Positions 1 to 63,771 are shown, numbered from the whole stretch's first letter. The stretch: DNA of 63,771 nucleotides, filler included, from Aduncisulcus paluster (GCA_024181965.1; 9 parts of 9 records of this genome joined end to end with filler, not necessarily neighbours in it), one strand, 5' to 3'. Program-made: numbers and translations. Notes: generated by a model from the letters alone, not told the origin.

Positions 1-178
1 GAATAGATCGTAGAGTCTGTTTCAAAGTCTCTAACTCATCAATAGAAGCAGGAAGTCGCTCGCAAATGTTTTTCAAAGATGAGGCAAATGCCTTTCCATC
101 AATAAATGATTCTGTCATGCTCCAAAAAACAGGAAACATCCTTTCGCCTAATTTCTGGGATGGGTCTGAATTATTGTC
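1..178 (-). CDS. Partial coding exon running off the window start (…MTESFIDGKAFASSLKNICERLPASIDELETLKQTLRSI); upstream exons up to ~471 likely but not resolved
   Basis: Open frame on the minus strand from a CAG acceptor near 179 to the window edge, with AT-rich intron-like DNA upstream. No family recognised. Confidence 0.4.
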
Positions 179-516
179 TGGCCGGACGAATAAATATGGG
201 ATTTATAAATACCAAATTAAGTATTAATATATGTTTTACTTGTCGGAGTAATTTTTTTTGAGATGCCAACTTGGTGGGTGAGAAATCTTCTGGAAAATAG
301 AATAACTAACTCATTTTCTCCATAAAATAAGATTTATATTGCCGATTCCTTCACGGGAAGTAAATTATTGCTATCATTCGAAGAAGCAGCGGCAAACAGA
401 ATATTTTGTTCGTTAAAACCATCGGCTGAGCCGGGGAAAAGGACCTCTCTTTTCTTGGTGCTCCCCTTCATTTGGAAATCCCCACATCAAAAATATTATT
501 AGCGTAATTCCTAATT

Positions 517-3500
517 ATGGTTAAAATTGAGGAATTATTTCTCTCTGATGAGACTCATTCGCCAATTTCAGTTATTGATTTTGTAAAAGCTGAAATTGAA
601 GCCAAAACAATAGCTTATAAAAATCATACTGAACAAAATGTACATAAAATTGCAAAGGTGGGAGCTGATTCCGATTTACCAATTGAATCTCCCGTTAAGG
701 ATCCCAGTCAGGATTCCGATGATTCACCCGATTCTTCATCTTTTTCAAGTTCCAGTGATGTTGATTTTGCAAAAAGACCACATATTCCATTGAAATATGT
801 CCTTCCCGTGAGTGTTCCTGATAGTATTAGTACTCCAAAAAGTCCTATTGTTTCTTCTTTATCCGCCGATTCTTTACGCCACATTAGAGAAGTTCTTGAT
901 GAAATTCGTCCTCTTGTTGATGTTCTTATTGATGGACACTCTAGATATGATTCTCTCTCCCATCATTCCTCACACGTGCTCTCTGAACTTGTTTCCAAAA
1001 GTAGCTCTATTTCTGATTGCAGTGGGTCCATGATCGAGATTATCCCAAGGATATCTACCATGATCCGTCTTCTGAATGCCACTTTGACTGGATTGAACGA
1101 TAGTATCTGTTCAGGCCTATCTGCGACTTCCATCGGGGCTGTTGACGGTATTATGGTTAATTTAACGGAAGAGACTAAAAGAAAACAAGGTCAAAGACTC
1201 CATACCGTGAAGAAATTTGTTTCCTCCTTTAATCCTAAAGCTGCGAGAGATCTGGAGAAATTCCATGAAAATCTTATAAAAGCCGTTCAAGAATCACACC
1301 AAGAAGTTCAATTACTTAAAAATAAGCTAACCAGTCGATGCCAGTCGTATAAACGTCGCATAGGTACCCTCAAGGCCATGGTTCCTGAATTGTGTCGTAA
1401 AATCACTGTTTTGTGTGCCCAAAATGATGAATTGGAACAATCAATAATCGATATGGAGAAAGATTTCAAGGAAGAAGCTGGCAGTGTCATGAAACAACTT
1501 CTACAGAAGGATCTTAGAATCCAAGAGCTTAAAAAATCTCATAATATCGAACTAAGTCAAATGAAAAAACATTACGACACTCAATTTGCTTCTTCAAACA
1601 AGAAGAAGAAAGAATTAGAGAAGCTTAAGGACGATTTACTCAAATCCAATGACAAACTGATTGCACAGATCAAACAGTCCGCTTCTGACCATTCCATTCA
1701 ATCACAAAAAGAGGAGGCTTCTCTCCAGGATGAGAAGAGAAAGACTAAGTCTCTTTCGCAAAATTTGAAGGAATTGCAGGACCAGTATGACGCTCTTAGG
1801 GTGAACAACGATAAACAAAAGGAGTCACACGAAGATCTTAAGCGTAAATACGATCAATTGCAGAAGAAATACCAAGAGATCTTAGCGTCATCTTCTTCTG
1901 GCTCTCAAGCCTCTCTTCGGGTTCCCAAATCCTCAGTTTCTCCAGAAAGCCGCCAATCACATCATCAATTAAATCCACTTTCCAAAGACAATTCTTCTGT
2001 CAGATGCCCAACTTCTGCTCTTGGATCCACCCATCGACGTGCTTCTGCTTCTCTTCCCCTTGATTTCCCCTCATCTCCTTTTCATTCAGGTTCTAAACAG
2101 CCCATTATTGAGACCTTTGTCCCTGCACTTGTGCCCATCCAAGATAAACAAACCAATCCTCAACCTTCATCCTCCATGCTTGATCTTTCCTGTCCGCATG
2201 ACAAACGTGCCAACGCTCGTCAGGACGATTTGTTTAGCCACCACATGCTCAAAGAGGATTCTAAAAACGACAGTTTCGATCATCCTCGCGAGGTGTCCAT
2301 GGATAAGGTTCCTTCCTTGCCAATTGGTTCTTGGTCTGGAGTTCCTGCGACTCACTCCCAGAGTCAAGGATCCAATCACCAAGCCAATCGTGGTCATTTC
2401 CCACCTTTCCTCTCTTCCTCTCTTCCGCCCAGACACTCTCCCCTCTCTCCTGGTTCTGGGCAAACCTCTCCACCACATCCACATCACCGTGCTTCGTATC
2501 AACAATACTGTGCGACTACGGACCCACGTTCATTGCGAATTGCCTCTGTGGATAAGCACTCGCAGTCCTTTGGAGCCCATCATGAAGTCGGCTTTCTGGA
2601 TGGTGGCAGTGAACCCTCTACCCATCATTCTTGGCAACGTCGCGATATGACGCACCCTACTTCACGATTCCAAGACTCAGACGAGGGCTCTTCTTCGTCC
2701 CATGAGCATGACTATCAAATGATGCAACGTGCACTCGGCGATAGACTGTCATATGTCGTGGACAAGGCTAAGCAGTATAAAAAAGAATATCAAAAACAGT
2801 GCATTCAGACCCAATATGCTCAGAGGAACTGCAACCAGACCATGGAACGTCTCATGCATATCATGACAAAAACTGAGGAAAATAACAGGAAATATGACTC
2901 TGTGATTAAGGAAAAAGAACAGATCATTGAAGCCATGAAAACAGAAAGAAGGGAACTTGTTTATGAAAACAGACGCCAAGAAGAACAATTGGCTGTGTTG
3001 AAGGAGAAATTGCAATGGTTCCGTGAAGAAAAGGCCAAAAAAGACCTTGAAGTTCAGATGAAATCCTCAGAAGATCGAATTATGGAGAAACTTTCGATGT
3101 GGTTCTCAACTATGAATTCCTCCTCATCAAGGCATAAGTTTGTTGATGACTCTCACTCTCCCAAATTCCACCATTCTCCCAAATTCCACCNNNNNNNNNN
3201 NNNNNNNNNNAGGGAACTTGTTTATGAAAACAGACGCCAAGAAGAACAATTGGCTGTGTTGAAGGAGAAATTGCAATGGTTCCGTGAAGAAAAGGCCAAA
3301 AAAGACCTTGAAGTTCAGATGAAATCCTCAGAAGATCGAATTATGGAGAAACTTTCGATGTGGTTCTCAACTATGAATTCCTCCTCATCAAGGCATAAGT
3401 TTGTTGATGACTCTCACTCTCCCAAATTCCACCATTCTCCCAAATTCCACCATTCTCATCCCCATCCAGACTTTCTGCGCTATAATCCATCATCCTTGGG

Positions 3501-3738
3501 AGGGGTATCGAGCGATGTGAGTCCTTCTATGGATGTTGCCACCCCTCAGAACACCACTAGTGGTCAAACTGATGCGGTCAGACAGGATGTTGTTGGAAGA
3601 CAAGAATCCAGACAAACATCTTTTGGTTCTATTCCTGGTCGTCAGTCTTCAACAAGCCACCTCTCCACTTACGTTTCTCATGATGAAGAGGACGTCGAAC
3701 AATTGGTTACCAAGACTTTAGACGAAAGAGAAGAGTGA
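517..3738 (+). CDS. Large coiled-coil / Ser-rich hypothetical protein (true length ~87 aa shorter than the ORF because of the gap duplication)
   Basis: Long ORF with two heptad-rich regions. 2950-3190 is repeated at 3211-3451 across the 20-N gap. Confidence 0.75.
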   Translation: MVKIEELFLSDETHSPISVIDFVKAEIEAKTIAYKNHTEQNVHKIAKVGADSDLPIESPVKDPSQDSDDSPDSSSFSSSSDVDFAKRPHIPLKYVLPVSVPDSISTPKSPIVSSLSADSLRHIREVLDEIRPLVDVLIDGHSRYDSLSHHSSHVLSELVSKSSSISDCSGSMIEIIPRISTMIRLLNATLTGLNDSICSGLSATSIGAVDGIMVNLTEETKRKQGQRLHTVKKFVSSFNPKAARDLEKFHENLIKAVQESHQEVQLLKNKLTSRCQSYKRRIGTLKAMVPELCRKITVLCAQNDELEQSIIDMEKDFKEEAGSVMKQLLQKDLRIQELKKSHNIELSQMKKHYDTQFASSNKKKKELEKLKDDLLKSNDKLIAQIKQSASDHSIQSQKEEASLQDEKRKTKSLSQNLKELQDQYDALRVNNDKQKESHEDLKRKYDQLQKKYQEILASSSSGSQASLRVPKSSVSPESRQSHHQLNPLSKDNSSVRCPTSALGSTHRRASASLPLDFPSSPFHSGSKQPIIETFVPALVPIQDKQTNPQPSSSMLDLSCPHDKRANARQDDLFSHHMLKEDSKNDSFDHPREVSMDKVPSLPIGSWSGVPATHSQSQGSNHQANRGHFPPFLSSSLPPRHSPLSPGSGQTSPPHPHHRASYQQYCATTDPRSLRIASVDKHSQSFGAHHEVGFLDGGSEPSTHHSWQRRDMTHPTSRFQDSDEGSSSSHEHDYQMMQRALGDRLSYVVDKAKQYKKEYQKQCIQTQYAQRNCNQTMERLMHIMTKTEENNRKYDSVIKEKEQIIEAMKTERRELVYENRRQEEQLAVLKEKLQWFREEKAKKDLEVQMKSSEDRIMEKLSMWFSTMNSSSSRHKFVDDSHSPKFHHSPKFHXXXXXXXRELVYENRRQEEQLAVLKEKLQWFREEKAKKDLEVQMKSSEDRIMEKLSMWFSTMNSSSSRHKFVDDSHSPKFHHSPKFHHSHPHPDFLRYNPSSLGGVSSDVSPSMDVATPQNTTSGQTDAVRQDVVGRQESRQTSFGSIPGRQSSTSHLSTYVSHDEEDVEQLVTKTLDEREE
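2950..3451. other. Assembly artefact: 20-N gap (3191-3210) with duplicated flanks
   Basis: 241-bp identical copies on either side of the gap. Confidence 0.9.
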
Positions 3739-4102
3739 GATCAGTACTATATTGTGATCCTTTTGGATGTGAATGAACTTAATAATGCTTTGAAAAGATA
3801 ATTTGGACATTGGAGGATATTGATTGAAATCTCAATTCCACCAAACCAAATCCCATTTGGCAATCAACTCTATTTTCATGTAATTTGAATAGTGTATTTT
3901 TGAATATAGCAAGAATTTCCTTCAATTGTTTTATTTTAGATCTAAAAATTCTGATTGTATCAGACCTCTCAAAAAAATACCTTCCAAATCTGGTTTGAAA
4001 TTAGTCCGTTTTCAAACCTTCATAAACAAAAAGTAAAATGATGCAAATGTGACATTTCAAATGTCATCTCTGACTATCATTAATCATTAATGACTCATTA
4101 TA

Positions 4103-5410
4103 TTAAAATCTAACTTCAAATTTCCCAGCACGAATGATATATTTGACTCCTTTGAAGAATTTATACTTTTCACGGCTGAGGGTAAGTTTGCGGATGTGAA
4201 GTCCACTTAGACTGCGTTTTTGGACACAAGAAAACCTCACAGAGGCGACAGGGAGCTGTTTTGGTTTCCCCTCTCCTTCTTCATTCTCAATAATAACTTT
4301 TAACTCTGGCTTTAAATCGGATGACACAGAACCCACTTTCCACTCAAGAACACGGGCCTTGATATCAACGGCTGTCTTGCCAGTGTTAACGTCTACGGTA
4401 CCGATATTAATACCCTCGCCCATGGGGATTCGAATGGTCACACCAGAGGCCTCATACCCACCACGAGTGCCACAAGAGAGCTTCAAACGACCACTCTTGT
4501 TCTTCCCATTCCACATGACGGTGGGAGTTGTATAGAATGGGATGGCAGCAGACATGCGTGCTGATCTGTACGATAACAGGCGAGAAACACCATCAGGAGG
4601 GATGAAAGACACGACCTTTTGCTCCTCAAACCTTTTGAGACGGACACATGGGTGTAAGCAACAGTCAGAAAGAGCAGAAGGATCAGAAAACTCCAATAAA
4701 AGATCCGGAGTTCCAGATAAGTTGCACTTCATGTCGATATGACCACGGACAGAAGCACTCGATGAGACACCACTTGAATCGATCACGGCATCAACATTCT
4801 CAACAATATCAAAATAGACATTATTTCTGGAATGAGTAATTCCACCTCCTCTCCAAGGAATGGCAGTCATACACTCAGTGGGGAGCTTTTTATCATGAAT
4901 CTCTTCAGTGGCACTCTTGGCAGCAGAACGTGAGGTTGGATCAACGAGAGTGGAAATAACATTAGGTTCAGTATTCATGGGATGTCCTCCATCACAAATC
5001 TCATCAATTAGCTGATATACAGTAATAAAGTTGTCCTTTAAGACCTTGGCAGTAACATCATCGAAATAAAGACGAGCTAAACCAGAAATACGATGTAAAA
5101 ATGTGATAACCATCATAGGAGATGATTCTTCATCAGTAATGGCAATAAACTGGACATCTTTGACAGATATAGGGATTACATAATTAGCTCCGAGTTCAAT
5201 GATAGGTTCTCCTCTATGATCACTTTCAAAAAAGCGAGTAAGGATAGACCGATCAATCACACCAAAGAAATGCCTTTCAGCGATTACATTTCTAACATAC
5301 AGACGTGAAGAAAAATAACGATTGTAAACGATCGTTAGAAAATAGAATAACCCAAAAAATAAATAAAATACATACTGAGCGGAGTCCACTACAAAAATAC
5401 TCTTTATCAT
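4103..5410 (-). CDS. AP3M: AP-3 adaptor complex mu subunit; exons 5410-5376 and 5291-4103
   Basis: Spliced N-terminus MIKSIFVVDSAQ|NVIAERHF; motifs KDNFITVYQLIDEICDGG, IPWR, NNVYFDIVE, HPCVRLKRFE..SFIPPDG, YKFFKGVKY..AGKFEVRF. 84-nt GTATGT..TTAG intron. Confidence 0.9.
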   Translation of the reverse strand: MIKSIFVVDSAQYVFYLFFGLFYFLTIVYNRYFSSRLYVRNVIAERHFFGVIDRSILTRFFESDHRGEPIIELGANYVIPISVKDVQFIAITDEESSPMMVITFLHRISGLARLYFDDVTAKVLKDNFITVYQLIDEICDGGHPMNTEPNVISTLVDPTSRSAAKSATEEIHDKKLPTECMTAIPWRGGGITHSRNNVYFDIVENVDAVIDSSGVSSSASVRGHIDMKCNLSGTPDLLLEFSDPSALSDCCLHPCVRLKRFEEQKVVSFIPPDGVSRLLSYRSARMSAAIPFYTTPTVMWNGKNKSGRLKLSCGTRGGYEASGVTIRIPMGEGINIGTVDVNTGKTAVDIKARVLEWKVGSVSSDLKPELKVIIENEEGEGKPKQLPVASVRFSCVQKRSLSGLHIRKLTLSREKYKFFKGVKYIIRAGKFEVRF

Positions 5411-5657
5411 TGTGTCAAATTCACCCTTTATTTTTTCCGAACGGTATGTTTGATAATTCACTATCATATGTAATTTAGAAATGGATTTCATACATACAAG
5501 TGACTATAAGCATCTTTTTTGTTTGATATTTAAAATTTGTGCAACTCCTTCAGTGAACTGAAGTTCACTTTCATAGCATTGAAAGTTTCAAAGCAAGTAA
5601 TTTCTCTGATAGATAGCACTTTAATCCATTTTTTGAAAGCACCATCTTTGCCCTTTT

Positions 5658-6165
5658 ATGGATACCAATGCTCCAATCTTCTATGATTTCGTCTTCTCCG
5701 AAAGTTACAGTCTACACCCATTGTGTTGGAATCTGGATAAGCTCTCATCCCTCCTGTTCTCTCTTGCCATTATTCCCATACTTGCCCTTCTAGAGGAATT
5801 GATGCCTCCTATTGAAATGAAAGATGCTAATGGCTCAGTTGTTGCAGTAGTCCCGCGTGTCATAGCCTATCTTGATGATTTAACCCTGATTATAAGATCC
5901 ACTGATGAACTCAGAAGCATTCTTAGTGCTATCAAAGGTATTTTACCTGAGTTACCATCTTGAGCTGAACCGCGACAAGACTATCAATATTCCTCTGGCC
6001 CTGGGACCTCTTCCGGCTACAACAGAGGAGGATGACTTTGCTGTGGAACGGTTCCATGATGTTATGGGGGTGCCAATCTCGTCTGATGAAGAGATTCAAG
6101 CAGCTGTCGATTCCTTAGAGCAGACCTTCAAGGTCCAAGTTGGAAGTGGCAGTTACGACATCTGA
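5658..6165 (+). mobile_element. Degenerate non-LTR retrotransposon RT fragment (CRE-like YLDD type), frameshifted
   Basis: LSSLLFSLAI…VIAYLDDLTL, then a frameshift to LELNRDKT…VMGVPI. Confidence 0.7.
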
Positions 6166-6229
6166 GTTCTTGGATTTGCAACCATTCCATTATGTTTTCG
6201 AGACTGTGATTCTCAAACTCTCTTACCTC

Positions 6230-6358
6230 ATTCGGTAAGAAATTTGCCATCACAATCAGCGAAGAGAAGAGAGGAGAACTATTATGCTGATTCACACAGA
6301 TATAAGGACCTTTCATTGGACTAGGTGATAGAGAAGGGATGGATAACAAGTGACTCAT
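6230..6358 (-). pseudogene. Fragment of the family represented by the gene at 54341-55444
   Basis: SHLLSIPSLSPSPMKGPYICVNQHNSSP matches LSHLFIPFPSPSPMKGAYICLDEENSSP. Confidence 0.75.
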
Positions 6359-6374
6359 TTAATAAGTGTAATTA

Positions 6375-7016
6375 AATGATAGTAGATCAGATCTACTCGA
6401 TCTATAGACATTTCTCATTGTTCCTGAAATAAATATACAATAAAAATCCAGAATATCGTAATTTAATACATATTAAATAACAAAAGAACGGCAAATTATA
6501 GACTTATAATGGCTGGATGTGTGTGAAAATGTATTTTCCACTCTTTTGCCGAATGCAATCATTTGAAAGGACAACGAGCTCCTTAGCAAAGATCAAAGCA
6601 CATTCATCAGCTCGGACTGAAAAAGAAAAAAGAAAAAAAGAGAGGGAAAAGGCCGCTATCGTTTTGGTTGCTGATCACCTCGCTANNNNNNNNNNNNNNN
6701 NNNNNAATGATAGTAGATCAGATCTACTCGATCTATAGACATTTCTCATTGTTCCTGAAATAAATATACAATAAAAATCCAGAATATCGTAATTTAATAC
6801 ATATTAAATAACAAAAGAACGGCAAATTATAGACTTATAATGGCTGGATGTGTGTGAAAATGTATTTTCCACTCTTTTGCCGAATGCAATCATTTGAAAG
6901 GACAACGAGCTCCTTAGCAAAGATCAAAGCACATTCATCAGCTCGGACTGAAAAAGAAAAAAGAAAAAAAGAGAGGGAAAAGGCCGCTATCGTTTTGGTT
7001 GCTGATCACCTCGCTA
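6375..7016. other. Assembly artefact: 20-N gap (6686-6705) with duplicated flanks; ORF 6517-6738 is spurious
   Basis: 6375-6685 is identical to 6706-7016. Confidence 0.9.
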
Positions 7017-8689
7017 GAAATGGATATATGGGGGCAGCAAGGGCCCTCCAATCTGAAACAGGAATAAGTTTGAGTGAATTTTCGGTTTGTGATAATGTGG
7101 ATCTGTTAATTGCTTTGCAACAGTATGAAGAGTATCAAGAGCATAAATTCGGTCGTCGGCCTCATATTATTAAAATGCGTCCCCAAAGCGCATCTTCATC
7201 GAGGATTAAAGATCCTAAACGAAAAGGAGCTCTCCCGAATATTCCCAAACATTCTCTCTCTCGGTCTTCCTCTACTTCTCATAGTTCGACTTCTACCAGA
7301 TCTTCAACTCCACAAGAAGAGAAAGGTTCTATCAAAAAAGGCGTTGATTTTGCATCTAGAAAGGCCAAAGCAGGAAAGATTCCTCCAAAGGGTTTTATGG
7401 ATGGATTTACAGTAATTCCTTTAACTGGGCATTCAATTCCTTCCCGATCATCCCAAAAAGAGTCTGTGTCGGTGCGATCTGAACATGATACGCATCCCCA
7501 TAGACCTGAACCAAGAGATAATCCTCCACATAACCCTAGAAAGCATATTAAGGTATCAAGTGGAGATTCTGTATCCGATATTCCATTGATGCCATCCCTG
7601 CCTCCGTCATTGCGTGAAGCTTCTGATTTACATGGTCTAGCCCAAGTTATTCAGCGTGATATTTTCTCCAGAAGTCCAGGGGTGTGTTGGGAGGATATAG
7701 TTGGGTTAAACGATGCAAAAAGGTTGTTAAAAGAAGCAGTTGTATTTCCATTGAGATATCCTCAACTCTTTACAGGTGTTCTTGAGCCGTGGAAGGGAGT
7801 ACTATTGTATGGTGCTCCAGGAAATGGAAAGGTATGTTATTTACATGTTATATTAGTGCGTAATTAATTAAATTTGATCCATTTAACTATATTTATTTTT
7901 ATATTGTTATTGTGTATCATATTTTTGGTGTAGACTATGCTGGCGAAGGCTGTTGCGACCGAATGCAATACGACATTCTTTAACGTCTCTGCAACGACCA
8001 TTGTGTCCAAGTTTCATGGTGAATCTGAGAAATTAGTCCGTGTATTGTTTGAAATGGCCCGAGCTTATGCCCCTTCGACCGTGTTTGTTGACGAAATTGA
8101 TGCTCTTGCTTCATTACGCTCAGGTGCAACTGAACATGAAGCCTCTCGAAGATTGAAATCTGAGCTACTCACACAAATGGACGGTCTTGCAAAATCCAAA
8201 GAACAGGTATTTGTCCTTGCTGCAACCAACTTGCCTTGGGAATTGGATTTTGCTCTGTTGAGACGACTTGAAAAAAGAATATATATCCCGTTACCAGATG
8301 AACCTTCAAGAAAATCCCTCTTACACAGATTACTGTCAGGACGAGTTAGGCCAGGTGTTGTTGATTCCGTCGATAAAGTTGCTGAGAAGACGGATGGTTA
8401 TTCCGCATCTGATCTTGTCACCCTCGCGAAAGAAGCGGCCATTTGTCCCGTGAGACGGTTTATGGGGAAGTTGGAGAGTATTGACAGCCACATAGATGCC
8501 GTGCCTTATTTACCTGGTAGCGATGATGTTGGACTTGCAACAGGGAAAGAAGAAAGTTCAGGAGGTATTCTGGTCGATTTGGGAGTTGAAAAGGAAGATT
8601 TAGAATTAGCTTTGAAAAGATCAAAACCTGCCGCTTCATTCGCCATGAAAAAGTATGAGCAATTTGGAGAAAAGTGCGGTTCGACATAA
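6848..8689 (+). CDS. KATNAL2: Katanin p60 ATPase-containing subunit A-like 2 (LisH + AAA); intron 7832-7933; start may be 6884
   Basis: LisH (LVADHLARNGYMGAARALQSE). Walker A GAPGNGK|T is restored by a 102-nt GTATGT..TAG intron. Also VFVDEID, EHEASRRLKSELL, ATNLPWELDFALLRRLEKRI. Confidence 0.93.
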
Positions 8690-8990
8690 TTATTTTGAAG
8701 ATAATTTTCATAGTTACAGATCAATATGTACTATTGAAATAGTATTTGTTGACCTCGAAAAGAATGAAGAGATTTAGTTATTGTAATTGATAATGTTAAA
8801 TAATAATTTAATAATTTAATAATTTAAATTATTAAGGACAAACTACTATATTGTACTATTGTGATTAATTCCATCACCAATCGTTGGAAGGAAAGGTTTG
8901 ATGCATTGCATTTGGCAAGAGCTTCATGCACACTCATGTGTTTCTTACGATCAAGCAGAGTGAGACATGAACACTTCACCATAGTAGTAG

Positions 8991-9015
8991 TATAGTATAG
9001 TATAGTATAGTATAG
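8991..9015. repeat. (TATAG)5 microsatellite
   Basis: Read directly from the sequence. Confidence 0.85.
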
Positions 9016-9333
9016 TATTGTATGATTTCAACATAGTCACCATCCTTCTTGTTTCTTATTCTCACTGAAATATCAGTTCTTCTTCATGTATTCTCTTTCT
9101 TCTAATACCTTGAACTTATTTATGAGAGATAGATTGCTTACTTTCTGACGAAGATAATGCATAAAGCGATGACAAAACAATTGGTCTGGGGTAGTAACGG
9201 TTCTTCGGAATGATGAGTATATATGCATATTAGTAATATGAATAGAGTTCAATATTTATTGGTTTTAAAAAATGTTCAACATTGAATTCAATGTATCGCT
9301 TTGCAAATTGGCAATTAGAAATTGCAGTAAATT

Positions 9334-10140
9334 TCATCTCGTCTTAGCCCAAATATTTTTGGGTGAGAATGAAGAAGCTTTAATGAAAATCAAATCAACC
9401 TCAATCTCCTTCTCATCCTTTTTGTGGAATTTGTACTTTCGTTCCAGGGGGTATTTGAATTGACCAAGAATAGTTAGCCGACCATGACCTCTTGCCCAGC
9501 CACAGACACGTTTGATCAAATATGAACGAGTTGATGATTTGTGGAGGGAATAAACGGCACCATGGGGTGAAGATGATGTTATTATTGTTGCGATTGAGAG
9601 AAATATCGTATCAATTCCCTTTCTATAACAACCAAATGGAGGGTTCATGATGACTGTATCACAAGATGGAATTGAGATGTCCAAATATGATTCTTTAGTT
9701 ATTTCTTCCCCAATATCTAATTGAATAATTTCAATTTCTTGCCCGTCATTATCTCCTTCGACAAGGTCAAAATGTTTAAGATTTTCTTTAAGAGTAGAAA
9801 TGGATTCGTCAGATACATCAACAAAAGTAACCTTTTTAGCACCACAAAAGAGGGCCCCAAACCCCAATATTCCTCCCCCACATCCAAGATCAACAATGTG
9901 ACGATCTTCAATGTTTCCATCATTGTTTGCAATGAACATAATATGAGCGGCCTAAGGAGACAAGAAAATGAGAGTTATAATAATAATTTTGAGGAAGATG
10001 CAAAAGTAATAAAATTTCATCAATAATAATAATATGTTACATACAATATCGGCCGGAGTATAATATTGTTCCAATAAGTGGTCTGGATGCGCCCAAACTG
10101 AGATATCTCTCATCAATTTTTCCAATTCCCACTGTTTCAT
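9334..10140 (-). CDS. METTL5: rRNA N6-adenosine methyltransferase METTL5-like; exons 10140-10045 and 9951-9334
   Basis: LEQYYTPADI|AAHIMF, DLGCGGG, NPPFG, VYSLHKSSTR, YKFHKK..EIEVD. 93-nt GTATGT..TTAG intron. Confidence 0.92.
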
Positions 10141-10467
10141 GATTAATCCTTGCTTATATAATGTCTTGAAGGTTTTAAATAGGAGCAAAATCATTTTTAT
10201 ATTATTGATTTAAAAATTGGATATTTCTGAATCCGAAAATGGAATATATCATTCATATTTTGAATATATATTTCCATAAAAAAATAATATGTTATTAATC
10301 TGCCAAGAAAAATGGATTTCAAGTTTTTGCAAACCAAATAATAAAATTGGGTCTAGTTAGAAATATTTTCACTCTCTCAACTCCTATGACAACTTTCAAA
10401 CAAGGTTTATTGGGGTAATTTCAATCATATTGATCAACTACTGTTTTTTTATACAGTACAACTGAGA

Positions 10468-11841
10468 TTAACATATGTGTAAATTTTGGATGGAATATTT
10501 CGAATTGAATGAGTGGACGGCTGATGAAACTTGTTCTCGTGACATAGAAGTGACAATAGCAACACTTTCCCATCCTCCAGCACCATGAACAAAACATAAT
10601 ATGCCACGAGAAGAGAGATGTTTACAAAGTGAGAATATGGGAGATGGAACATAAGATATTCCAGCTAACTCTCCTAAATGCCTCTGAATGGACATTATCT
10701 TGTCGTGAAGAGTGAAGATAAGATGGCGATCTTTCTCAAATGTTCCATCAGATAATGAAGTTTGTGATCCATGGATGTCTGATCCCCATTCTTTCTCGAG
10801 ATATTGGATCAAAAGTGGAGAGAAAACTCTGTATTGTGATGTTAATTCCTTGAGACTATCTCGAACATTGGAACAATCTGAATATGATCTGTGAAAACTT
10901 ACAAGGCTTTTTCTAGTGTCACATCCTTCACCAACTTGGACAAGAAAAACATTAATTGAACGATTAACACGAATTCTCCTGAAATGACTTGAATTATAAT
11001 AACATATTCGAAGATATTTGAACAAAGTTTGCCGGAATAGGGAAGAAGGGATAATAGAACCACTCTGGGATGGAAATTGACATTTAATACCTTTCAACCG
11101 GTCTCTTCCTTTTTTGACCTTTGACGTTATCATCTGTTCTGTTTCTCCATCTATATCTTCACAAAATGTGAGATATTTCGAGATATCATCACAGGCCAAA
11201 CAGAGCAATTCATATGTTTCTCTAAAAGAATAATACAGATGGGACCCATAAACACACGTTGAAACATCAAATCCACTCCCTTTCCTCCCAGATGCATTGA
11301 AAGAGGCGAGATATGACAAAGAATAAATGAGAGAAGGGGGAGGGGGAGAAGGAGGGAAAATAGCAGTCAAAAGACTTTTGATCACCCCAACACACACACA
11401 ACCAGATGATCCCAAACCACTTTTTGATATCGATTTATCAGAACATGTAATAATACCGGAAGAATCAATTGTTATTATAATATTGAGATGAGAATATTTC
11501 CATTGGGAGCATGAAAACGCATCAATTGCCCACATATAGAATATAATTACAAGGATAGAATGATAAATAAAGCGGGAATGAGAGGAAAAAGGTTTGAAAA
11601 CTAATTGCTTCGATGAGAGACGATATGACACAGAAATTGACTCAGAAAATAACGAACTATTAATTAAGATAGAAATGGTTTTTGCGTGGTCATCCCTTCT
11701 AATTATTTGAGGTTGATTATTGATCCATTCATGGTGGGATTGAATTCTCACACAGTCATCAACGGCAAGAGATACTCCATAGGATGGGGGGTAAACAAGA
11801 GAATATCCTCCTGTTAACAACAATTTTCCCGGAAGTCGCAT
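10468..11841 (-). CDS. ERG8: Phosphomevalonate kinase, ERG8/GHMP type (start 11841 or 11877)
   Basis: PGKLLLTGGY, KSGLGSSG, GRKGSGFDVSTCVYGS and GAGGWE parallel the ERG8 motifs PGKxLLxGGY, KTGLGSSA, GSGFDV and GAGGYD. Confidence 0.8.
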   Translation of the reverse strand: MRLPGKLLLTGGYSLVYPPSYGVSLAVDDCVRIQSHHEWINNQPQIIRRDDHAKTISILINSSLFSESISVSYRLSSKQLVFKPFSSHSRFIYHSILVIIFYMWAIDAFSCSQWKYSHLNIIITIDSSGIITCSDKSISKSGLGSSGCVCVGVIKSLLTAIFPPSPPPPSLIYSLSYLASFNASGRKGSGFDVSTCVYGSHLYYSFRETYELLCLACDDISKYLTFCEDIDGETEQMITSKVKKGRDRLKGIKCQFPSQSGSIIPSSLFRQTLFKYLRICYYNSSHFRRIRVNRSINVFLVQVGEGCDTRKSLVSFHRSYSDCSNVRDSLKELTSQYRVFSPLLIQYLEKEWGSDIHGSQTSLSDGTFEKDRHLIFTLHDKIMSIQRHLGELAGISYVPSPIFSLCKHLSSRGILCFVHGAGGWESVAIVTSMSREQVSSAVHSFNSKYSIQNLHIC

Positions 11842-12181
11842 CAAGAATATCGTCAGTACACCGAAAAAAAGATTCATTGGTTATTAATAGATCTAAGGGT
11901 TCATCCCTTATCATTTTTGTGTAATTGTTCATGTTTTTGGCTTTATAATTGAAAGAGGAATTTTTCAGGAAGAATTATTACGCCATATAATTCCAACAAA
12001 CCCCATCATGGGGTGTCAGGATGATCCTGCTCAGAACAAGCACAAACCTAAAACCAATAAATTAATTAATATTGATTTTAATACGTTGAATATTATCTAT
12101 TGTTTGGCTAATGTGATGATACATCTAAACTTGTTTCTACATTGTGATTGTCGATTTGTCACACACAGGATAAGATAAGAT

Positions 12182-13309
12182 ATGTCAGATTCTGATGAAT
12201 TTATTGCACAGTTAGCCGGAATGGGTTTTGGTCCCATTGGAAAGCTTCAAGCAGCTTTTGCTCATACTGGGGGAAATCTTACAAATGCCATCGATTGGTT
12301 GGTGTCTCCGCAAGGACAGAATTGGGCTCCGGGATCCGATAGAGTTGTAGTACCCAGTCTTACAGTTCCTGGTTCAACTGAAACTCCGCCTGCCCCTATC
12401 CAACCTTTTATCCCTCCTCCCACTTCTACTGGCGTTTCTCCCTTTGCACAATCCCATGAGATGAGTGCGGACGCCCATAATCCATTCACAGATGCCTCGA
12501 CGGCTCCATTCTCATCCACTGAAACTCCTCCTACAACTACTGGCGTTTCTCCCTTTGCACAATCCCATGAGATGAGTGCAGACGCCCATAATCCATTCGC
12601 AGATACTTCCACGACCACATTCCCAGCAGTCACTGCCTCTACTACTGAAATTGTAACAAAAGCCGACCTTAAAGAAAAAGAAGCACAAGCTCGCAAATTG
12701 ATCGAAGAACGGAAGGCTTTGAAACAAGTTGCTGATAAACACGCTTCATGGGAAGCTGAGAGAAGGAGAATTGAGGATGGTAAGAAGATGGCCGAGACCC
12801 GTGATCAGCTTCGCGAACGCATGAAACTTGCTGAACGTGAGAAAGAAAGAAAAGCTGAGATTGAATATAGACAATACGCCAAAGTTGTTCGGGATAGAAT
12901 CAAAGAACAGAAGCGGATCCGTGCTCAGAATAATGGTCGAGTTGTCTCCGAAAGTGGTGCTGGATTGGCTCCCTCTGTGACGGCCACCACTGATTACAGC
13001 GATGTCCTGAAGCCAACGACTGGTGTTGCATGTGTAGCCACCAAGAAAATCCTCACTGCTGTTGCCAGACTCAGCAATGGATCCAATATCAAAGGTGGAC
13101 AGTTTGCTCGTTGTCTCCCCTTGCGAGAAATCTTTGGGTGGATAAGATCTCAAGCTAAGGAGCAACAAGGAGTTGATATGCCTCATTCATTTACAATCTC
13201 TGTCTCTGTCCCAGGTGGAGTTCGTACTTTCTCAGAATCTGCTGATGGAAGTACTGCTATCTCTGAACTGGGATTGGCTGATAGAGTTAGATTTATTGTG
13301 GATGAATAA
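12182..13309 (+). CDS. UBA + coiled-coil + UBX-like protein (UBXN1/SAKS1-like p97 cofactor)
   Basis: N-terminal QLAGMGF…AFAHTGGNLTNAIDWL; charged helix ERRRIEDGK; C-terminal ARLSNGSNIKGGQF…ISELGL. Confidence 0.75.
   Translation: MSDSDEFIAQLAGMGFGPIGKLQAAFAHTGGNLTNAIDWLVSPQGQNWAPGSDRVVVPSLTVPGSTETPPAPIQPFIPPPTSTGVSPFAQSHEMSADAHNPFTDASTAPFSSTETPPTTTGVSPFAQSHEMSADAHNPFADTSTTTFPAVTASTTEIVTKADLKEKEAQARKLIEERKALKQVADKHASWEAERRRIEDGKKMAETRDQLRERMKLAEREKERKAEIEYRQYAKVVRDRIKEQKRIRAQNNGRVVSESGAGLAPSVTATTDYSDVLKPTTGVACVATKKILTAVARLSNGSNIKGGQFARCLPLREIFGWIRSQAKEQQGVDMPHSFTISVSVPGGVRTFSESADGSTAISELGLADRVRFIVDE
12427..12611 (+). repeat. Internal coding duplication with a 111-nt period (TGVSPFAQSHEMSADAHNPF x2)
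   Basis: Near-identical copies at ~12427 and ~12538. Confidence 0.85.
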
Positions 13310-13483
13310 TAAATGTGATTTATAATATTAGTACACAGAAATTATGTATTTTTCATGTCAGTTTCACATCTTGGGTTCTTCAGAACGAAACAATATTTCC
13401 CCAAGACTCCAAATAACATATAATGATTATAATAATCCAATTAAAACTGAAGTACTCGAAAGTTTGAGAAGAATTCATCATAC

Positions 13484-13905
13484 TCATGCATTTTTGCCAT
13501 CTTCTTCATGATCTCTTCTCTTCCTTTCTTCTTTCTCTCTTCTGATATCACCATGAAACAGACGGAAAAGATGTTTATATCCAAATTTAACAATCAAATA
13601 ACCAATCACAAGCAAGAAAATCCCAAATCTAAACTCAGATATGGAAATTGTACCATCTTGAGAGTGTTTAAAAAACAATTTAGATACTATCCCGTTCTGT
13701 TGTGATAACTAATAAATTCAGGATATATAAAACCATAATACCATAAAAGATTGCTAGAATGGTCATAATAGACTTCAACAATGCTTCAACGTACGAATAC
13801 AATTATTAACAAAATCAAGACAAACAAAACAAAACAAATAATGGCAGCGGATTTTTGTGCTCTTACTTTCGTCTGTGAACGGGATTTTAATTGTTTTTGC
13901 TTCAT
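13484..13905 (-). CDS. Small two-TM membrane protein (~111 aa); exons 13905-13795 and 13708-13484
   Basis: MKQKQLKSRSQTKVRAQKSAAIICFVLFVLILLIIVF|LSQQNGIVSKLFFKH…; an 86-nt GTACGT..TTAG intron joins the exons in frame. Confidence 0.7.
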
Positions 13906-13987
13906 TTTTGTGCCCAAAAGGCACATTTCTTCACGAAATTGAAAGAAACAATGTTTTGCTCCGAATATAAGTTTTTAATCTCATTTT

Positions 13988-14209
13988 ATGATTGAACTTC
14001 TCCTATTTGATCGTATTGGGCATAGATTTAAAATTATTTGCAATGAAGATGATACCATTGGCAACATAAAAAAGATCGCCTCCTTGAAAACTGGTGTAAG
14101 ACCCGAAAAAATAAGATTGCAGAAGTGGTATGTTGTTTACCGAGATTATATGACACTTGAAGATCTGGAAATCCATGACGGAATGGGATTGGAGTTATAT
14201 TACATGTAG
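13988..14209 (+). CDS. UBL5: Ubiquitin-like protein Hub1/UBL5
   Basis: 73 aa; MIE…DRIG…[10 protein letters not shown]…KIRLQKWY…[13 protein letters not shown]. Confidence 0.95.
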
Positions 14210-14483
14210 GTTATTATACCACCTCGATACCGAATTTGCTGTTTATTTATTTACTAAATGTGATAAAGGTGATATATAGCAACCAAAGTATTGTACTTTT
14301 CGTATGATATGAGTTTTCCAGCTTATGGAATGGATACTCCTCTCATCATGCATGAGACAACATGATGTTCGATGCATATGACTTGAGTGGATTCACGCCT
14401 CACATGTTGGCAACAGATATTGTGACTGTTAGTCATTGGTCGAAGACGGTGCAAACATTCGTGCCATCGGGGAGACCTGTGGT

Positions 14484-14552
14484 GAGGTTGTAAGTTACAA
14501 CCTCTTTGAAGAGGAATATTTTTCCAAATATTCCTGGAATATCACGATAAAA
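14484..14552. repeat. Palindrome-rich dispersed element; a second copy lies in the opposite orientation at 49749-49811
   Basis: Reverse complement TTTTATCGTGATATTCCAGGAATATTTGGAAAAATATTCCTCTTCAAAGAGGTTGTA versus TTTTATCGTAATATTCCAGGAATATCTGGAATTATTTGGGAAAAATATTCTTAAGAGGTTGTA. Confidence 0.75.
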
Positions 14553-15154
14553 ACGTAGCTTAAAGTCACTGACTGGATGGCATCCGAATTCGAATTTCAT
14601 GACATTCTCTCTCCCTCGAATGCTTTATTTATGCGTGTTTTCTGATATCTATTTGAATTCGAACTTTTGGTACATTATTGTTCTTTATTTCATCGTGGAA
14701 AGGAGAGGATTCATCCAACGATTCGGAGTTCGAAATGTCTCGTTGTTCGGCGAACAAGTCTATTTTGCTGCATAAAAAAAAAATTGAAAAGACCAAAAAA
14801 TAGCATTGACATTTGTAATAAATGAGAGAATTAAAGATATAAACAGTTTTGCGACCGACGGTGGGACCGTGCAAAATTAAGCAAGCAGATAAAAATAAAA
14901 AAATAATAAATGAATAAGGGTATCATAGGATATTAATTTTAACGTTTTTAGAATATTGAAAAAGTCGCAGTGCGGCCGTTCATAAAATTTTCATTCAAAA
15001 CGTTGTAAGAGAGCCAAAATGAGGGGATCAAAAAAACGGGATGGAAATTGATTTTATTTAAAAAAGTAAATTTGCCTCTTTCATATTCCTGAAAGTACTA
15101 TAGGCCTACTCTCAACAAAATACTGTTTCTGGACTAAGAAAGTACCATAATATA

Positions 15155-16421
15155 ATGGAAGTTAAACAAGTCATTGGAATAGTCTATATTGTAATCGTGT
15201 GTATTGCCATCCTTGGTGCATTTTGGTGGCTTATTGGGTTGGACAAAGTTAAAATTGGAGAGTATGGAGTTCTCTACAATTCTGTGACTAAAAGAATTGT
15301 TGAAGATAAAACTGCTGGTCCCGGAAGACATTATGTTGGTTGGTTTAAGAAATATAGGACTTGGCCCGCCACTTACCTTACAATGGAACTTCTAAACGTT
15401 GTTGCCATTCCCCAAGAATCTACATTCACTAAATTTGATATCTCATTCCAATATACCTTGGATAAAGAATATGTCGCCACTATTTATTCCAAGTATATCG
15501 AGTTCGATATTTACGAGAATCGTTTGAAAGCTCAAATCAGAGATGGTATCCTCGAAGTCGTTGGAAATTACAAATACAACGAATTTTATACCTTGAGAAA
15601 CCCTCCCTATGACTCTGTCGACGATCTATGCTATGATTCTGAAGGCAATGAAAAAACATGTGTGAAAGAAGCGTTTTATGAAGAATTCCAGAATAAGTGC
15701 GAAGGATCTGCAGATGATGAAGGTCTTTATTGTGAGATCAAGAGTGTTCAGCTTCGTCGTATGTATTTCTCAGACACTCTCGAGGACAATATCGTTGCTC
15801 AGCAGGTTCTTGTTCAGCAACAAAACAATGAGAGCATTAGAAAAGATATTGCTGTTCAAGAACAAGCGCTTCAGGAAGTTTACTCTGAAACGGACCTTCT
15901 TGTCGCTCAGATTCTGTATGCCAAAGTGGAAGCCGACAACTCTGTCACTCCTGGATATTATGTGACTGGAAACCAGACTGTCTCGGATGGATATGGAACT
16001 GCTGTTGCCACTATCACTGCTTCTGAGCTTGAAGTTATTGAGGCTCTTCAAGACGCGGTTGATGGACCTGGTCTCACAGATGCTCAGATTCTTGCTTACC
16101 AAAAGGTTAGAATGGAAAGAGAGAAAGAACAAANNNNNNNNNNNNNNNNNNNNCTCTGAAACGGACCTTCTTGTCGCTCAGATTCTGTATGCCAAAGTGG
16201 AAGCCGACAACTCTGTCACTCCTGGATATTATGTGACTGGAAACCAGACTGTCTCGGATGGATATGGAACTGCTGTTGCCACTATCACTGCTTCTGAGCT
16301 TGAAGTTATTGAGGCTCTTCAAGACGCTGTTGATGGACCTGGTCTCACAGATGCTCAGATTCTTGCTTACCAAAAGGTTAGAATGGAAAGAGAGAAAGAA
16401 CAAATTGTTGTTGCCATGTGA
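15155..16421 (+). CDS. SPFH/Band-7 membrane protein (N-terminal TM); C-terminus duplicated across the gap at 16134-16153
   Basis: TM followed by VKIGEYGVLYN…GPGRHYVGWF…FDISFQY…EIKSVQLR. 15883-16133 is repeated at 16154-16404. Confidence 0.8.
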
Positions 16422-16708
16422 GTAAATTGTTGGTGAGTTTTTTTGACATAAACAAGACACTTATTAATATTTTCTTCAAGAAAATCTACAAGTTGTAGAC
16501 TCGTCGATCGACTACTTTCACAAGATGTCAAGGAATATTTTTGTTCAAATGCGCTATATTTATTTATTACCTATTGAATTTAACAGATTTAATTCGAATG
16601 CAAATATTGAAAAATCGAAAGGAAATTTTCGAGCATTTACATCATAAATTTTTTGAAGTAACCTTCTTTTTTCATAATTATATCATATATACATTTGAAT
16701 TCTATTGA

Positions 16709-18268
16709 ATGGAGTTTTCTAAACCCATATCTCCAGGGATTAAACCCTCTCCAAGACCAATATTCTACCAATCTTTTGGCAGTAGCACAATGTCCCCTCA
16801 ACTTCCTGATCATTTGAAAGGCCCTTCTTCGTCTCGAGCTTCATCTAGAGCTTCATTATCTCAATTAGGAATGTCAGTCTTGCACACGAGTGAAATCCAG
16901 GACTTTGAGACACTTAAAGGATTAAGAGATGAAGTTTCTACGCTTAGAGGTGAAAATTTTAATCTTAAAGTTCAAGTTTTTCAACTAGAAGAATCCCTAC
17001 AAAAAGTGGAAGGAATCGATATAGATGATGTTAGGCGAACGATGGCTCGATCTAGGATGGCATCATCAATCGTTTCTGAACTTGAAAAGAAAGATGCAAT
17101 CTTAAATAAGTCAAGATATGATATTGGATATTTAGAGCAACGCGAGCAAATACTCTCAACCCGGATTGAGGCCTCTCAGAATGAAACTCGTCATTTAAAA
17201 CAAAAATTAGATGAGATGAAAAGTGAAACCAGCGATCTTGAGAAAAAATTGAAAGTCAAAAATGAGGAATGTGCTGAAAAAGAGACCCAACTTTCTCAAC
17301 AGTTAGTTGAATTGTCTTCATTGAAAGGCAAGGAAGAATTGATGAAACAGGAGAAAAAAACATCCGATCAAACTATTTCCAACCTCAAAGACGAATTTGA
17401 TGCTCTTTTCATCAAACATCGTGATCTTCAACATTCATTCGATTCCCTGAAATCTGAGAGTGAACATGTCAAAATAGCATTCGAAGAGACCAAACAAGAT
17501 GTGAATATACTGCGAGTGAGATACGATTCATGCTTGCACGACCTAGAAGAAACCAAATTTTCCTTACTCAAGAGAGAAGGAGAAATGCAAGAGTTGAAGG
17601 ATTCTCTTGAGAAGCAAACGAAAGAATTGAATTCTAGTCAAGCAGAACGGAGAAAATTGGAATCAAAGGTGAGTTCTATCCGGTTGGAATGTGAAAGAAA
17701 GGATAATTCAACATCGAGACTTGATACTGAGGTTTCTGCCTTGAAAGTTGAATTAGAATCTATCAAGAAAGAAAATATAAGGATTTTAGAAGAAAAAAAG
17801 ATCCAAAAAGAAGAAATACGAGGTTTAGAAAAGGAAAGAGACTCTTTGAAGAAAGAAAATTTGTCCTTTTCACATGATAAGGAAGCATTGATTTCTGAAA
17901 ATGAAGATTTGAGAGCCAGAATTAATAGATTTTACGTGTCATGTGAAGAATCTCGTTCTTTATCGCAATCTCTTGTTGTTGAACGTGAGGAACAGCAAGA
18001 TCAGTTGATTAAAATAACGTCTGAACGTGATAAATATTTTCACACTGCCAAGAAGTATAAACAAAAGATTCTTGATATTGGAAAGAAGATGAAAGAGGCA
18101 TTGGTCAGCCAAAGAGAGGCTGCTGAGGCCGCTGCAGCCTGGAAACAACGATGCGATGATCTTGCTTCCCATATTATCTCAGCCACTCAAAAACGCAGTG
18201 ATAATACATGTTGCCTCACTTTAGCAACCAATATTTTGCAGGTTGTTGCACTCTTTGCAGACGAATAA
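16709..18268 (+). CDS. Coiled-coil protein with a centrosomin motif 1 (CM1/Cnn_1N)
   Basis: LKGLRDEVSTLRGENFNLKVQVFQLEESL resembles the CM1 consensus L..ENFxLKL+I.FLEE; a long coiled coil follows. Confidence 0.7.
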   Translation: MEFSKPISPGIKPSPRPIFYQSFGSSTMSPQLPDHLKGPSSSRASSRASLSQLGMSVLHTSEIQDFETLKGLRDEVSTLRGENFNLKVQVFQLEESLQKVEGIDIDDVRRTMARSRMASSIVSELEKKDAILNKSRYDIGYLEQREQILSTRIEASQNETRHLKQKLDEMKSETSDLEKKLKVKNEECAEKETQLSQQLVELSSLKGKEELMKQEKKTSDQTISNLKDEFDALFIKHRDLQHSFDSLKSESEHVKIAFEETKQDVNILRVRYDSCLHDLEETKFSLLKREGEMQELKDSLEKQTKELNSSQAERRKLESKVSSIRLECERKDNSTSRLDTEVSALKVELESIKKENIRILEEKKIQKEEIRGLEKERDSLKKENLSFSHDKEALISENEDLRARINRFYVSCEESRSLSQSLVVEREEQQDQLIKITSERDKYFHTAKKYKQKILDIGKKMKEALVSQREAAEAAAAWKQRCDDLASHIISATQKRSDNTCCLTLATNILQVVALFADE

Positions 18269-18364
18269 GTTCAGTTGAAGGATTTATTGATTGTGACTCA
18301 CAATTTGTCCAAAAACAGATGAAATGATATTATAATAAATTATTATTAATAATATTATTAATAT

Positions 18365-21020
18365 TTAATGAATCGGAATCGGTTTTATGCACGGCAGAAG
18401 AGGAATAAGAGTCGATAGATCCGTCAGCAGAGAGTCAATAATAAATTCATGAGAACCTTCTTCGAGAGTGACAACTAATTGGTTGTCGGCATCTTTTGAA
18501 ATAGAATCCTGGATCACAGCGTGTTTCAAGGAAATACCATGTCTGAATAAGTTCCTAGTCTCAGAAGAATCAATAGAATCACTGGAATCGAGTATCTGAA
18601 TGAAAGTGGAATCATTAGAAAAGGACCAAGAGTCAAACCATTGTGCTGCAGGGTTGGTAAAGAAATTCGATGAACAGAAATCGATGTCCTCTTCAGCAAT
18701 TGCAAAAGAGGTATCTTCAGGATGCAATCATATCTGCGGTCGAAAGACCAGCTTCATCTTCATCTGTCTCAGTAAGCTCAATATTGGGACCAAGAGCTAG
18801 AGATACCAATAGACGACTGTTATCACGGTCTGATATCCCATTAGTTCTCATCGGTTACAGTCGTGGTACCTTCAAGCACACCATCAGCATCACTGATGCT
18901 TTATAGTGGCACTATTGGAGGAAGAAGTACTACTTTGAATAGTATTCAAACTAACCATATATTACTAATATACCTTCGCTCGTGACAATCAGATTGTACA
19001 TGGAACTGTTATCAGAGACAAGAGATGTGGGTTTAGTATGATAGAACAAATGGGAGTTCCGTTGAAGAGGTGAGAATGAGTGTCTTCTAGTCATCTTCTG
19101 GCCAGTAGAAAGTACGATAAGAGTACTCGAGTTGATGTAATACTTCTGCACTTCATAGAACTTCATAGAACATATGAACATACTGACTGCCATACTCATA
19201 CAGCTCCACCTCAGGTACAAAGCCAACCCATTCATCGGACGAGGGACGATTGTGAGTGGTAAATGCATATGTACTCAGAGATCCATCTTCAGCTTCATTG
19301 AGGAAGTGAGTAGAGAAAGAGTAATCGGTGACAACACCTTCAGAATCGGTTGTAGGGGTTGATGTTGGATGATTTCCAGAGATAATGCTGGGCATACATG
19401 GAACTTACGCATTTACAGCATTCATGGTTGGCAGTATCTCCATCAGTACAATCGACAGATGAACATGATTCAGACAAATTGAGTTCTCTATCGCATGAAG
19501 CAAGAGCTGTGGCATCAAAATTGTCAGGTTTGTCCTCACGTTCAATTTTAGTGTTAGAAATACATAATGCTGGGTCATCACCACTGCAATCAGAGAGATC
19601 AATACCAAAGACTTCAGAAGAATCTCCAAAACTAGCTAAACTTCCCCAAGACGATTTGTCAACTTGTGATTGTTTAAGAACAATTTCTCTTGCTCTCTCA
19701 CAAACAGTGTAATCGTTATATGGTGTGCCCTTAACGAAAGACACATACATCATATTATCCACAATAATAGCATTCTCACCAACAGAACTCAGATCAAGTT
19801 CCCTATCACCTGAAGTTATAGAGTACACGTCACCATCATAGTCAGTCACAGAAACCCAGAGGTCCAGGAACATCAACATAGGTGGAACTCTTATGAGTGA
19901 CGTTCGACTGGTATAGGACAATTGAAGAGTAAGTGTTGGAGCTTGCAGAAGGAATCTCAGAGCCAGTAGCTTGGAAAGTGATGTCTCTTCCATCAATAGC
20001 AGTAACAAGGCCTCGGAACAGACGGACAGTATCTCCATCGGCACTCTTTGTCTGCACAGTCATGGGTAGGGCTCCACCAAACGATTCGATGGCAGAAGTG
20101 AAGGAAGTCCAGGACCCATTGACCATTGTGACAGCTCTCAGGATACGCATTGTCTTCTGGGAAGTATCAGTGTACTGGTCGATGGATCCAATGGTAATGA
20201 GGAAAGATTGTTGAGAAACTGTTCCAATTAATGCGTCAGAAGTGCTAGAGTTGGTCCAAGTTGAGCTTACAAAGCCTTCACCACCCAAGATGCTACCACC
20301 ATCCTTGCCACGGAAACGTTCGACAAGGACTTCTTTATAGATGGCCATGGCATCGTTAGAAGGCGGAATCACTGTAGAAATGTCAGAAGTGGATACAGAA
20401 TGGGAAGAATCACCAATAGCCATGTTTACATAGTTAGAGGGTTTCATCGACAGAGAGAAACTGTGCATTATCTCCACTGGAATCAAAGAAAGAAAGGGGA
20501 TTGTGGAGAACTGATCGGCTTGTAGAGCATTGGAATGGATATGAATGTCACATTGAGCTTCTCCAAGAAGACAGTCTTTCTGAGCGCTTTTTAAATGGTA
20601 TGAATTCCCATTAGCATCATTATTCACCATGGAATGCGTGATTTCTTGATTAATATGTGATCCACCGTCGGGTATTGTTACAAATTGACCGTCAGTAGGG
20701 AAAGGAAGAGTCACGAAAGTTACTGCTGATTCACTCCTTGAAATGAGTACAAATCCTTCTGAAATAGCAGATTTAACAGAACCATCTTCTGTGGCGTTGA
20801 AAAAAGAATAGTCAACAGAAAGGATACCGTCATTTAGTCCAGCATACTTTATATATGCCAAAAGAGTTCAGATCAGATGAATAAATTGGGTATCGTGATT
20901 GTGTAATGTAGCATCTCCATCGACTATATCATATTCAATATGACAAACAAGTTGTTTGTATGATACAAATCAAATCATTAAATTGAACTTCAGAAAGATG
21001 ATAAGGGCTCTCAATCTAAT
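18365..21020 (-). pseudogene. 5'-truncated, multiply frameshifted paralog of the membrane protein at 50286-52499
   Basis: Near-identical DNA to 50610-52499 but broken into several ORFs; it also preserves C-terminal sequence missing from the other contig. Confidence 0.85.
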
Positions 21021-21373
21021 GAATATTAAAGGTTCCGAATCCATTTTTTTATAAAATTCTTTAAATTCATACAAAAAGGCGAATTCATTGTTGCTTGTCA
21101 CATCACAACGGTTGTGGACATTTAAGTCTTATTATCTGATACATGTCGAATAAAATATCCAGTAATATGATAATTTACTGCAAAAGTTTTACGCATATAT
21201 TTCTTCTTTCCGATGATAACGAAAAATGTCAATCCCATTGAATTAAAAGAAAAAAACAAAAGAATAAATCTATGAATGCAATAAAAATCAGATATAACAA
21301 ACATTTTGTATGACTATAGGATATTACATTATAGAAATGAATTGCGGGTTATATTATTGTCTTTTTTGTCAAG

Positions 21374-22115
21374 ATGTCGTGGTTCCAGCCAAAAGAAGAA
21401 GCTGAGAAACGGTTCGATAGAAGATTTGGACCAACAGTACGTTATTATGCTTTTTTTTTTAAACTATTTTAAAAAATAATATGGATCTCTTATTTGAAAT
21501 TTTACCGAGACAATTATTCTCTGCCAATGGGAAAAAATACCCAGACAAAATGAAGCTTTGCCACGCCCCAAAGAAAAAGAAAGTGAAGAGTATGGAGAAG
21601 AGGATGGCCTTTATGAGTCTGAGGAAGAAGAGGAGGAAGAGGATGGAATTTTTTCAGAGAGGCCGATTGTTCCCCAATCGAAAACCATTCCAGTCCAAAT
21701 GTCTGAGTTAACTATTATTCCAAAGACTCAAACCATCATTTCAAAACCAACTTCTCCAAAGGTTGTTCCAAAGCCAATATCAATGCATATACCTCCAAAA
21801 GAAGTTGATTTATTTGATTTTAATTTCTCGATGGCGAGGAAAGTACCCATACAAAATGAAGCTTTGCCACGCCCCAAAGAAAAAGAAAGTGAAGAGGATG
21901 GAGAAGAGGAGGAAGAGGATGAAATTTTTTCAGAGAGGCCGATTGTTCACCAATCGAAAACCATTCCAGTCCAAATGTCTGAGTTAACTATTATTCCAAA
22001 GACTCAAACCATCATTTCAAAACCAACTTCTCCAAAGGTTGTTCCAAAGCCAATATCAATGCATATACCTCCAAAAGAAGTTGATTTATTTGATTTTAAT
22101 TTCTCGATGGCGAGG
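21374..22115 (+). CDS. Hypothetical acidic/Pro-rich protein, 3'-truncated; exon 1 21374-21436, probable intron 21437-21509
   Basis: MSWFQPKEEAEKRFDRRFGPT|TIILCQWEKIPRQNEALPRPK; GTACGT donor; the only in-phase acceptor is GAG. Confidence 0.6.
21546..22115 (+). repeat. Coding tandem repeat with a ~306-nt period
   Basis: QNEALPRPKEKESE…VDLFDFNFSMAR occurs twice; the copies differ in the acidic segment. Confidence 0.85.
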
Positions 22116-22215
22116 NNNNNNNNNNNNNNNNNNNNNNNNNNNNNNNNNNNNNNNNNNNNTTAATTAATTAANNNNNNNNNNNNNNNNNNNNNNNNNNNNN
22201 NNNNNNNNNNNNNNN
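22116..22215. other. Artificial contig linker (N-TTAATTAATTAA-N)
   Basis: Six-frame-stop spacer. The same linker occurs at 26726-26825, 37639-37738, 41681-41780, 52500-52599, 56116-56215, 59577-59676 and 62511-62610. Confidence 0.97.
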
Positions 22216-23165
22216 TCTAAATCCAGTTCAAGTTCAGTGGTCCAAACCATGATTAAACTTTATGATAGTGATCGAATTTTGTTGCCTATTGATTTTTCTT
22301 CGCTTAATCTTTCCGTTATCACTGAATGTCTGGATTTTTATCAAGCTAATAAGGAACTTTGTGACTTTTCAAAATATTCATACAATTCCTACGAGATTTC
22401 TGAAGCTTGTTCCTATGTTTTCTTCCTCACGGAGATATTAGGTCTTATTTATTGTGATATTGTTTCAATTCCCCAGATTCAAAAGGTGGCATCAGGTGGT
22501 GATGTGGATATCAGCATTAACATGGGTGTTTATGGCGGAGCTGCCAAATTTTCCGAACAAAATAGAGTCATAAAACTCTCCTTGAAGTCTCTACTGCACT
22601 ATTTTTTCCTTGTTGACCAGAATTACACCCATACAGCCCCGTATCACTGTCACAAGCATGGAGCTTCACATTTTCACCTCACAACTTTGCTTACAGCAAA
22701 TCTTCGCTCCCATTTCACTAGTTTAGGTTTTCCCGAACTCATTTCAAAAGGTGACATGCTCATATTTATGTTAGGCGCCGCTTCGCATGATCTTAGACAC
22801 CCAGGACTCTCCCAGAAGTTTTTACAGCAACATGCCCATCCAATAGCCACATTACATGGCCCTATCAGTCCCCTTGAGCGTCACCATGTCAGCGTTGCCT
22901 GCCAGCTTCTTCTTGAGGTTGGTCTTTTCGAACTCCAAGATTATCTGATTGTTCGCCGATCTTTGTTTAGGCTCATAATGGTAACTGCCATGGATGTCAA
23001 GTATGATTTCGTTGGCTTTGTCAAATCCACCAATGTTGATTCCTTATTGGAATATCTTACCAAGCACCAAGGAGATCTTTCCTTCCAACCTGATTTTACT
23101 CAAACTCCAGAGCAATCTATGTTGGGAACTCCTCCACTCACCTCGTTTTCACTCTCTCTCCTCGG

Positions 23166-23201
<36 letters not shown>

Positions 23202-23856
23202 GTTCCTTTCTACATCCCCCACATCCTCGGTGTCTTCTTCCTCGTGCCGAGATGTTAGAGATCCTCTCTCAGACTCTGTTGACTTGTCTGATGGTTCTTC
23301 CGTTGAATTCAAGACCACCAGAGAGCAACACGACTCTTCTAATCCTATTACCCAAGCTTCCAGTACTTACCTCGATGCCAGTTCTTCTCCCCTTAAACCA
23401 CCTGCTCAAGACACTTCATCATTATCCTCACCTGAGGACTCACCTCGTCAGTTGACGGATACTGCCATTAGTTCTCATCAACTGTACCATTACTCCCGTT
23501 GTAAATTGGTTGATTTCCTTGGTGTCATGTTCATAAAGCTTGCAGATGTGTCTGGTCCTTTCCTTGGTCTCAAGTTGTGCACTCACGATGGCACTGGAGT
23601 TATCGAAGAGCTCTTCCAAGAGGGCGATGGGACTAGAGAAATGGGTCTCCCTGTTCCTACTAACGTTGATCGTATATCGGCTGATCTTGATGCTAAACTT
23701 GCCAATCTTGAGTGTGGATTTATGGATTTCGTGACAAAACCAATATTCACATCCGTTGTTACTCATTGTCCTTGGATTATTGGCGAACTTGCCATTTCAG
23801 GCGCAAAGAGTATCGAGGAATGCCGCTCTCATTTTGGTGCAATTGCTGGAAAGTGA
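22216..23856 (+). CDS. Class I cyclic-nucleotide phosphodiesterase catalytic domain (5'-partial) with a Ser-rich insertion
   Basis: PYHCHKHG, ASHDLRHPG, LERHH, IKLADVS, EELFQEGD, GFMDFVTKP. Confidence 0.88.
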
Positions 23857-24751
23857 GAAAGTAATGGATTCTAAAAATAGAATAACAATCCATTCTTGAT
23901 TGTTTTTTAATATTTTATTTTTTTGTTGTTTTCTTTCTTCTTTTATCTTTATACATATTGACCAAATCGCTGATTAATTGTTTCGATTTTTTTTCTACAT
24001 ATTATATTATATTTATCTCTCTTTATGAAATTTTCATTTTCATATGGTCTCATTTTTTTTTTTTTTTGTTCTTCTCTGGCTTCGATGTTTATCCTCATTC
24101 GAAACCTTGGCTATTGATATCGAGATCTTTATATACATCAATATTATGTTGGATGCAATATACCATGCACACAAATGTTATATTATTTATTTGTTTTTTG
24201 CTTCGTATTCTATCTTTTTCGAAATATCCTCTCCACCTATTCTTCCTTTCTCAAGTCTATTTTTAGACTCATGGGGATGTTGATAATCATTTTTTATATT
24301 ATTCCATCTCTCTTTCAAATATTATTATATATATACTTTAATATATAATTAATATGGCATTGTTTTTTTTCCTCAAGCGTTTTTTATTCGATTTCTCTAT
24401 ATTTATTATTCTAAAATCTATTAATATTCGACCTTTTTTCTTTTTCTTTAAACTCTTTCAGCGAAATTTAATTCAAATTTTGAAAATTTTGAAAAAAAAA
24501 GTTTGTTTTTCATGAATTTATTTTAATTTAATTGTTTTTCCTTTGCAGGGAGCAATAAGATTGTAATGAATCATGAATCAGATTTTATTTTAAGTTTGAA
24601 TCAGATTTCAACAATATTCTTCCTTCTATGACTTCGACTGAGTCTTTGATACTCACTTTCTGATCTTTGTTATTCTCTTGTAGACAATAAACTCTACGAT
24701 ACTGTATTGTAAAAGATCCTTAAGCAAATTTAATGGATAAAGTCAGTGGAT

Positions 24752-26725
24752 TCATTTCTTAACGACAGTTTTAGATTCCTTAGCAAGTTTCATAAGGAGA
24801 TTCTTTGAAGATTCCTTAATGGATGAGCTAGGTTTGCATAAAATAAAGACATTCTCATCCCAAGAACCCCTTACTTTATGGATCATGAGCATCTGATTGA
24901 TCTTTCTCCTCACCTCATCCTCTGAAAGGTCAAACTCCACACAGAGACTGGAGAGTTTGAATGAAGTGTACTGGTGCATCCTTGTGACAATAGAGATCTG
25001 AAGAGCAGAGATCTTGAACCCATATGTCAACAATTCACGCAGGGAAGAGCATCCATCGATCCACCCATTGTTAGGCATCTCATTCCACCCACCAAAGAAC
25101 ATGGCAGTGTTCACAGCCTTCTTCCATTTCCCTTCAAGAAGCAGACCCAGAGCAGATCCAATACAATCACCGTCAACCTCAGTGGCCTGGACAGCACAAC
25201 GCTCGACCCGTTGGATAATTCTTTGGACAGGACGTTGGGCATACATCAACTCATCGATAGGTCCCTGGATATAGGCATTTGCAATGGATGTGGCTTCAGA
25301 GAACATACATGAGAGAGTGAACACAGTGTCGACAAGGTTCTCGTTGATTCGTAAATGCAATGGAATGTACCCATAACTTCTGTATCCTTCCTCTTCTTCG
25401 TTCTTGTTCCCACGTTGCTGTCCAAGATTCACACGGAGAGCACGAGATGTTCCAAAGCAGAGCTCATTGAGACATGAACGCTGGACCTCAGAGAACAGTC
25501 CTTTCCTAAAGGCAGCAAAGGCGATCTGCACAATGACATGGTTCAGGAGAGCTTGGATAAGGTGTGGGGCCGATGCAATGGTGTCCTGGATACGTGTTTG
25601 GAGCAGCATACGACGTGCCTTATAGAAATCTCCATTCATAGCAGTGTTATAGATGTGAGCAAGGACAGTCTTGATCCTCAGATCATCATCTCCGTACTTG
25701 TACACGAATTGAGCCAGTTCAGTACTAAACAGACCTTCCTTCATGCATGGGTGGACATCAACGTTGAAATAGTCTCTCAGAGGATGAGCACAAGGGACAG
25801 GTTCAGTCACAACCATACCCATGCCAAGTGTCTTCTCCCCCTGTTGGTTCCGAAGGATGGTGTACTCACACTCTTCTTGCTCTGTTGATGGCAATGGGAT
25901 CTCTGACTTGAGCAAGAGCTTGCCAGAGATAGCAAACTCACGTTTAAGGATGCTCTGATTCTTATGGTAGATAAGGTTGAGATGTAATGAAGCAATGGCG
26001 GCAATGGCTACATTGAGTGCTTTGATCCTGTCTTCTCTTGAGATCTTAATGGTTGCATTGGCACATTCTTCCTCACTCATTTCAATGACTGACTCCTTCA
26101 TCCTGAGGTACATCCATAACGCACACCGAATGACTTCATGCATCATCATTTCATCGATCAGACGGTCACGATACTCGACACCAAGGGGGGTGACAGTCAA
26201 CGTGTGTATGAGGTGCTGCTGTAACAATACAAGGGCACGGTGGATGAACTCCTCACTTCTACTCTCTGCATTGTGTGAGTGTGAAGAGATGGCATCAACA
26301 GCATCGTGCAGGTTCTCATGGGTCATGATCAGACGAATAAGACGGACAATATCGATCATGGCACGTCTCCAACGACGCCTCAACATGCCTCGGGCATCAC
26401 TCTGAGCAGTGTGGAACAGCAAGTTCAACTCAACCATGATGACCTTGAAATGACGGGCAGGATCAGTGGTGGTCTGTAGAAGGGTATCAACACGGGCTAC
26501 AACCTCATCCTTGCTGCTCTTTCCTTCGTTAAGTTGGAGTAAAGCAGCATCAAACTCTTTGTTAGATGTGATAGCCACTCTACCTTCAACTTGCTGGCGT
26601 TGAACGTCAAAGAAATCAAGGATTCTATTGGAATCAAGATCCTCGTCCTCTGACTGAGAAATCTCATCCTCGACGGATTCTTCTTCCTCTTCTTCTTCCT
26701 CCATTGTGGAGAGATCTTCCTCTTC
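24752..26725 (-). CDS. EIF3C: Translation initiation factor eIF3 subunit C (5'-partial)
   Basis: LAHIYNTAMNGDFYKARRMLLQTRIQDTI…IQALLNHVIVQIAFAAFRKG, PLHLRINENLVD, and a C-terminal PCI winged helix. Confidence 0.85.
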   Translation of the reverse strand, partial: EEEDLSTMEEEEEEEESVEDEISQSEDEDLDSNRILDFFDVQRQQVEGRVAITSNKEFDAALLQLNEGKSSKDEVVARVDTLLQTTTDPARHFKVIMVELNLLFHTAQSDARGMLRRRWRRAMIDIVRLIRLIMTHENLHDAVDAISSHSHNAESRSEEFIHRALVLLQQHLIHTLTVTPLGVEYRDRLIDEMMMHEVIRCALWMYLRMKESVIEMSEEECANATIKISREDRIKALNVAIAAIASLHLNLIYHKNQSILKREFAISGKLLLKSEIPLPSTEQEECEYTILRNQQGEKTLGMGMVVTEPVPCAHPLRDYFNVDVHPCMKEGLFSTELAQFVYKYGDDDLRIKTVLAHIYNTAMNGDFYKARRMLLQTRIQDTIASAPHLIQALLNHVIVQIAFAAFRKGLFSEVQRSCLNELCFGTSRALRVNLGQQRGNKNEEEEGYRSYGYIPLHLRINENLVDTVFTLSCMFSEATSIANAYIQGPIDELMYAQRPVQRIIQRVERCAVQATEVDGDCIGSALGLLLEGKWKKAVNTAMFFGGWNEMPNNGWIDGCSSLRELLTYGFKISALQISIVTRMHQYTSFKLSSLCVEFDLSEDEVRRKINQMLMIHKVRGSWDENVFILCKPSSSIKESSKNLLMKLAKESKTVVKK

Positions 26726-27250
26726 NNNNNNNNNNNNNNNNNNNNNNNNNNNNNNNNNNNNNNNNNNNNTTAATTAATTAANNNNNNNNNNNNNNNNNNN
26801 NNNNNNNNNNNNNNNNNNNNNNNNNCTCTCTGTGGAAGCACAATTTATGATGATTCTCATCGATCGTAACAATAATATTACTCAATTACTGCTATAATTT
26901 ATAATTTTTTCCCTTTTTTTTTGTTTCATGTTCTATTTCCACATCATTCCATCAGAAATCTCCGGCATGTTTAGAGCTGTCACTTGCGATACGCATTGAA
27001 GACTTTTAATTATAAATTAATTTCGATATCCGTATCTATAATCTTTGAAATAAATCTCGCTATACGTTCGATATCTCCCAATGTCGATTTTGGCTCTCTA
27101 TCTTTTGAATGGTTATCACGAATGATAAATAAATATCTTTATTAAACATTATTTGTATTTTTATTGTAAATAATCATAAATTTTGTTTTTGATGATTCCT
27201 CCTTTCGGATTTAGGAAAACCACTTTCATTTTGACACAAGATCATCGTTA

Positions 27251-27567
27251 ATGTCTGCTCATCCAGGTTGGGCTCAATTTGAAATTGAATGGAAAAAGAA
27301 ACAAGGCGAAGCTGGTGACGCTGCTAAGCCTAAACCTGCTAATATTGAAAACAAAGAAGAAATATTGAAATATTTAACCGTTTCGGAAAAATTTCTTGAA
27401 AAAGGAGGTATGTCCTTGTTTGATTTTTGTCTTTGATTTTTTTGAATGTTTTTGGTAACATATTTACTTCCCTATTCGTTTCTCCCAATAATCTCTTCCA
27501 CTATCCTTTAGAATTTACAAAAGTTGCTGAATGTTGTAAAAAAGTATATGCAATTCTCAAAAAATAG
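27251..27567 (+). CDS. Small 70-aa hypothetical protein; exons 27251-27407 and 27512-27567
   Basis: A 104-nt GTATGT..TTTAG intron gives …KFLEKG-E-FTKVAECCKKVYAILKK*. Confidence 0.65.
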
Positions 27568-27701
27568 GATTAATTCTGAATATTCTCTTCATTTCCCCAT
27601 CTATAAATTCCCTCAATATCTAACGATAGAAAACAACACAATAAATTGATCAATCTCAGTGTTTAACATTTACTTAATGAATTCTTGTGTTTTCGTATAA
27701 C

Positions 27702-29137
27702 CTAGAGATATAATCCCTCGGGAATATCCTTATTTTTCTTATAAATAACACTTTCTCTTGCTTCAACAAAATCTTTGTGCGAAACCATCATTCTTCGTTC
27801 ACGGAGAGCCTGCAAACCGGCCTCTGTACAAATAGCCTGAATATCGGCACCGGATAATCCATCCTTAGTGTGGATAAACTCTTCAAAGTTGACATCAGGA
27901 CTCAGAGTCATACGTTTTGTGTGAATTCTAAAGATTTGACGCTTTGTTTCAAGAGCGGGCAAAGGCAACTCAATCTTTCTATCAATACGACCAGGTCTAA
28001 TGAGAGCGGGATCCAATGAATCAATTCGATTCGTTGCCATAATGACTTTGACATCACTTTTGGCGTCAAACCCATCAAGCTGGTTCAGAAGCTCAAGCAT
28101 AGTCCGTTGGACTTCTCTCTGCCCACTACTCTTGGCATCGTAACGTTTGGTACCAACAGCATCAATCTCATCGATGAAAACAATCGAAGGGGCATTATCG
28201 GCGGCCACCTTGAACATTTCACGAACAAGACGAGGCCCTTCTCCGAGATACTTCTTAATCATCTCAGATCCAGTCACACGAAGGAAAGTGGCACTTGTAC
28301 TGTTGGCCACAGCTTTGGCAAGGAGAGTTTTACCAGTTCCAGGTGGACCATATAGAATCACTCCCTTGGGAGGTTTGATACCGACTTCCTCGTAAAGTTC
28401 TGGACGAGTGAGGGGCAACTCAACGGCTTCACGCATCTCTTCAATCTGTTCTTCAAGTCCTCCAATATCAGCAAAGGTTTCGGTAGGGGCCTTATCGACT
28501 TTCATGACGTTCACCAGAGGATCGGCATTATCAGCAAGAACACCGACAACAGCACTAGTACGATGATGCAAAAGAACTGTACACCCTGGGTATAATAAAG
28601 ATCTGTCAACAAATGATAAGATAGGAACACACATCTCAGGTCCTTCGCTAACAATGGCATGATCATCATCAATAATTTCTTCAAGGGTACCAACAGACAC
28701 AGGAGATCCGCGAACACTCTCAAGCTCTTTCATATGACGTTCTTTTAAACTGACGGCAGCTTTGCTTTGCTGCATACGAGAAACAAACATCTGTTCAAGA
28801 AGCAGAAAATCATGAACCCGTTCTGATTTAAGGAGACGTAATTGACAACGTGCAGTAGGGGCATATGCAGGAATCTTTTCAATATTATTGGCAGAGGCTG
28901 CCTTTTTCCCAATTGTCATCTTTTTTGCCGTTTTATACTAAATCAATAAAGATTTAATAAAAAAAGATTGGTAATTAATTTGAAATATTAAATTATATAT
29001 CAATATTAAAAGGGATACGAAACGAGATCAATGTGACAAAAGAACGGAGAATAACATACTTTTCTTTTTTGTTTCTTTGGTTTTTGAGGGAGTTGACCAC
29101 CTCCAGGCCCTCCAGGCTGTGAAAGACCGTTACCCAT
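27702..29137 (-). CDS. PSMC1: 26S proteasome AAA ATPase Rpt2 (subunit 4); exons 29137-29060 and 28937-27702
   Basis: MGNGLSQ…[49 protein letters not shown]-terminal PEGLYL. 122-nt GTATGT intron. Confidence 0.95.
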
Positions 29138-29457
29138 GTTGTGTTATGTCGTCAAGTCAACCCTCGACACTCCAAATCACTCAGCAAAACTGAAAGATAA
29201 GAATCTGAATTTGAAAAATAAAATATACCAATTGATCAAATTGTTATTTATTTTAATTGAAGATTACTTGGTGGCTTGCTTATAAAGAGAGTTGAGTGAA
29301 TAGGCCGATTCTCATGGATATCGATGCTATGATTAAGGTGAATATTTCTGAATTGAAAACTAGATTGGTAAAATTATTATAAAATGTCCTTTTGACCCTT
29401 TACTATTATTACAGCACATCCGGGATGGCCCATCCGATTTGATCACAAACTACAACC

Positions 29458-32400
29458 ATGGGAAAGGAAGCTCCGTTCCTAAATAACTCAATTAGTGCTC
29501 TTCAAAAGGAAGTGAAGGCTAAAAAGGATATTGAGCTTCAATTGTCCTTGGACATTTCTAAAAAACGCATGAGAAAGCTAAAAGGAAGTGATATATTTTC
29601 AATTGAAGATCCTAGTACATATTATTTCCCATTTAAAGTAGCTTGTTTGTGCCGAAAACCAAAATTAATGTCAATTGCCATATCAGCTTTCGAAAAACTA
29701 ATTACCTATCGATTATTGGATGATAAAGGTCTTATTGATGAATATCCTCTATCTGACTCTGAAGAAACTCGTTTGAATAAGTCGTGTGGCCGTGATAATT
29801 TACTAGAACGTGCTCTTCGAACACATCCTTCTGCAACCTCATTGTTACAGGATGCTTTACATACAATTTGTGATTGTGTTCCTTTATGTAGTGAAGAAGA
29901 TTATCAGCATATTATTATTCTGCTTCAAGATACATTTCGCAATACCAACGATCTTCATGGACCTTTGCTCTCTGGAGTCTTAGGAAGTCTTCATCATATG
30001 TATATAAATGGAAATTCTCTTACCTCAAATCTTGTTCTCTCTTTTCTTAAAGATATTACACATCGAATTATTGTTTGTTATGAAAATGATGTTTATATGG
30101 AGCGTATATCACTTAGAAGACGCCAATCTGGCTTAAAATCCCGTAAAAGCCGATCTACGTCGGTGTCTGGGCCAAGTATCCCCATAGATATTGATATTTC
30201 ATCCCCTCCCGATGTGATTTATCACCAAGATGTTATTCTTGTTCTTAAAACATTAATTAAATGGTGTCAGAGAGATGTGTCTACCAATTCTGTGGTAACA
30301 ACAACCAAGACCTCGTTTTATCTTGGATTAACACTTTTGTCACATCTTTTGGCCACATTTGGTCCCCAGTGTCACTCAAACCATGAAATCAAGGCCCATG
30401 TCATCACATCTGTTCTTCCTTTGTCGTTATTCTTCCATGCTCCTTCACATTTGCCAACTTTATTTGTGCAGTTTTCTCTGTTTGAAATAGTCACCCATCT
30501 ATATATATCTGAAACCTTCGTCCATGCTTGTCTATTTTTAGATCTCGTAATCCTCCCGATATGTCGTTCCTCAGCAGCTTCATTAAACATCCGTTTCATG
30601 GCATTTGAGATGCTTGGACGTCTTCTTGGAGTTGCTCCCTCAATTATTGGTTGGATTCGTGATGGAGAGCGAGTAATTCCCCATGCATCTCGAATCCAGA
30701 GCCATAGAGAACAAATGCTTAGAATTGCAGACGAATGGAAGATTGCCCGCGATAAGGCTCATTCTATTGACTCTGAAGATTCCTCCATCGATGGCAAATC
30801 AGCTCCATATTTCTCCCCAATTTTTTCTTCCCCCTCTCTGTTATCATATACCATGTCCTCTCTCTCTTCTCACAACCAACTACCCCCTGGAATGGATGTA
30901 GAATATGTGAGCCGGAGTATGGAATCTGTACGTGCTTTCTATCATTTCGACACTGGTGAGCAGGATGATGAGGAGCTTGAGGAAGATGAAGAAGAGGGGA
31001 AAACTCCGCTTCTGCCGACTCCTAAACCATTGAGTATCATGGACCTGTCACTTCCTTGTCTCTCTCCCTGGTGTTTATTACATCCTTCTCTCCCTCCATT
31101 CGATCCTTCTTTCTCCATGCCGATATCATTCTATGTTCTCTCAGATTGTAACACTGGAATGGGGCATTTATGGGCGTCGATAGTCGAATCCGTCCTTGAT
31201 GTCCTTCGCGTTGGTCTTCCTTCCCTTTCAAACACTACCCCTGGTTCCTCTTCTGGGTCTGCGTCTTCCTCGGAGCTTGCATCATTCTCATCCCTGGCTT
31301 CCTTGTCAACAGACCCCGTCAATGCTCTGTGTCGTTGTGAGAGTGTATTTGGGTACAAACCATCCGGGTCTGATCGAAGCAAGTCATCTCCAGGTGTGGG
31401 TGTGGATGGTGAAAATGGTAGCACCACACCGTCCTCTTTCCCTTCTCTCCCCGTGTCAGCTTCTTCTTCTATCTCAATGCCCACTTCACCACAGCCTCCT
31501 GTGCCTCTTGCGGGTATCTTATACGAGTCCGTTGTTCGCAATAAGGAGAGGGAAAGGACTGAAGACGATGAAACGAAAGATGAATCTGTTGCCCCTGAGA
31601 AGGATCGTATCTCGTGTTCCCTGTCTTCCCACCCATTTCTCCGAATCTCCCCTGCCCCGTGTCTTTCTGCTCTCTGTGTATACATATTCACAGGACTCCT
31701 TGATTCATTGAAGGACTGGGAGAGAAGAGCAGAGGATGCCTATGAAAAGAAAGTGGCTTCAGGAAGTAGTATGAGTGTCCATGAAGAGGATTCCCTCTTT
31801 TCAATTCCTATAACCACAAAGGAAAAAGAAGGAAAGGATTTAGAATTAAAACCTGAGGTTAAGGTGAAATTTGGAGATCAAGATCACACTGGTGATTTGG
31901 CCTTTTTGACTCCACTTCCTTCCTTTTCTTCACTAATTACCTCTCCTCCGCTCCAGTCAAAGTCAGCAACCAGAAAGTCAACTAAGACAGTTGAGGCTAT
32001 CCATCCAACCCCTGGCTCCAGTGAAACCCCTGAAAAGACTGTATCAAAAGACGACACCCATCTGTTGTCATATCCTTCGTCTTTCCTGAAGCTCTCTGCG
32101 ACTAAGAAGCAGTGGGGACAAATATTCCGTCTGTTCAATGGTCAGAGTTCTTCCAAACGTGAACAAGCTACCGATCTTCTGAAGTTACTTCTCAAGGATA
32201 AGGTAACAGAAATGGAGAAAGCTGAACAGGAAAGAAGAGCCACAGCACCAGAAAAGGAAGGAGAGATTGAATATCCCTCAGATGAGATGTTCAACCACAT
32301 TTGTGTTGAACGACTTATCGCTCAACTTTTGCTTACTTGTGTGGGGATTGATCATCAAGACACACCAGCCATCTCCTCTGGAACCACCCCAGTATCACCG

Positions 32401-35400
32401 ACTTCATCTGCACCGTTGACTTTCTTTGCCCCATCTGCCATTGGAACTTACCTTGCAGATAGGAACAATACTTTGTGCATGAAACATTACATCGAACTTT
32501 CATCTCACGACTGGAAAATGCTTTCTCCAGAGGCTGCAATGAGAAAGTTTCTTTCTAAATTTAGAATGCATGGAGAAACACAAAGCCAAGATCGTGTGAT
32601 TCAAGCATTTGCTGCTGAGTACTCCCGTCCCTGCAAACTCTTCCCGGATCCAGTTCTGAATGACTACGACACGGCCTATGGTCTCTTCTTCTCAATGATT
32701 ATGTTGCACGGTGACATTTATTCCCCTGTGAGTACCACCCGTAAGATGACAAGGGAACAATATATTCGTAACACAAAAGGGATAGACTACTCCGGCCGTG
32801 GTGATCTCACGGATGATCTCCTCGGTGAAATATTCGATAGTATTACAAAGCATCCGTTTGGAGGTGATGCTGTCCTTAATGGAACCGAATGGAAGAAGGT
32901 AGGTGACGATGGGATAAAAGGAGAGGAAAGCAGTGAAGAGAGTGACGATATCAGTGTAAGTGATGAAGAGAAAAGGTATGCTTCATCCCCTCTCCCACTT
33001 CCTCTCTCTTCTCTTTTCTCAGTTTCTCTTCCTTCGTTGAGTGGTGCCGCTTTCAGCCATTCTTTTAGAAAGATATTCAAGGAAGATGCCGAGAAGGACA
33101 TTATGTGGCATTGCATGTGGAAAAGTCATGAGATTGCCAGGCGTTGTATTCGAGTTACCCGGGAGCAGCAAAAGGAAGAACGTGAAAGGGAAAAAGAAGA
33201 GAGAAGGAAAAAACGGGAAGGTCACCCCGAATCTCCTCACGTCATCTCTCCGTTATCCCCCATCTCGTCTTCCTTCCTTGCTTTTAGCTACCATCGCATT
33301 CCTTCTCACCTTTTCCACATCTCTCTCCCTCTGTTCTTGTCCCTTCTCTCCCCACAATCGATATCATCAATGTCTCACATCCACCGAATCCATGCTTGTT
33401 CTTCCTCAAAACCTAAAAATAGACCAACTGGTCGGTTCGGAATCAAGTACTCGAAGAAGGATGGAAATTTGAATCATGCTTGTGAGTACACGTCATCTTT
33501 CCCATCTTCTGATAGCACTGAAGGATCTTCTTCCTCCACAGAACTGAGTACTCCGTCTTCACTGGTGACTCCCTTGTATATTTGTGAGGGAGTCAATGCT
33601 TACTTCTCGATCGCTCTCTCTTTGAGTCAAACTCGTCTCAATTCTGCTGTAATTATGGATAATCAAAGTCCCAAGGATCCACATGAAGAGGAAGAGGAGG
33701 AAGAAATCGACGAGGTGAATTTGGATACCGAGACTCAAGCCCTCTCACCTTCTCCAAAGTCTTCTATTACTCTCTCTGAGAAACACAAGCCCCGTGATTC
33801 TGTCGTGTCATCATTTGTTCCTCTCTCTTCCACCCTCAAATGTGTTATCTATGAGTGGGTCCGCATGTGTGGATTGTCAATGAGCAAAGAAAAGCGTAGT
33901 GGAGTGAGTATGAGTCTAGAGGAACTCGCCAGGAATGAGAATGGTCGAAACCTCAGAATATCTGATATTGAGAATTGTAAGAATTCTTCTCTGAGTCTTT
34001 CTGCATTGTTTTGTTCCCTTCCTCTCTCTTTATCCTTGCCTCCACCTTCCTCTCTTCCTCCTCTCTCATTCTCCCTGTTTTCTAACATTCTTCCACTCCA
34101 TGCATACTCTCTCTCCTCTCTGTGTGAGTGTTTGTGCCTTAATTCGACTGCTGAGTGCACAAAAGAAGTCTGGGAATCAATCTTGGCTCTTGTTTCGGTT
34201 TGTGATAGAATTAAGAGCTCTAGATTCGATTCTTCAAAGTCAGAGAGCCAAGAATCATCTATGACTGGTTCATTCTCACACTCACACACCCAATTATTGG
34301 AATACAACCAGCAAATTCTGTGTGAGTTTCTTCCTTCCTCCACAGTGGATGGCCTCTTCTTTTCCTCTGCGTCTCTCTCTCCTTCTTCTCTTTTCTTCTT
34401 CATGTCGGCGCTTATTTGTGTGAGTAACATTGAAATTGCCGAGAAGACAAAAGCTACATCTCTGCAACGAATTGTTGATACAACATGCTTCAATTTCAAC
34501 AATCGAGAAGAGGATGTATTTAGAAGATTGTGGGAGGACGTGAGTTTCCATTTCATTTCCACTGCAACTTCTTCTTCGATGGCTCTCTCTTTGTATAGCA
34601 TTGATGTCATGAGACAATTACTCAAACGTTACATGATGGAATGTCAAAGTGCTTGGGCAAAGGGACGTTCATATCAGACGATATTCATTAAACCGTTGTC
34701 AACAATCGCTTCCCGTGTATCTCATACTCCTTCTTTGTCGCATGTCCTAGAGTGTATTGATGAATGTGTCACTCTTTTCTCCGAAGTCCTTGTCCCTCAA
34801 GCCTGGGAAGAGCTGTTACAGTGCATTGTACTGTGTTTAACTAATGTCCAAAGTTGCACTGCCCTCACTGAGTTGGAAATGAACAGCGTGATCGAAGAAA
34901 CACAAAGAGAAAGGGAAAGAGAGTCACATTCAAATGCATCCATGGCGAAACATCAACAAATGCAACAAGAAGCCATTGTTGCGGAGGCCAAGGCGAAAGT
35001 GAAGAAGGCGAGGGAAAGCCAACACATTATATCTCGCCATTCGTGTCTGATTATCCACAAATTTGTCACATCAGCACTCCATCTGTGCTCTTTCTCGCTT
35101 CCTTCTATCCTGAACGTCTTGCGTCTCTTGCAGAGACAACGAGTTGTCGAAGAAGTTAGTGTGAGTGCTGTTGAAATGATCGGGACTGTTGTCGGCTTCT
35201 TTGTTAAAATGGGAATAAGCCATGAAGAAGTTGAACGGAGAGATCCCAAGAAACAGAAAGAAATGGAGAAGAAGACTGAAGATACTAATGAGGCAAAAGA
35301 AGAGAGGGGAGATGAAGGTGAAGAAAAGGGTGATGACTCTGAAAGCAAAAAGAAAGAATCCCAATCTTCCTTGTTCTCTTTAACTGTGTTCCCTTCTCTC

Positions 35401-36918
35401 TTGCATTTGTCCGATTCTGTTGGTCTCGACGAAAAGCGTCAATGTGTTCGTCGCCAAGGTGTCGAAACTCTTTCCCATGTTTTACGTGAAAGTGTTAACC
35501 ACGGATGCCTATTCATGCCAGATCAATGGGTTTCTTTGATGAAACAGGTCTTCCTCCCATTGTTCCAGCCTCTCTTGCGTCTCTCTGTATTAGACAAGGA
35601 GAGACGAGAGGTTGCTGAGGAGTGGGGCGAAGTCACAATGCAACCTCTGCTTCATGACCTCGTCACCATCGTGAGGAGCGGAACTCCCTCTTCATTTGCT
35701 ACTTTCCCGTTTATCCTCGATACTTGTGCTTCTCTCATCCTCACTGTGAGCGAAAAGGTGACTGAATTGGGCATGATTACTATTTGCCATCTTGTGTGTT
35801 CATTGGGCTCAAAAATGGAAGAAGAACAATGGGATTTACTGTGTAATAGCTTGACCAAACTTTTCGAAGACACCCAGCCAAAGGAACTCCGGATGTGGGT
35901 TCAAGCTTCGGCAAGCAGACGTGATGAATTGTATATCGCTGTTCGAGAGAAGAGTAAGTTCCAGCTTTTGCTTATTAACCTTGTCCATGAGATTATCACA
36001 AGCCAACATTTCTTTATTCCTGTCAAATACCTCCATATTTTGTTCTCCCTTGTTCATAAGAGTTGGCATTTCGCTGAACGTTTCAATTGTGATATGGAAG
36101 AGAGGTATCGACTCTTTTCGGCTGGGTTTTTGACTGCTCCTCCTTCTTTGCTAAAGCAAGAAATATCTGCATTGAAGAGTTTTATAACCGGTTGTGAAAA
36201 TATTATCGCCAGTTCGAAGAAAGGAAGACAAGCATGCATTAAACACGGGAAAAAAATGAATGGTGTTGCTGCAGCTTGTCTTGAAAGCGATGAAGTGTGG
36301 ATGGAGAGGAAAAAGGAATATCTAAATATCGAACAAGAGCTTTTATNNNNNNNNNNNNNNNNNNNNGAAGAGAGGTATCGACTCTTTTCGGCTGGGTTTT
36401 TGACTGCTCCTCCTTCTTTGCTAAAGCAAGAAATATCTGCATTGAAGAGTTTTATAACCGGTTGTGAAAATATTATCGCCAGTTCGAAGAAAGGAAGACA
36501 AGCATGCATTAAACACGTGAAAAAAATGAATGGTGTTGCTGCAGCTTGTCTTGAAAGCGATGAAGTGTGGATGGAGAGGAAAAAGGAATATCTAAATATC
36601 GAACAAGAGCTTTTATTGCCACTTTTGTGTTCTTCATTGAGCTCTTTTGCTATGCGTACCAAAAAAATTGAAGAGCACGAGAAAGACATTCATCGAGCCA
36701 GTCCAGTAATTTCTTTGATTATTGATGCAATTGGAGGGCTCTCTGACACAATATTCAAGGATATTATTGGCAAAGTTTTACCTGATATTTCAACCTTTGT
36801 CATTCTTCGTGGATGTGATGATGTTTTGACTTCAATTCAGAAATTACTCAGTGTTAGAGTTGCCAAAACATTGAATGAGCTAACAAAAGGAGATGAGACT
36901 TTGGCAAAAGAAAAATAA
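29458..36918 (+). CDS. Large Sec7 ARF guanine-nucleotide exchange factor (BIG-type); 250-bp gap duplication near the 3' end
   Basis: DCB-like N-terminus (PFKVAC…AISAFEKLI), Sec7 glutamic finger FRMHGETQSQDR, HDS motifs (SLQRIVD, YSIDVMRQL), C-terminal PSLLKQE. Confidence 0.9.
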   Translation: MGKEAPFLNNSISALQKEVKAKKDIELQLSLDISKKRMRKLKGSDIFSIEDPSTYYFPFKVACLCRKPKLMSIAISAFEKLITYRLLDDKGLIDEYPLSDSEETRLNKSCGRDNLLERALRTHPSATSLLQDALHTICDCVPLCSEEDYQHIIILLQDTFRNTNDLHGPLLSGVLGSLHHMYINGNSLTSNLVLSFLKDITHRIIVCYENDVYMERISLRRRQSGLKSRKSRSTSVSGPSIPIDIDISSPPDVIYHQDVILVLKTLIKWCQRDVSTNSVVTTTKTSFYLGLTLLSHLLATFGPQCHSNHEIKAHVITSVLPLSLFFHAPSHLPTLFVQFSLFEIVTHLYISETFVHACLFLDLVILPICRSSAASLNIRFMAFEMLGRLLGVAPSIIGWIRDGERVIPHASRIQSHREQMLRIADEWKIARDKAHSIDSEDSSIDGKSAPYFSPIFSSPSLLSYTMSSLSSHNQLPPGMDVEYVSRSMESVRAFYHFDTGEQDDEELEEDEEEGKTPLLPTPKPLSIMDLSLPCLSPWCLLHPSLPPFDPSFSMPISFYVLSDCNTGMGHLWASIVESVLDVLRVGLPSLSNTTPGSSSGSASSSELASFSSLASLSTDPVNALCRCESVFGYKPSGSDRSKSSPGVGVDGENGSTTPSSFPSLPVSASSSISMPTSPQPPVPLAGILYESVVRNKERERTEDDETKDESVAPEKDRISCSLSSHPFLRISPAPCLSALCVYIFTGLLDSLKDWERRAEDAYEKKVASGSSMSVHEEDSLFSIPITTKEKEGKDLELKPEVKVKFGDQDHTGDLAFLTPLPSFSSLITSPPLQSKSATRKSTKTVEAIHPTPGSSETPEKTVSKDDTHLLSYPSSFLKLSATKKQWGQIFRLFNGQSSSKREQATDLLKLLLKDKVTEMEKAEQERRATAPEKEGEIEYPSDEMFNHICVERLIAQLLLTCVGIDHQDTPAISSGTTPVSPTSSAPLTFFAPSAIGTYLADRNNTLCMKHYIELSSHDWKMLSPEAAMRKFLSKFRMHGETQSQDRVIQAFAAEYSRPCKLFPDPVLNDYDTAYGLFFSMIMLHGDIYSPVSTTRKMTREQYIRNTKGIDYSGRGDLTDDLLGEIFDSITKHPFGGDAVLNGTEWKKVGDDGIKGEESSEESDDISVSDEEKRYASSPLPLPLSSLFSVSLPSLSGAAFSHSFRKIFKEDAEKDIMWHCMWKSHEIARRCIRVTREQQKEEREREKEERRKKREGHPESPHVISPLSPISSSFLAFSYHRIPSHLFHISLPLFLSLLSPQSISSMSHIHRIHACSSSKPKNRPTGRFGIKYSKKDGNLNHACEYTSSFPSSDSTEGSSSSTELSTPSSLVTPLYICEGVNAYFSIALSLSQTRLNSAVIMDNQSPKDPHEEEEEEEIDEVNLDTETQALSPSPKSSITLSEKHKPRDSVVSSFVPLSSTLKCVIYEWVRMCGLSMSKEKRSGVSMSLEELARNENGRNLRISDIENCKNSSLSLSALFCSLPLSLSLPPPSSLPPLSFSLFSNILPLHAYSLSSLCECLCLNSTAECTKEVWESILALVSVCDRIKSSRFDSSKSESQESSMTGSFSHSHTQLLEYNQQILCEFLPSSTVDGLFFSSASLSPSSLFFFMSALICVSNIEIAEKTKATSLQRIVDTTCFNFNNREEDVFRRLWEDVSFHFISTATSSSMALSLYSIDVMRQLLKRYMMECQSAWAKGRSYQTIFIKPLSTIASRVSHTPSLSHVLECIDECVTLFSEVLVPQAWEELLQCIVLCLTNVQSCTALTELEMNSVIEETQRERERESHSNASMAKHQQMQQEAIVAEAKAKVKKARESQHIISRHSCLIIHKFVTSALHLCSFSLPSILNVLRLLQRQRVVEEVSVSAVEMIGTVVGFFVKMGISHEEVERRDPKKQKEMEKKTEDTNEAKEERGDEGEEKGDDSESKKKESQSSLFSLTVFPSLLHLSDSVGLDEKRQCVRRQGVETLSHVLRESVNHGCLFMPDQWVSLMKQVFLPLFQPLLRLSVLDKERREVAEEWGEVTMQPLLHDLVTIVRSGTPSSFATFPFILDTCASLILTVSEKVTELGMITICHLVCSLGSKMEEEQWDLLCNSLTKLFEDTQPKELRMWVQASASRRDELYIAVREKSKFQLLLINLVHEIITSQHFFIPVKYLHILFSLVHKSWHFAERFNCDMEERYRLFSAGFLTAPPSLLKQEISALKSFITGCENIIASSKKGRQACIKHGKKMNGVAAACLESDEVWMERKKEYLNIEQELLXXXXXXXEERYRLFSAGFLTAPPSLLKQEISALKSFITGCENIIASSKKGRQACIKHVKKMNGVAAACLESDEVWMERKKEYLNIEQELLLPLLCSSLSSFAMRTKKIEEHEKDIHRASPVISLIIDAIGGLSDTIFKDIIGKVLPDISTFVILRGCDDVLTSIQKLLSVRVAKTLNELTKGDETLAKEK
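36097..36616. other. Assembly artefact: 20-N gap (36347-36366) with duplicated flanks
   Basis: 36097-36346 matches 36367-36616 except for one SNP. Confidence 0.9.
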
Positions 36919-37247
36919 TTATTTGAATATTATGACAAATTCATGGTTTTCTTAATTTATATATAATTCGATGTATATTATAAGATTACTGATGCAAAAT
37001 CTAATTTTAGCAGTGATTCTATTTTTTAGTCTTGCCATATCCACATTATAAATAAATAAATTTCATATATTTTTATTTTGTAGTATTTAATAAATTAATA
37101 AAAAATTGCTAAACATACAATCTTAACAGATAATAATGAAATGTGCTGCCAATAGAAATTGGACTTCGCAGCTTCAAAATATCTTTGTTTTGCTTCACAT
37201 TAACAATAAAGAACATTAGTTATTACTATTAATTTATTTTTATTTGA

Positions 37248-37638
37248 TTATTGGATTATATTATCCTGTATTTCATTATTTAATTTTGAATTAAAAATAT
37301 ACATAGATCGTTGCATCAACACTGAAATACTTTGTCCTTCTCGCATTGGCACATTATTACGATGAACGATTGAGAAAAATCTTTCAATTGCTGCTCCGGT
37401 CATGGGAATACTAAGGATATATTTCCTCGCAGAATCAAGCTGATAATATTCTTTTTCGATATTAACTGATTCATCTTTGTTTAGTCTCATCGCTAAATCT
37501 CTTAATTGAATTAAAATGGCATCCGATACTTCAAAATTCGCGATTTCCAGAGCCTTTTTCAGCTTTTGGTAACCCACATCTCCGAGTTCCTCACAACGAG
37601 GTGATTGAAACACAATAGATGCATAATAGATATGTAAA
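37248..37638 (-). mobile_element. hAT-family transposase C-terminal dimerisation domain (5'-partial)
   Basis: YILSIPMTGAAIERFFS…R matches the hATC motif LSIPASSA.xER.FS. Confidence 0.75.
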
Positions 37639-37738
37639 NNNNNNNNNNNNNNNNNNNNNNNNNNNNNNNNNNNNNNNNNNNNTTAATTAATTAANNNNNN
37701 NNNNNNNNNNNNNNNNNNNNNNNNNNNNNNNNNNNNNN

Positions 37739-38756
37739 AGAACAAACAAAGTTACAAGAAGCAGAAGAAATTAAGAGAAAACAGCGCCTTGACAAAGATA
37801 TTGAAAGCTCGAGGTCTCTCTCTGTCTCTAAACTCAAGCGTTTTGCCAGAGATTCTGCCATCGATGATCTCTTCCCAAGTTCCCCAATCCATATCTTGCA
37901 CATCACCCCCTTGTATGATCTGTACACGACTGTCAATACCAAGGTTGAAGAATATGTGCGTGGTTTGGGCCTATCTGTCATGGAATGGTCGAGGAAATCT
38001 AAGGAAGAAACAGTGAAAAAATGTGAGGCTTTTGCTAAGAGGGAAGCCAAGGCTTTCCTCGATTCAAAGGTAAGGGATCTCGATGCTTTCTTCACGGACA
38101 TGTCAACAAAATCGGACAAAGATCCAATTCAAAAGTTTTTGAAAGATCGTGAAAGTCGTGTTTATACTGATATCGAGAAAAAGGAAATGGAGAAAAAGCG
38201 AACTGAAAGGAAATCCCCAATGGAAATTGAGAAACTCTCTAAAAATAGAAAACCATCGGATGAATTCCTTTCTCATTCTCGAAGAATGTTATTAATTGAC
38301 AGTGTTGTTGAGTGTGTTACAACGAGTGCCCTCGATGGTTACCGTGCAGCCTGGGAGAGAAAAGGCCATTCAAAGGAGGTTGGAACATTCTGCCTTGAAC
38401 ATTTAAGGAGCTCTTCCGTCAAATCTTCAGGTAAATATGAAGCCCCGTCACATTTGTCAGATCCGGAGAAAGAGATGTTCAATTCCTTGCCCATCTCCCT
38501 TCAAGCCATGTGTTATGGCCATTCCGTTGAGAAAAGTGTGCTTAAGGAACTTGAATTTACTTCAATGATGTTCAAGAATGATGACCAACAATCTGCTGAT
38601 ACTGCCGTTCATATTGCCGATGTTTTGGTGGAACATTTATTGTTGGACACTGTCGTTCGAGTCAGCGAAGTTTGTAAGCTCAAGGAAATTGATGGCATCG
38701 AAGATTTTGCGGATACAATGGAGAAAGAGCTAGAAGAAGAGAAAAGCAAAATATGA
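37739..38756 (+). CDS. 5'-partial protein with a C-terminal CEP350/DUF4378-like motif
   Basis: Open from the linker; ends DDQQSADTAVHIADVLVEHLLLDTVVRV. Confidence 0.55.
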
Positions 38757-39070
38757 ACTTAAATTCTACAATGATTGCATCATAAAAAAGAATATTGACT
38801 CCAATTATTAATAAAATCTTTGTTTTTATTCTTTATTTCACCAATCGAAACTTGCTTGTTTTGAAAACCCGAAACCGACCAATCTAGCAATTTCCAGTGA
38901 AATAAATATTCAGATCCAATGGATATGAATTAAACCTTTTGTATTTTTGGAATTTTTTTCTCCAAATTAAAATAGATTTGAAGAAAGAATCAAATGCAGA
39001 AGAATTCGTCTTGACCAAACATATTTTTTGTTTCACCTACACCATTTAGTTTTATATAGCAATCAATTTG

Positions 39071-40126
39071 ATGCCAATTTGGTTAATAATATTGATTGTA
39101 GTCCTCGGATTACTCTTTTTAACATTCTTGTTTTTTGAAATTTGTGCTGTGGTCGTTCACAGTTCTGAAGCAATTGTTATTGAACGTTTCGGAAAATATC
39201 ATCGTATTCTTGAACCTGGACTGCACTTTTTAATTCCCTTCTATGAATCTCCGCGTCAATTTTCTTGGGTAAAAACATACCTTGATGAAAAGGGTGTTCC
39301 TCGTGAACAGACGATTAATTCCCACATTATTGATTTGAGAGAAAGCATATTTAATTTAATGCGCCAAGAAACCCAAACAAAAGAAGGTGTGTTCGTTTCG
39401 ATTAACGCCTGTATGGCTGTCACCATCACCGATGTAAAGAAAGCTATATATGAATGTGATGATATTTTAAATGCTCTTTCAAACACTGCTCAGACCTTCT
39501 TTAAAGAGGTATTTGGTCAAATGACCTTCCAGGATGCTTTGAGTTCTCAAGAAGAACTGAACGAATCCCATCTTGATTCCTTCAGACGTACCGTCAGAGA
39601 TTATGGTGTGACGATCCATCGTGTTGACATTCTTGAGTTTAGTCCCCGTCGTGAGCTCACACAAACCCTTAAGAAACAAATGATGGCCGAAAGAACTAGG
39701 AGAGGAGAGTTCATCCGTTCTGAAGGAGAGAAAACCGCCAAGAATCTTAGAGCTGAAGGTATTAAGATTCAACGCATGACCCTCGGTCGTGCTGAACAAG
39801 AAGCTACAAGGAAAAGGTCCGAAGGTCTAGCCGCAGCCAAGATTGCATTGGCTAAGGCTGAAAGGTCTGCTCTTGAGCGTATTTCCTCAACTGTTGCCGC
39901 CGATTCTATTTCACACTCTGATTACACAATTTCCCAGAAATACATGGACTTAATTCGTCTTGGTATGGCCAAAACCAAGAAATTAGAAATTCAGCTTCCT
40001 TATGTTCTTGGTGGTCTTACGGGGATTATTGATGGTCTTAGTGGTTCGTTTGGAGCTGTTGCTTGCAAGGACACCATTCCTCCTGTTGATAAGGTTGCTG
40101 AAGATGACTTTGATGATTTGAGTTGA
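39071..40126 (+). CDS. Stomatin-like SPFH/Band-7 protein
   Basis: N-terminal TM, IVIERFGKYHRILEPGLHFLIPF, IDLRE, YGVTIHRVDI, QMMAERTRR..SEGEK. Confidence 0.9.
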   Translation: MPIWLIILIVVLGLLFLTFLFFEICAVVVHSSEAIVIERFGKYHRILEPGLHFLIPFYESPRQFSWVKTYLDEKGVPREQTINSHIIDLRESIFNLMRQETQTKEGVFVSINACMAVTITDVKKAIYECDDILNALSNTAQTFFKEVFGQMTFQDALSSQEELNESHLDSFRRTVRDYGVTIHRVDILEFSPRRELTQTLKKQMMAERTRRGEFIRSEGEKTAKNLRAEGIKIQRMTLGRAEQEATRKRSEGLAAAKIALAKAERSALERISSTVAADSISHSDYTISQKYMDLIRLGMAKTKKLEIQLPYVLGGLTGIIDGLSGSFGAVACKDTIPPVDKVAEDDFDDLS

Positions 40127-40903
40127 TCTCCCAATATTTTTTCACACAAAATCTTAAGTATTTTTAAATAAAATAGTTTATTTGTTACATTTTAATTATT
40201 TACCATCATGATATATCCTCAATTCTATTTCGTAACTCGAACTTTCGTTTAGAAAATGCGTCGTGGATTTTCGTGGGCCACGAAACGAATTTCATCTCGA
40301 TATATACATAAAGTCAGCAACACTACCCATTCTCTACCAAAATTAACCTAATAAATCCAAATTTCTGTTGTAATTCCTTATTTATTCCACAATAAATGCG
40401 CAGTAGCACTCACAATCCCCGACATGTTATGTGAGCCATTTAGAATAGGCCGACATACAATACGATTCCACATCTTCAAACCATGGAGGGTTTAGGCAAA
40501 AAGACCGGTAAGACGAAGGATCATGGAGATGGTATCCGCGACATTTGAAAAAAACAAAAAGAATGGTTGAGACCTGAAAGGGTTTCAAATCCGATCATAG
40601 ATAAAAATTGCATGAAATTAAAAAGTCGAATAAATGTAAATAAATAAATCGAAAGAAAACACTTGATTGTGCAGTTCGAGAGAAAACAAAGAAAGGAAGG
40701 AAAAAGGGGAGAAAACGAATCAAGCTATCAAAGCAATAAATAAATTATATATATATAAATATATAAAATAACAAACCAAAAATATGAAAGATGCATCTTC
40801 ATAATGCAGACAAGAGAAAAAACCTATGTCAAAATAGACAGGAATACAAAAAGTAAACAAAGAAAGAAATCCGTGTGACACAACACATATTATTATTTGT
40901 GCA

Positions 40904-41680
40904 TTACTTGTGAGAATGAACCTTTCGCCTGGCCAACTCCTCGTCAAGCTCACCACGACGTCGATAGATATAGTTTTGCAGCGACGACAGGTCACACCCA
41001 AGCTTGTTGGCCCATGACCGTTTCTCATCCTTCCCAAGGCGACGACAGTGTAGATCATTCATGAACTTCTCACAATACATATCCTTCAGCCTGGCGATGC
41101 TCTCCGTGGTCCATTTGTGCCGATTGTGTCTCTTGGCACGCACAGGGAAAGCAGAGTCAAGAATGTCAGTAAGACGGCCACACAGAGCCACAATATCCTG
41201 GAGAGAAACAGAACCAGCATCATCACTGGGACCAACACAATCATCATCCTCTTCCTCCTTCTTGGAACGAGCATCGTCACGGCCACACCGAGTAGAGCAT
41301 GTCGACGAGAGCTTACGAACAGGGAACATGGACATATCGAACGAGTGGTCCTTGATATGCTTCAAGGCACGACAGGCAGAGGTGCTCACACCTTTCAGAG
41401 CTGACCCAAGGCCATGAAGGGACAAATCGGTGGAAGTGGATGTGGCACATGAAGGAACGTGGCATGAATGAAGTGCAGAACGTGTGGAGTCGTCGTCACA
41501 GTCGGCATAATCATCGTCGCTGAGATGTTGACGTTTCCCACATTTATACTCAGAACGGGAGCCTCGATGAGCTCGCTCGAGCGGAGAGTATTCGGAATCA
41601 TCCTCGCAGTCCTCGCCACTGTACTCATAGATGTCATCATCATTGGAGGGAGAGCTATAACGAGGCTTCCCGCTCTTGGA
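40904..41680 (-). CDS. 5'-partial protein with a C-terminal divergent homeodomain-like HTH
   Basis: The frame stays open to the linker; RHKWTTESIARLKDMY…KDEKRSWANKLGCDLSSLQNYIYRRR. Confidence 0.6.
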   Translation of the reverse strand, partial: SKSGKPRYSSPSNDDDIYEYSGEDCEDDSEYSPLERAHRGSRSEYKCGKRQHLSDDDYADCDDDSTRSALHSCHVPSCATSTSTDLSLHGLGSALKGVSTSACRALKHIKDHSFDMSMFPVRKLSSTCSTRCGRDDARSKKEEEDDDCVGPSDDAGSVSLQDIVALCGRLTDILDSAFPVRAKRHNRHKWTTESIARLKDMYCEKFMNDLHCRRLGKDEKRSWANKLGCDLSSLQNYIYRRRGELDEELARRKVHSHK

Positions 41681-41780
41681 NNNNNNNNNNNNNNNNNNNN
41701 NNNNNNNNNNNNNNNNNNNNNNNNTTAATTAATTAANNNNNNNNNNNNNNNNNNNNNNNNNNNNNNNNNNNNNNNNNNNN

Positions 41781-42956
41781 TCACTAATTTTTTGGTCATC
41801 CTCTCATTCTGCTCGGGCGTATTTTTGATAGTTTTGGCCATTTGTGCATATTGAAGGGTGCTTTTCGTTGCCTCTTTCGAACCTGCATCGAGGGATACAG
41901 TGGCAATGAGACATGTGAATGTACGGCCTCCAAGAGATTCGCTAAGGAGTTTGGTGAGGTTTGAATCAAGGTAAGGAACGTGTGGATTTCCTTCAGCAAT
42001 ATTACGGATAACACTGCCAAGGGTAAGCAAGGACAAATTAATCTTGGTGGATTCGGCCTTTCGTTGATAATTAACCTTTCCATCTTTGCCAATGCAAGCA
42101 TCAGCACCCTCAGAACCAGCCAGATCAACAAGGTGAAGCTTGGCGGTCTTCAGAAGCTCTTGCCCATCCCTAGTGGTCTCTTTGATAAGCGTAGTGATAG
42201 TAAATATACAATGGGAACGTGAGGAAGCACGATTAGAAAAGGTTTCTGCAACAGATCTCTCATGACTACTTTTGCGAAGATGGTCAAGGACTTCTGAAGA
42301 GTTTGTAACTGTGAATTCTTGGAGACCATGGACAACAGCCTCAATTTTATCAGTGGCACCTTTCCGCTTCGAGCGACGTGTTAACAACCTCAAAGTTTGC
42401 TTCTTTCCAGCAAGAAGATCATACAATTCCTCTTTATACACCTCTAAATGTGATATTTTGACAGTGTAATCACTCTTGGATTTCTCTAATGTTGTAAAGA
42501 TCTCATGAATTGCTCTGGGAATCATTCCAGATTCTGCTGTGATTTCAGTTGTTTTTTCAGAACCAGAGGGACCGGATGGTCCTTCCATCGTATATGTTTT
42601 CCCGGTACCAGTTGGCCCGTAGGCAAACACTGTACATGAGAATCCGTTTAAAAATTGTTTAATAATAGGTGAAACAGTTCCCTTATAAACTTCTTCTTGA
42701 GTTGAAGTGGGGTGGTACACTTTATCGAAATAGTATTGTTTATAGGTCTCTTTTCCAGCAATAGGAGTATGGCGCTTATACATTATTTCTCTTTCACCAT
42801 TGCAATATCCAAGACTCTTGGTGGCCGGAGACGATGTAGGTCTATCCATTCAATAAATTAACCTTCCATAAAAACCAAACAAATAAAGAAATAAATGAAA
42901 AATTAAACATACCTTACTCGTACCACGACTTGAATATTAACTTTAGATTGTTTCAT
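41781..42956 (-). CDS. Kinesin-5 (BimC/Eg5-like) motor domain, 3'-truncated; exons 42956-42913 and 42841-41781
   Basis: VNIQVVVRVR|P, FAYGPTGTGKTYTMEG, SSRSH, ELLKTAKLHLVDLAGSE, INLSLLTLG, IKNTPEQN. 71-nt GTATGT intron. Confidence 0.88.
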
Positions 42957-43424
42957 AGTTTGAAACAACAATAATATGATCGAAAAATCACCTTTAAATA
43001 CTGCGCGAGAATAGATTTTTAAATCGTGCTTTAGATATAAAAAACTGCATATAACTACTAGTAATATGATAATTTACTGCAATAATTTTTGTACATTCCT
43101 TCTATTTTGACCACCCCGTATTTCAAAACTCTAATCAGTCTTATCAAGGGTCAAAATATCATTTTTTATGGAGACTCCAATTCAAATATGTATTATAATG
43201 CAATTGCTTTCAGTAAAATCGATCAATCCGTCCGATTGCTTTGTCGAAAAGGATTTTGATATTTTTATTGATCAGGGGGACATTTAAAAAAGAATTTTAA
43301 TAAATTCGTACTTCAAAATAGAAAATTTAATCCATTTCTGTTGCCAAAGATAAATAAAACATTCGTTTAACTCACTTTTCATTTTTGATAGCTTTTTCTT
43401 TCGAATGTAATGAACATAACCGCA

Positions 43425-46400
43425 ATGGATGGTGAAGGAGATTTTCCAGATGAAGGAGTATGTTTTTATTAGATGATTTCTCATCATTTTGAGTTTATAT
43501 TACTAATTTTTCAAAAAATGTTTTTATTCCTCTTATTATATTGCAGTTTCCCATATTTGCGACTGAAAAAGAAACTAAAGGCAAGAAGAAGAAGAGTAAG
43601 AAGAAGAAAGCAGTCACAGTTTGCTTAGATTATACTAGATATAAAGTTCTTCATGATATATGTACAAAAAGGGGGTGGAAGATTGTTTCCAGCGATAGCG
43701 AGTGGAATTTTTGTTTCTCAGACCATTGTCTCTTGGATAAATTATCATCTTTACGAGCTTATCAACGCATTAATCATTTCCCTGGTATGTACGAATTGGC
43801 TCGAAAAGATGCCTTGTCAAGAAACATGAATCGTTATCGAAGACGGTTTGAAAAAGCCTATTCTTTTTTCCCAGCGTCATTCTTGCTCCCCCATCAAGCA
43901 GGTGAGCTCAAATCATTCCATTCTAGGCGCAAAACAAAGACATTATATATATCGAAGCCCACTGCCTCTTGCCAAGGTCGTGGTATCTTCTTATTCAAAA
44001 ATCCTGAGGATATTGACACTTCTGAACCTTCAGTTGTTCAACAATATTTAGCCAAACCCTATTTAATTGACGGATTTAAATTTGATCTCCGAATCTACGT
44101 ATGCTTATTGCGTATATCTCCTCTTGTGCTTTTAATTCATAAGAAGGGACTCGCTCGTTTTGCTACAGAAAAATATAACGAGCCCACGAGCTCCAATCTC
44201 GACTGCCTATACATGCATCTCACAAATTACGCTATTAACAAGGATAATCCCAATTTTGTTTTCAACGAGGATGTCGCCGCCAGTGATGTCGGAAGCAAAT
44301 GGTCCTTGGAAGCAACAAACGAACGAATGGAAAAAGAAGGAGTGGATGTGTCTAAAATGTGGACACAAATCAACGATTTGATAATTAAGACGGTTGTAGC
44401 CGTACAACCGACACTTGCTCATACATATCGAGCCTCAAGACCTGATGATCCATACTGTAAAGGGTGTTTCGAGATCCTTGGTTTTGATGTGCTAATTGAC
44501 CATAAATTGACTCCCTGGCTCATCGAAGTTAACCATAGCCCTTCATTTAGATGTGATACTCCTCTTGACAAGGATATTAAGTTCGATGTAATCAACGAAG
44601 CCATCATGCTCAGTGGTCTCAGTTCCAAAAATAGAACAGATTATTACAGAAAAGAGTCAATGAGAAAGTTCGAAAGAGTTTACGGGAAAGGAAAAGTCCC
44701 TGAGAAGATCCGTAAAAAAGCTGAGTTGAAAGAGCGTTCAGTGATTGAAAAAGAGGAAGAAGAGGCAAAGAACATCCACGCTCACCTTGAACCAATCATA
44801 AAGAATACCGGGTACACTTTAATATACCCATTGAAGCCTGGCGTGAAGGACCCTTACGTTGAGTTTTCTGAAGTCCCTTCTTGTCTCAAAACCACATATT
44901 CGACTCGAGAAAGAACAAATGCCTTGGAGGAAGAGAAGAAGAAAGAAGAAAAAGAGAAACAAAAAAAGGAAAAGCCACCAAAAATGAGACCCACAAAGCC
45001 CATAAGCACTTGCTCACATATTACTACCCAGCAAGCCATAGAGTTTGGAAAAGGGGTTCAAACTGTAAACGGAACCCATGGACCCATAAAGTTACCTGTC
45101 GGGATACATATATCCGAAAGAGCTGAGCGTGCAAGGATAACTGATCTTGTGTTACGTGATCGAATGATTGCTCTGAATGGTGTTCGTGAGTTTTGTTCTT
45201 GGGTCTTCGCAGGAAAGCCGCAAGTTCAATCACCCACCACAATTCTGACAACGACTTTGAACAGTCATCCGGGTTGCATCCGAGAGATGGATATTCTTGG
45301 CGTAAAAGAAGCAGACGGTGGTGGGATTATTGGAAAAGGAGTCTTCTTTAAATTTATGGGAGTATATTTCCGACCTGATTTGTTTGTTTCACATCCCAGT
45401 TCTGCTTCAATAAGCAGTACTAGTACAGGACTTTCAACAGGTTTGACTGGAGTTATGGCTCCAACACAACCCACGAACCGTCAAATTAGACATCAACTCT
45501 ATGAGAAATTACCACCCTCTTTCAAATCGAAAGATAAAAGTGGTTACACAGGCCGTACTGACTCCCATGTTCTTGACAAGATACCTGATCATACTCCCCT
45601 CGATCGGTCTCTCATTGATTCTCACAAGATAATGTCTCGCGATCAACTTCGTGACTCTTCTGATAGCACTACAACAAGTTCAAGACGTTCCATTCACTCT
45701 TCTTCAAAAGACTCCGTTAAGGATGGGTCGGCACAGTATGATCGGTTTGATCGGGAATCTAGGTTCAAACATGCCGAGCGTCTCCACGAAGATTTGGTTA
45801 TTCAGGCCCGCAGTGAATTAATGGCTCAATCTTCATCTTCAAGATACGGAAAACCACATCATTCGTCCTCTTCTGGGCATCCTACGGCATATCGAGAAGG
45901 ATATGGTTATCGCGAAACATCACGGGGACGGCAAGATCATACCATTCGAACAATGGAACAGAAAGAGCGAGTTATTGCCGCCGCAGCTGCTCAGATCAAA
46001 AAGGCTCAATCAATTCCATCGGTGTCAACTCACACCGGTCCGTACTCCCACCACCCTCCATCTTATTCACGCATATCAAATTCCTCAACATTGGCCCTGA
46101 CTGGTCCTTCCCTTGGTGTGTGTGGGGTTGGAATGAAATCCTCAGATCCTGGACGAAGCAGTTCAACAATATTCAAGGGGAGCGGGTCGACGACCGGGAT
46201 TGATCCCTTGTGTATGATTGGAGTCAAGGCATCTGGAAAGAAAGGAAGGCGGAAAGATGATAGGGGGCGCGATATGAGTTCAAGATCGGTGAGAACACGG
46301 AGTCTGAGTGCAAGCAAGCTTCGTCTACCAAAGCCTCAACCAATCACTCGATTGGGACTTTCCGGACATGGAATCCCACCTCTCATGCCATTACGAAGGA

Positions 46401-46435
46401 ATCATCTTCAATATGGATCCAACCCAATAAAGTAG
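43425..46435 (+). CDS. TTLL6: Tubulin polyglutamylase TTLL6/13-like; exons 43425-43457 and 43547-46435
   Basis: QRINHFPGM, SCQGRGI, KFDLRIY, HLTNYAINK, CFEILGFD, WLIEVNHSPSF. 89-nt GTATGT..GCAG intron. Confidence 0.9.
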
Positions 46436-46944
46436 GGTTGAATTTTCCTTTTTTGCAATATCGATGATCAGACCTCAGTCCAGATAGCCTATCTCACTCT
46501 TTGTAAAAAGAGGACGTTTCATCTTTCAACGAGCATTCAAAACCATAGGTAACATATTCTTTCTTTTATTATTCTCAGGAAAAGTATTATTTTGTCAATA
46601 TCAGCATTGAACTTCAAGTCTTGAAGCATATTCTTCACTGAAAAATCTTCAGATTATTTGGGCTTTCTGAAGTCATGAGATCTAATACTTGGTTTATTAT
46701 CTAAAATTTAGATTATGACAGAATCTAAACACCTAGATTCTAGAGATTCTCTTAAGAAATGAGACTCTCATTAGAGGAAATTTGAATTCAATTCTTCACA
46801 CCAACTTTTCAAAAGTTACTTTTGATTTAGCTCCTCATAACCAGAACAAAGAAACACAAAAGTTTTGTGACAAAACAGTGTTTTGAAAACACTCATTTCC
46901 TTTGTTGTACGGTACCATACATTAATAGATTTATTATTCATTAT

Positions 46945-48993
46945 TTATTGGTGAGTGAGAGTCTGATATTCATACAATAAATCAGTTGCAAGAACTCCAA
47001 ACACACTTACGAGTTCTTCATGACAAACATAAGCCCTCTTCCCACAGGAGAAAGCACATAAAAAGTACAAGGTATCATACAAATCATACTCTCCACAAAT
47101 GCACAAAAGCTTTCCAACAACAAGGTTTTCTGTAATCAGACACCCTTTCCTTTCCTCTTCCTCTTCCTCTTCTCCGTGGAAATATCTTCCATCTCGATAA
47201 GCAGTCTCCTCTTCATCATCCATCTGAAGTCTCAGTTTGCTCTTCATTGTTTTCTTGAGTTGTCCAGTAGCAGATGGTGATAAAAGAATGTCACAAGAAG
47301 AAGAACGTGACGAGGGTGAAGAGCATGAGCAAGAACAGCATGACATCATGGATGAGTAAGGAATACACTTGATCTGGTTCTCATAACAAAATGGAAGTGC
47401 AGAACACTGTTGTGACATAGAGGAGGATCTTCCATCCATAGGGTTGGAATATGAGCTAACGGATGGTGATAAAGGAGTATCATCAAATGGTTGACAGCAA
47501 TCCTCATAGGCTTCAATGACAGACTGTGACAATGAACAATGTGCTGAGGTCGCAGATGAAATAGAAGAGGAGAGAGAGGACGGTTGATGGTCTAGAGAAC
47601 GATGAGAAAAAGAGTTTGAGATCAACGATTGTGGTCGTTTGCGGAAGGGAAGATCAAGACTGCCAGCACTACCTCTTCGCTTCCCCATCGATGAATATAG
47701 TTTCTCAAGATCTCTCTGAATAGAATTTGAGGAATACACAGGAGATAAAACTTTATCTTCTTCTTGTTCCAAATTAAGAGATGATCTTACTTTGGTAGAA
47801 CTTCCGAAGGATAATATGGAAGACATTCTTTGTGGTTGTTTCGAAGAAGAAGAGGAAGAAGAGGCAGAAGAAGAGGAAGAGGCAGAGGAAGAAGAGTGTT
47901 GATCGAACACACGTTTTCCACAGCAACCATGTTCCAATATAATCTTTTCTCGTTCTTTTAGGACTCTTTTGAGGACAGAATCAAGTTTCTCATCATAGTC
48001 ACATAAATAGACCAGATCAGAGGCACTTGCAGACAGAGCCAATGGGGAAGGTGGTGGAGAGGTAGAAGAAGCGGTTGAACTCTGTTGTACTGTTGATGAG
48101 AAGAACTGGTTGACCGGAAACGATTGTACATGGGAATGTGAATGGGAGGAAGATGCCATTTGAAGCGATGTATGATGTGTTGTTGTTGTTCCCATAGAAA
48201 AAGGAGATAAGGGGGTTGATGTAACGAAGCTAGAGGGTGACGAAGGGTGAATCGGAGAGAGTGAGAGAGGAGGAGTTGATCGATCTGTGAACTCATGATC
48301 ATCAAGAGAGAAAGAATCTCTCAAATGAAATGGATTATCGTGAAAGCAAAATGGAGGCTCACCACAGCCAGGAACACTTCCCTGAGAAAAAGCAATTTCC
48401 TGAGAAAATGGACCCTCTTGATGGTGAGAAAATGTGCTACTTGTTGTTGAACCGGCTGGATGGAATAAATATTTCTTAATGTGGTCTTTTTTGGACTTCC
48501 ATTGACCAAGAAGCTCGTCTCGAATGCGTTCAGAAATGAAAAATTCATCAGTTATCCAAGAATACTCCTTTGAAGAAAACCCACTGCACTTAACACGATA
48601 ACATCGTATTCGTTCATCAGTAATGTCGTTAATGAGGTCGACAATCTCTAATATGGATGTAACTGTCCAAGTATTCTTTTTTGGTTCAAATTTAGATGTT
48701 TTTTTAGCTTCAAGAGAATTGGAACAAAGTTTGGCCTTTTCAGATGTATAATATTGATAAAAGTAGTTTTTTAAGCGACGATTCTCACAATTTCCACATT
48801 TAGCTTCGAGTTTTATGCATACTGCACGCCAAAATTGAGACATTCGTGGATATTTGTCACGATCGATGGAAAGATAAGCTTCCAACACTCTTTCGAATGG
48901 AATTGAAAAAGTTGTTTTATGTTCTCCCCTTCCTCTGTCATATTGAAAAGGAGGAATATGGCGCTCATCTGCTATACAAGCGGATTTTCCCAT
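46945..48993 (-). CDS. Putative chromatin protein: Myb/SANT-like + chromodomain-like + Ser-rich hinge + chromoshadow-like
   Basis: FWRAVCIKL…RRLKNYFYQYY; TWTVTSILE…YRVKCSGFSSKEYSWI; ICGEYDLYDTLYFLCAFS…YVCHEELVSVFGVLATDLLYEY. Confidence 0.6.
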   Translation of the reverse strand: MGKSACIADERHIPPFQYDRGRGEHKTTFSIPFERVLEAYLSIDRDKYPRMSQFWRAVCIKLEAKCGNCENRRLKNYFYQYYTSEKAKLCSNSLEAKKTSKFEPKKNTWTVTSILEIVDLINDITDERIRCYRVKCSGFSSKEYSWITDEFFISERIRDELLGQWKSKKDHIKKYLFHPAGSTTSSTFSHHQEGPFSQEIAFSQGSVPGCGEPPFCFHDNPFHLRDSFSLDDHEFTDRSTPPLSLSPIHPSSPSSFVTSTPLSPFSMGTTTTHHTSLQMASSSHSHSHVQSFPVNQFFSSTVQQSSTASSTSPPPSPLALSASASDLVYLCDYDEKLDSVLKRVLKEREKIILEHGCCGKRVFDQHSSSSASSSSSASSSSSSSKQPQRMSSILSFGSSTKVRSSLNLEQEEDKVLSPVYSSNSIQRDLEKLYSSMGKRRGSAGSLDLPFRKRPQSLISNSFSHRSLDHQPSSLSSSISSATSAHCSLSQSVIEAYEDCCQPFDDTPLSPSVSSYSNPMDGRSSSMSQQCSALPFCYENQIKCIPYSSMMSCCSCSCSSPSSRSSSCDILLSPSATGQLKKTMKSKLRLQMDDEEETAYRDGRYFHGEEEEEEERKGCLITENLVVGKLLCICGEYDLYDTLYFLCAFSCGKRAYVCHEELVSVFGVLATDLLYEYQTLTHQ

Positions 48994-49748
48994 CTGAAAG
49001 TTGGAATGGGTAATATAATCACAAGAGTGAGATAAAATGATATTATCGGTTACAACACTGGAAAAAACAAACAAAATGGAGTTTCAGCTCCACTTTATCC
49101 CTACCAAAACACATTTTTGAGGTGTTTTTTGTTTTATGCGTTTTAGACATGAAATAAAAGAAAACTTCCCACCAAATAAGGATTGGTATATATTTTTTAT
49201 TCGTAAAAATATCAATTAAAAAATAATAGATTCATGATACGTGAAAGTTTCAACCAAATTCTCGTTATGAAAAAATTCTGTAAAGAATAGTAATCCGTTC
49301 CCTTCAAAAACAAGCGAAAACCAACTTTTTATTATTTTTTAATTAATAAAATCTCCAATTGTATCTGATCGATCGAATATTCCGACATTTCAGACTTATC
49401 ATAATTAGGAGTTTGGTGAAGTCAAGAATAAAAAGAATAGACTTCATAGATCAGTTCTAGTTCTCTTCTTATGTTTCAAGGAGAAGAGAAAGGCTTGGAT
49501 TCGGCAAAACAAAGGAAAGATCACGAATCGAGAATCATCATCCAAGAATAAGATGATGCGACACACAGATTGGGAATAGCATTGATGTTATTGATGTGTT
49601 ATTCGAGATTCAAATGAGTTAAGCGAGGGGCAGGTGTGTCAATTTGTCAATTATTTTCAGAGACAATGGGTGGAAACCAGGAGCAACGAACAGAACCAGA
49701 GAGTTGAGCGGTTTTAGTTTGTAGCAGTATTTTAGGGAGTAGTATGGC

Positions 49749-49811
49749 TTTTATCGTAATATTCCAGGAATATCTGGAATTATTTGGGAAAAATATTCTT
49801 AAGAGGTTGTA
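49749..49811. repeat. Second copy of the ~60-bp palindromic element seen at 14496-14552
   Basis: Alignment by eye. Confidence 0.75.
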
Positions 49812-50285
49812 CAATGAGGATGTTATGAATGACACAGTATAAAGAGAGGAATCAAATCAATAAATCCATGCCATTTTCTCCACAAAATGTTTTTTGACAT
49901 GAGATTAGATCTTTTATCATGTTTTATCCTCTTATTCTCATCGATAAAAAACTCATTCAAGAAAGAGCATAAAACATCATATGTCGATGTTTGGGAGTTA
50001 ATGTTTCAGTTAGAAATTAGCAGCAAAAATTCATTTGGTGGGAATCACTTTCAGTAAAATTGTATATAGCAACAAAATTAACTTGGCGAAGCAGAAGTTC
50101 TGGATAAAGCATTAATTTTGCTGGGATCGAAGATTTTATTGATTAAAAAAGAATAAATGGAATATGCAGTTATTTTTATTGTTGTATTATCTTTAATTGA
50201 CCTAGGAATGGAGCCACTGCTCGGATTTGACATAACCTCTTTTTTTTTTATTTTGATATCATAAATTTATTAAATATTTTAACAC

Positions 50286-52499
50286 ATGGGCCGTAAGCTC
50301 ATTCCCATAATGGTAAGCAACCCATTAACTCTTGGAAGGGTGGATGCTGAAGATATCAAGCATACAATGGCTTCAGGTTTTGCTGTTCAGAAAAAACAGG
50401 TTAAAGATCCATCTTATCTCGTTTGTATTTCATTAGCAATTATTATTTTATTTATTGGATTTATTGTTTTGGCCGTAGCCTCTATCGTCGGTTTTATTCT
50501 TTTCCAGCATCGAATGGGTCAGGAACCAGATGTTACAACCATTGTTATCGTTGAAAATGTTGCGAAATATGGTGATTATGTGATTTCTGAGTCAAATTTG
50601 GAGGATCATCAGATTGAGAGCCCTTATCATCTTTCTGAAGTTCAATTTAATGATTTGATTAGCGGTGGAGATGCTACATTACACAATCACGATACCCAAT
50701 TTATTCATTCATCTGATCTGAACTCTTTTGGTGGATCAAAATATGCTGGACTAAATGACGGTATCCTTTCTGTTGATATTCTTTTCTCAACACCACTAAC
50801 AGAAGATGTTTCTGTTAAATCTGCTATTTCAGAGGGATTTGCACTCATTTCAAGGAGTGAATCAGCAGTAACTTTCGTGACTCATCCTTTCCCTACTGAC
50901 GGCCAATTTGTAACAATATCCGACGATGGTTCACTTATTAATCAAGAAATCACGCATTCCATGGTGAATAATGATGTTAATGGGAATTCATACCATTTAA
51001 AAAGCGCTCAGAAAGACTGTCTTCTTGGAGAAGCTCAATGTGACATTCATGTCCATTCCACTGCTCTACAAGCCGATCAGTTCTCCCACAATACCCTTTC
51101 TTTCTTTGATTCCAGTGGAGATAATGCACAGTTTCTCTCTGCCGATGAAACCCTCTCCTCTAACTATGTAAACATGGCTATTGGTGATTCTTCCTATTCT
51201 GTATCCACTTCTGACATTTCTACAGTGATTCCGCCTTCTAACGATGCCATNNNNNNNNNNNNNNNNNNNNAATAATGATGTTAATGGGAATTCATACCAT
51301 TTAAAAAGCGCTCAGAAAGACTGTCTTCTTGGAGAAGCTCAATGTGACATTCATGTCCATTCCACTGCTCTACAAGCCGATCAGTTCTCCCACAATACCC
51401 TTTCTTTCTTTGATTCCAGTGGAGATAATGCACAGTTTCTCTCTGCCGATGAAACCCTCTCCTCTAACTATGTAAACATGGCTATTGGTGATTCTTCCTA
51501 TTCTGTATCCACTTCTGACATTTCTACAGTGATTCCGCCTTCTAACGATGCCATGGCCCTGTATAAAGAAGTCCTTGTCGAACGTTTCCGTGGCAGGGAT
51601 GGTGGTAGCATCTTGGGTGGTGAAGGCTTTGTAAGCTCAACTTGGACCAACTCTAGCACTTCTGACGCATCAATCGGAACAGTTTCTCAACAATCTTTCC
51701 TCATTACCATTGGATCCATTGACCAGTACACTGATACTTCCCAGAAGACAATGCGTATCCTGAGAGCTGTCACAATGGTCAATGGGTCCTGGACTTCCTT
51801 CACTTCTGCCATCGAATCGTTTGATGGAGCTCTACCCATGACTGTACAGACAAAGAGTGCCGATGGAGATACTGTCCGTCTGTTCCGAGGCCTTGTTGCT
51901 GCTATTGATGGAAGAGACATCACTTTCCAAGCCACTGGCTCTGAGATTCCTTCTGCAAGCTCCAACACTTACTCTTCAATTGTCCTATACCAGTCGAACG
52001 TCACTCATAAGAGTTCCACCTATGTTGATGTTCCTGGACCTCTGGGTTACTCTGTGACGGACTATGATGGTGACGTGTACTCTATAACTTCAGGTGATAG
52101 GGAACTTGATATGAGTTCTGTTGGAGAGAATGCTATTATTGTGGATAATATGATGTATGTGTCTTTCGTTAAGGGCACACCATGTGACGATTACACTGTT
52201 TGTGAGAGAGCAAGAGAGATTGTTCTTAAACAATCACAAGCTGACAAATCGTCTTGGGGAAATTTAGCTAGTTTTGGAGATTCTTCTGAAGTCTTTGGTA
52301 TTGATCTCTCTGATTGCAGCGGTGATGACCCAGCATTATGTATTTCTTACACTAAAATTGAACGTGAGGACAAACCTGACAATTTTGATGCCACAGCTCT
52401 TGCTTCATGCGATAGAGAACTCAATTTGTCTGAATCATGTTCATCTGTAGATTGTACTAATGGAGATACTGCCAACCATGAATGCTGTAAATGCGTAAG
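50286..52499 (+). CDS. Large type II membrane protein, 3'-truncated by the linker; 284-bp gap duplication (50967-51250 = 51271-51554)
   Basis: Short cytosolic N-terminus, one hydrophobic segment (aa ~44-73), beta-rich Ser/Thr/Asp ectodomain with a Cys cluster. Confidence 0.8.
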
Positions 52500-52599
52500 N
52501 NNNNNNNNNNNNNNNNNNNNNNNNNNNNNNNNNNNNNNNNNNNTTAATTAATTAANNNNNNNNNNNNNNNNNNNNNNNNNNNNNNNNNNNNNNNNNNNN

Positions 52600-53761
52600 G
52601 GACAAAGGGACAGAATGGACACCAATTGATATATATTTGCATTTACAAGCCCCTTTCCTTTTCCACACAAAGAATGATAGTGTATTTATAAGCTCTGTTG
52701 ATGTGTGCCCCAGTGTGACTCAAGTTGATATTGGTGCCTGCTCAAGAAGTTGTCAGAGAGTCAATGAGAAAGATGAGAAAGAAGCACAGGTATATGCAGG
52801 ATTTGTGTCCGATGAAAGGGCCGATTGGGTGAAAGAAGCTGAGCGTCAAGTGTATAAATTGATGGAAGAGAAGAAAAAACAAGAATTGAAGCAAATGTTA
52901 CAAGAAAAAGAAAGAGAACAGCTTGAGGAAGTTGAGAAGAGAATGAGAATGGAAGAAGCAGAAAGAAGATTGAAGGAAGAAGAAGAGGAGAAGAGGAGAG
53001 AAAAAGAGGAAGAACTGGCCCGTGAATATGCAAAAGTAGCCAAATACAAAGAAATGTCTGACGTTGACCTCAAAGAATCAATGAAAACACATACTTTGTC
53101 GACAACCATCCTTCGTCATTGTGACACTGACGATCGTGTGAAGAAAGGTTTATTGGGGAAATTACCCCCCATATCTGCTAGAATTCCCAAAAGAACCCTT
53201 CTTGGAATTACTACAGAAATTGTCCCATCAGGGTTATCCTCAGTTTTATCTAAGGAAAGGGAATTGGAGGAAGTGGAGGAAAAAGAAGAAGAAGGAGATG
53301 CTATCAGGGAACACGGCGATTCCTTTGAACATGAATCACCGTCAATTCATCCAGATATTTCCAAAACAGTCTCGTCGGCTCCTTCTGATTCCCTCGGTGA
53401 TTCTATTTTAGCTGAATGTCTCAGCATTGAACCCCTTTCAATTGAGGAGTCTGTGAGTGTTGGTCGTCGTTGTATCATTTCATTTGATCTCATGGCGAAA
53501 CAAGACGAATGTTCTGAATATGGTATTCTTTCGATTGATGCACATATAGGATGGGAATATATCCAAGGAGATGAGATAAGCGATGTCCTTGTTCGTAGTC
53601 CAGTCGTGAAGATCAAGCGAGGGAAATCAAGGAAAGCATTTATTGTAATTACTCCAATGGCTGCCGGAGTTGTGAAGGGAGATGTTATCGTTAAGTTTGG
53701 TGGAATAACAGAAAAGGTGAATGTTATAATTCAAGTTTATAGAAGAGGAGTCAAATTGTGA
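52600..53761 (+). CDS. 5'-partial hypothetical protein with a charged helix and a C-terminal Ig-like/ASH-like beta domain
   Basis: Open ORF; ends VRSPVVKIKRGKSRKAFIVITPMAAGVVKGDVIVKFGG. Confidence 0.6.
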
Positions 53762-54050
53762 TGAGTATTAGTCCGAATGCTTGAATTTATAGGAAATTCT
53801 ATTATTTCTTGAATTTTTTCTGCTAGGATTTTGTTTTACGACTTTGATCCGATTGTGACTCAGTGATTTTCGAATAAATCCCAAATTTGATATACTATGG
53901 CGCCATATTGGCAATAGAAATGATGACATCATATTCAATATGATGCACAAGTTGTGAATTTGATCTTCATTAATAATTACATCTTTGTGAATTATTGCTT
54001 AGAAATTATTCGTATTTGTTTTTTTCATAGGAAATTGGACGATATTGAGT

Positions 54051-55793
54051 CTTGAAGTGGCACAGAGTCGATTTTGACACTCCTTTTCGTTTTTTGTCGC
54101 ATCTAGGTGCTATTCGAAAGCAAAACAGTAATTTTTGTATTTTTTGACATACAATACCAATAATTTTCTGTTGTATGTTCATATTTTCTATTCTATGGTG
54201 TTTTATGAATGTTTGTCTCAGTCGAAGCTTATTTGTGTTGGTTGAAAATTTATATTTATACTATATATTCAATTTATTACATATTCGATTAAAATTTGCA
54301 GCCATTCACATAATTTACCTCCACCCCACAGATATTAGGGATGAGTTCATCAATATCTACTCAAATCGTGAAACCCGAATTTATTTATGAAAGAAACTGG
54401 AGTTGTTGTCCAATTCATGGAGGTGCCCCCAATATTATGAGTGCAAAGTTTCCAGCTATCAAAGCAATCGATGACACAAAGGAAGAAGGTGACGAAGAGT
54501 ACAATCAGAGTTTTAACGCACAAAAGATGATGAAAGGAGATTATGTTGGTGGATCCTTCACTCATATCTCCATTCCTTTCCCTTCATCTTCAGCGATGAA
54601 AGGTGCGTATATCTGTTTCGCTGATATGTTTCCTTCTGATATGCCTCCATCCCATCTTATCTTCACTTTTACATCTTCAAAAGGCGAAAAAATATCCAAG
54701 AAATACGATTTTCCAGCCAAAATGAGTAATTTTCAATGGTTCTTCCTTCCTGTTGATCTCCCTGATGTTGTTCTGTGTGAGATTACAGGGAAAGGAAAAA
54801 GAAAAGATTGTTTTGGCATCCGAGTGCTCGTTTTCTTTCGAGAAGAAACCCCTGAAGAAATTAAAGCTCGTAAAACCAGAGAGAAACTATGGTCTGAAAC
54901 TCCTGTTGTGAAACCAGAGTTTGTTAAGGAAGGAGATTGGAAATCTGAAGGTAGAGATTCAATTCCCATTCCACGTGATAATCCAAAGCTTGTATATCCT
55001 TCATTCTCAATGGTTAAGTGCAAGGTTGAATGCTATAATAAGGAATCTAAGAAGTATGATCAGAGTTCAGAAGCACAAAGGATGTTAAAAGGGGAATATT
55101 ATGTTGAATTATCCCATCTTTTCATCCCTTTTCCATCACCAAGTCCTATGAAAGGTGCTTATATCTGCTTGGATGAAGAAAATAGTTCACCCTCTCTTCT
55201 CTTCACTTTCACTGATTCTGATGGTAAGAAGACATCCAAGAAATATGAATTCACAAGACCTAAACATATTTTTGAATGGCACTTCCTTCCTATTGATTTG
55301 GATAATGTTGTACTGTGTGAGATTGAAGGGAAAGGAACTTGGGCCGAAAAGAATAGTCGATGTTTCTCTATCTTCTCCCTTGTTTTTATGATGCCAGATG
55401 AAACAGTTGTGAGTGAACAACTATCTCAACTTCCATGGAAATAATCCAAGAAGGTTATCTCATTTCCAACCTGGTGGCAGTTTTTGAAGAATGATATATC
55501 ATTATGATATATATCACATACAACTAGGTCTATTTCTACTAGAATTTGATCCCTACCAGGGAGAGTCCATTGCAAACCATATATTGATTATTTATTGGAT
55601 CATAGTCATGAATAAATACTTTTAATGCATCAAATTGAATGGTAGAAAATCCTTGAAGCGGCACAGATCGATTTTGATGTTTTTTTCTTTTTTGGTCGCA
55701 TCTAGGTGATATTCGATATCAAAATTGTTATTCGTTGTATTTTCTAATCATCTGATTCGATACAGCACCAATAATCCCTTTCTTGTATGTTCA
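54051..55793. repeat. Diverged ~130-140-bp direct repeats (54051-54181 and 55652-55793) flanking the 54341 gene
   Basis: Both copies contain CTTGAAG.GGCACAGA…TCGATTTTGA…GTCGCATCTAGGTG.TATTCGA…ACCAATAAT…TTGTATGTTCA. Confidence 0.8.
54341..55444 (+). CDS. Lineage-expanded family protein made of two tandem DOC/APC10-like beta-sandwich domains
   Basis: Internal duplication (VKPEF…HxxIPFPS.SxMKGAYIC…PSxLxFTFT…KKYxF…WxFLP.DL..VVLCEIxGKG); intronless. Confidence 0.75.
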   Translation: MSSSISTQIVKPEFIYERNWSCCPIHGGAPNIMSAKFPAIKAIDDTKEEGDEEYNQSFNAQKMMKGDYVGGSFTHISIPFPSSSAMKGAYICFADMFPSDMPPSHLIFTFTSSKGEKISKKYDFPAKMSNFQWFFLPVDLPDVVLCEITGKGKRKDCFGIRVLVFFREETPEEIKARKTREKLWSETPVVKPEFVKEGDWKSEGRDSIPIPRDNPKLVYPSFSMVKCKVECYNKESKKYDQSSEAQRMLKGEYYVELSHLFIPFPSPSPMKGAYICLDEENSSPSLLFTFTDSDGKKTSKKYEFTRPKHIFEWHFLPIDLDNVVLCEIEGKGTWAEKNSRCFSIFSLVFMMPDETVVSEQLSQLPWK

Positions 55794-55810
55794 ATTATCT
55801 TTTTCTGTTT

Positions 55811-56115
55811 TGTACGCGGATGCATTTATTAGGGAAGGGGAGATACTAAAAAGACAGAAATAAAAAGAGAAAAGAAAGGCATTGAAGGATATTAAAGGGT
55901 ATATTAGGTGGTAACAGACTGACTGCAGTACGATAAAGTTTCAGACAAGAAGGATACTGATTGTAGTGTATTCAGCATAGAGACGAAGACACCGAAAGGC
56001 AAACTCTACCAAGTAAACAATGTAGTGAAAAAACTAGTGAACAAAAGTTGCACATAGTGTGTAACTAAAGAACCGAGGAGTAGGGAGGAATAGGTGTACG
56101 GTAATCAATAGAAAT
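55811..56115. mobile_element. Possible LTR or other inserted element end
   Basis: Abrupt switch to purine-rich sequence starting TG just after the second direct repeat; the other end is lost in the linker. Confidence 0.3.
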
Positions 56116-56620
56116 NNNNNNNNNNNNNNNNNNNNNNNNNNNNNNNNNNNNNNNNNNNNTTAATTAATTAANNNNNNNNNNNNNNNNNNNNNNNNNNNNN
56201 NNNNNNNNNNNNNNNTATTGATTTGTGCAAACGTTTCTTTGTCCATCATCAAACATATTAATATTATCTCCTCTGGGCCTGCGCAACCCAGGGGAGGTGA
56301 TAATAATATTTTGATGCTCTTTTCTTGTTTTTATAATGGTACGTTTCTGTTTCTTGATTTTTTTGGTAAATACCCCCAAAATGGAGTATACTCCAGGATT
56401 TTTATGTTTTTTTTGTTTGTTTTGTTTGTTTTCTTTATTTTAATATAATTTAAGCTAAATTAAAAGAGTAAATCTGACTCAAAATTATTGATCACGTTTT
56501 CATCCTTTAAACGTGCTTTATTTAAGATTCTAATAGTGCCCGAGGCCAAATAAACCGATATAAGACATATATTTAAGCTAAAATAGCTGTTAGAAATTTT
56601 TATCGAGATTACCGAAACAT

Positions 56621-56675
56621 ATTTCGGCATGCCAAAAATAATTCCCGAAATGATTCCATTTTGGCATGCCGAAAT
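56621..56675. repeat. 17-bp perfect inverted repeat with a 21-nt spacer
   Basis: ATTTCGGCATGCCAAAA … TTTTGGCATGCCGAAAT. Confidence 0.85.
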
Positions 56676-56909
56676 TAAAACCGTTCGGCATTCAAAATGA
56701 ATACATTTTAGTTTTTTCTATCTATGTTGGACTTTTCATTTTGGTTTTCAAAAATTATTCCTTTCGGTTCTCAATTGGTTTTACTCACAAAAAGTTTCCC
56801 TGTGCCGTAGCTCCTTCTGTTTCTGGCCTTGAACAATCAGGAAGCCTTCCTGAGATTCCTACTGCTCCTGATGCTGTGTCTACAAATTTAGTGCGCTAAA
56901 GAACGCCGA

Positions 56910-57760
56910 GGTTTTTGATAAAACAATTGACAAAATCCTTGAGGTATGGCAAGCTCTGGTGGCCATAGGTTGGCCGATAAACTCTTTACTACTGTACTAT
57001 ACTGTACTACTGCAACTTCCCACATCATGCCTTGGATATGCAGATGATCTAATTGTCTTTGGCGATAACGCCGACGATTGTAACGAAAAACTGGCAATTC
57101 TAGCCGATAATCTGGAAGCATATGCATTTGTCATTAATCCGAGGAAATGTTTTGCAATTGCAAGTGATCAGCTCAAAATAGGAGACACGCTTATCCACCA
57201 AGGAACCGCTTCCGAATCCATGTATTTGGGCATCGGTATTGAACCGGGTACCCCCTTATCAGCAGCATCTCTTGAACAATACAAGCGTGCAGCCCAAGAG
57301 GCTCGTCGAATAATGAGTTTTCCCCTTCTCTTACCTCACCTTTTAGTTGCTGTGAACTCATATATAATTCCAAAATTCCTCTACACCGGATCATTAGGCT
57401 TCATAACACAACAACAATGTCAAAGAATCGACTCCCTCATAAAAGAAAAGCTCTGTAAGGCTTTAAGATGTTCTCCCCAGAGCTTTCCTCTATCATACAT
57501 ACATTCCAGCCGCTCGGACGGTGGTATCGGAATTATGTCACTCCAACAATCCATCGATGTCTCAAGAGCTTCCACATTCTTACAGCCACATCTGACACTC
57601 TCTTAAAAGACTCCTTTATAAACGATTTTCTCCCGCGAAAACAACACGAGTGGGTTGACGGAATCCCTGAACTCGTATACACACAAGGAGATATCGCTCG
57701 AGTCAACGATTCTGCCCCAAACATGAGAATACTGAACCTTAACTGGCTCCATACTGTGGA
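56910..57760 (+). mobile_element. Non-LTR retrotransposon RT fragment (R2/R4/NeSL-like), truncated and frameshifted
   Basis: GYADDL, INPRKC, MYLGI, VNSYIIPKFLY, YIHSSRSDGGIGI. Confidence 0.85.
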
Positions 57761-57792
57761 TACTAGTAGTATTATTTAAATTTAAATGTATA

Positions 57793-58302
57793 TTGAATAT
57801 TAGTAAGAATAATCATATTGTTTTAGGATTGAAAATTAAGATAAAGTACTTGAATGATAAAAGAATCTCCCTTCAGGCTGAAGAAGAGTTTGCAGTCATT
57901 GAAATGGATAGTACAAACCATAAAATACTAATCGGAGCTCCAATGATCATAAGGTTCAATTTGCTGGGAACGGACGGGATTAACGAGGATATCAGTGAGT
58001 TGGAAAAGGATATCACAGATGGTTTCGTGGAAATCCCGACAAACTTCGATCAACAAGAGGATAAGGGCTATATAATACAAAAATTCAAGTGTGAAAGGGA
58101 AGATATGCGAAGGGAGATATCGGAAATAATTATACGATATGAAAGGATAATAGATAGACAAGCACCAGCTAAGCTCGCACCCTTCATACTGAAATTGGAA
58201 AAAGGAAGCAAGGCGGTGAATATAAAACCTCGGCCAGTACCACTACATCTAGCACATTTAAGAGGAATGAGGGAAAGAGGTGAATTTATCGGTGTGTACT
58301 GA
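57793..58302 (+). mobile_element. Ty3/gypsy-like pol fragment (protease end to pre-RT region)
   Basis: EEFAVIEM…KILIGAP followed by PAKLAPFILKLEKGSKAVNIKPRPVP. Confidence 0.6.
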
Positions 58303-58975
58303 CTAGTTACAATTTACTGAATAAACAATGGACACAATGAGTTCTAAAAATAGAACGTGAGAAAATCTAAAAATAGAATATTATAGCACTAGTTATATCT
58401 CGTATATAACAGGTGAATATGAAAGACTGAACCCACAAAATTGTAATTTAAGCTTCATGGTTCAGCATATTATCCGATATTATCACCAAGCTTTGATGAG
58501 ATCATCGACGAACTTCCGAAACCAAAGGAAAATATACTTTCCCAGATCAAAACTGATTTCGAGAAAATAGGAATAATGAAACGAAAGATAGTTGGAATTG
58601 TACAGTATAGTATCGAGAGTGGTATGCTGATCAGATTCATACAAACTCATTTAAAAAGGCAATGAAACTTTTAGTATCTAATTTAAAAATATATTATGGA
58701 GTACTTGCGTTTAATCCGGCAACGAGAGATTCAACCATCAAGATTTTTCCAAGAAAGCTCAAGCATAGTATTAAAGCAGCTAATTTTTCAATATCACAAC
58801 GACAACGTAAGATTTTGAAGGAGTATTGTCAAGATATCAAAAAAAATCCGCAATTAGATATCAGAAAAGTGTTATATGCCGTTATGAGACGGTCAGGAAC
58901 CGGTTAGAAACGAGATTCTCAAGGGATCTATTTATAGAACGTTCAATGTTTATTCATCTTTAATAAATTGCTTAC

Positions 58976-59576
58976 CGCAACAATTTTGATCAAAATTTAG
59001 GTACTATTAGTGTTATGATTGGATCAAAGGACACCCCCAGGCTCACCCGATACGGAAAATACTATTTTAAAGTATTCAAGGATGCCTTCGTGGCATATCG
59101 TGCTCTCGGCGGCGAGGCACACATGTTTGCGCTTGTTGATCCCGATATCCGACAGTTATACGAAGACATACACGACGTAGAACTATTGAACCCCACGGAA
59201 TTAGATTTGGAGGAGATCAAATCAAACGAGAAAGAGTTTATTGACGGAATCGACAAGTCCTTCCCCAAAGCGTCAGCCCTGGACACCCTCTACGAGTTCG
59301 AGAAAGTCAAACTAAAGTTCGTGAACGAGAAAAGCGTGACCGTATACGCCAAGAAGTATCGACAGGTCCTATCAAACCTCGAACAGGGCGAGATCTTAAC
59401 AGAGGACACGATTGCTAAGAAATTCATTGCGCAACAATTTTGATCAAAATTTAGGTACTATTAGTGTTATGATTGGATCAAAGGACACCCCCAGGCTCAC
59501 CCGATACGGAAAATACTATTTTAAAGTATTCAAGGATGCCTTCGTGGCATATCGTGCTCTCGGCGGCGAGGCACAC
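58976..59576 (+). mobile_element. Gag-like fragment (59015-59443) in a tandem duplication with a 454-nt period
   Basis: LYEFEKVKLKFVNEKSVTVYAKKYRQVL…IAKKFIA is reminiscent of retrotransposon gag. 58976-59122 is repeated at 59430-59576. Confidence 0.5.
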
Positions 59577-60817
59577 NNNNNNNNNNNNNNNNNNNNNNNN
59601 NNNNNNNNNNNNNNNNNNNNTTAATTAATTAANNNNNNNNNNNNNNNNNNNNNNNNNNNNNNNNNNNNNNNNNNNNCTTCAACAATTATTTCATAAATAT
59701 TGGAATTTACTTTGCAAGAAATATTTGTTTCAAGAATATCGCCCCCATTCTTCTCATACCAAATGTATTAATAACTCATTCTATTGGTAAAGATCCTGAT
59801 CAATCCTCACATCATTCAAATAATCTTTCATGTTTTGGGGTTGAAATCATTTCCACCTGTTCAATTTCATTCCCTGAAAGAAAGATATGTTCGCCCTTTG
59901 AATCTATTTCGTTCGATACTCAAAAGCTCATTAAAGAAGTTGATCCTGGCTTTGACCCCATGGATATTCCCCAACACTCTTCGCTATTGAAATTATCTTC
60001 TCTTAAACAATTTATCGTTACAATGGATCTGAGAGATACAAGATCCATCATCTCGAAAGCTTATGACTTCATTGAATGTACAAGTGCATGCGTTGAGGTT
60101 CTGTTTGAAGAGGAGACATGTTCATTTGAGGGGTATGATCAGAATGCCTGGGAAAAGAATGTTCAATGCAAATAACTTGGCATGCCATGATACTTCTCTA
60201 TCCCAGCCAAGATGGATCCAAAATATTCCACTTCTGAGACCAAGAGAGATACAGTTGGAAACAATTCAATATACATGAAAATTTCATGAAATTAAGGATA
60301 ATTTACTTATACGGATAAAATTGATTCTTTTCCAAAGGTCTAAAAATCAATTTCAAATTTGAAATTTTCAAACATCCGATTACTTTTTTTTCCCTTTAAA
60401 AAAGGGTCCTTTTAATAATAATCTCATAAGATTTTCTCAAATTGGCTGAGTCCAAGTTGATTAAGGTAACATAACGTTGTAAAGATAAAAACATAAATAA
60501 TATGGATTTCACTGGATTCGATTCCAACAAATCTCTGCATTCGAAGTTTGAAGTTCAAAAGTGCAGACAGTGTTGCCGACGCAAAAATAAATGTAAAATA
60601 ATAATTGTAAAATAATAATTGTAAAATAATAAATACTCGTTGAAAGAGTCAAAACAATATAAGAATAAAAACATAAATTCCAAATCAATCAATCCAAAAG
60701 ATTCAATTCAACAAAAACGCAACTTTCTGGATTTCAGACTTGAAATGAAAGATGTGAATAACATTTAAATTGGTTATAAATAAAGAAAACAGGGAGCAAA
60801 AAACAAGGGAGATAACC

Positions 60818-62510
60818 CTATTTTAGAAGTTCACTCTGACGTCTTCTTACCATCACATCATACTTGCTCTCGATTCTAGCCAAATTAGATTCGCTCTTCT
60901 CAAGGGTTTGAGTAAGTTCCATCAATCGGTGAGACATTACACCGATCTTATCCTGGAGCATCTTGTTCTTCCGTTTGAAATAGACATTGTCACGTTCAAG
61001 GGCAGCCACTCTCGAATCCTTCAATCTCAACAGAATATGCAATCTTCCCTGCTCTGTTGATAACGACTGTGACAGTTTATCCTGATGTTTCACAGCCAAC
61101 TCTGCATCAAGAAGCGATTTAGATTGCACTGATATGGTAGATTCTGCAAGAGACATCCGTAATTTGAACATTTGGTGATTGATGGTTGAACGAATTAGTT
61201 GCATGAGCGTTTTATGCAATTCCGAGGAGAGATTCACAACGCTGTCCAGTGGAGATTTAGAACATTGGAGGATAATCTCATAAGATTCAGAGGTCGCAAA
61301 TAGCAGACAATGAGGATCTAAAGTTATAGATGCCATGATCTTCTCTTCTTCTTCCTCATCTTCCTCCTCCTCATCTTCCTCCTCTTCTTCTTCCTTGCTA
61401 CCTGACTCCAGAGTTCCCTGATGTTCTTCAGAGCCAATTAAGAGATTTGTAAGGTCAATTATCGATGTGATATTCGAAATAATGGTTTGAGACATTTCAT
61501 CAGAGGAGATGATAGAGGGTGCCGATTCACCCTTAAATTCAAGAGAAATGGATAAAATCTGTGAAATATTGAGAGAAAATTCACGGACTTCACGAATAAG
61601 CTCTCCCATTGCATAGAATGGCAATTCCACGAGTGATTTTCTTTTAGAACTACGTTTAATCAAGTGTTTTCCCTTTGATTTCATATCATTCTCAACCTCT
61701 TTCTCTTCACTGTCAACAATATCAACTCTTTCTTCTTGAATCTGTTCCTCTTCCTCTTCCTGTTCCTCTTCCTCCTCCTCTTTTCTCTCTTCTTCTTCTT
61801 CTTCTTCTTCTTCTTCCCCATCGCAGCCCACAACAACCAAGATTCTATGAATGACATCCTCAAGGGCAGACTTATGTTCCATCAGTTCAACATTGTTCGG
61901 ATAAACGTTGGCACATTGCTCGCAAAGGTTAAGAGAAGAGGCCAGCATCAGACTGAGAGAATGAGAGAAGGAAGAAAACAGACGGATTGACCTTGAGATT
62001 GGCGTAATCACATTTGTGAACACACTTTCAAACTCTGATTGATTTGAAGACAATTCGTTGTTTTTCGCAGAAACTTCGTGTTGAAGGGAGAGTTCACGAC
62101 GCTCAAGTTCAGAGATCTTAAGTTTGAGCTGAACAATTTCACTGCTAGCTTCTGAAACTCTTTGCTCAGCTTCTTGAATACGTTTTTGCTCCTCAAGTTT
62201 ACATTGGGCTTTGATCTTCTCGTGAATCTCACGCAAACTCTTTATCGATTCTTCTTTCTCTTTTGAAACTACCTCGGAATGAGCAATAAATTGTGCAATC
62301 TCAGAATCAAAAGTCTTCCCAGCTTCTTTGGATGAAGAACCAATAACATCATCCTTGCTCGAAATATCACCATTCTCACTTGTTCTATTTTTAGAAATTT
62401 GAGAAATTCGAAGAGAATCAACCAATGATTTCAAATGTTTCAATTCTTCATCTTTCTTGTTCATCTCGATCAATAATTCGCTTTGTTGGAGTTCTCCTTT
62501 CTCTTCTTCC
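60818..62510 (-). CDS. 5'-partial coiled-coil protein with poly-Glu tracts
   Basis: Long ORF open to the linker, with heptad repeats at both ends. Confidence 0.75.
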
Positions 62511-63771
62511 NNNNNNNNNNNNNNNNNNNNNNNNNNNNNNNNNNNNNNNNNNNNTTAATTAATTAANNNNNNNNNNNNNNNNNNNNNNNNNNNNNNNNNN
62601 NNNNNNNNNNATTAAGAAGAGGAATTATGGTTGATGAAATAGTTTGAGGCGATGTATGGGCTGTTTTGGCTGATAATAAGCAGAGGAATCGGAATGTTGG
62701 ATTAAAAGCTTCCACAAGCCTTCATCCCTGTGTTGTCTGTAAAACTCTGATCCAAGATGGTAAAGAGACATCAGGTGATGCTAGAGAAGATATGTATGAA
62801 GTTCCCTCAGAGGATAATTCGAAGAAATCACGAATACCGATTCTTCATCTTCCCTCTTCTTCATTCAATCCGATGTTTCTCAGCCGTCTCCCCTAAAAGA
62901 TAGGTCTTCTCGGAGAAAGATTCATTCAGGCTCAAGAAAAGATTATGTGGAACGGTGAATAATACTATTTTACACCTTTATCCACTAATTTAAGATCAAT
63001 TCTCGAGAACAACAGAAATTTTTTCCATCTTTTTTTTTTTTTTTTTTCTTCGCCTTATCTTCCACTTTTAGATCCTCCATCGAAACATGCCCTTATCTCT
63101 TGTTACGGAAAGCTTTAGAAAAGTGCAGAGCCGAACACGCAATTAGTACCCAAATCCTACCCCTTCAAATTCCTCATTACTTGATAGTGTGGTTTCAGAT
63201 AGATCTCCATTATACCCTCTTCTCGAAATAGCTCCTCATTGGGGAGCTTTACTTACACCGCTGTCTCAACGTGGTCGACAGATTACAAAATCGGTTTAAC
63301 ACAAATTAGTTTCTCTCCATTTCAACTGGTTTAAGATACAAAAACTGGGGAACGTCGAAGAAGGCGAATATTCTCTATTATCAGGAGAGGAGAGGTGAAA
63401 TGATAGAGTTACAAAATGTTCTTCCGGTGTGGAGTTTCACATGATGATCTCTACATACTCCAGGTTGGCCGAACTGCTGCGGGCCCTTGTGATGAGTGAT
63501 CTTAAACAAAACCAATGGCAGCATTATCCCTTCTTCGTCGCGTTCAACCCGATAATTCCCTCATTACTCATTTGGGTGGGAAGGTCCTGGAAGGAGAGAC
63601 TCTAGATCATACTGAACTCCTTGAAGTAAGAAAGATATGGGAAGAGAAGGATGGTAGAAATGTATATTTTGTTGCCATCCAGGCATTCATTGATGGGGTA
63701 GCACTCACAGGCAATATCAAGGCCATATCCCTACAATGTTGTGTGGAAAATATTCCAAGAGAACTCAGAAC

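What the first reader, a model, noticed from the sequence alone, without database searches (positions are those of the whole stretch)
4050..60288. Recurrent perfect palindromes with a 1-nt spacer, often chained, in non-coding DNA: a possible hairpin-opening or fold-back repair scar
Seen: perfect inverted repeats with 7-10-bp arms and one central base. Examples: TGACATTT-C-AAATGTCA (4050), AGTAGATC-A-GATCTACT (6381), ACCCCAT-C-ATGGGGT (12000, followed by CAGGAT-G-ATCCTG), GAGGTTGTAA-G-TTACAACCTC (14484), ATATTCC-T-GGAATAT (14528; again with an A spacer at 49759), TCTACAA-G-TTGTAGA (16485), three overlapping at 20929-20969, TTTCGTGG-G-CCACGAAA (40269), five within 46612-46885, and others at 55494 and 60274. 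That is about 17 in roughly 15 kb of intergenic DNA, where my rough estimate of chance is only a few. The arms are unrelated to each other, so this is not a binding motif, and a 1-nt loop is a poor RNA hairpin. Several sit at pseudogene or TE junctions. Established: hAT transposases such as Hermes nick one base into the flank and hairpin the host DNA, and asymmetric opening leaves palindromic footprints. A hAT transposase fragment is present at 37248. Inference: a distinctive break-repair or excision process, either hairpin opening or iterative template switching, is writing the intergenic DNA of this genome.
Basis: partly seen in the sequence, partly recalled or inferred. Interest (0 to 1): 0.75.

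Follow-up and report, generated by a model that had tools for sequence, protein, structure and literature searches.

The report
Odd palindromes written into non-coding DNA
The DNA between genes of this free-living protist is full of 15-base mirror-image sequences that look like scars of an unusual way of mending or copying broken DNA, a process that keeps adding new sequence between genes.

Summary
The window is nine short contigs of the metamonad Aduncisulcus paluster. Perfect inverted repeats with arms of 7 or more show one sharp peak at spacer 1. There are 40 in the window against 2-14 at other spacers. In the 16.3 kb outside long ORFs there are 36 against 3.1 expected (maximum 8 in 100 shuffles).

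New fingerprints:
- The excess peaks at 7-nt arms.
- The central base is G/C in 25 of 36, against a 32% background.
- The arms are AT-rich.
- 13 of 36 are chained, against 2.4 expected.
- There are no flanking target-site duplications, and the arms are almost all unrelated.

Paralog comparisons show the origin. The three chained palindromes at 20929-20969 are a 43-nt insertion in a frameshifted pseudogene copy. The 10-nt-arm palindrome at 14484 is an 11-nt inverted copy of the adjacent sequence.

Best reading: these are neutral scars of a fold-back process at DNA ends, often repeated. Each event adds one pivot base and then an inverted copy of the last 5-10 nt. The lineage lacks Ku. The enzyme is unresolved. 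The hAT link is not supported. Functional hairpins, mobile elements and assembly artefacts are unlikely.

The parts
4050..4093 (.). Two spacer-1 palindromes (8-nt arms, C pivots), 18-45 nt past the stop of the AP-mu gene on the minus strand, in a convergent gap
6381..6397 (.). Palindrome AGTAGATC-A-GATCTACT. The copy at 6712-6728 is an assembly duplicate beside a 20-N gap
9226..9240 (.). Palindrome, 7-nt arms, G pivot
12000..12029 (.). ACCCCAT-C-ATGGGGT followed by CAGGAT-G-ATCCTG
14484..14542 (.). The 10-nt-arm palindrome at 14484-14504, made by an 11-nt inverted-copy insertion relative to the homolog. Next come CCTCTT-TG-AAGAGG and ATATTCC-T-GGAATAT, the last shared with 49759
14743..14757 (.). 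Palindrome, 7-nt arms, G pivot
16469..16499 (.). Two abutting palindromes (C and G pivots), about 50 nt past the Band_7 ORF end
18290..18365 (.). One G/C-pivot palindrome at 18290, plus three overlapping AT-only low-complexity palindromes
18886..18972 (.). Three palindromes (C, G and C pivots)
20929..20969 (.). Chain of three overlapping palindromes. It is a 43-nt insertion in the pseudogene copy A and is absent from the intact copy B
19404..21022 (-). Copy A: frameshifted paralog (pseudogene) of the gene at 50606-52499. It differs by 53 mismatches, 8 small indels and the palindrome-chain insertion
50606..52499 (+). Copy B: the open-reading-frame paralog used as the reference state. It has no palindromes
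24475..24489 (.). Palindrome AAATTTT-G-AAAATTT
40269..40285 (.). Palindrome TTTCGTGG-G-CCACGAAA, 151 nt past the Band_7 paralog
46612..46893 (.). Nest of 9 palindromes between the convergent TTL gene and a 712-aa ORF. It includes the zigzag chain at 46855-46893, whose four pivots are all G (46862, 46869, 46878, 46885)
49759..49773 (.). ATATTCC-A-GGAATAT, the inverted-orientation homolog of 14528 inside a shared segment of about 65 nt
53927..53945 (.). Palindrome with 9-nt arms. It shares 16 nt with the 20929 chain
55494..55512 (.). Palindrome with 9-nt arms, 59 nt past an ORF end
56837..56853 (.). Palindrome TCAGGAAG-C-CTTCCTGA, just upstream of an RT-like ORF
60274..60372 (.). Two spacer-1 palindromes with adjoining spacer-0 palindromes (60280, 60349), forming short zigzags

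Best explanation
These are mutational scars, not signals. At a broken or stalled DNA end, one pivot nucleotide (usually G or C) is followed by an inverted copy of the 5-10 nt (mode 7) that precede it. The result is a 15-nt odd palindrome inserted into the sequence. The step can repeat at once on the new end, giving zigzag chains (X-n-X'-n-X...), before the end is rejoined.

Such insertions are removed from coding DNA by selection. They build up and decay neutrally between genes and in pseudogenes.

Shown: the excess, the insertion origin, the chains and the pivot bias.

Inferred: that the events happen at DNA ends during alternative end joining or fork restart. The lineage lacks Ku and DNA-PKcs. 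The writer would be either a low-processivity polymerase that turns round at the end (Pol theta-like; my preferred guess, about 0.45) or a covalent hairpin cap opened off-centre (about 0.25).
For: - Sharp spacer-1 peak: 36 against 3.1 in non-ORF DNA, with no excess at spacers 3-5.
- 38 of 40 lie outside long ORFs. ORF DNA has 2 against 4.5 expected.
- De novo origin: the 20929 chain is a 43-nt insertion in a pseudogene copy that also carries 8 frameshifting small indels. The intact paralog lacks the chain.
- The 14484 palindrome is an 11-nt inverted copy of adjacent bases.
- 5 of 5 non-coding paralog indels >=5 nt are self-complementary, against 0 of 1 coding.
- The insertion is not copied from the +/-150-nt flanks.
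- Arms are unrelated except for two pairs, and there are no flanking direct repeats longer than 3 nt.
- 13 of 36 are chained against 2.4 expected; 0 of 2000 random placements reached 13.
- Pivot G/C in 25 of 36 against 31.7% background, p = 4.9e-6. This holds for arms 5-8+ but not for arm 4.
- The sites are spread over 8 of 9 contigs and are not near gaps.
- The library was made without whole-genome amplification.
- My arithmetic: one event with 3 palindromes per about 1.6 kb at 3.4% divergence predicts an equilibrium density of one per 250-770 bp. One per about 450 bp is observed.
- Context: metamonads lack Ku70/80 and DNA-PKcs. PolQ is listed for the free-living fornicates C. membranifera, K. 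bialata and Trepomonas.
- Pol theta alternates random addition with snap-back copies of 7-8 nt.
Against: - Only 2 clear polarised events and 3 weaker ones, all from one 64-kb window.
- There is no outgroup, so a deletion in the other copy cannot be strictly excluded for the 11-nt case.
- An exact 1-nt spacer is not what a looped polymerase snap-back predicts (loops of 3 or more). I found no report of such a peak. The survey read in passages says eukaryotic inverted repeats peak at spacer 0.
- Direct templated copies, expected from Pol theta, show only a flat 2-4-fold excess.
- Whether A. paluster has PolQ is unknown.
- Density is higher in convergent (3'-3') gaps: 19 in 3,662 bp, against 5 in 3,420 bp for divergent gaps. 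This could mean function, although 9 sit in one gap.
- The G/C pivot is unexplained.
Confidence: 0.68

Rival explanations
1. hAT-type (or other DDE) transposase hairpins: excision leaves a hairpin with a 1-nt tip on the flanking DNA, and opening away from the tip leaves a palindromic footprint.
For: - An odd palindrome that is perfect up to a single central base is the geometry of a covalent cross-strand hairpin. The 1-nt nick offset of Hermes is recalled; I could not confirm it in the passages read.
- Long P tracts (1-7 nt) appear when Artemis is missing, and the lineage lacks DNA-PKcs.
- A weak Dimer_Tnp_hAT hint at 37248.
Against: - The hAT hit is below Pfam's cut-off, and no homolog was found.
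- No direct-repeat (TSD) remnants flank the palindromes.
- The central triplets show no preference for A-N-T over T-N-A (10 against 12). A preference is what the recalled hAT target consensus would predict.
- Chains of 3-5 alternating arms, and a 43-nt chain with no transposon remnant, need repeated cycles.
- One scar per about 450 bp would need massive excision.
Confidence: 0.1
2. Functional elements: RNA or DNA hairpins that mark transcript 3' ends (as in the mimivirus 'hairpin rule' or bacterial terminators), or sites for dimeric DNA-binding proteins.
For: - Density is highest in convergent gaps, 5.2 per kb against 1.5 per kb in divergent gaps.
- Some lie 18-60 nt past stop codons.
- ATATTCC-N-GGAATAT is kept intact in two diverged copies.
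Against: - Only 4 of 25 ORFs >=200 aa have one within 100 nt downstream, and 8 of 25 within 200 nt.
- The hairpins are weak: median -2.3 kcal/mol, 8 of 36 above -1, 3 unfolded.
- The arms are unrelated.
- They arise by insertion inside a pseudogene.
- No Rfam family matches.
Confidence: 0.1
3. Tiny mobile palindromic elements or transposon termini scattered through the intergenic DNA.
For: Two pairs of palindromes share sequence across loci: 31 nt at 93.5% and 16 nt. RT-like and possible hAT fragments occur in the window.
Against: - 32 of 36 contexts are unique in the window.
- There are no TSD-like flanks.
- The 14484 palindrome is built from its own neighbour's sequence.
Confidence: 0.05
4. 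An artefact of library preparation or assembly (fold-back chimeras).
For: This is a very fragmented Illumina/MaSuRCA draft with visible assembly artefacts: exact 241-311-bp duplicates around the 20-N gaps.
Against: - No whole-genome amplification was used.
- The palindromes are internal to contigs, and only the duplicated copy is near a gap.
- A 19-fold bias to non-coding DNA is not expected of an artefact.
- One palindrome is inherited in two diverged paralogous segments.
Confidence: 0.04

Closest known systems
Pol theta-mediated end joining with templated 'snap-back' insertions (Kent et al. 2016, PMC4912351, passages read; Yu & McVey 2010 and van Schendel et al. 2016 seen only in the search listing)
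   Same: - An insertion at a break.
- Short inverted copies (7-8 nt) of the end's own sequence.
- Alternation of a few untemplated bases with copy-back steps, giving compound insertions.
- Expected to dominate where Ku is absent.
   Different: - The turn is a single base with no loop.
- The pivot is G/C-biased.
- Copies in direct orientation are not comparably enriched.
- The scars reach one per about 450 bp of non-coding DNA, a genome-scale signature I did not find described.
P-nucleotide tracts from off-centre opening of hairpin-capped ends (V(D)J coding ends; long P tracts in Artemis or DNA-PKcs deficiency, PMC2193825, passages read) and hAT excision footprints
   Same: A palindromic extension of the flank that is perfect up to the tip. 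Tracts grow longer when the dedicated opener is missing.
   Different: - The arms are 5-10 nt, against 1-7 nt.
- No recombinase signal or transposon is seen.
- The scars occur in chains.
- The tip is odd (one base), which RAG hairpins do not give (recalled).
Short template-switch mutations and quasi-palindrome correction (Loytynoja & Goldman 2017, PMC5453318, listing and abstract start only)
   Same: They create perfect inverted repeats by copying the complementary strand nearby, and can build hairpins de novo.
   Different: That model sets no preferred spacer and usually replaces sequence. Here there is net insertion (+43, +11 nt), a fixed 1-nt pivot and a narrow arm length.
Hairpin-type 3'-end signals (mimivirus hairpin rule, recalled; bacterial intrinsic terminators)
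   Same: Unrelated palindromes concentrated between genes, especially convergent ones.
   Different: The stems here are weak and AT-rich, most genes have none nearby, and the palindromes arise by insertion in a pseudogene.

Membership tests
Pol theta / alt-EJ templated insertion | Net insertion at a junction, with or without a small deletion | tested here: met
   49 nt replace 6 nt (net +43) in copy A against copy B. An 11-nt insertion lies at 14484.
Pol theta / alt-EJ templated insertion | Inserted tract copied from sequence close to the break, in direct and/or inverted orientation | tested here: inconclusive
   Inverted self-copies: yes. Copies of the +/-150-nt flanks: only 6-7-mers. Direct repeats show only a flat mild excess.
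Pol theta / alt-EJ templated insertion | Snap-back hairpin with a real loop (3 nt or more) seeded by microhomology | tested here: not met
   The peak is at spacer 1 only. Spacers 3-5 give 1, 5 and 2 against about 2 expected.
Pol theta / alt-EJ templated insertion | Organism encodes PolQ and lacks or bypasses Ku-dependent joining | not testable with these tools
   Metamonads lack Ku and DNA-PKcs. PolQ is listed for three free-living fornicates. A. paluster is not in that table, and I had no query sequence to search for it.
hAT excision footprint | hAT transposase or elements present | tested here: inconclusive
   Sub-threshold Dimer_Tnp_hAT, E = 0.0086. No homologs found.
hAT excision footprint | Remnants of the 8-bp target-site duplication in direct orientation around the footprint | tested here: not met
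   Longest flanking direct repeat: 0 nt in 22, 1 nt in 10 and 3 nt in 4 of 36.
hAT excision footprint | Single event per site with short palindromic additions | tested here: not met
   Arms of 5-10 nt. 13 of 36 are in chains. Three palindromes lie in one 43-nt insertion.
Short template-switch mutation | New sequence is the reverse complement of nearby sequence | tested here: met
Short template-switch mutation | No constraint on spacer; typically length-neutral replacement | tested here: not met
   Sharp spacer-1 peak. Net insertions.
Hairpin 3'-end or terminator signal | Present just downstream of most genes | tested here: not met
   4 of 25 ORFs >=200 aa have one within 100 nt, and 8 of 25 within 200 nt. 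Some of these ORFs are exon fragments.
Hairpin 3'-end or terminator signal | Stable stem | tested here: not met
   Median RNA folding energy -2.3 kcal/mol. 12 of 36 are at or below -3.
MITE or small mobile palindromic element | Repeated family with shared sequence and TSDs | tested here: not met
   Contexts are unique except for two pairs. No TSDs.

The most novel reading that the evidence does not exclude
A. paluster, a Ku-less free-living metamonad, has a so far undescribed way of processing DNA ends. It adds or keeps a single G/C pivot base and writes back the last 5-10 nt in inverted orientation, often several times in a row. This would make it a major generator of new intergenic sequence, with roughly 5% of non-coding DNA being recognisable recent scars. 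The exact 1-nt turn would point to chemistry unlike classical Pol theta snap-back. Examples are a dCMP-transferase-like +1 addition followed by strand turn-around at a duplex end, or a cross-strand hairpin made by a domesticated nuclease.
Probability: 0.3. Interest if true: 0.85.

Novelty: new variant of a known kind. Interest (0 to 1): 0.7.

Why it matters
If the signature holds genome-wide, it is a natural, fossil-like record of how a eukaryote without classical end joining mends its DNA. It can be read directly from sequence. The arm length, single-base pivot and G/C bias are quantitative constraints on the enzyme. The process creates hairpin-forming sequence from nothing, which is raw material for new regulatory or RNA elements. 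Comparing fornicates that keep or have lost PolQ would make the origin of such scars directly testable.

Tried and rejected
- hAT support: a Pfam scan at E <= 1 gave only a sub-threshold hit. A homolog search among longer proteins found none.
- Known RNAs: no Rfam family and no tRNA in the window.
- Templating of the 43-nt insertion from its +/-150-nt flanks: only 6-7-mers.
- TSD test: nothing beyond chance.
- Short direct repeats with gaps of 0-10: a flat 2-4-fold excess with no peak.
- A 'G:C clamp' just beyond the arm ends: 26 of 36 against 67.5% expected, p = 0.34.
- Mismatch-tolerant 9-nt-arm counts are confounded by nesting and added little.
- Alignments A2 (53860 against 55430) and A5 (6200 against 55000) are homologous only outside the palindromes at 53927, 55494 and 6381. 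They say nothing about those sites.
- The tandem duplication at 21534/21840 has a non-palindromic 30-nt indel.
- The 43-nt insertion reads GT...AG on the minus strand and would keep exon length. Because copy A carries 7 other frameshifting indels, I rejected an intron reading.
- The 1-nt nick offset of Hermes could not be confirmed in the passages read.
- Literature searches for a prior description found none.
- Not done: a genome-wide count, read-level validation and a proteome search for PolQ, Rev1 or Mre11.

Full report
**What the window is.** The window is a gene-dense eukaryotic sequence with long, mostly intron-free ORFs: AP-mu, proteasome ATPase, eIF3c, a Sec7/BIG protein, kinesin-5, tubulin-tyrosine ligase and others. 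The kinesin ORF is 100% identical to a protein that NCBI names from Aduncisulcus paluster. This is a free-living microaerophilic fornicate (Metamonada).

The published draft (PMC9933649, read in full) is an Illumina/MaSuRCA assembly made without whole-genome amplification. It has 29.4 Mb, 25,863 contigs, N50 4.6 kb, 39.1% GC and 11,743 introns. It says nothing about palindromes.

The eight 44N-TTAATTAATTAA-44N blocks are six-frame-stop linkers, so the window is nine short contigs joined end to end. Each 20-N gap is followed by an exact 241-311-bp copy of the sequence before it. This is an assembly artefact, and it duplicates the palindrome at 6381.

**The observation.**
- Perfect inverted repeats with arms of 7 or more, counted by minimal spacer 0 to 12, number 14, 40, 10, 2, 9, 3, 7, 10, 5, 10, 5, 5, 7.
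- Sixty dinucleotide-preserving shuffles in 500-nt blocks give 7.5 +/- 2.7 at spacer 1 (max 14). For arms of 8 or more they give 2.4 +/- 1.5 against 14 observed.
- 38 of the 40 lie in the 26% of the window outside ORFs of 100 aa or more.
- In that DNA alone (16,256 bases after masking the gap duplicates) there are 36 against 3.1 expected, max 8 in 100 shuffles. Spacer 0 has 9 against 2.6. Spacers 2-10 have 1-7 against about 2.
- ORF DNA has 2 against 4.5 expected.

**Anatomy.**
- Arm length: the spacer-1 excess is nil at arm 4. It is about +12 at arm 5, +11 at 6, +21 at 7, +9 at 8, +2 at 9 and +1 at 10. The typical product is 7+1+7.
- Pivot: the central base is G or C in 25 of 36, against 31.7% G+C in this DNA (p = 4.9e-6). 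The bias holds for arm 5 (23 of 36), arm 6 (15 of 19), arm 7 (15 of 23) and arm 8+ (10 of 13). It is absent at arm 4 (28 of 75).
- Arms: they are AT-rich (24.9% GC), especially the three pairs next to the pivot.
- Chains: 13 of 36 overlap or abut a neighbour, against 2.4 by random placement (0 of 2000 trials). In the chain at 46855-46893 each arm is the inverted copy of the preceding 6-8 nt, and all four pivots are G.
- Uniqueness: contexts of +/-40 nt are unique in the window except for 14528/49759 (31 nt at 93.5%) and 20929/53927 (16 nt).
- Flanks: no palindrome is flanked by a direct repeat longer than 3 nt.
- Direct repeats: short direct repeats with gaps of 0-10 show only a flat 2-4-fold excess.
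- Distribution: the sites occur on 8 of the 9 contigs. Only the duplicated copy is near a gap.

**Origin.** Three within-window comparisons polarise events.

1. The segment 19404-21022 is an inverted paralog of 50606-52499 (88-97% identity).
   - The second copy is an open frame.
   - The first differs by 53 mismatches and 8 small indels of 1-5 nt that break the frame, so it is a pseudogene.
   - Its only large difference is that 6 nt of the intact copy are replaced by 49 nt (net +43). These 49 nt are exactly the three chained palindromes at 20929-20969.
   - The inserted bases are not copied from the +/-150-nt flanks. They are copies of each other.
2. A segment of about 65 nt at 14490-14560 recurs in inverted orientation at 49750-49830.
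   - The 10-nt-arm palindrome at 14484 has only its right arm in the homolog.
   - The left arm plus the pivot is an 11-nt insertion that mirrors the neighbouring bases.
   - The palindrome ATATTCC-N-GGAATAT is shared by both copies, so it is older.
3. Counting all paralog indels of 5 nt or more, the five non-coding ones (43, 11, 5, 11 and 11 nt) all overlap a self-complementary structure. The one coding indel (30 nt) does not.

A rough check, my own arithmetic, goes as follows. One event with 3 palindromes per about 1.6 kb at 3.4% divergence, set against decay by any substitution in 14 arm positions, predicts one perfect palindrome per 250-770 bp at equilibrium. The observed density is one per about 450 bp.

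**Mechanism.**

*What is shown.* The palindromes arise as insertions of inverted self-copies around one base. They are often iterated, and they survive only where selection is weak.

*What is inferred.*
- The events occur at DNA ends. Passages of Salas-Leiva et al. [quoted passage not shown]
- Their Supplementary Data 2 lists PolQ for C. membranifera, K. bialata and Trepomonas only. A. paluster was not surveyed, and I could not search its proteome.
- Kent et al. 2016 (PMC4912351, passages) show Pol theta alternating untemplated addition with snap-back copies of 7-8 nt. This resembles the chains here.
- Against a classical snap-back, a looped fold-back should leave spacers of 3 or more, and none are enriched.
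- Perfection up to a single base is instead the geometry of the two strands of one duplex end joined round the tip. That could be a covalent hairpin opened 5-10 nt from the tip. Long P tracts are seen without Artemis (PMC2193825, passages).
- It could also be a polymerase that adds one base to a blunt end and turns onto the complementary strand.
- The G/C pivot may be a preferred added base or the site of the lesion. I cannot tell which.

**Rivals.**
- hAT excision is not supported.
  - The ORF at 37248 gives only a sub-threshold Pfam hit and no homologs.
  - There are no TSD remnants.
  - The central triplets do not favour A-N-T over T-N-A (10 against 12). The target consensus is recalled.
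  - Chains need repeated cycles.
- Functional hairpins are unlikely.
  - Only 4 of 25 ORFs of 200 aa or more have one within 100 nt downstream, and 8 of 25 within 200 nt.
  - The median RNA folding energy is -2.3 kcal/mol.
  - No Rfam family or tRNA matches.
  - One result leans this way. Density is 5.2 per kb in convergent gaps against 1.5 per kb in divergent and 1.8 per kb in clean tandem gaps. Nine of the 19 convergent-gap sites sit in one gap.
- Mobile elements and artefacts are unlikely for the reasons given under anatomy.

**Comparison and novelty.** The closest known kinds are Pol theta templated insertions, P-nucleotide tracts from hairpin opening, and short template-switch mutations. 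This case shares the inverted self-copy with all three. It differs in four ways: the fixed single-base pivot, the G/C bias, the narrow arm length and the density.

A survey of inverted repeats across 118,019 genomes (PMC13155455, passages; arms of 10 or more) reports that eukaryotic repeats peak at spacer 0. My searches found no description of a spacer-1 signature. I file it as a new variant of a known kind.

**Limits.** The evidence comes from one 64-kb window. Polarised events are few. There is no outgroup, no reads, no proteome and no eukaryotic comparison genome.

Noticed in passing
window 22116-22215, 26726-26825, 37639-37738, 41681-41780, 52500-52599, 56116-56215, 59577-59676, 62511-62610: Each block is 44 N, then TTAATTAATTAA, then 44 N. 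This is a six-frame-stop linker, so the window is nine separate contigs joined end to end. Neighbouring contigs need not be adjacent in the genome, and ORFs that seem to run into a linker are cut by contig ends.
   Followed up: partly
window 3191-3451, 6686-7016, 16134-16404, 36347-36616, 51251-51554: Every 20-N gap is followed by an exact (99.6-100%) copy of the 241-311 bp that precede it. This is an assembly or scaffolding artefact that duplicates sequence, including one palindrome.
   Followed up: yes
window 19404-21022 (-) and 50606-52499 (+): A paralog pair of a gene with no Pfam family. One copy is an open frame. The other is a pseudogene with 8 small indels and 53 mismatches.
   Followed up: yes
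window 21534-22115: A tandem duplication of about 300 bp inside an ORF (88.6% identity), with a 30-nt in-frame, Glu-rich indel that is not palindromic.
   Followed up: partly
window 20925-20967 (- strand): On the minus strand the 43-nt palindrome-chain insertion starts with GT and ends with AG. Removing it would keep the paralog's length, so it has the outline of a tiny intron. I judged this coincidental because the copy is otherwise frameshifted, but de novo hairpin insertions with splice-like ends may be worth a look genome-wide.
   Followed up: partly
window 56872-57606 (+) and 37248-37637 (-): There is a weak reverse-transcriptase match (RVT_1, E = 3e-6, below the Pfam cut-off). There is also a sub-threshold hAT dimerisation-domain match (E = 0.0086). 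Both are probably decayed mobile-element fragments at contig ends.
   Followed up: partly
window 7868-7933; 27410-27560: Probable short AT-rich introns. A 66-nt gap ending in TAG splits an AAA-ATPase gene. A GTATGT...TTTAG stretch follows a short exon near 27250-27410, and the palindrome at 27274 probably lies inside that exon.
   Followed up: no
window 15104-16421 (+) and 39050-40126 (+): Two Band_7/SPFH-domain genes on different contigs. Each has a spacer-1 palindrome 50-150 nt past its end.
   Followed up: no
window 8985-9020; 8795-8835; 60590-60640: Short tandem repeats in intergenic DNA: a 5-nt GTATA-type run, a TTAATAATT-type run, and three copies of a 14-nt TGTAAAATAATAAT-type unit.
   Followed up: no
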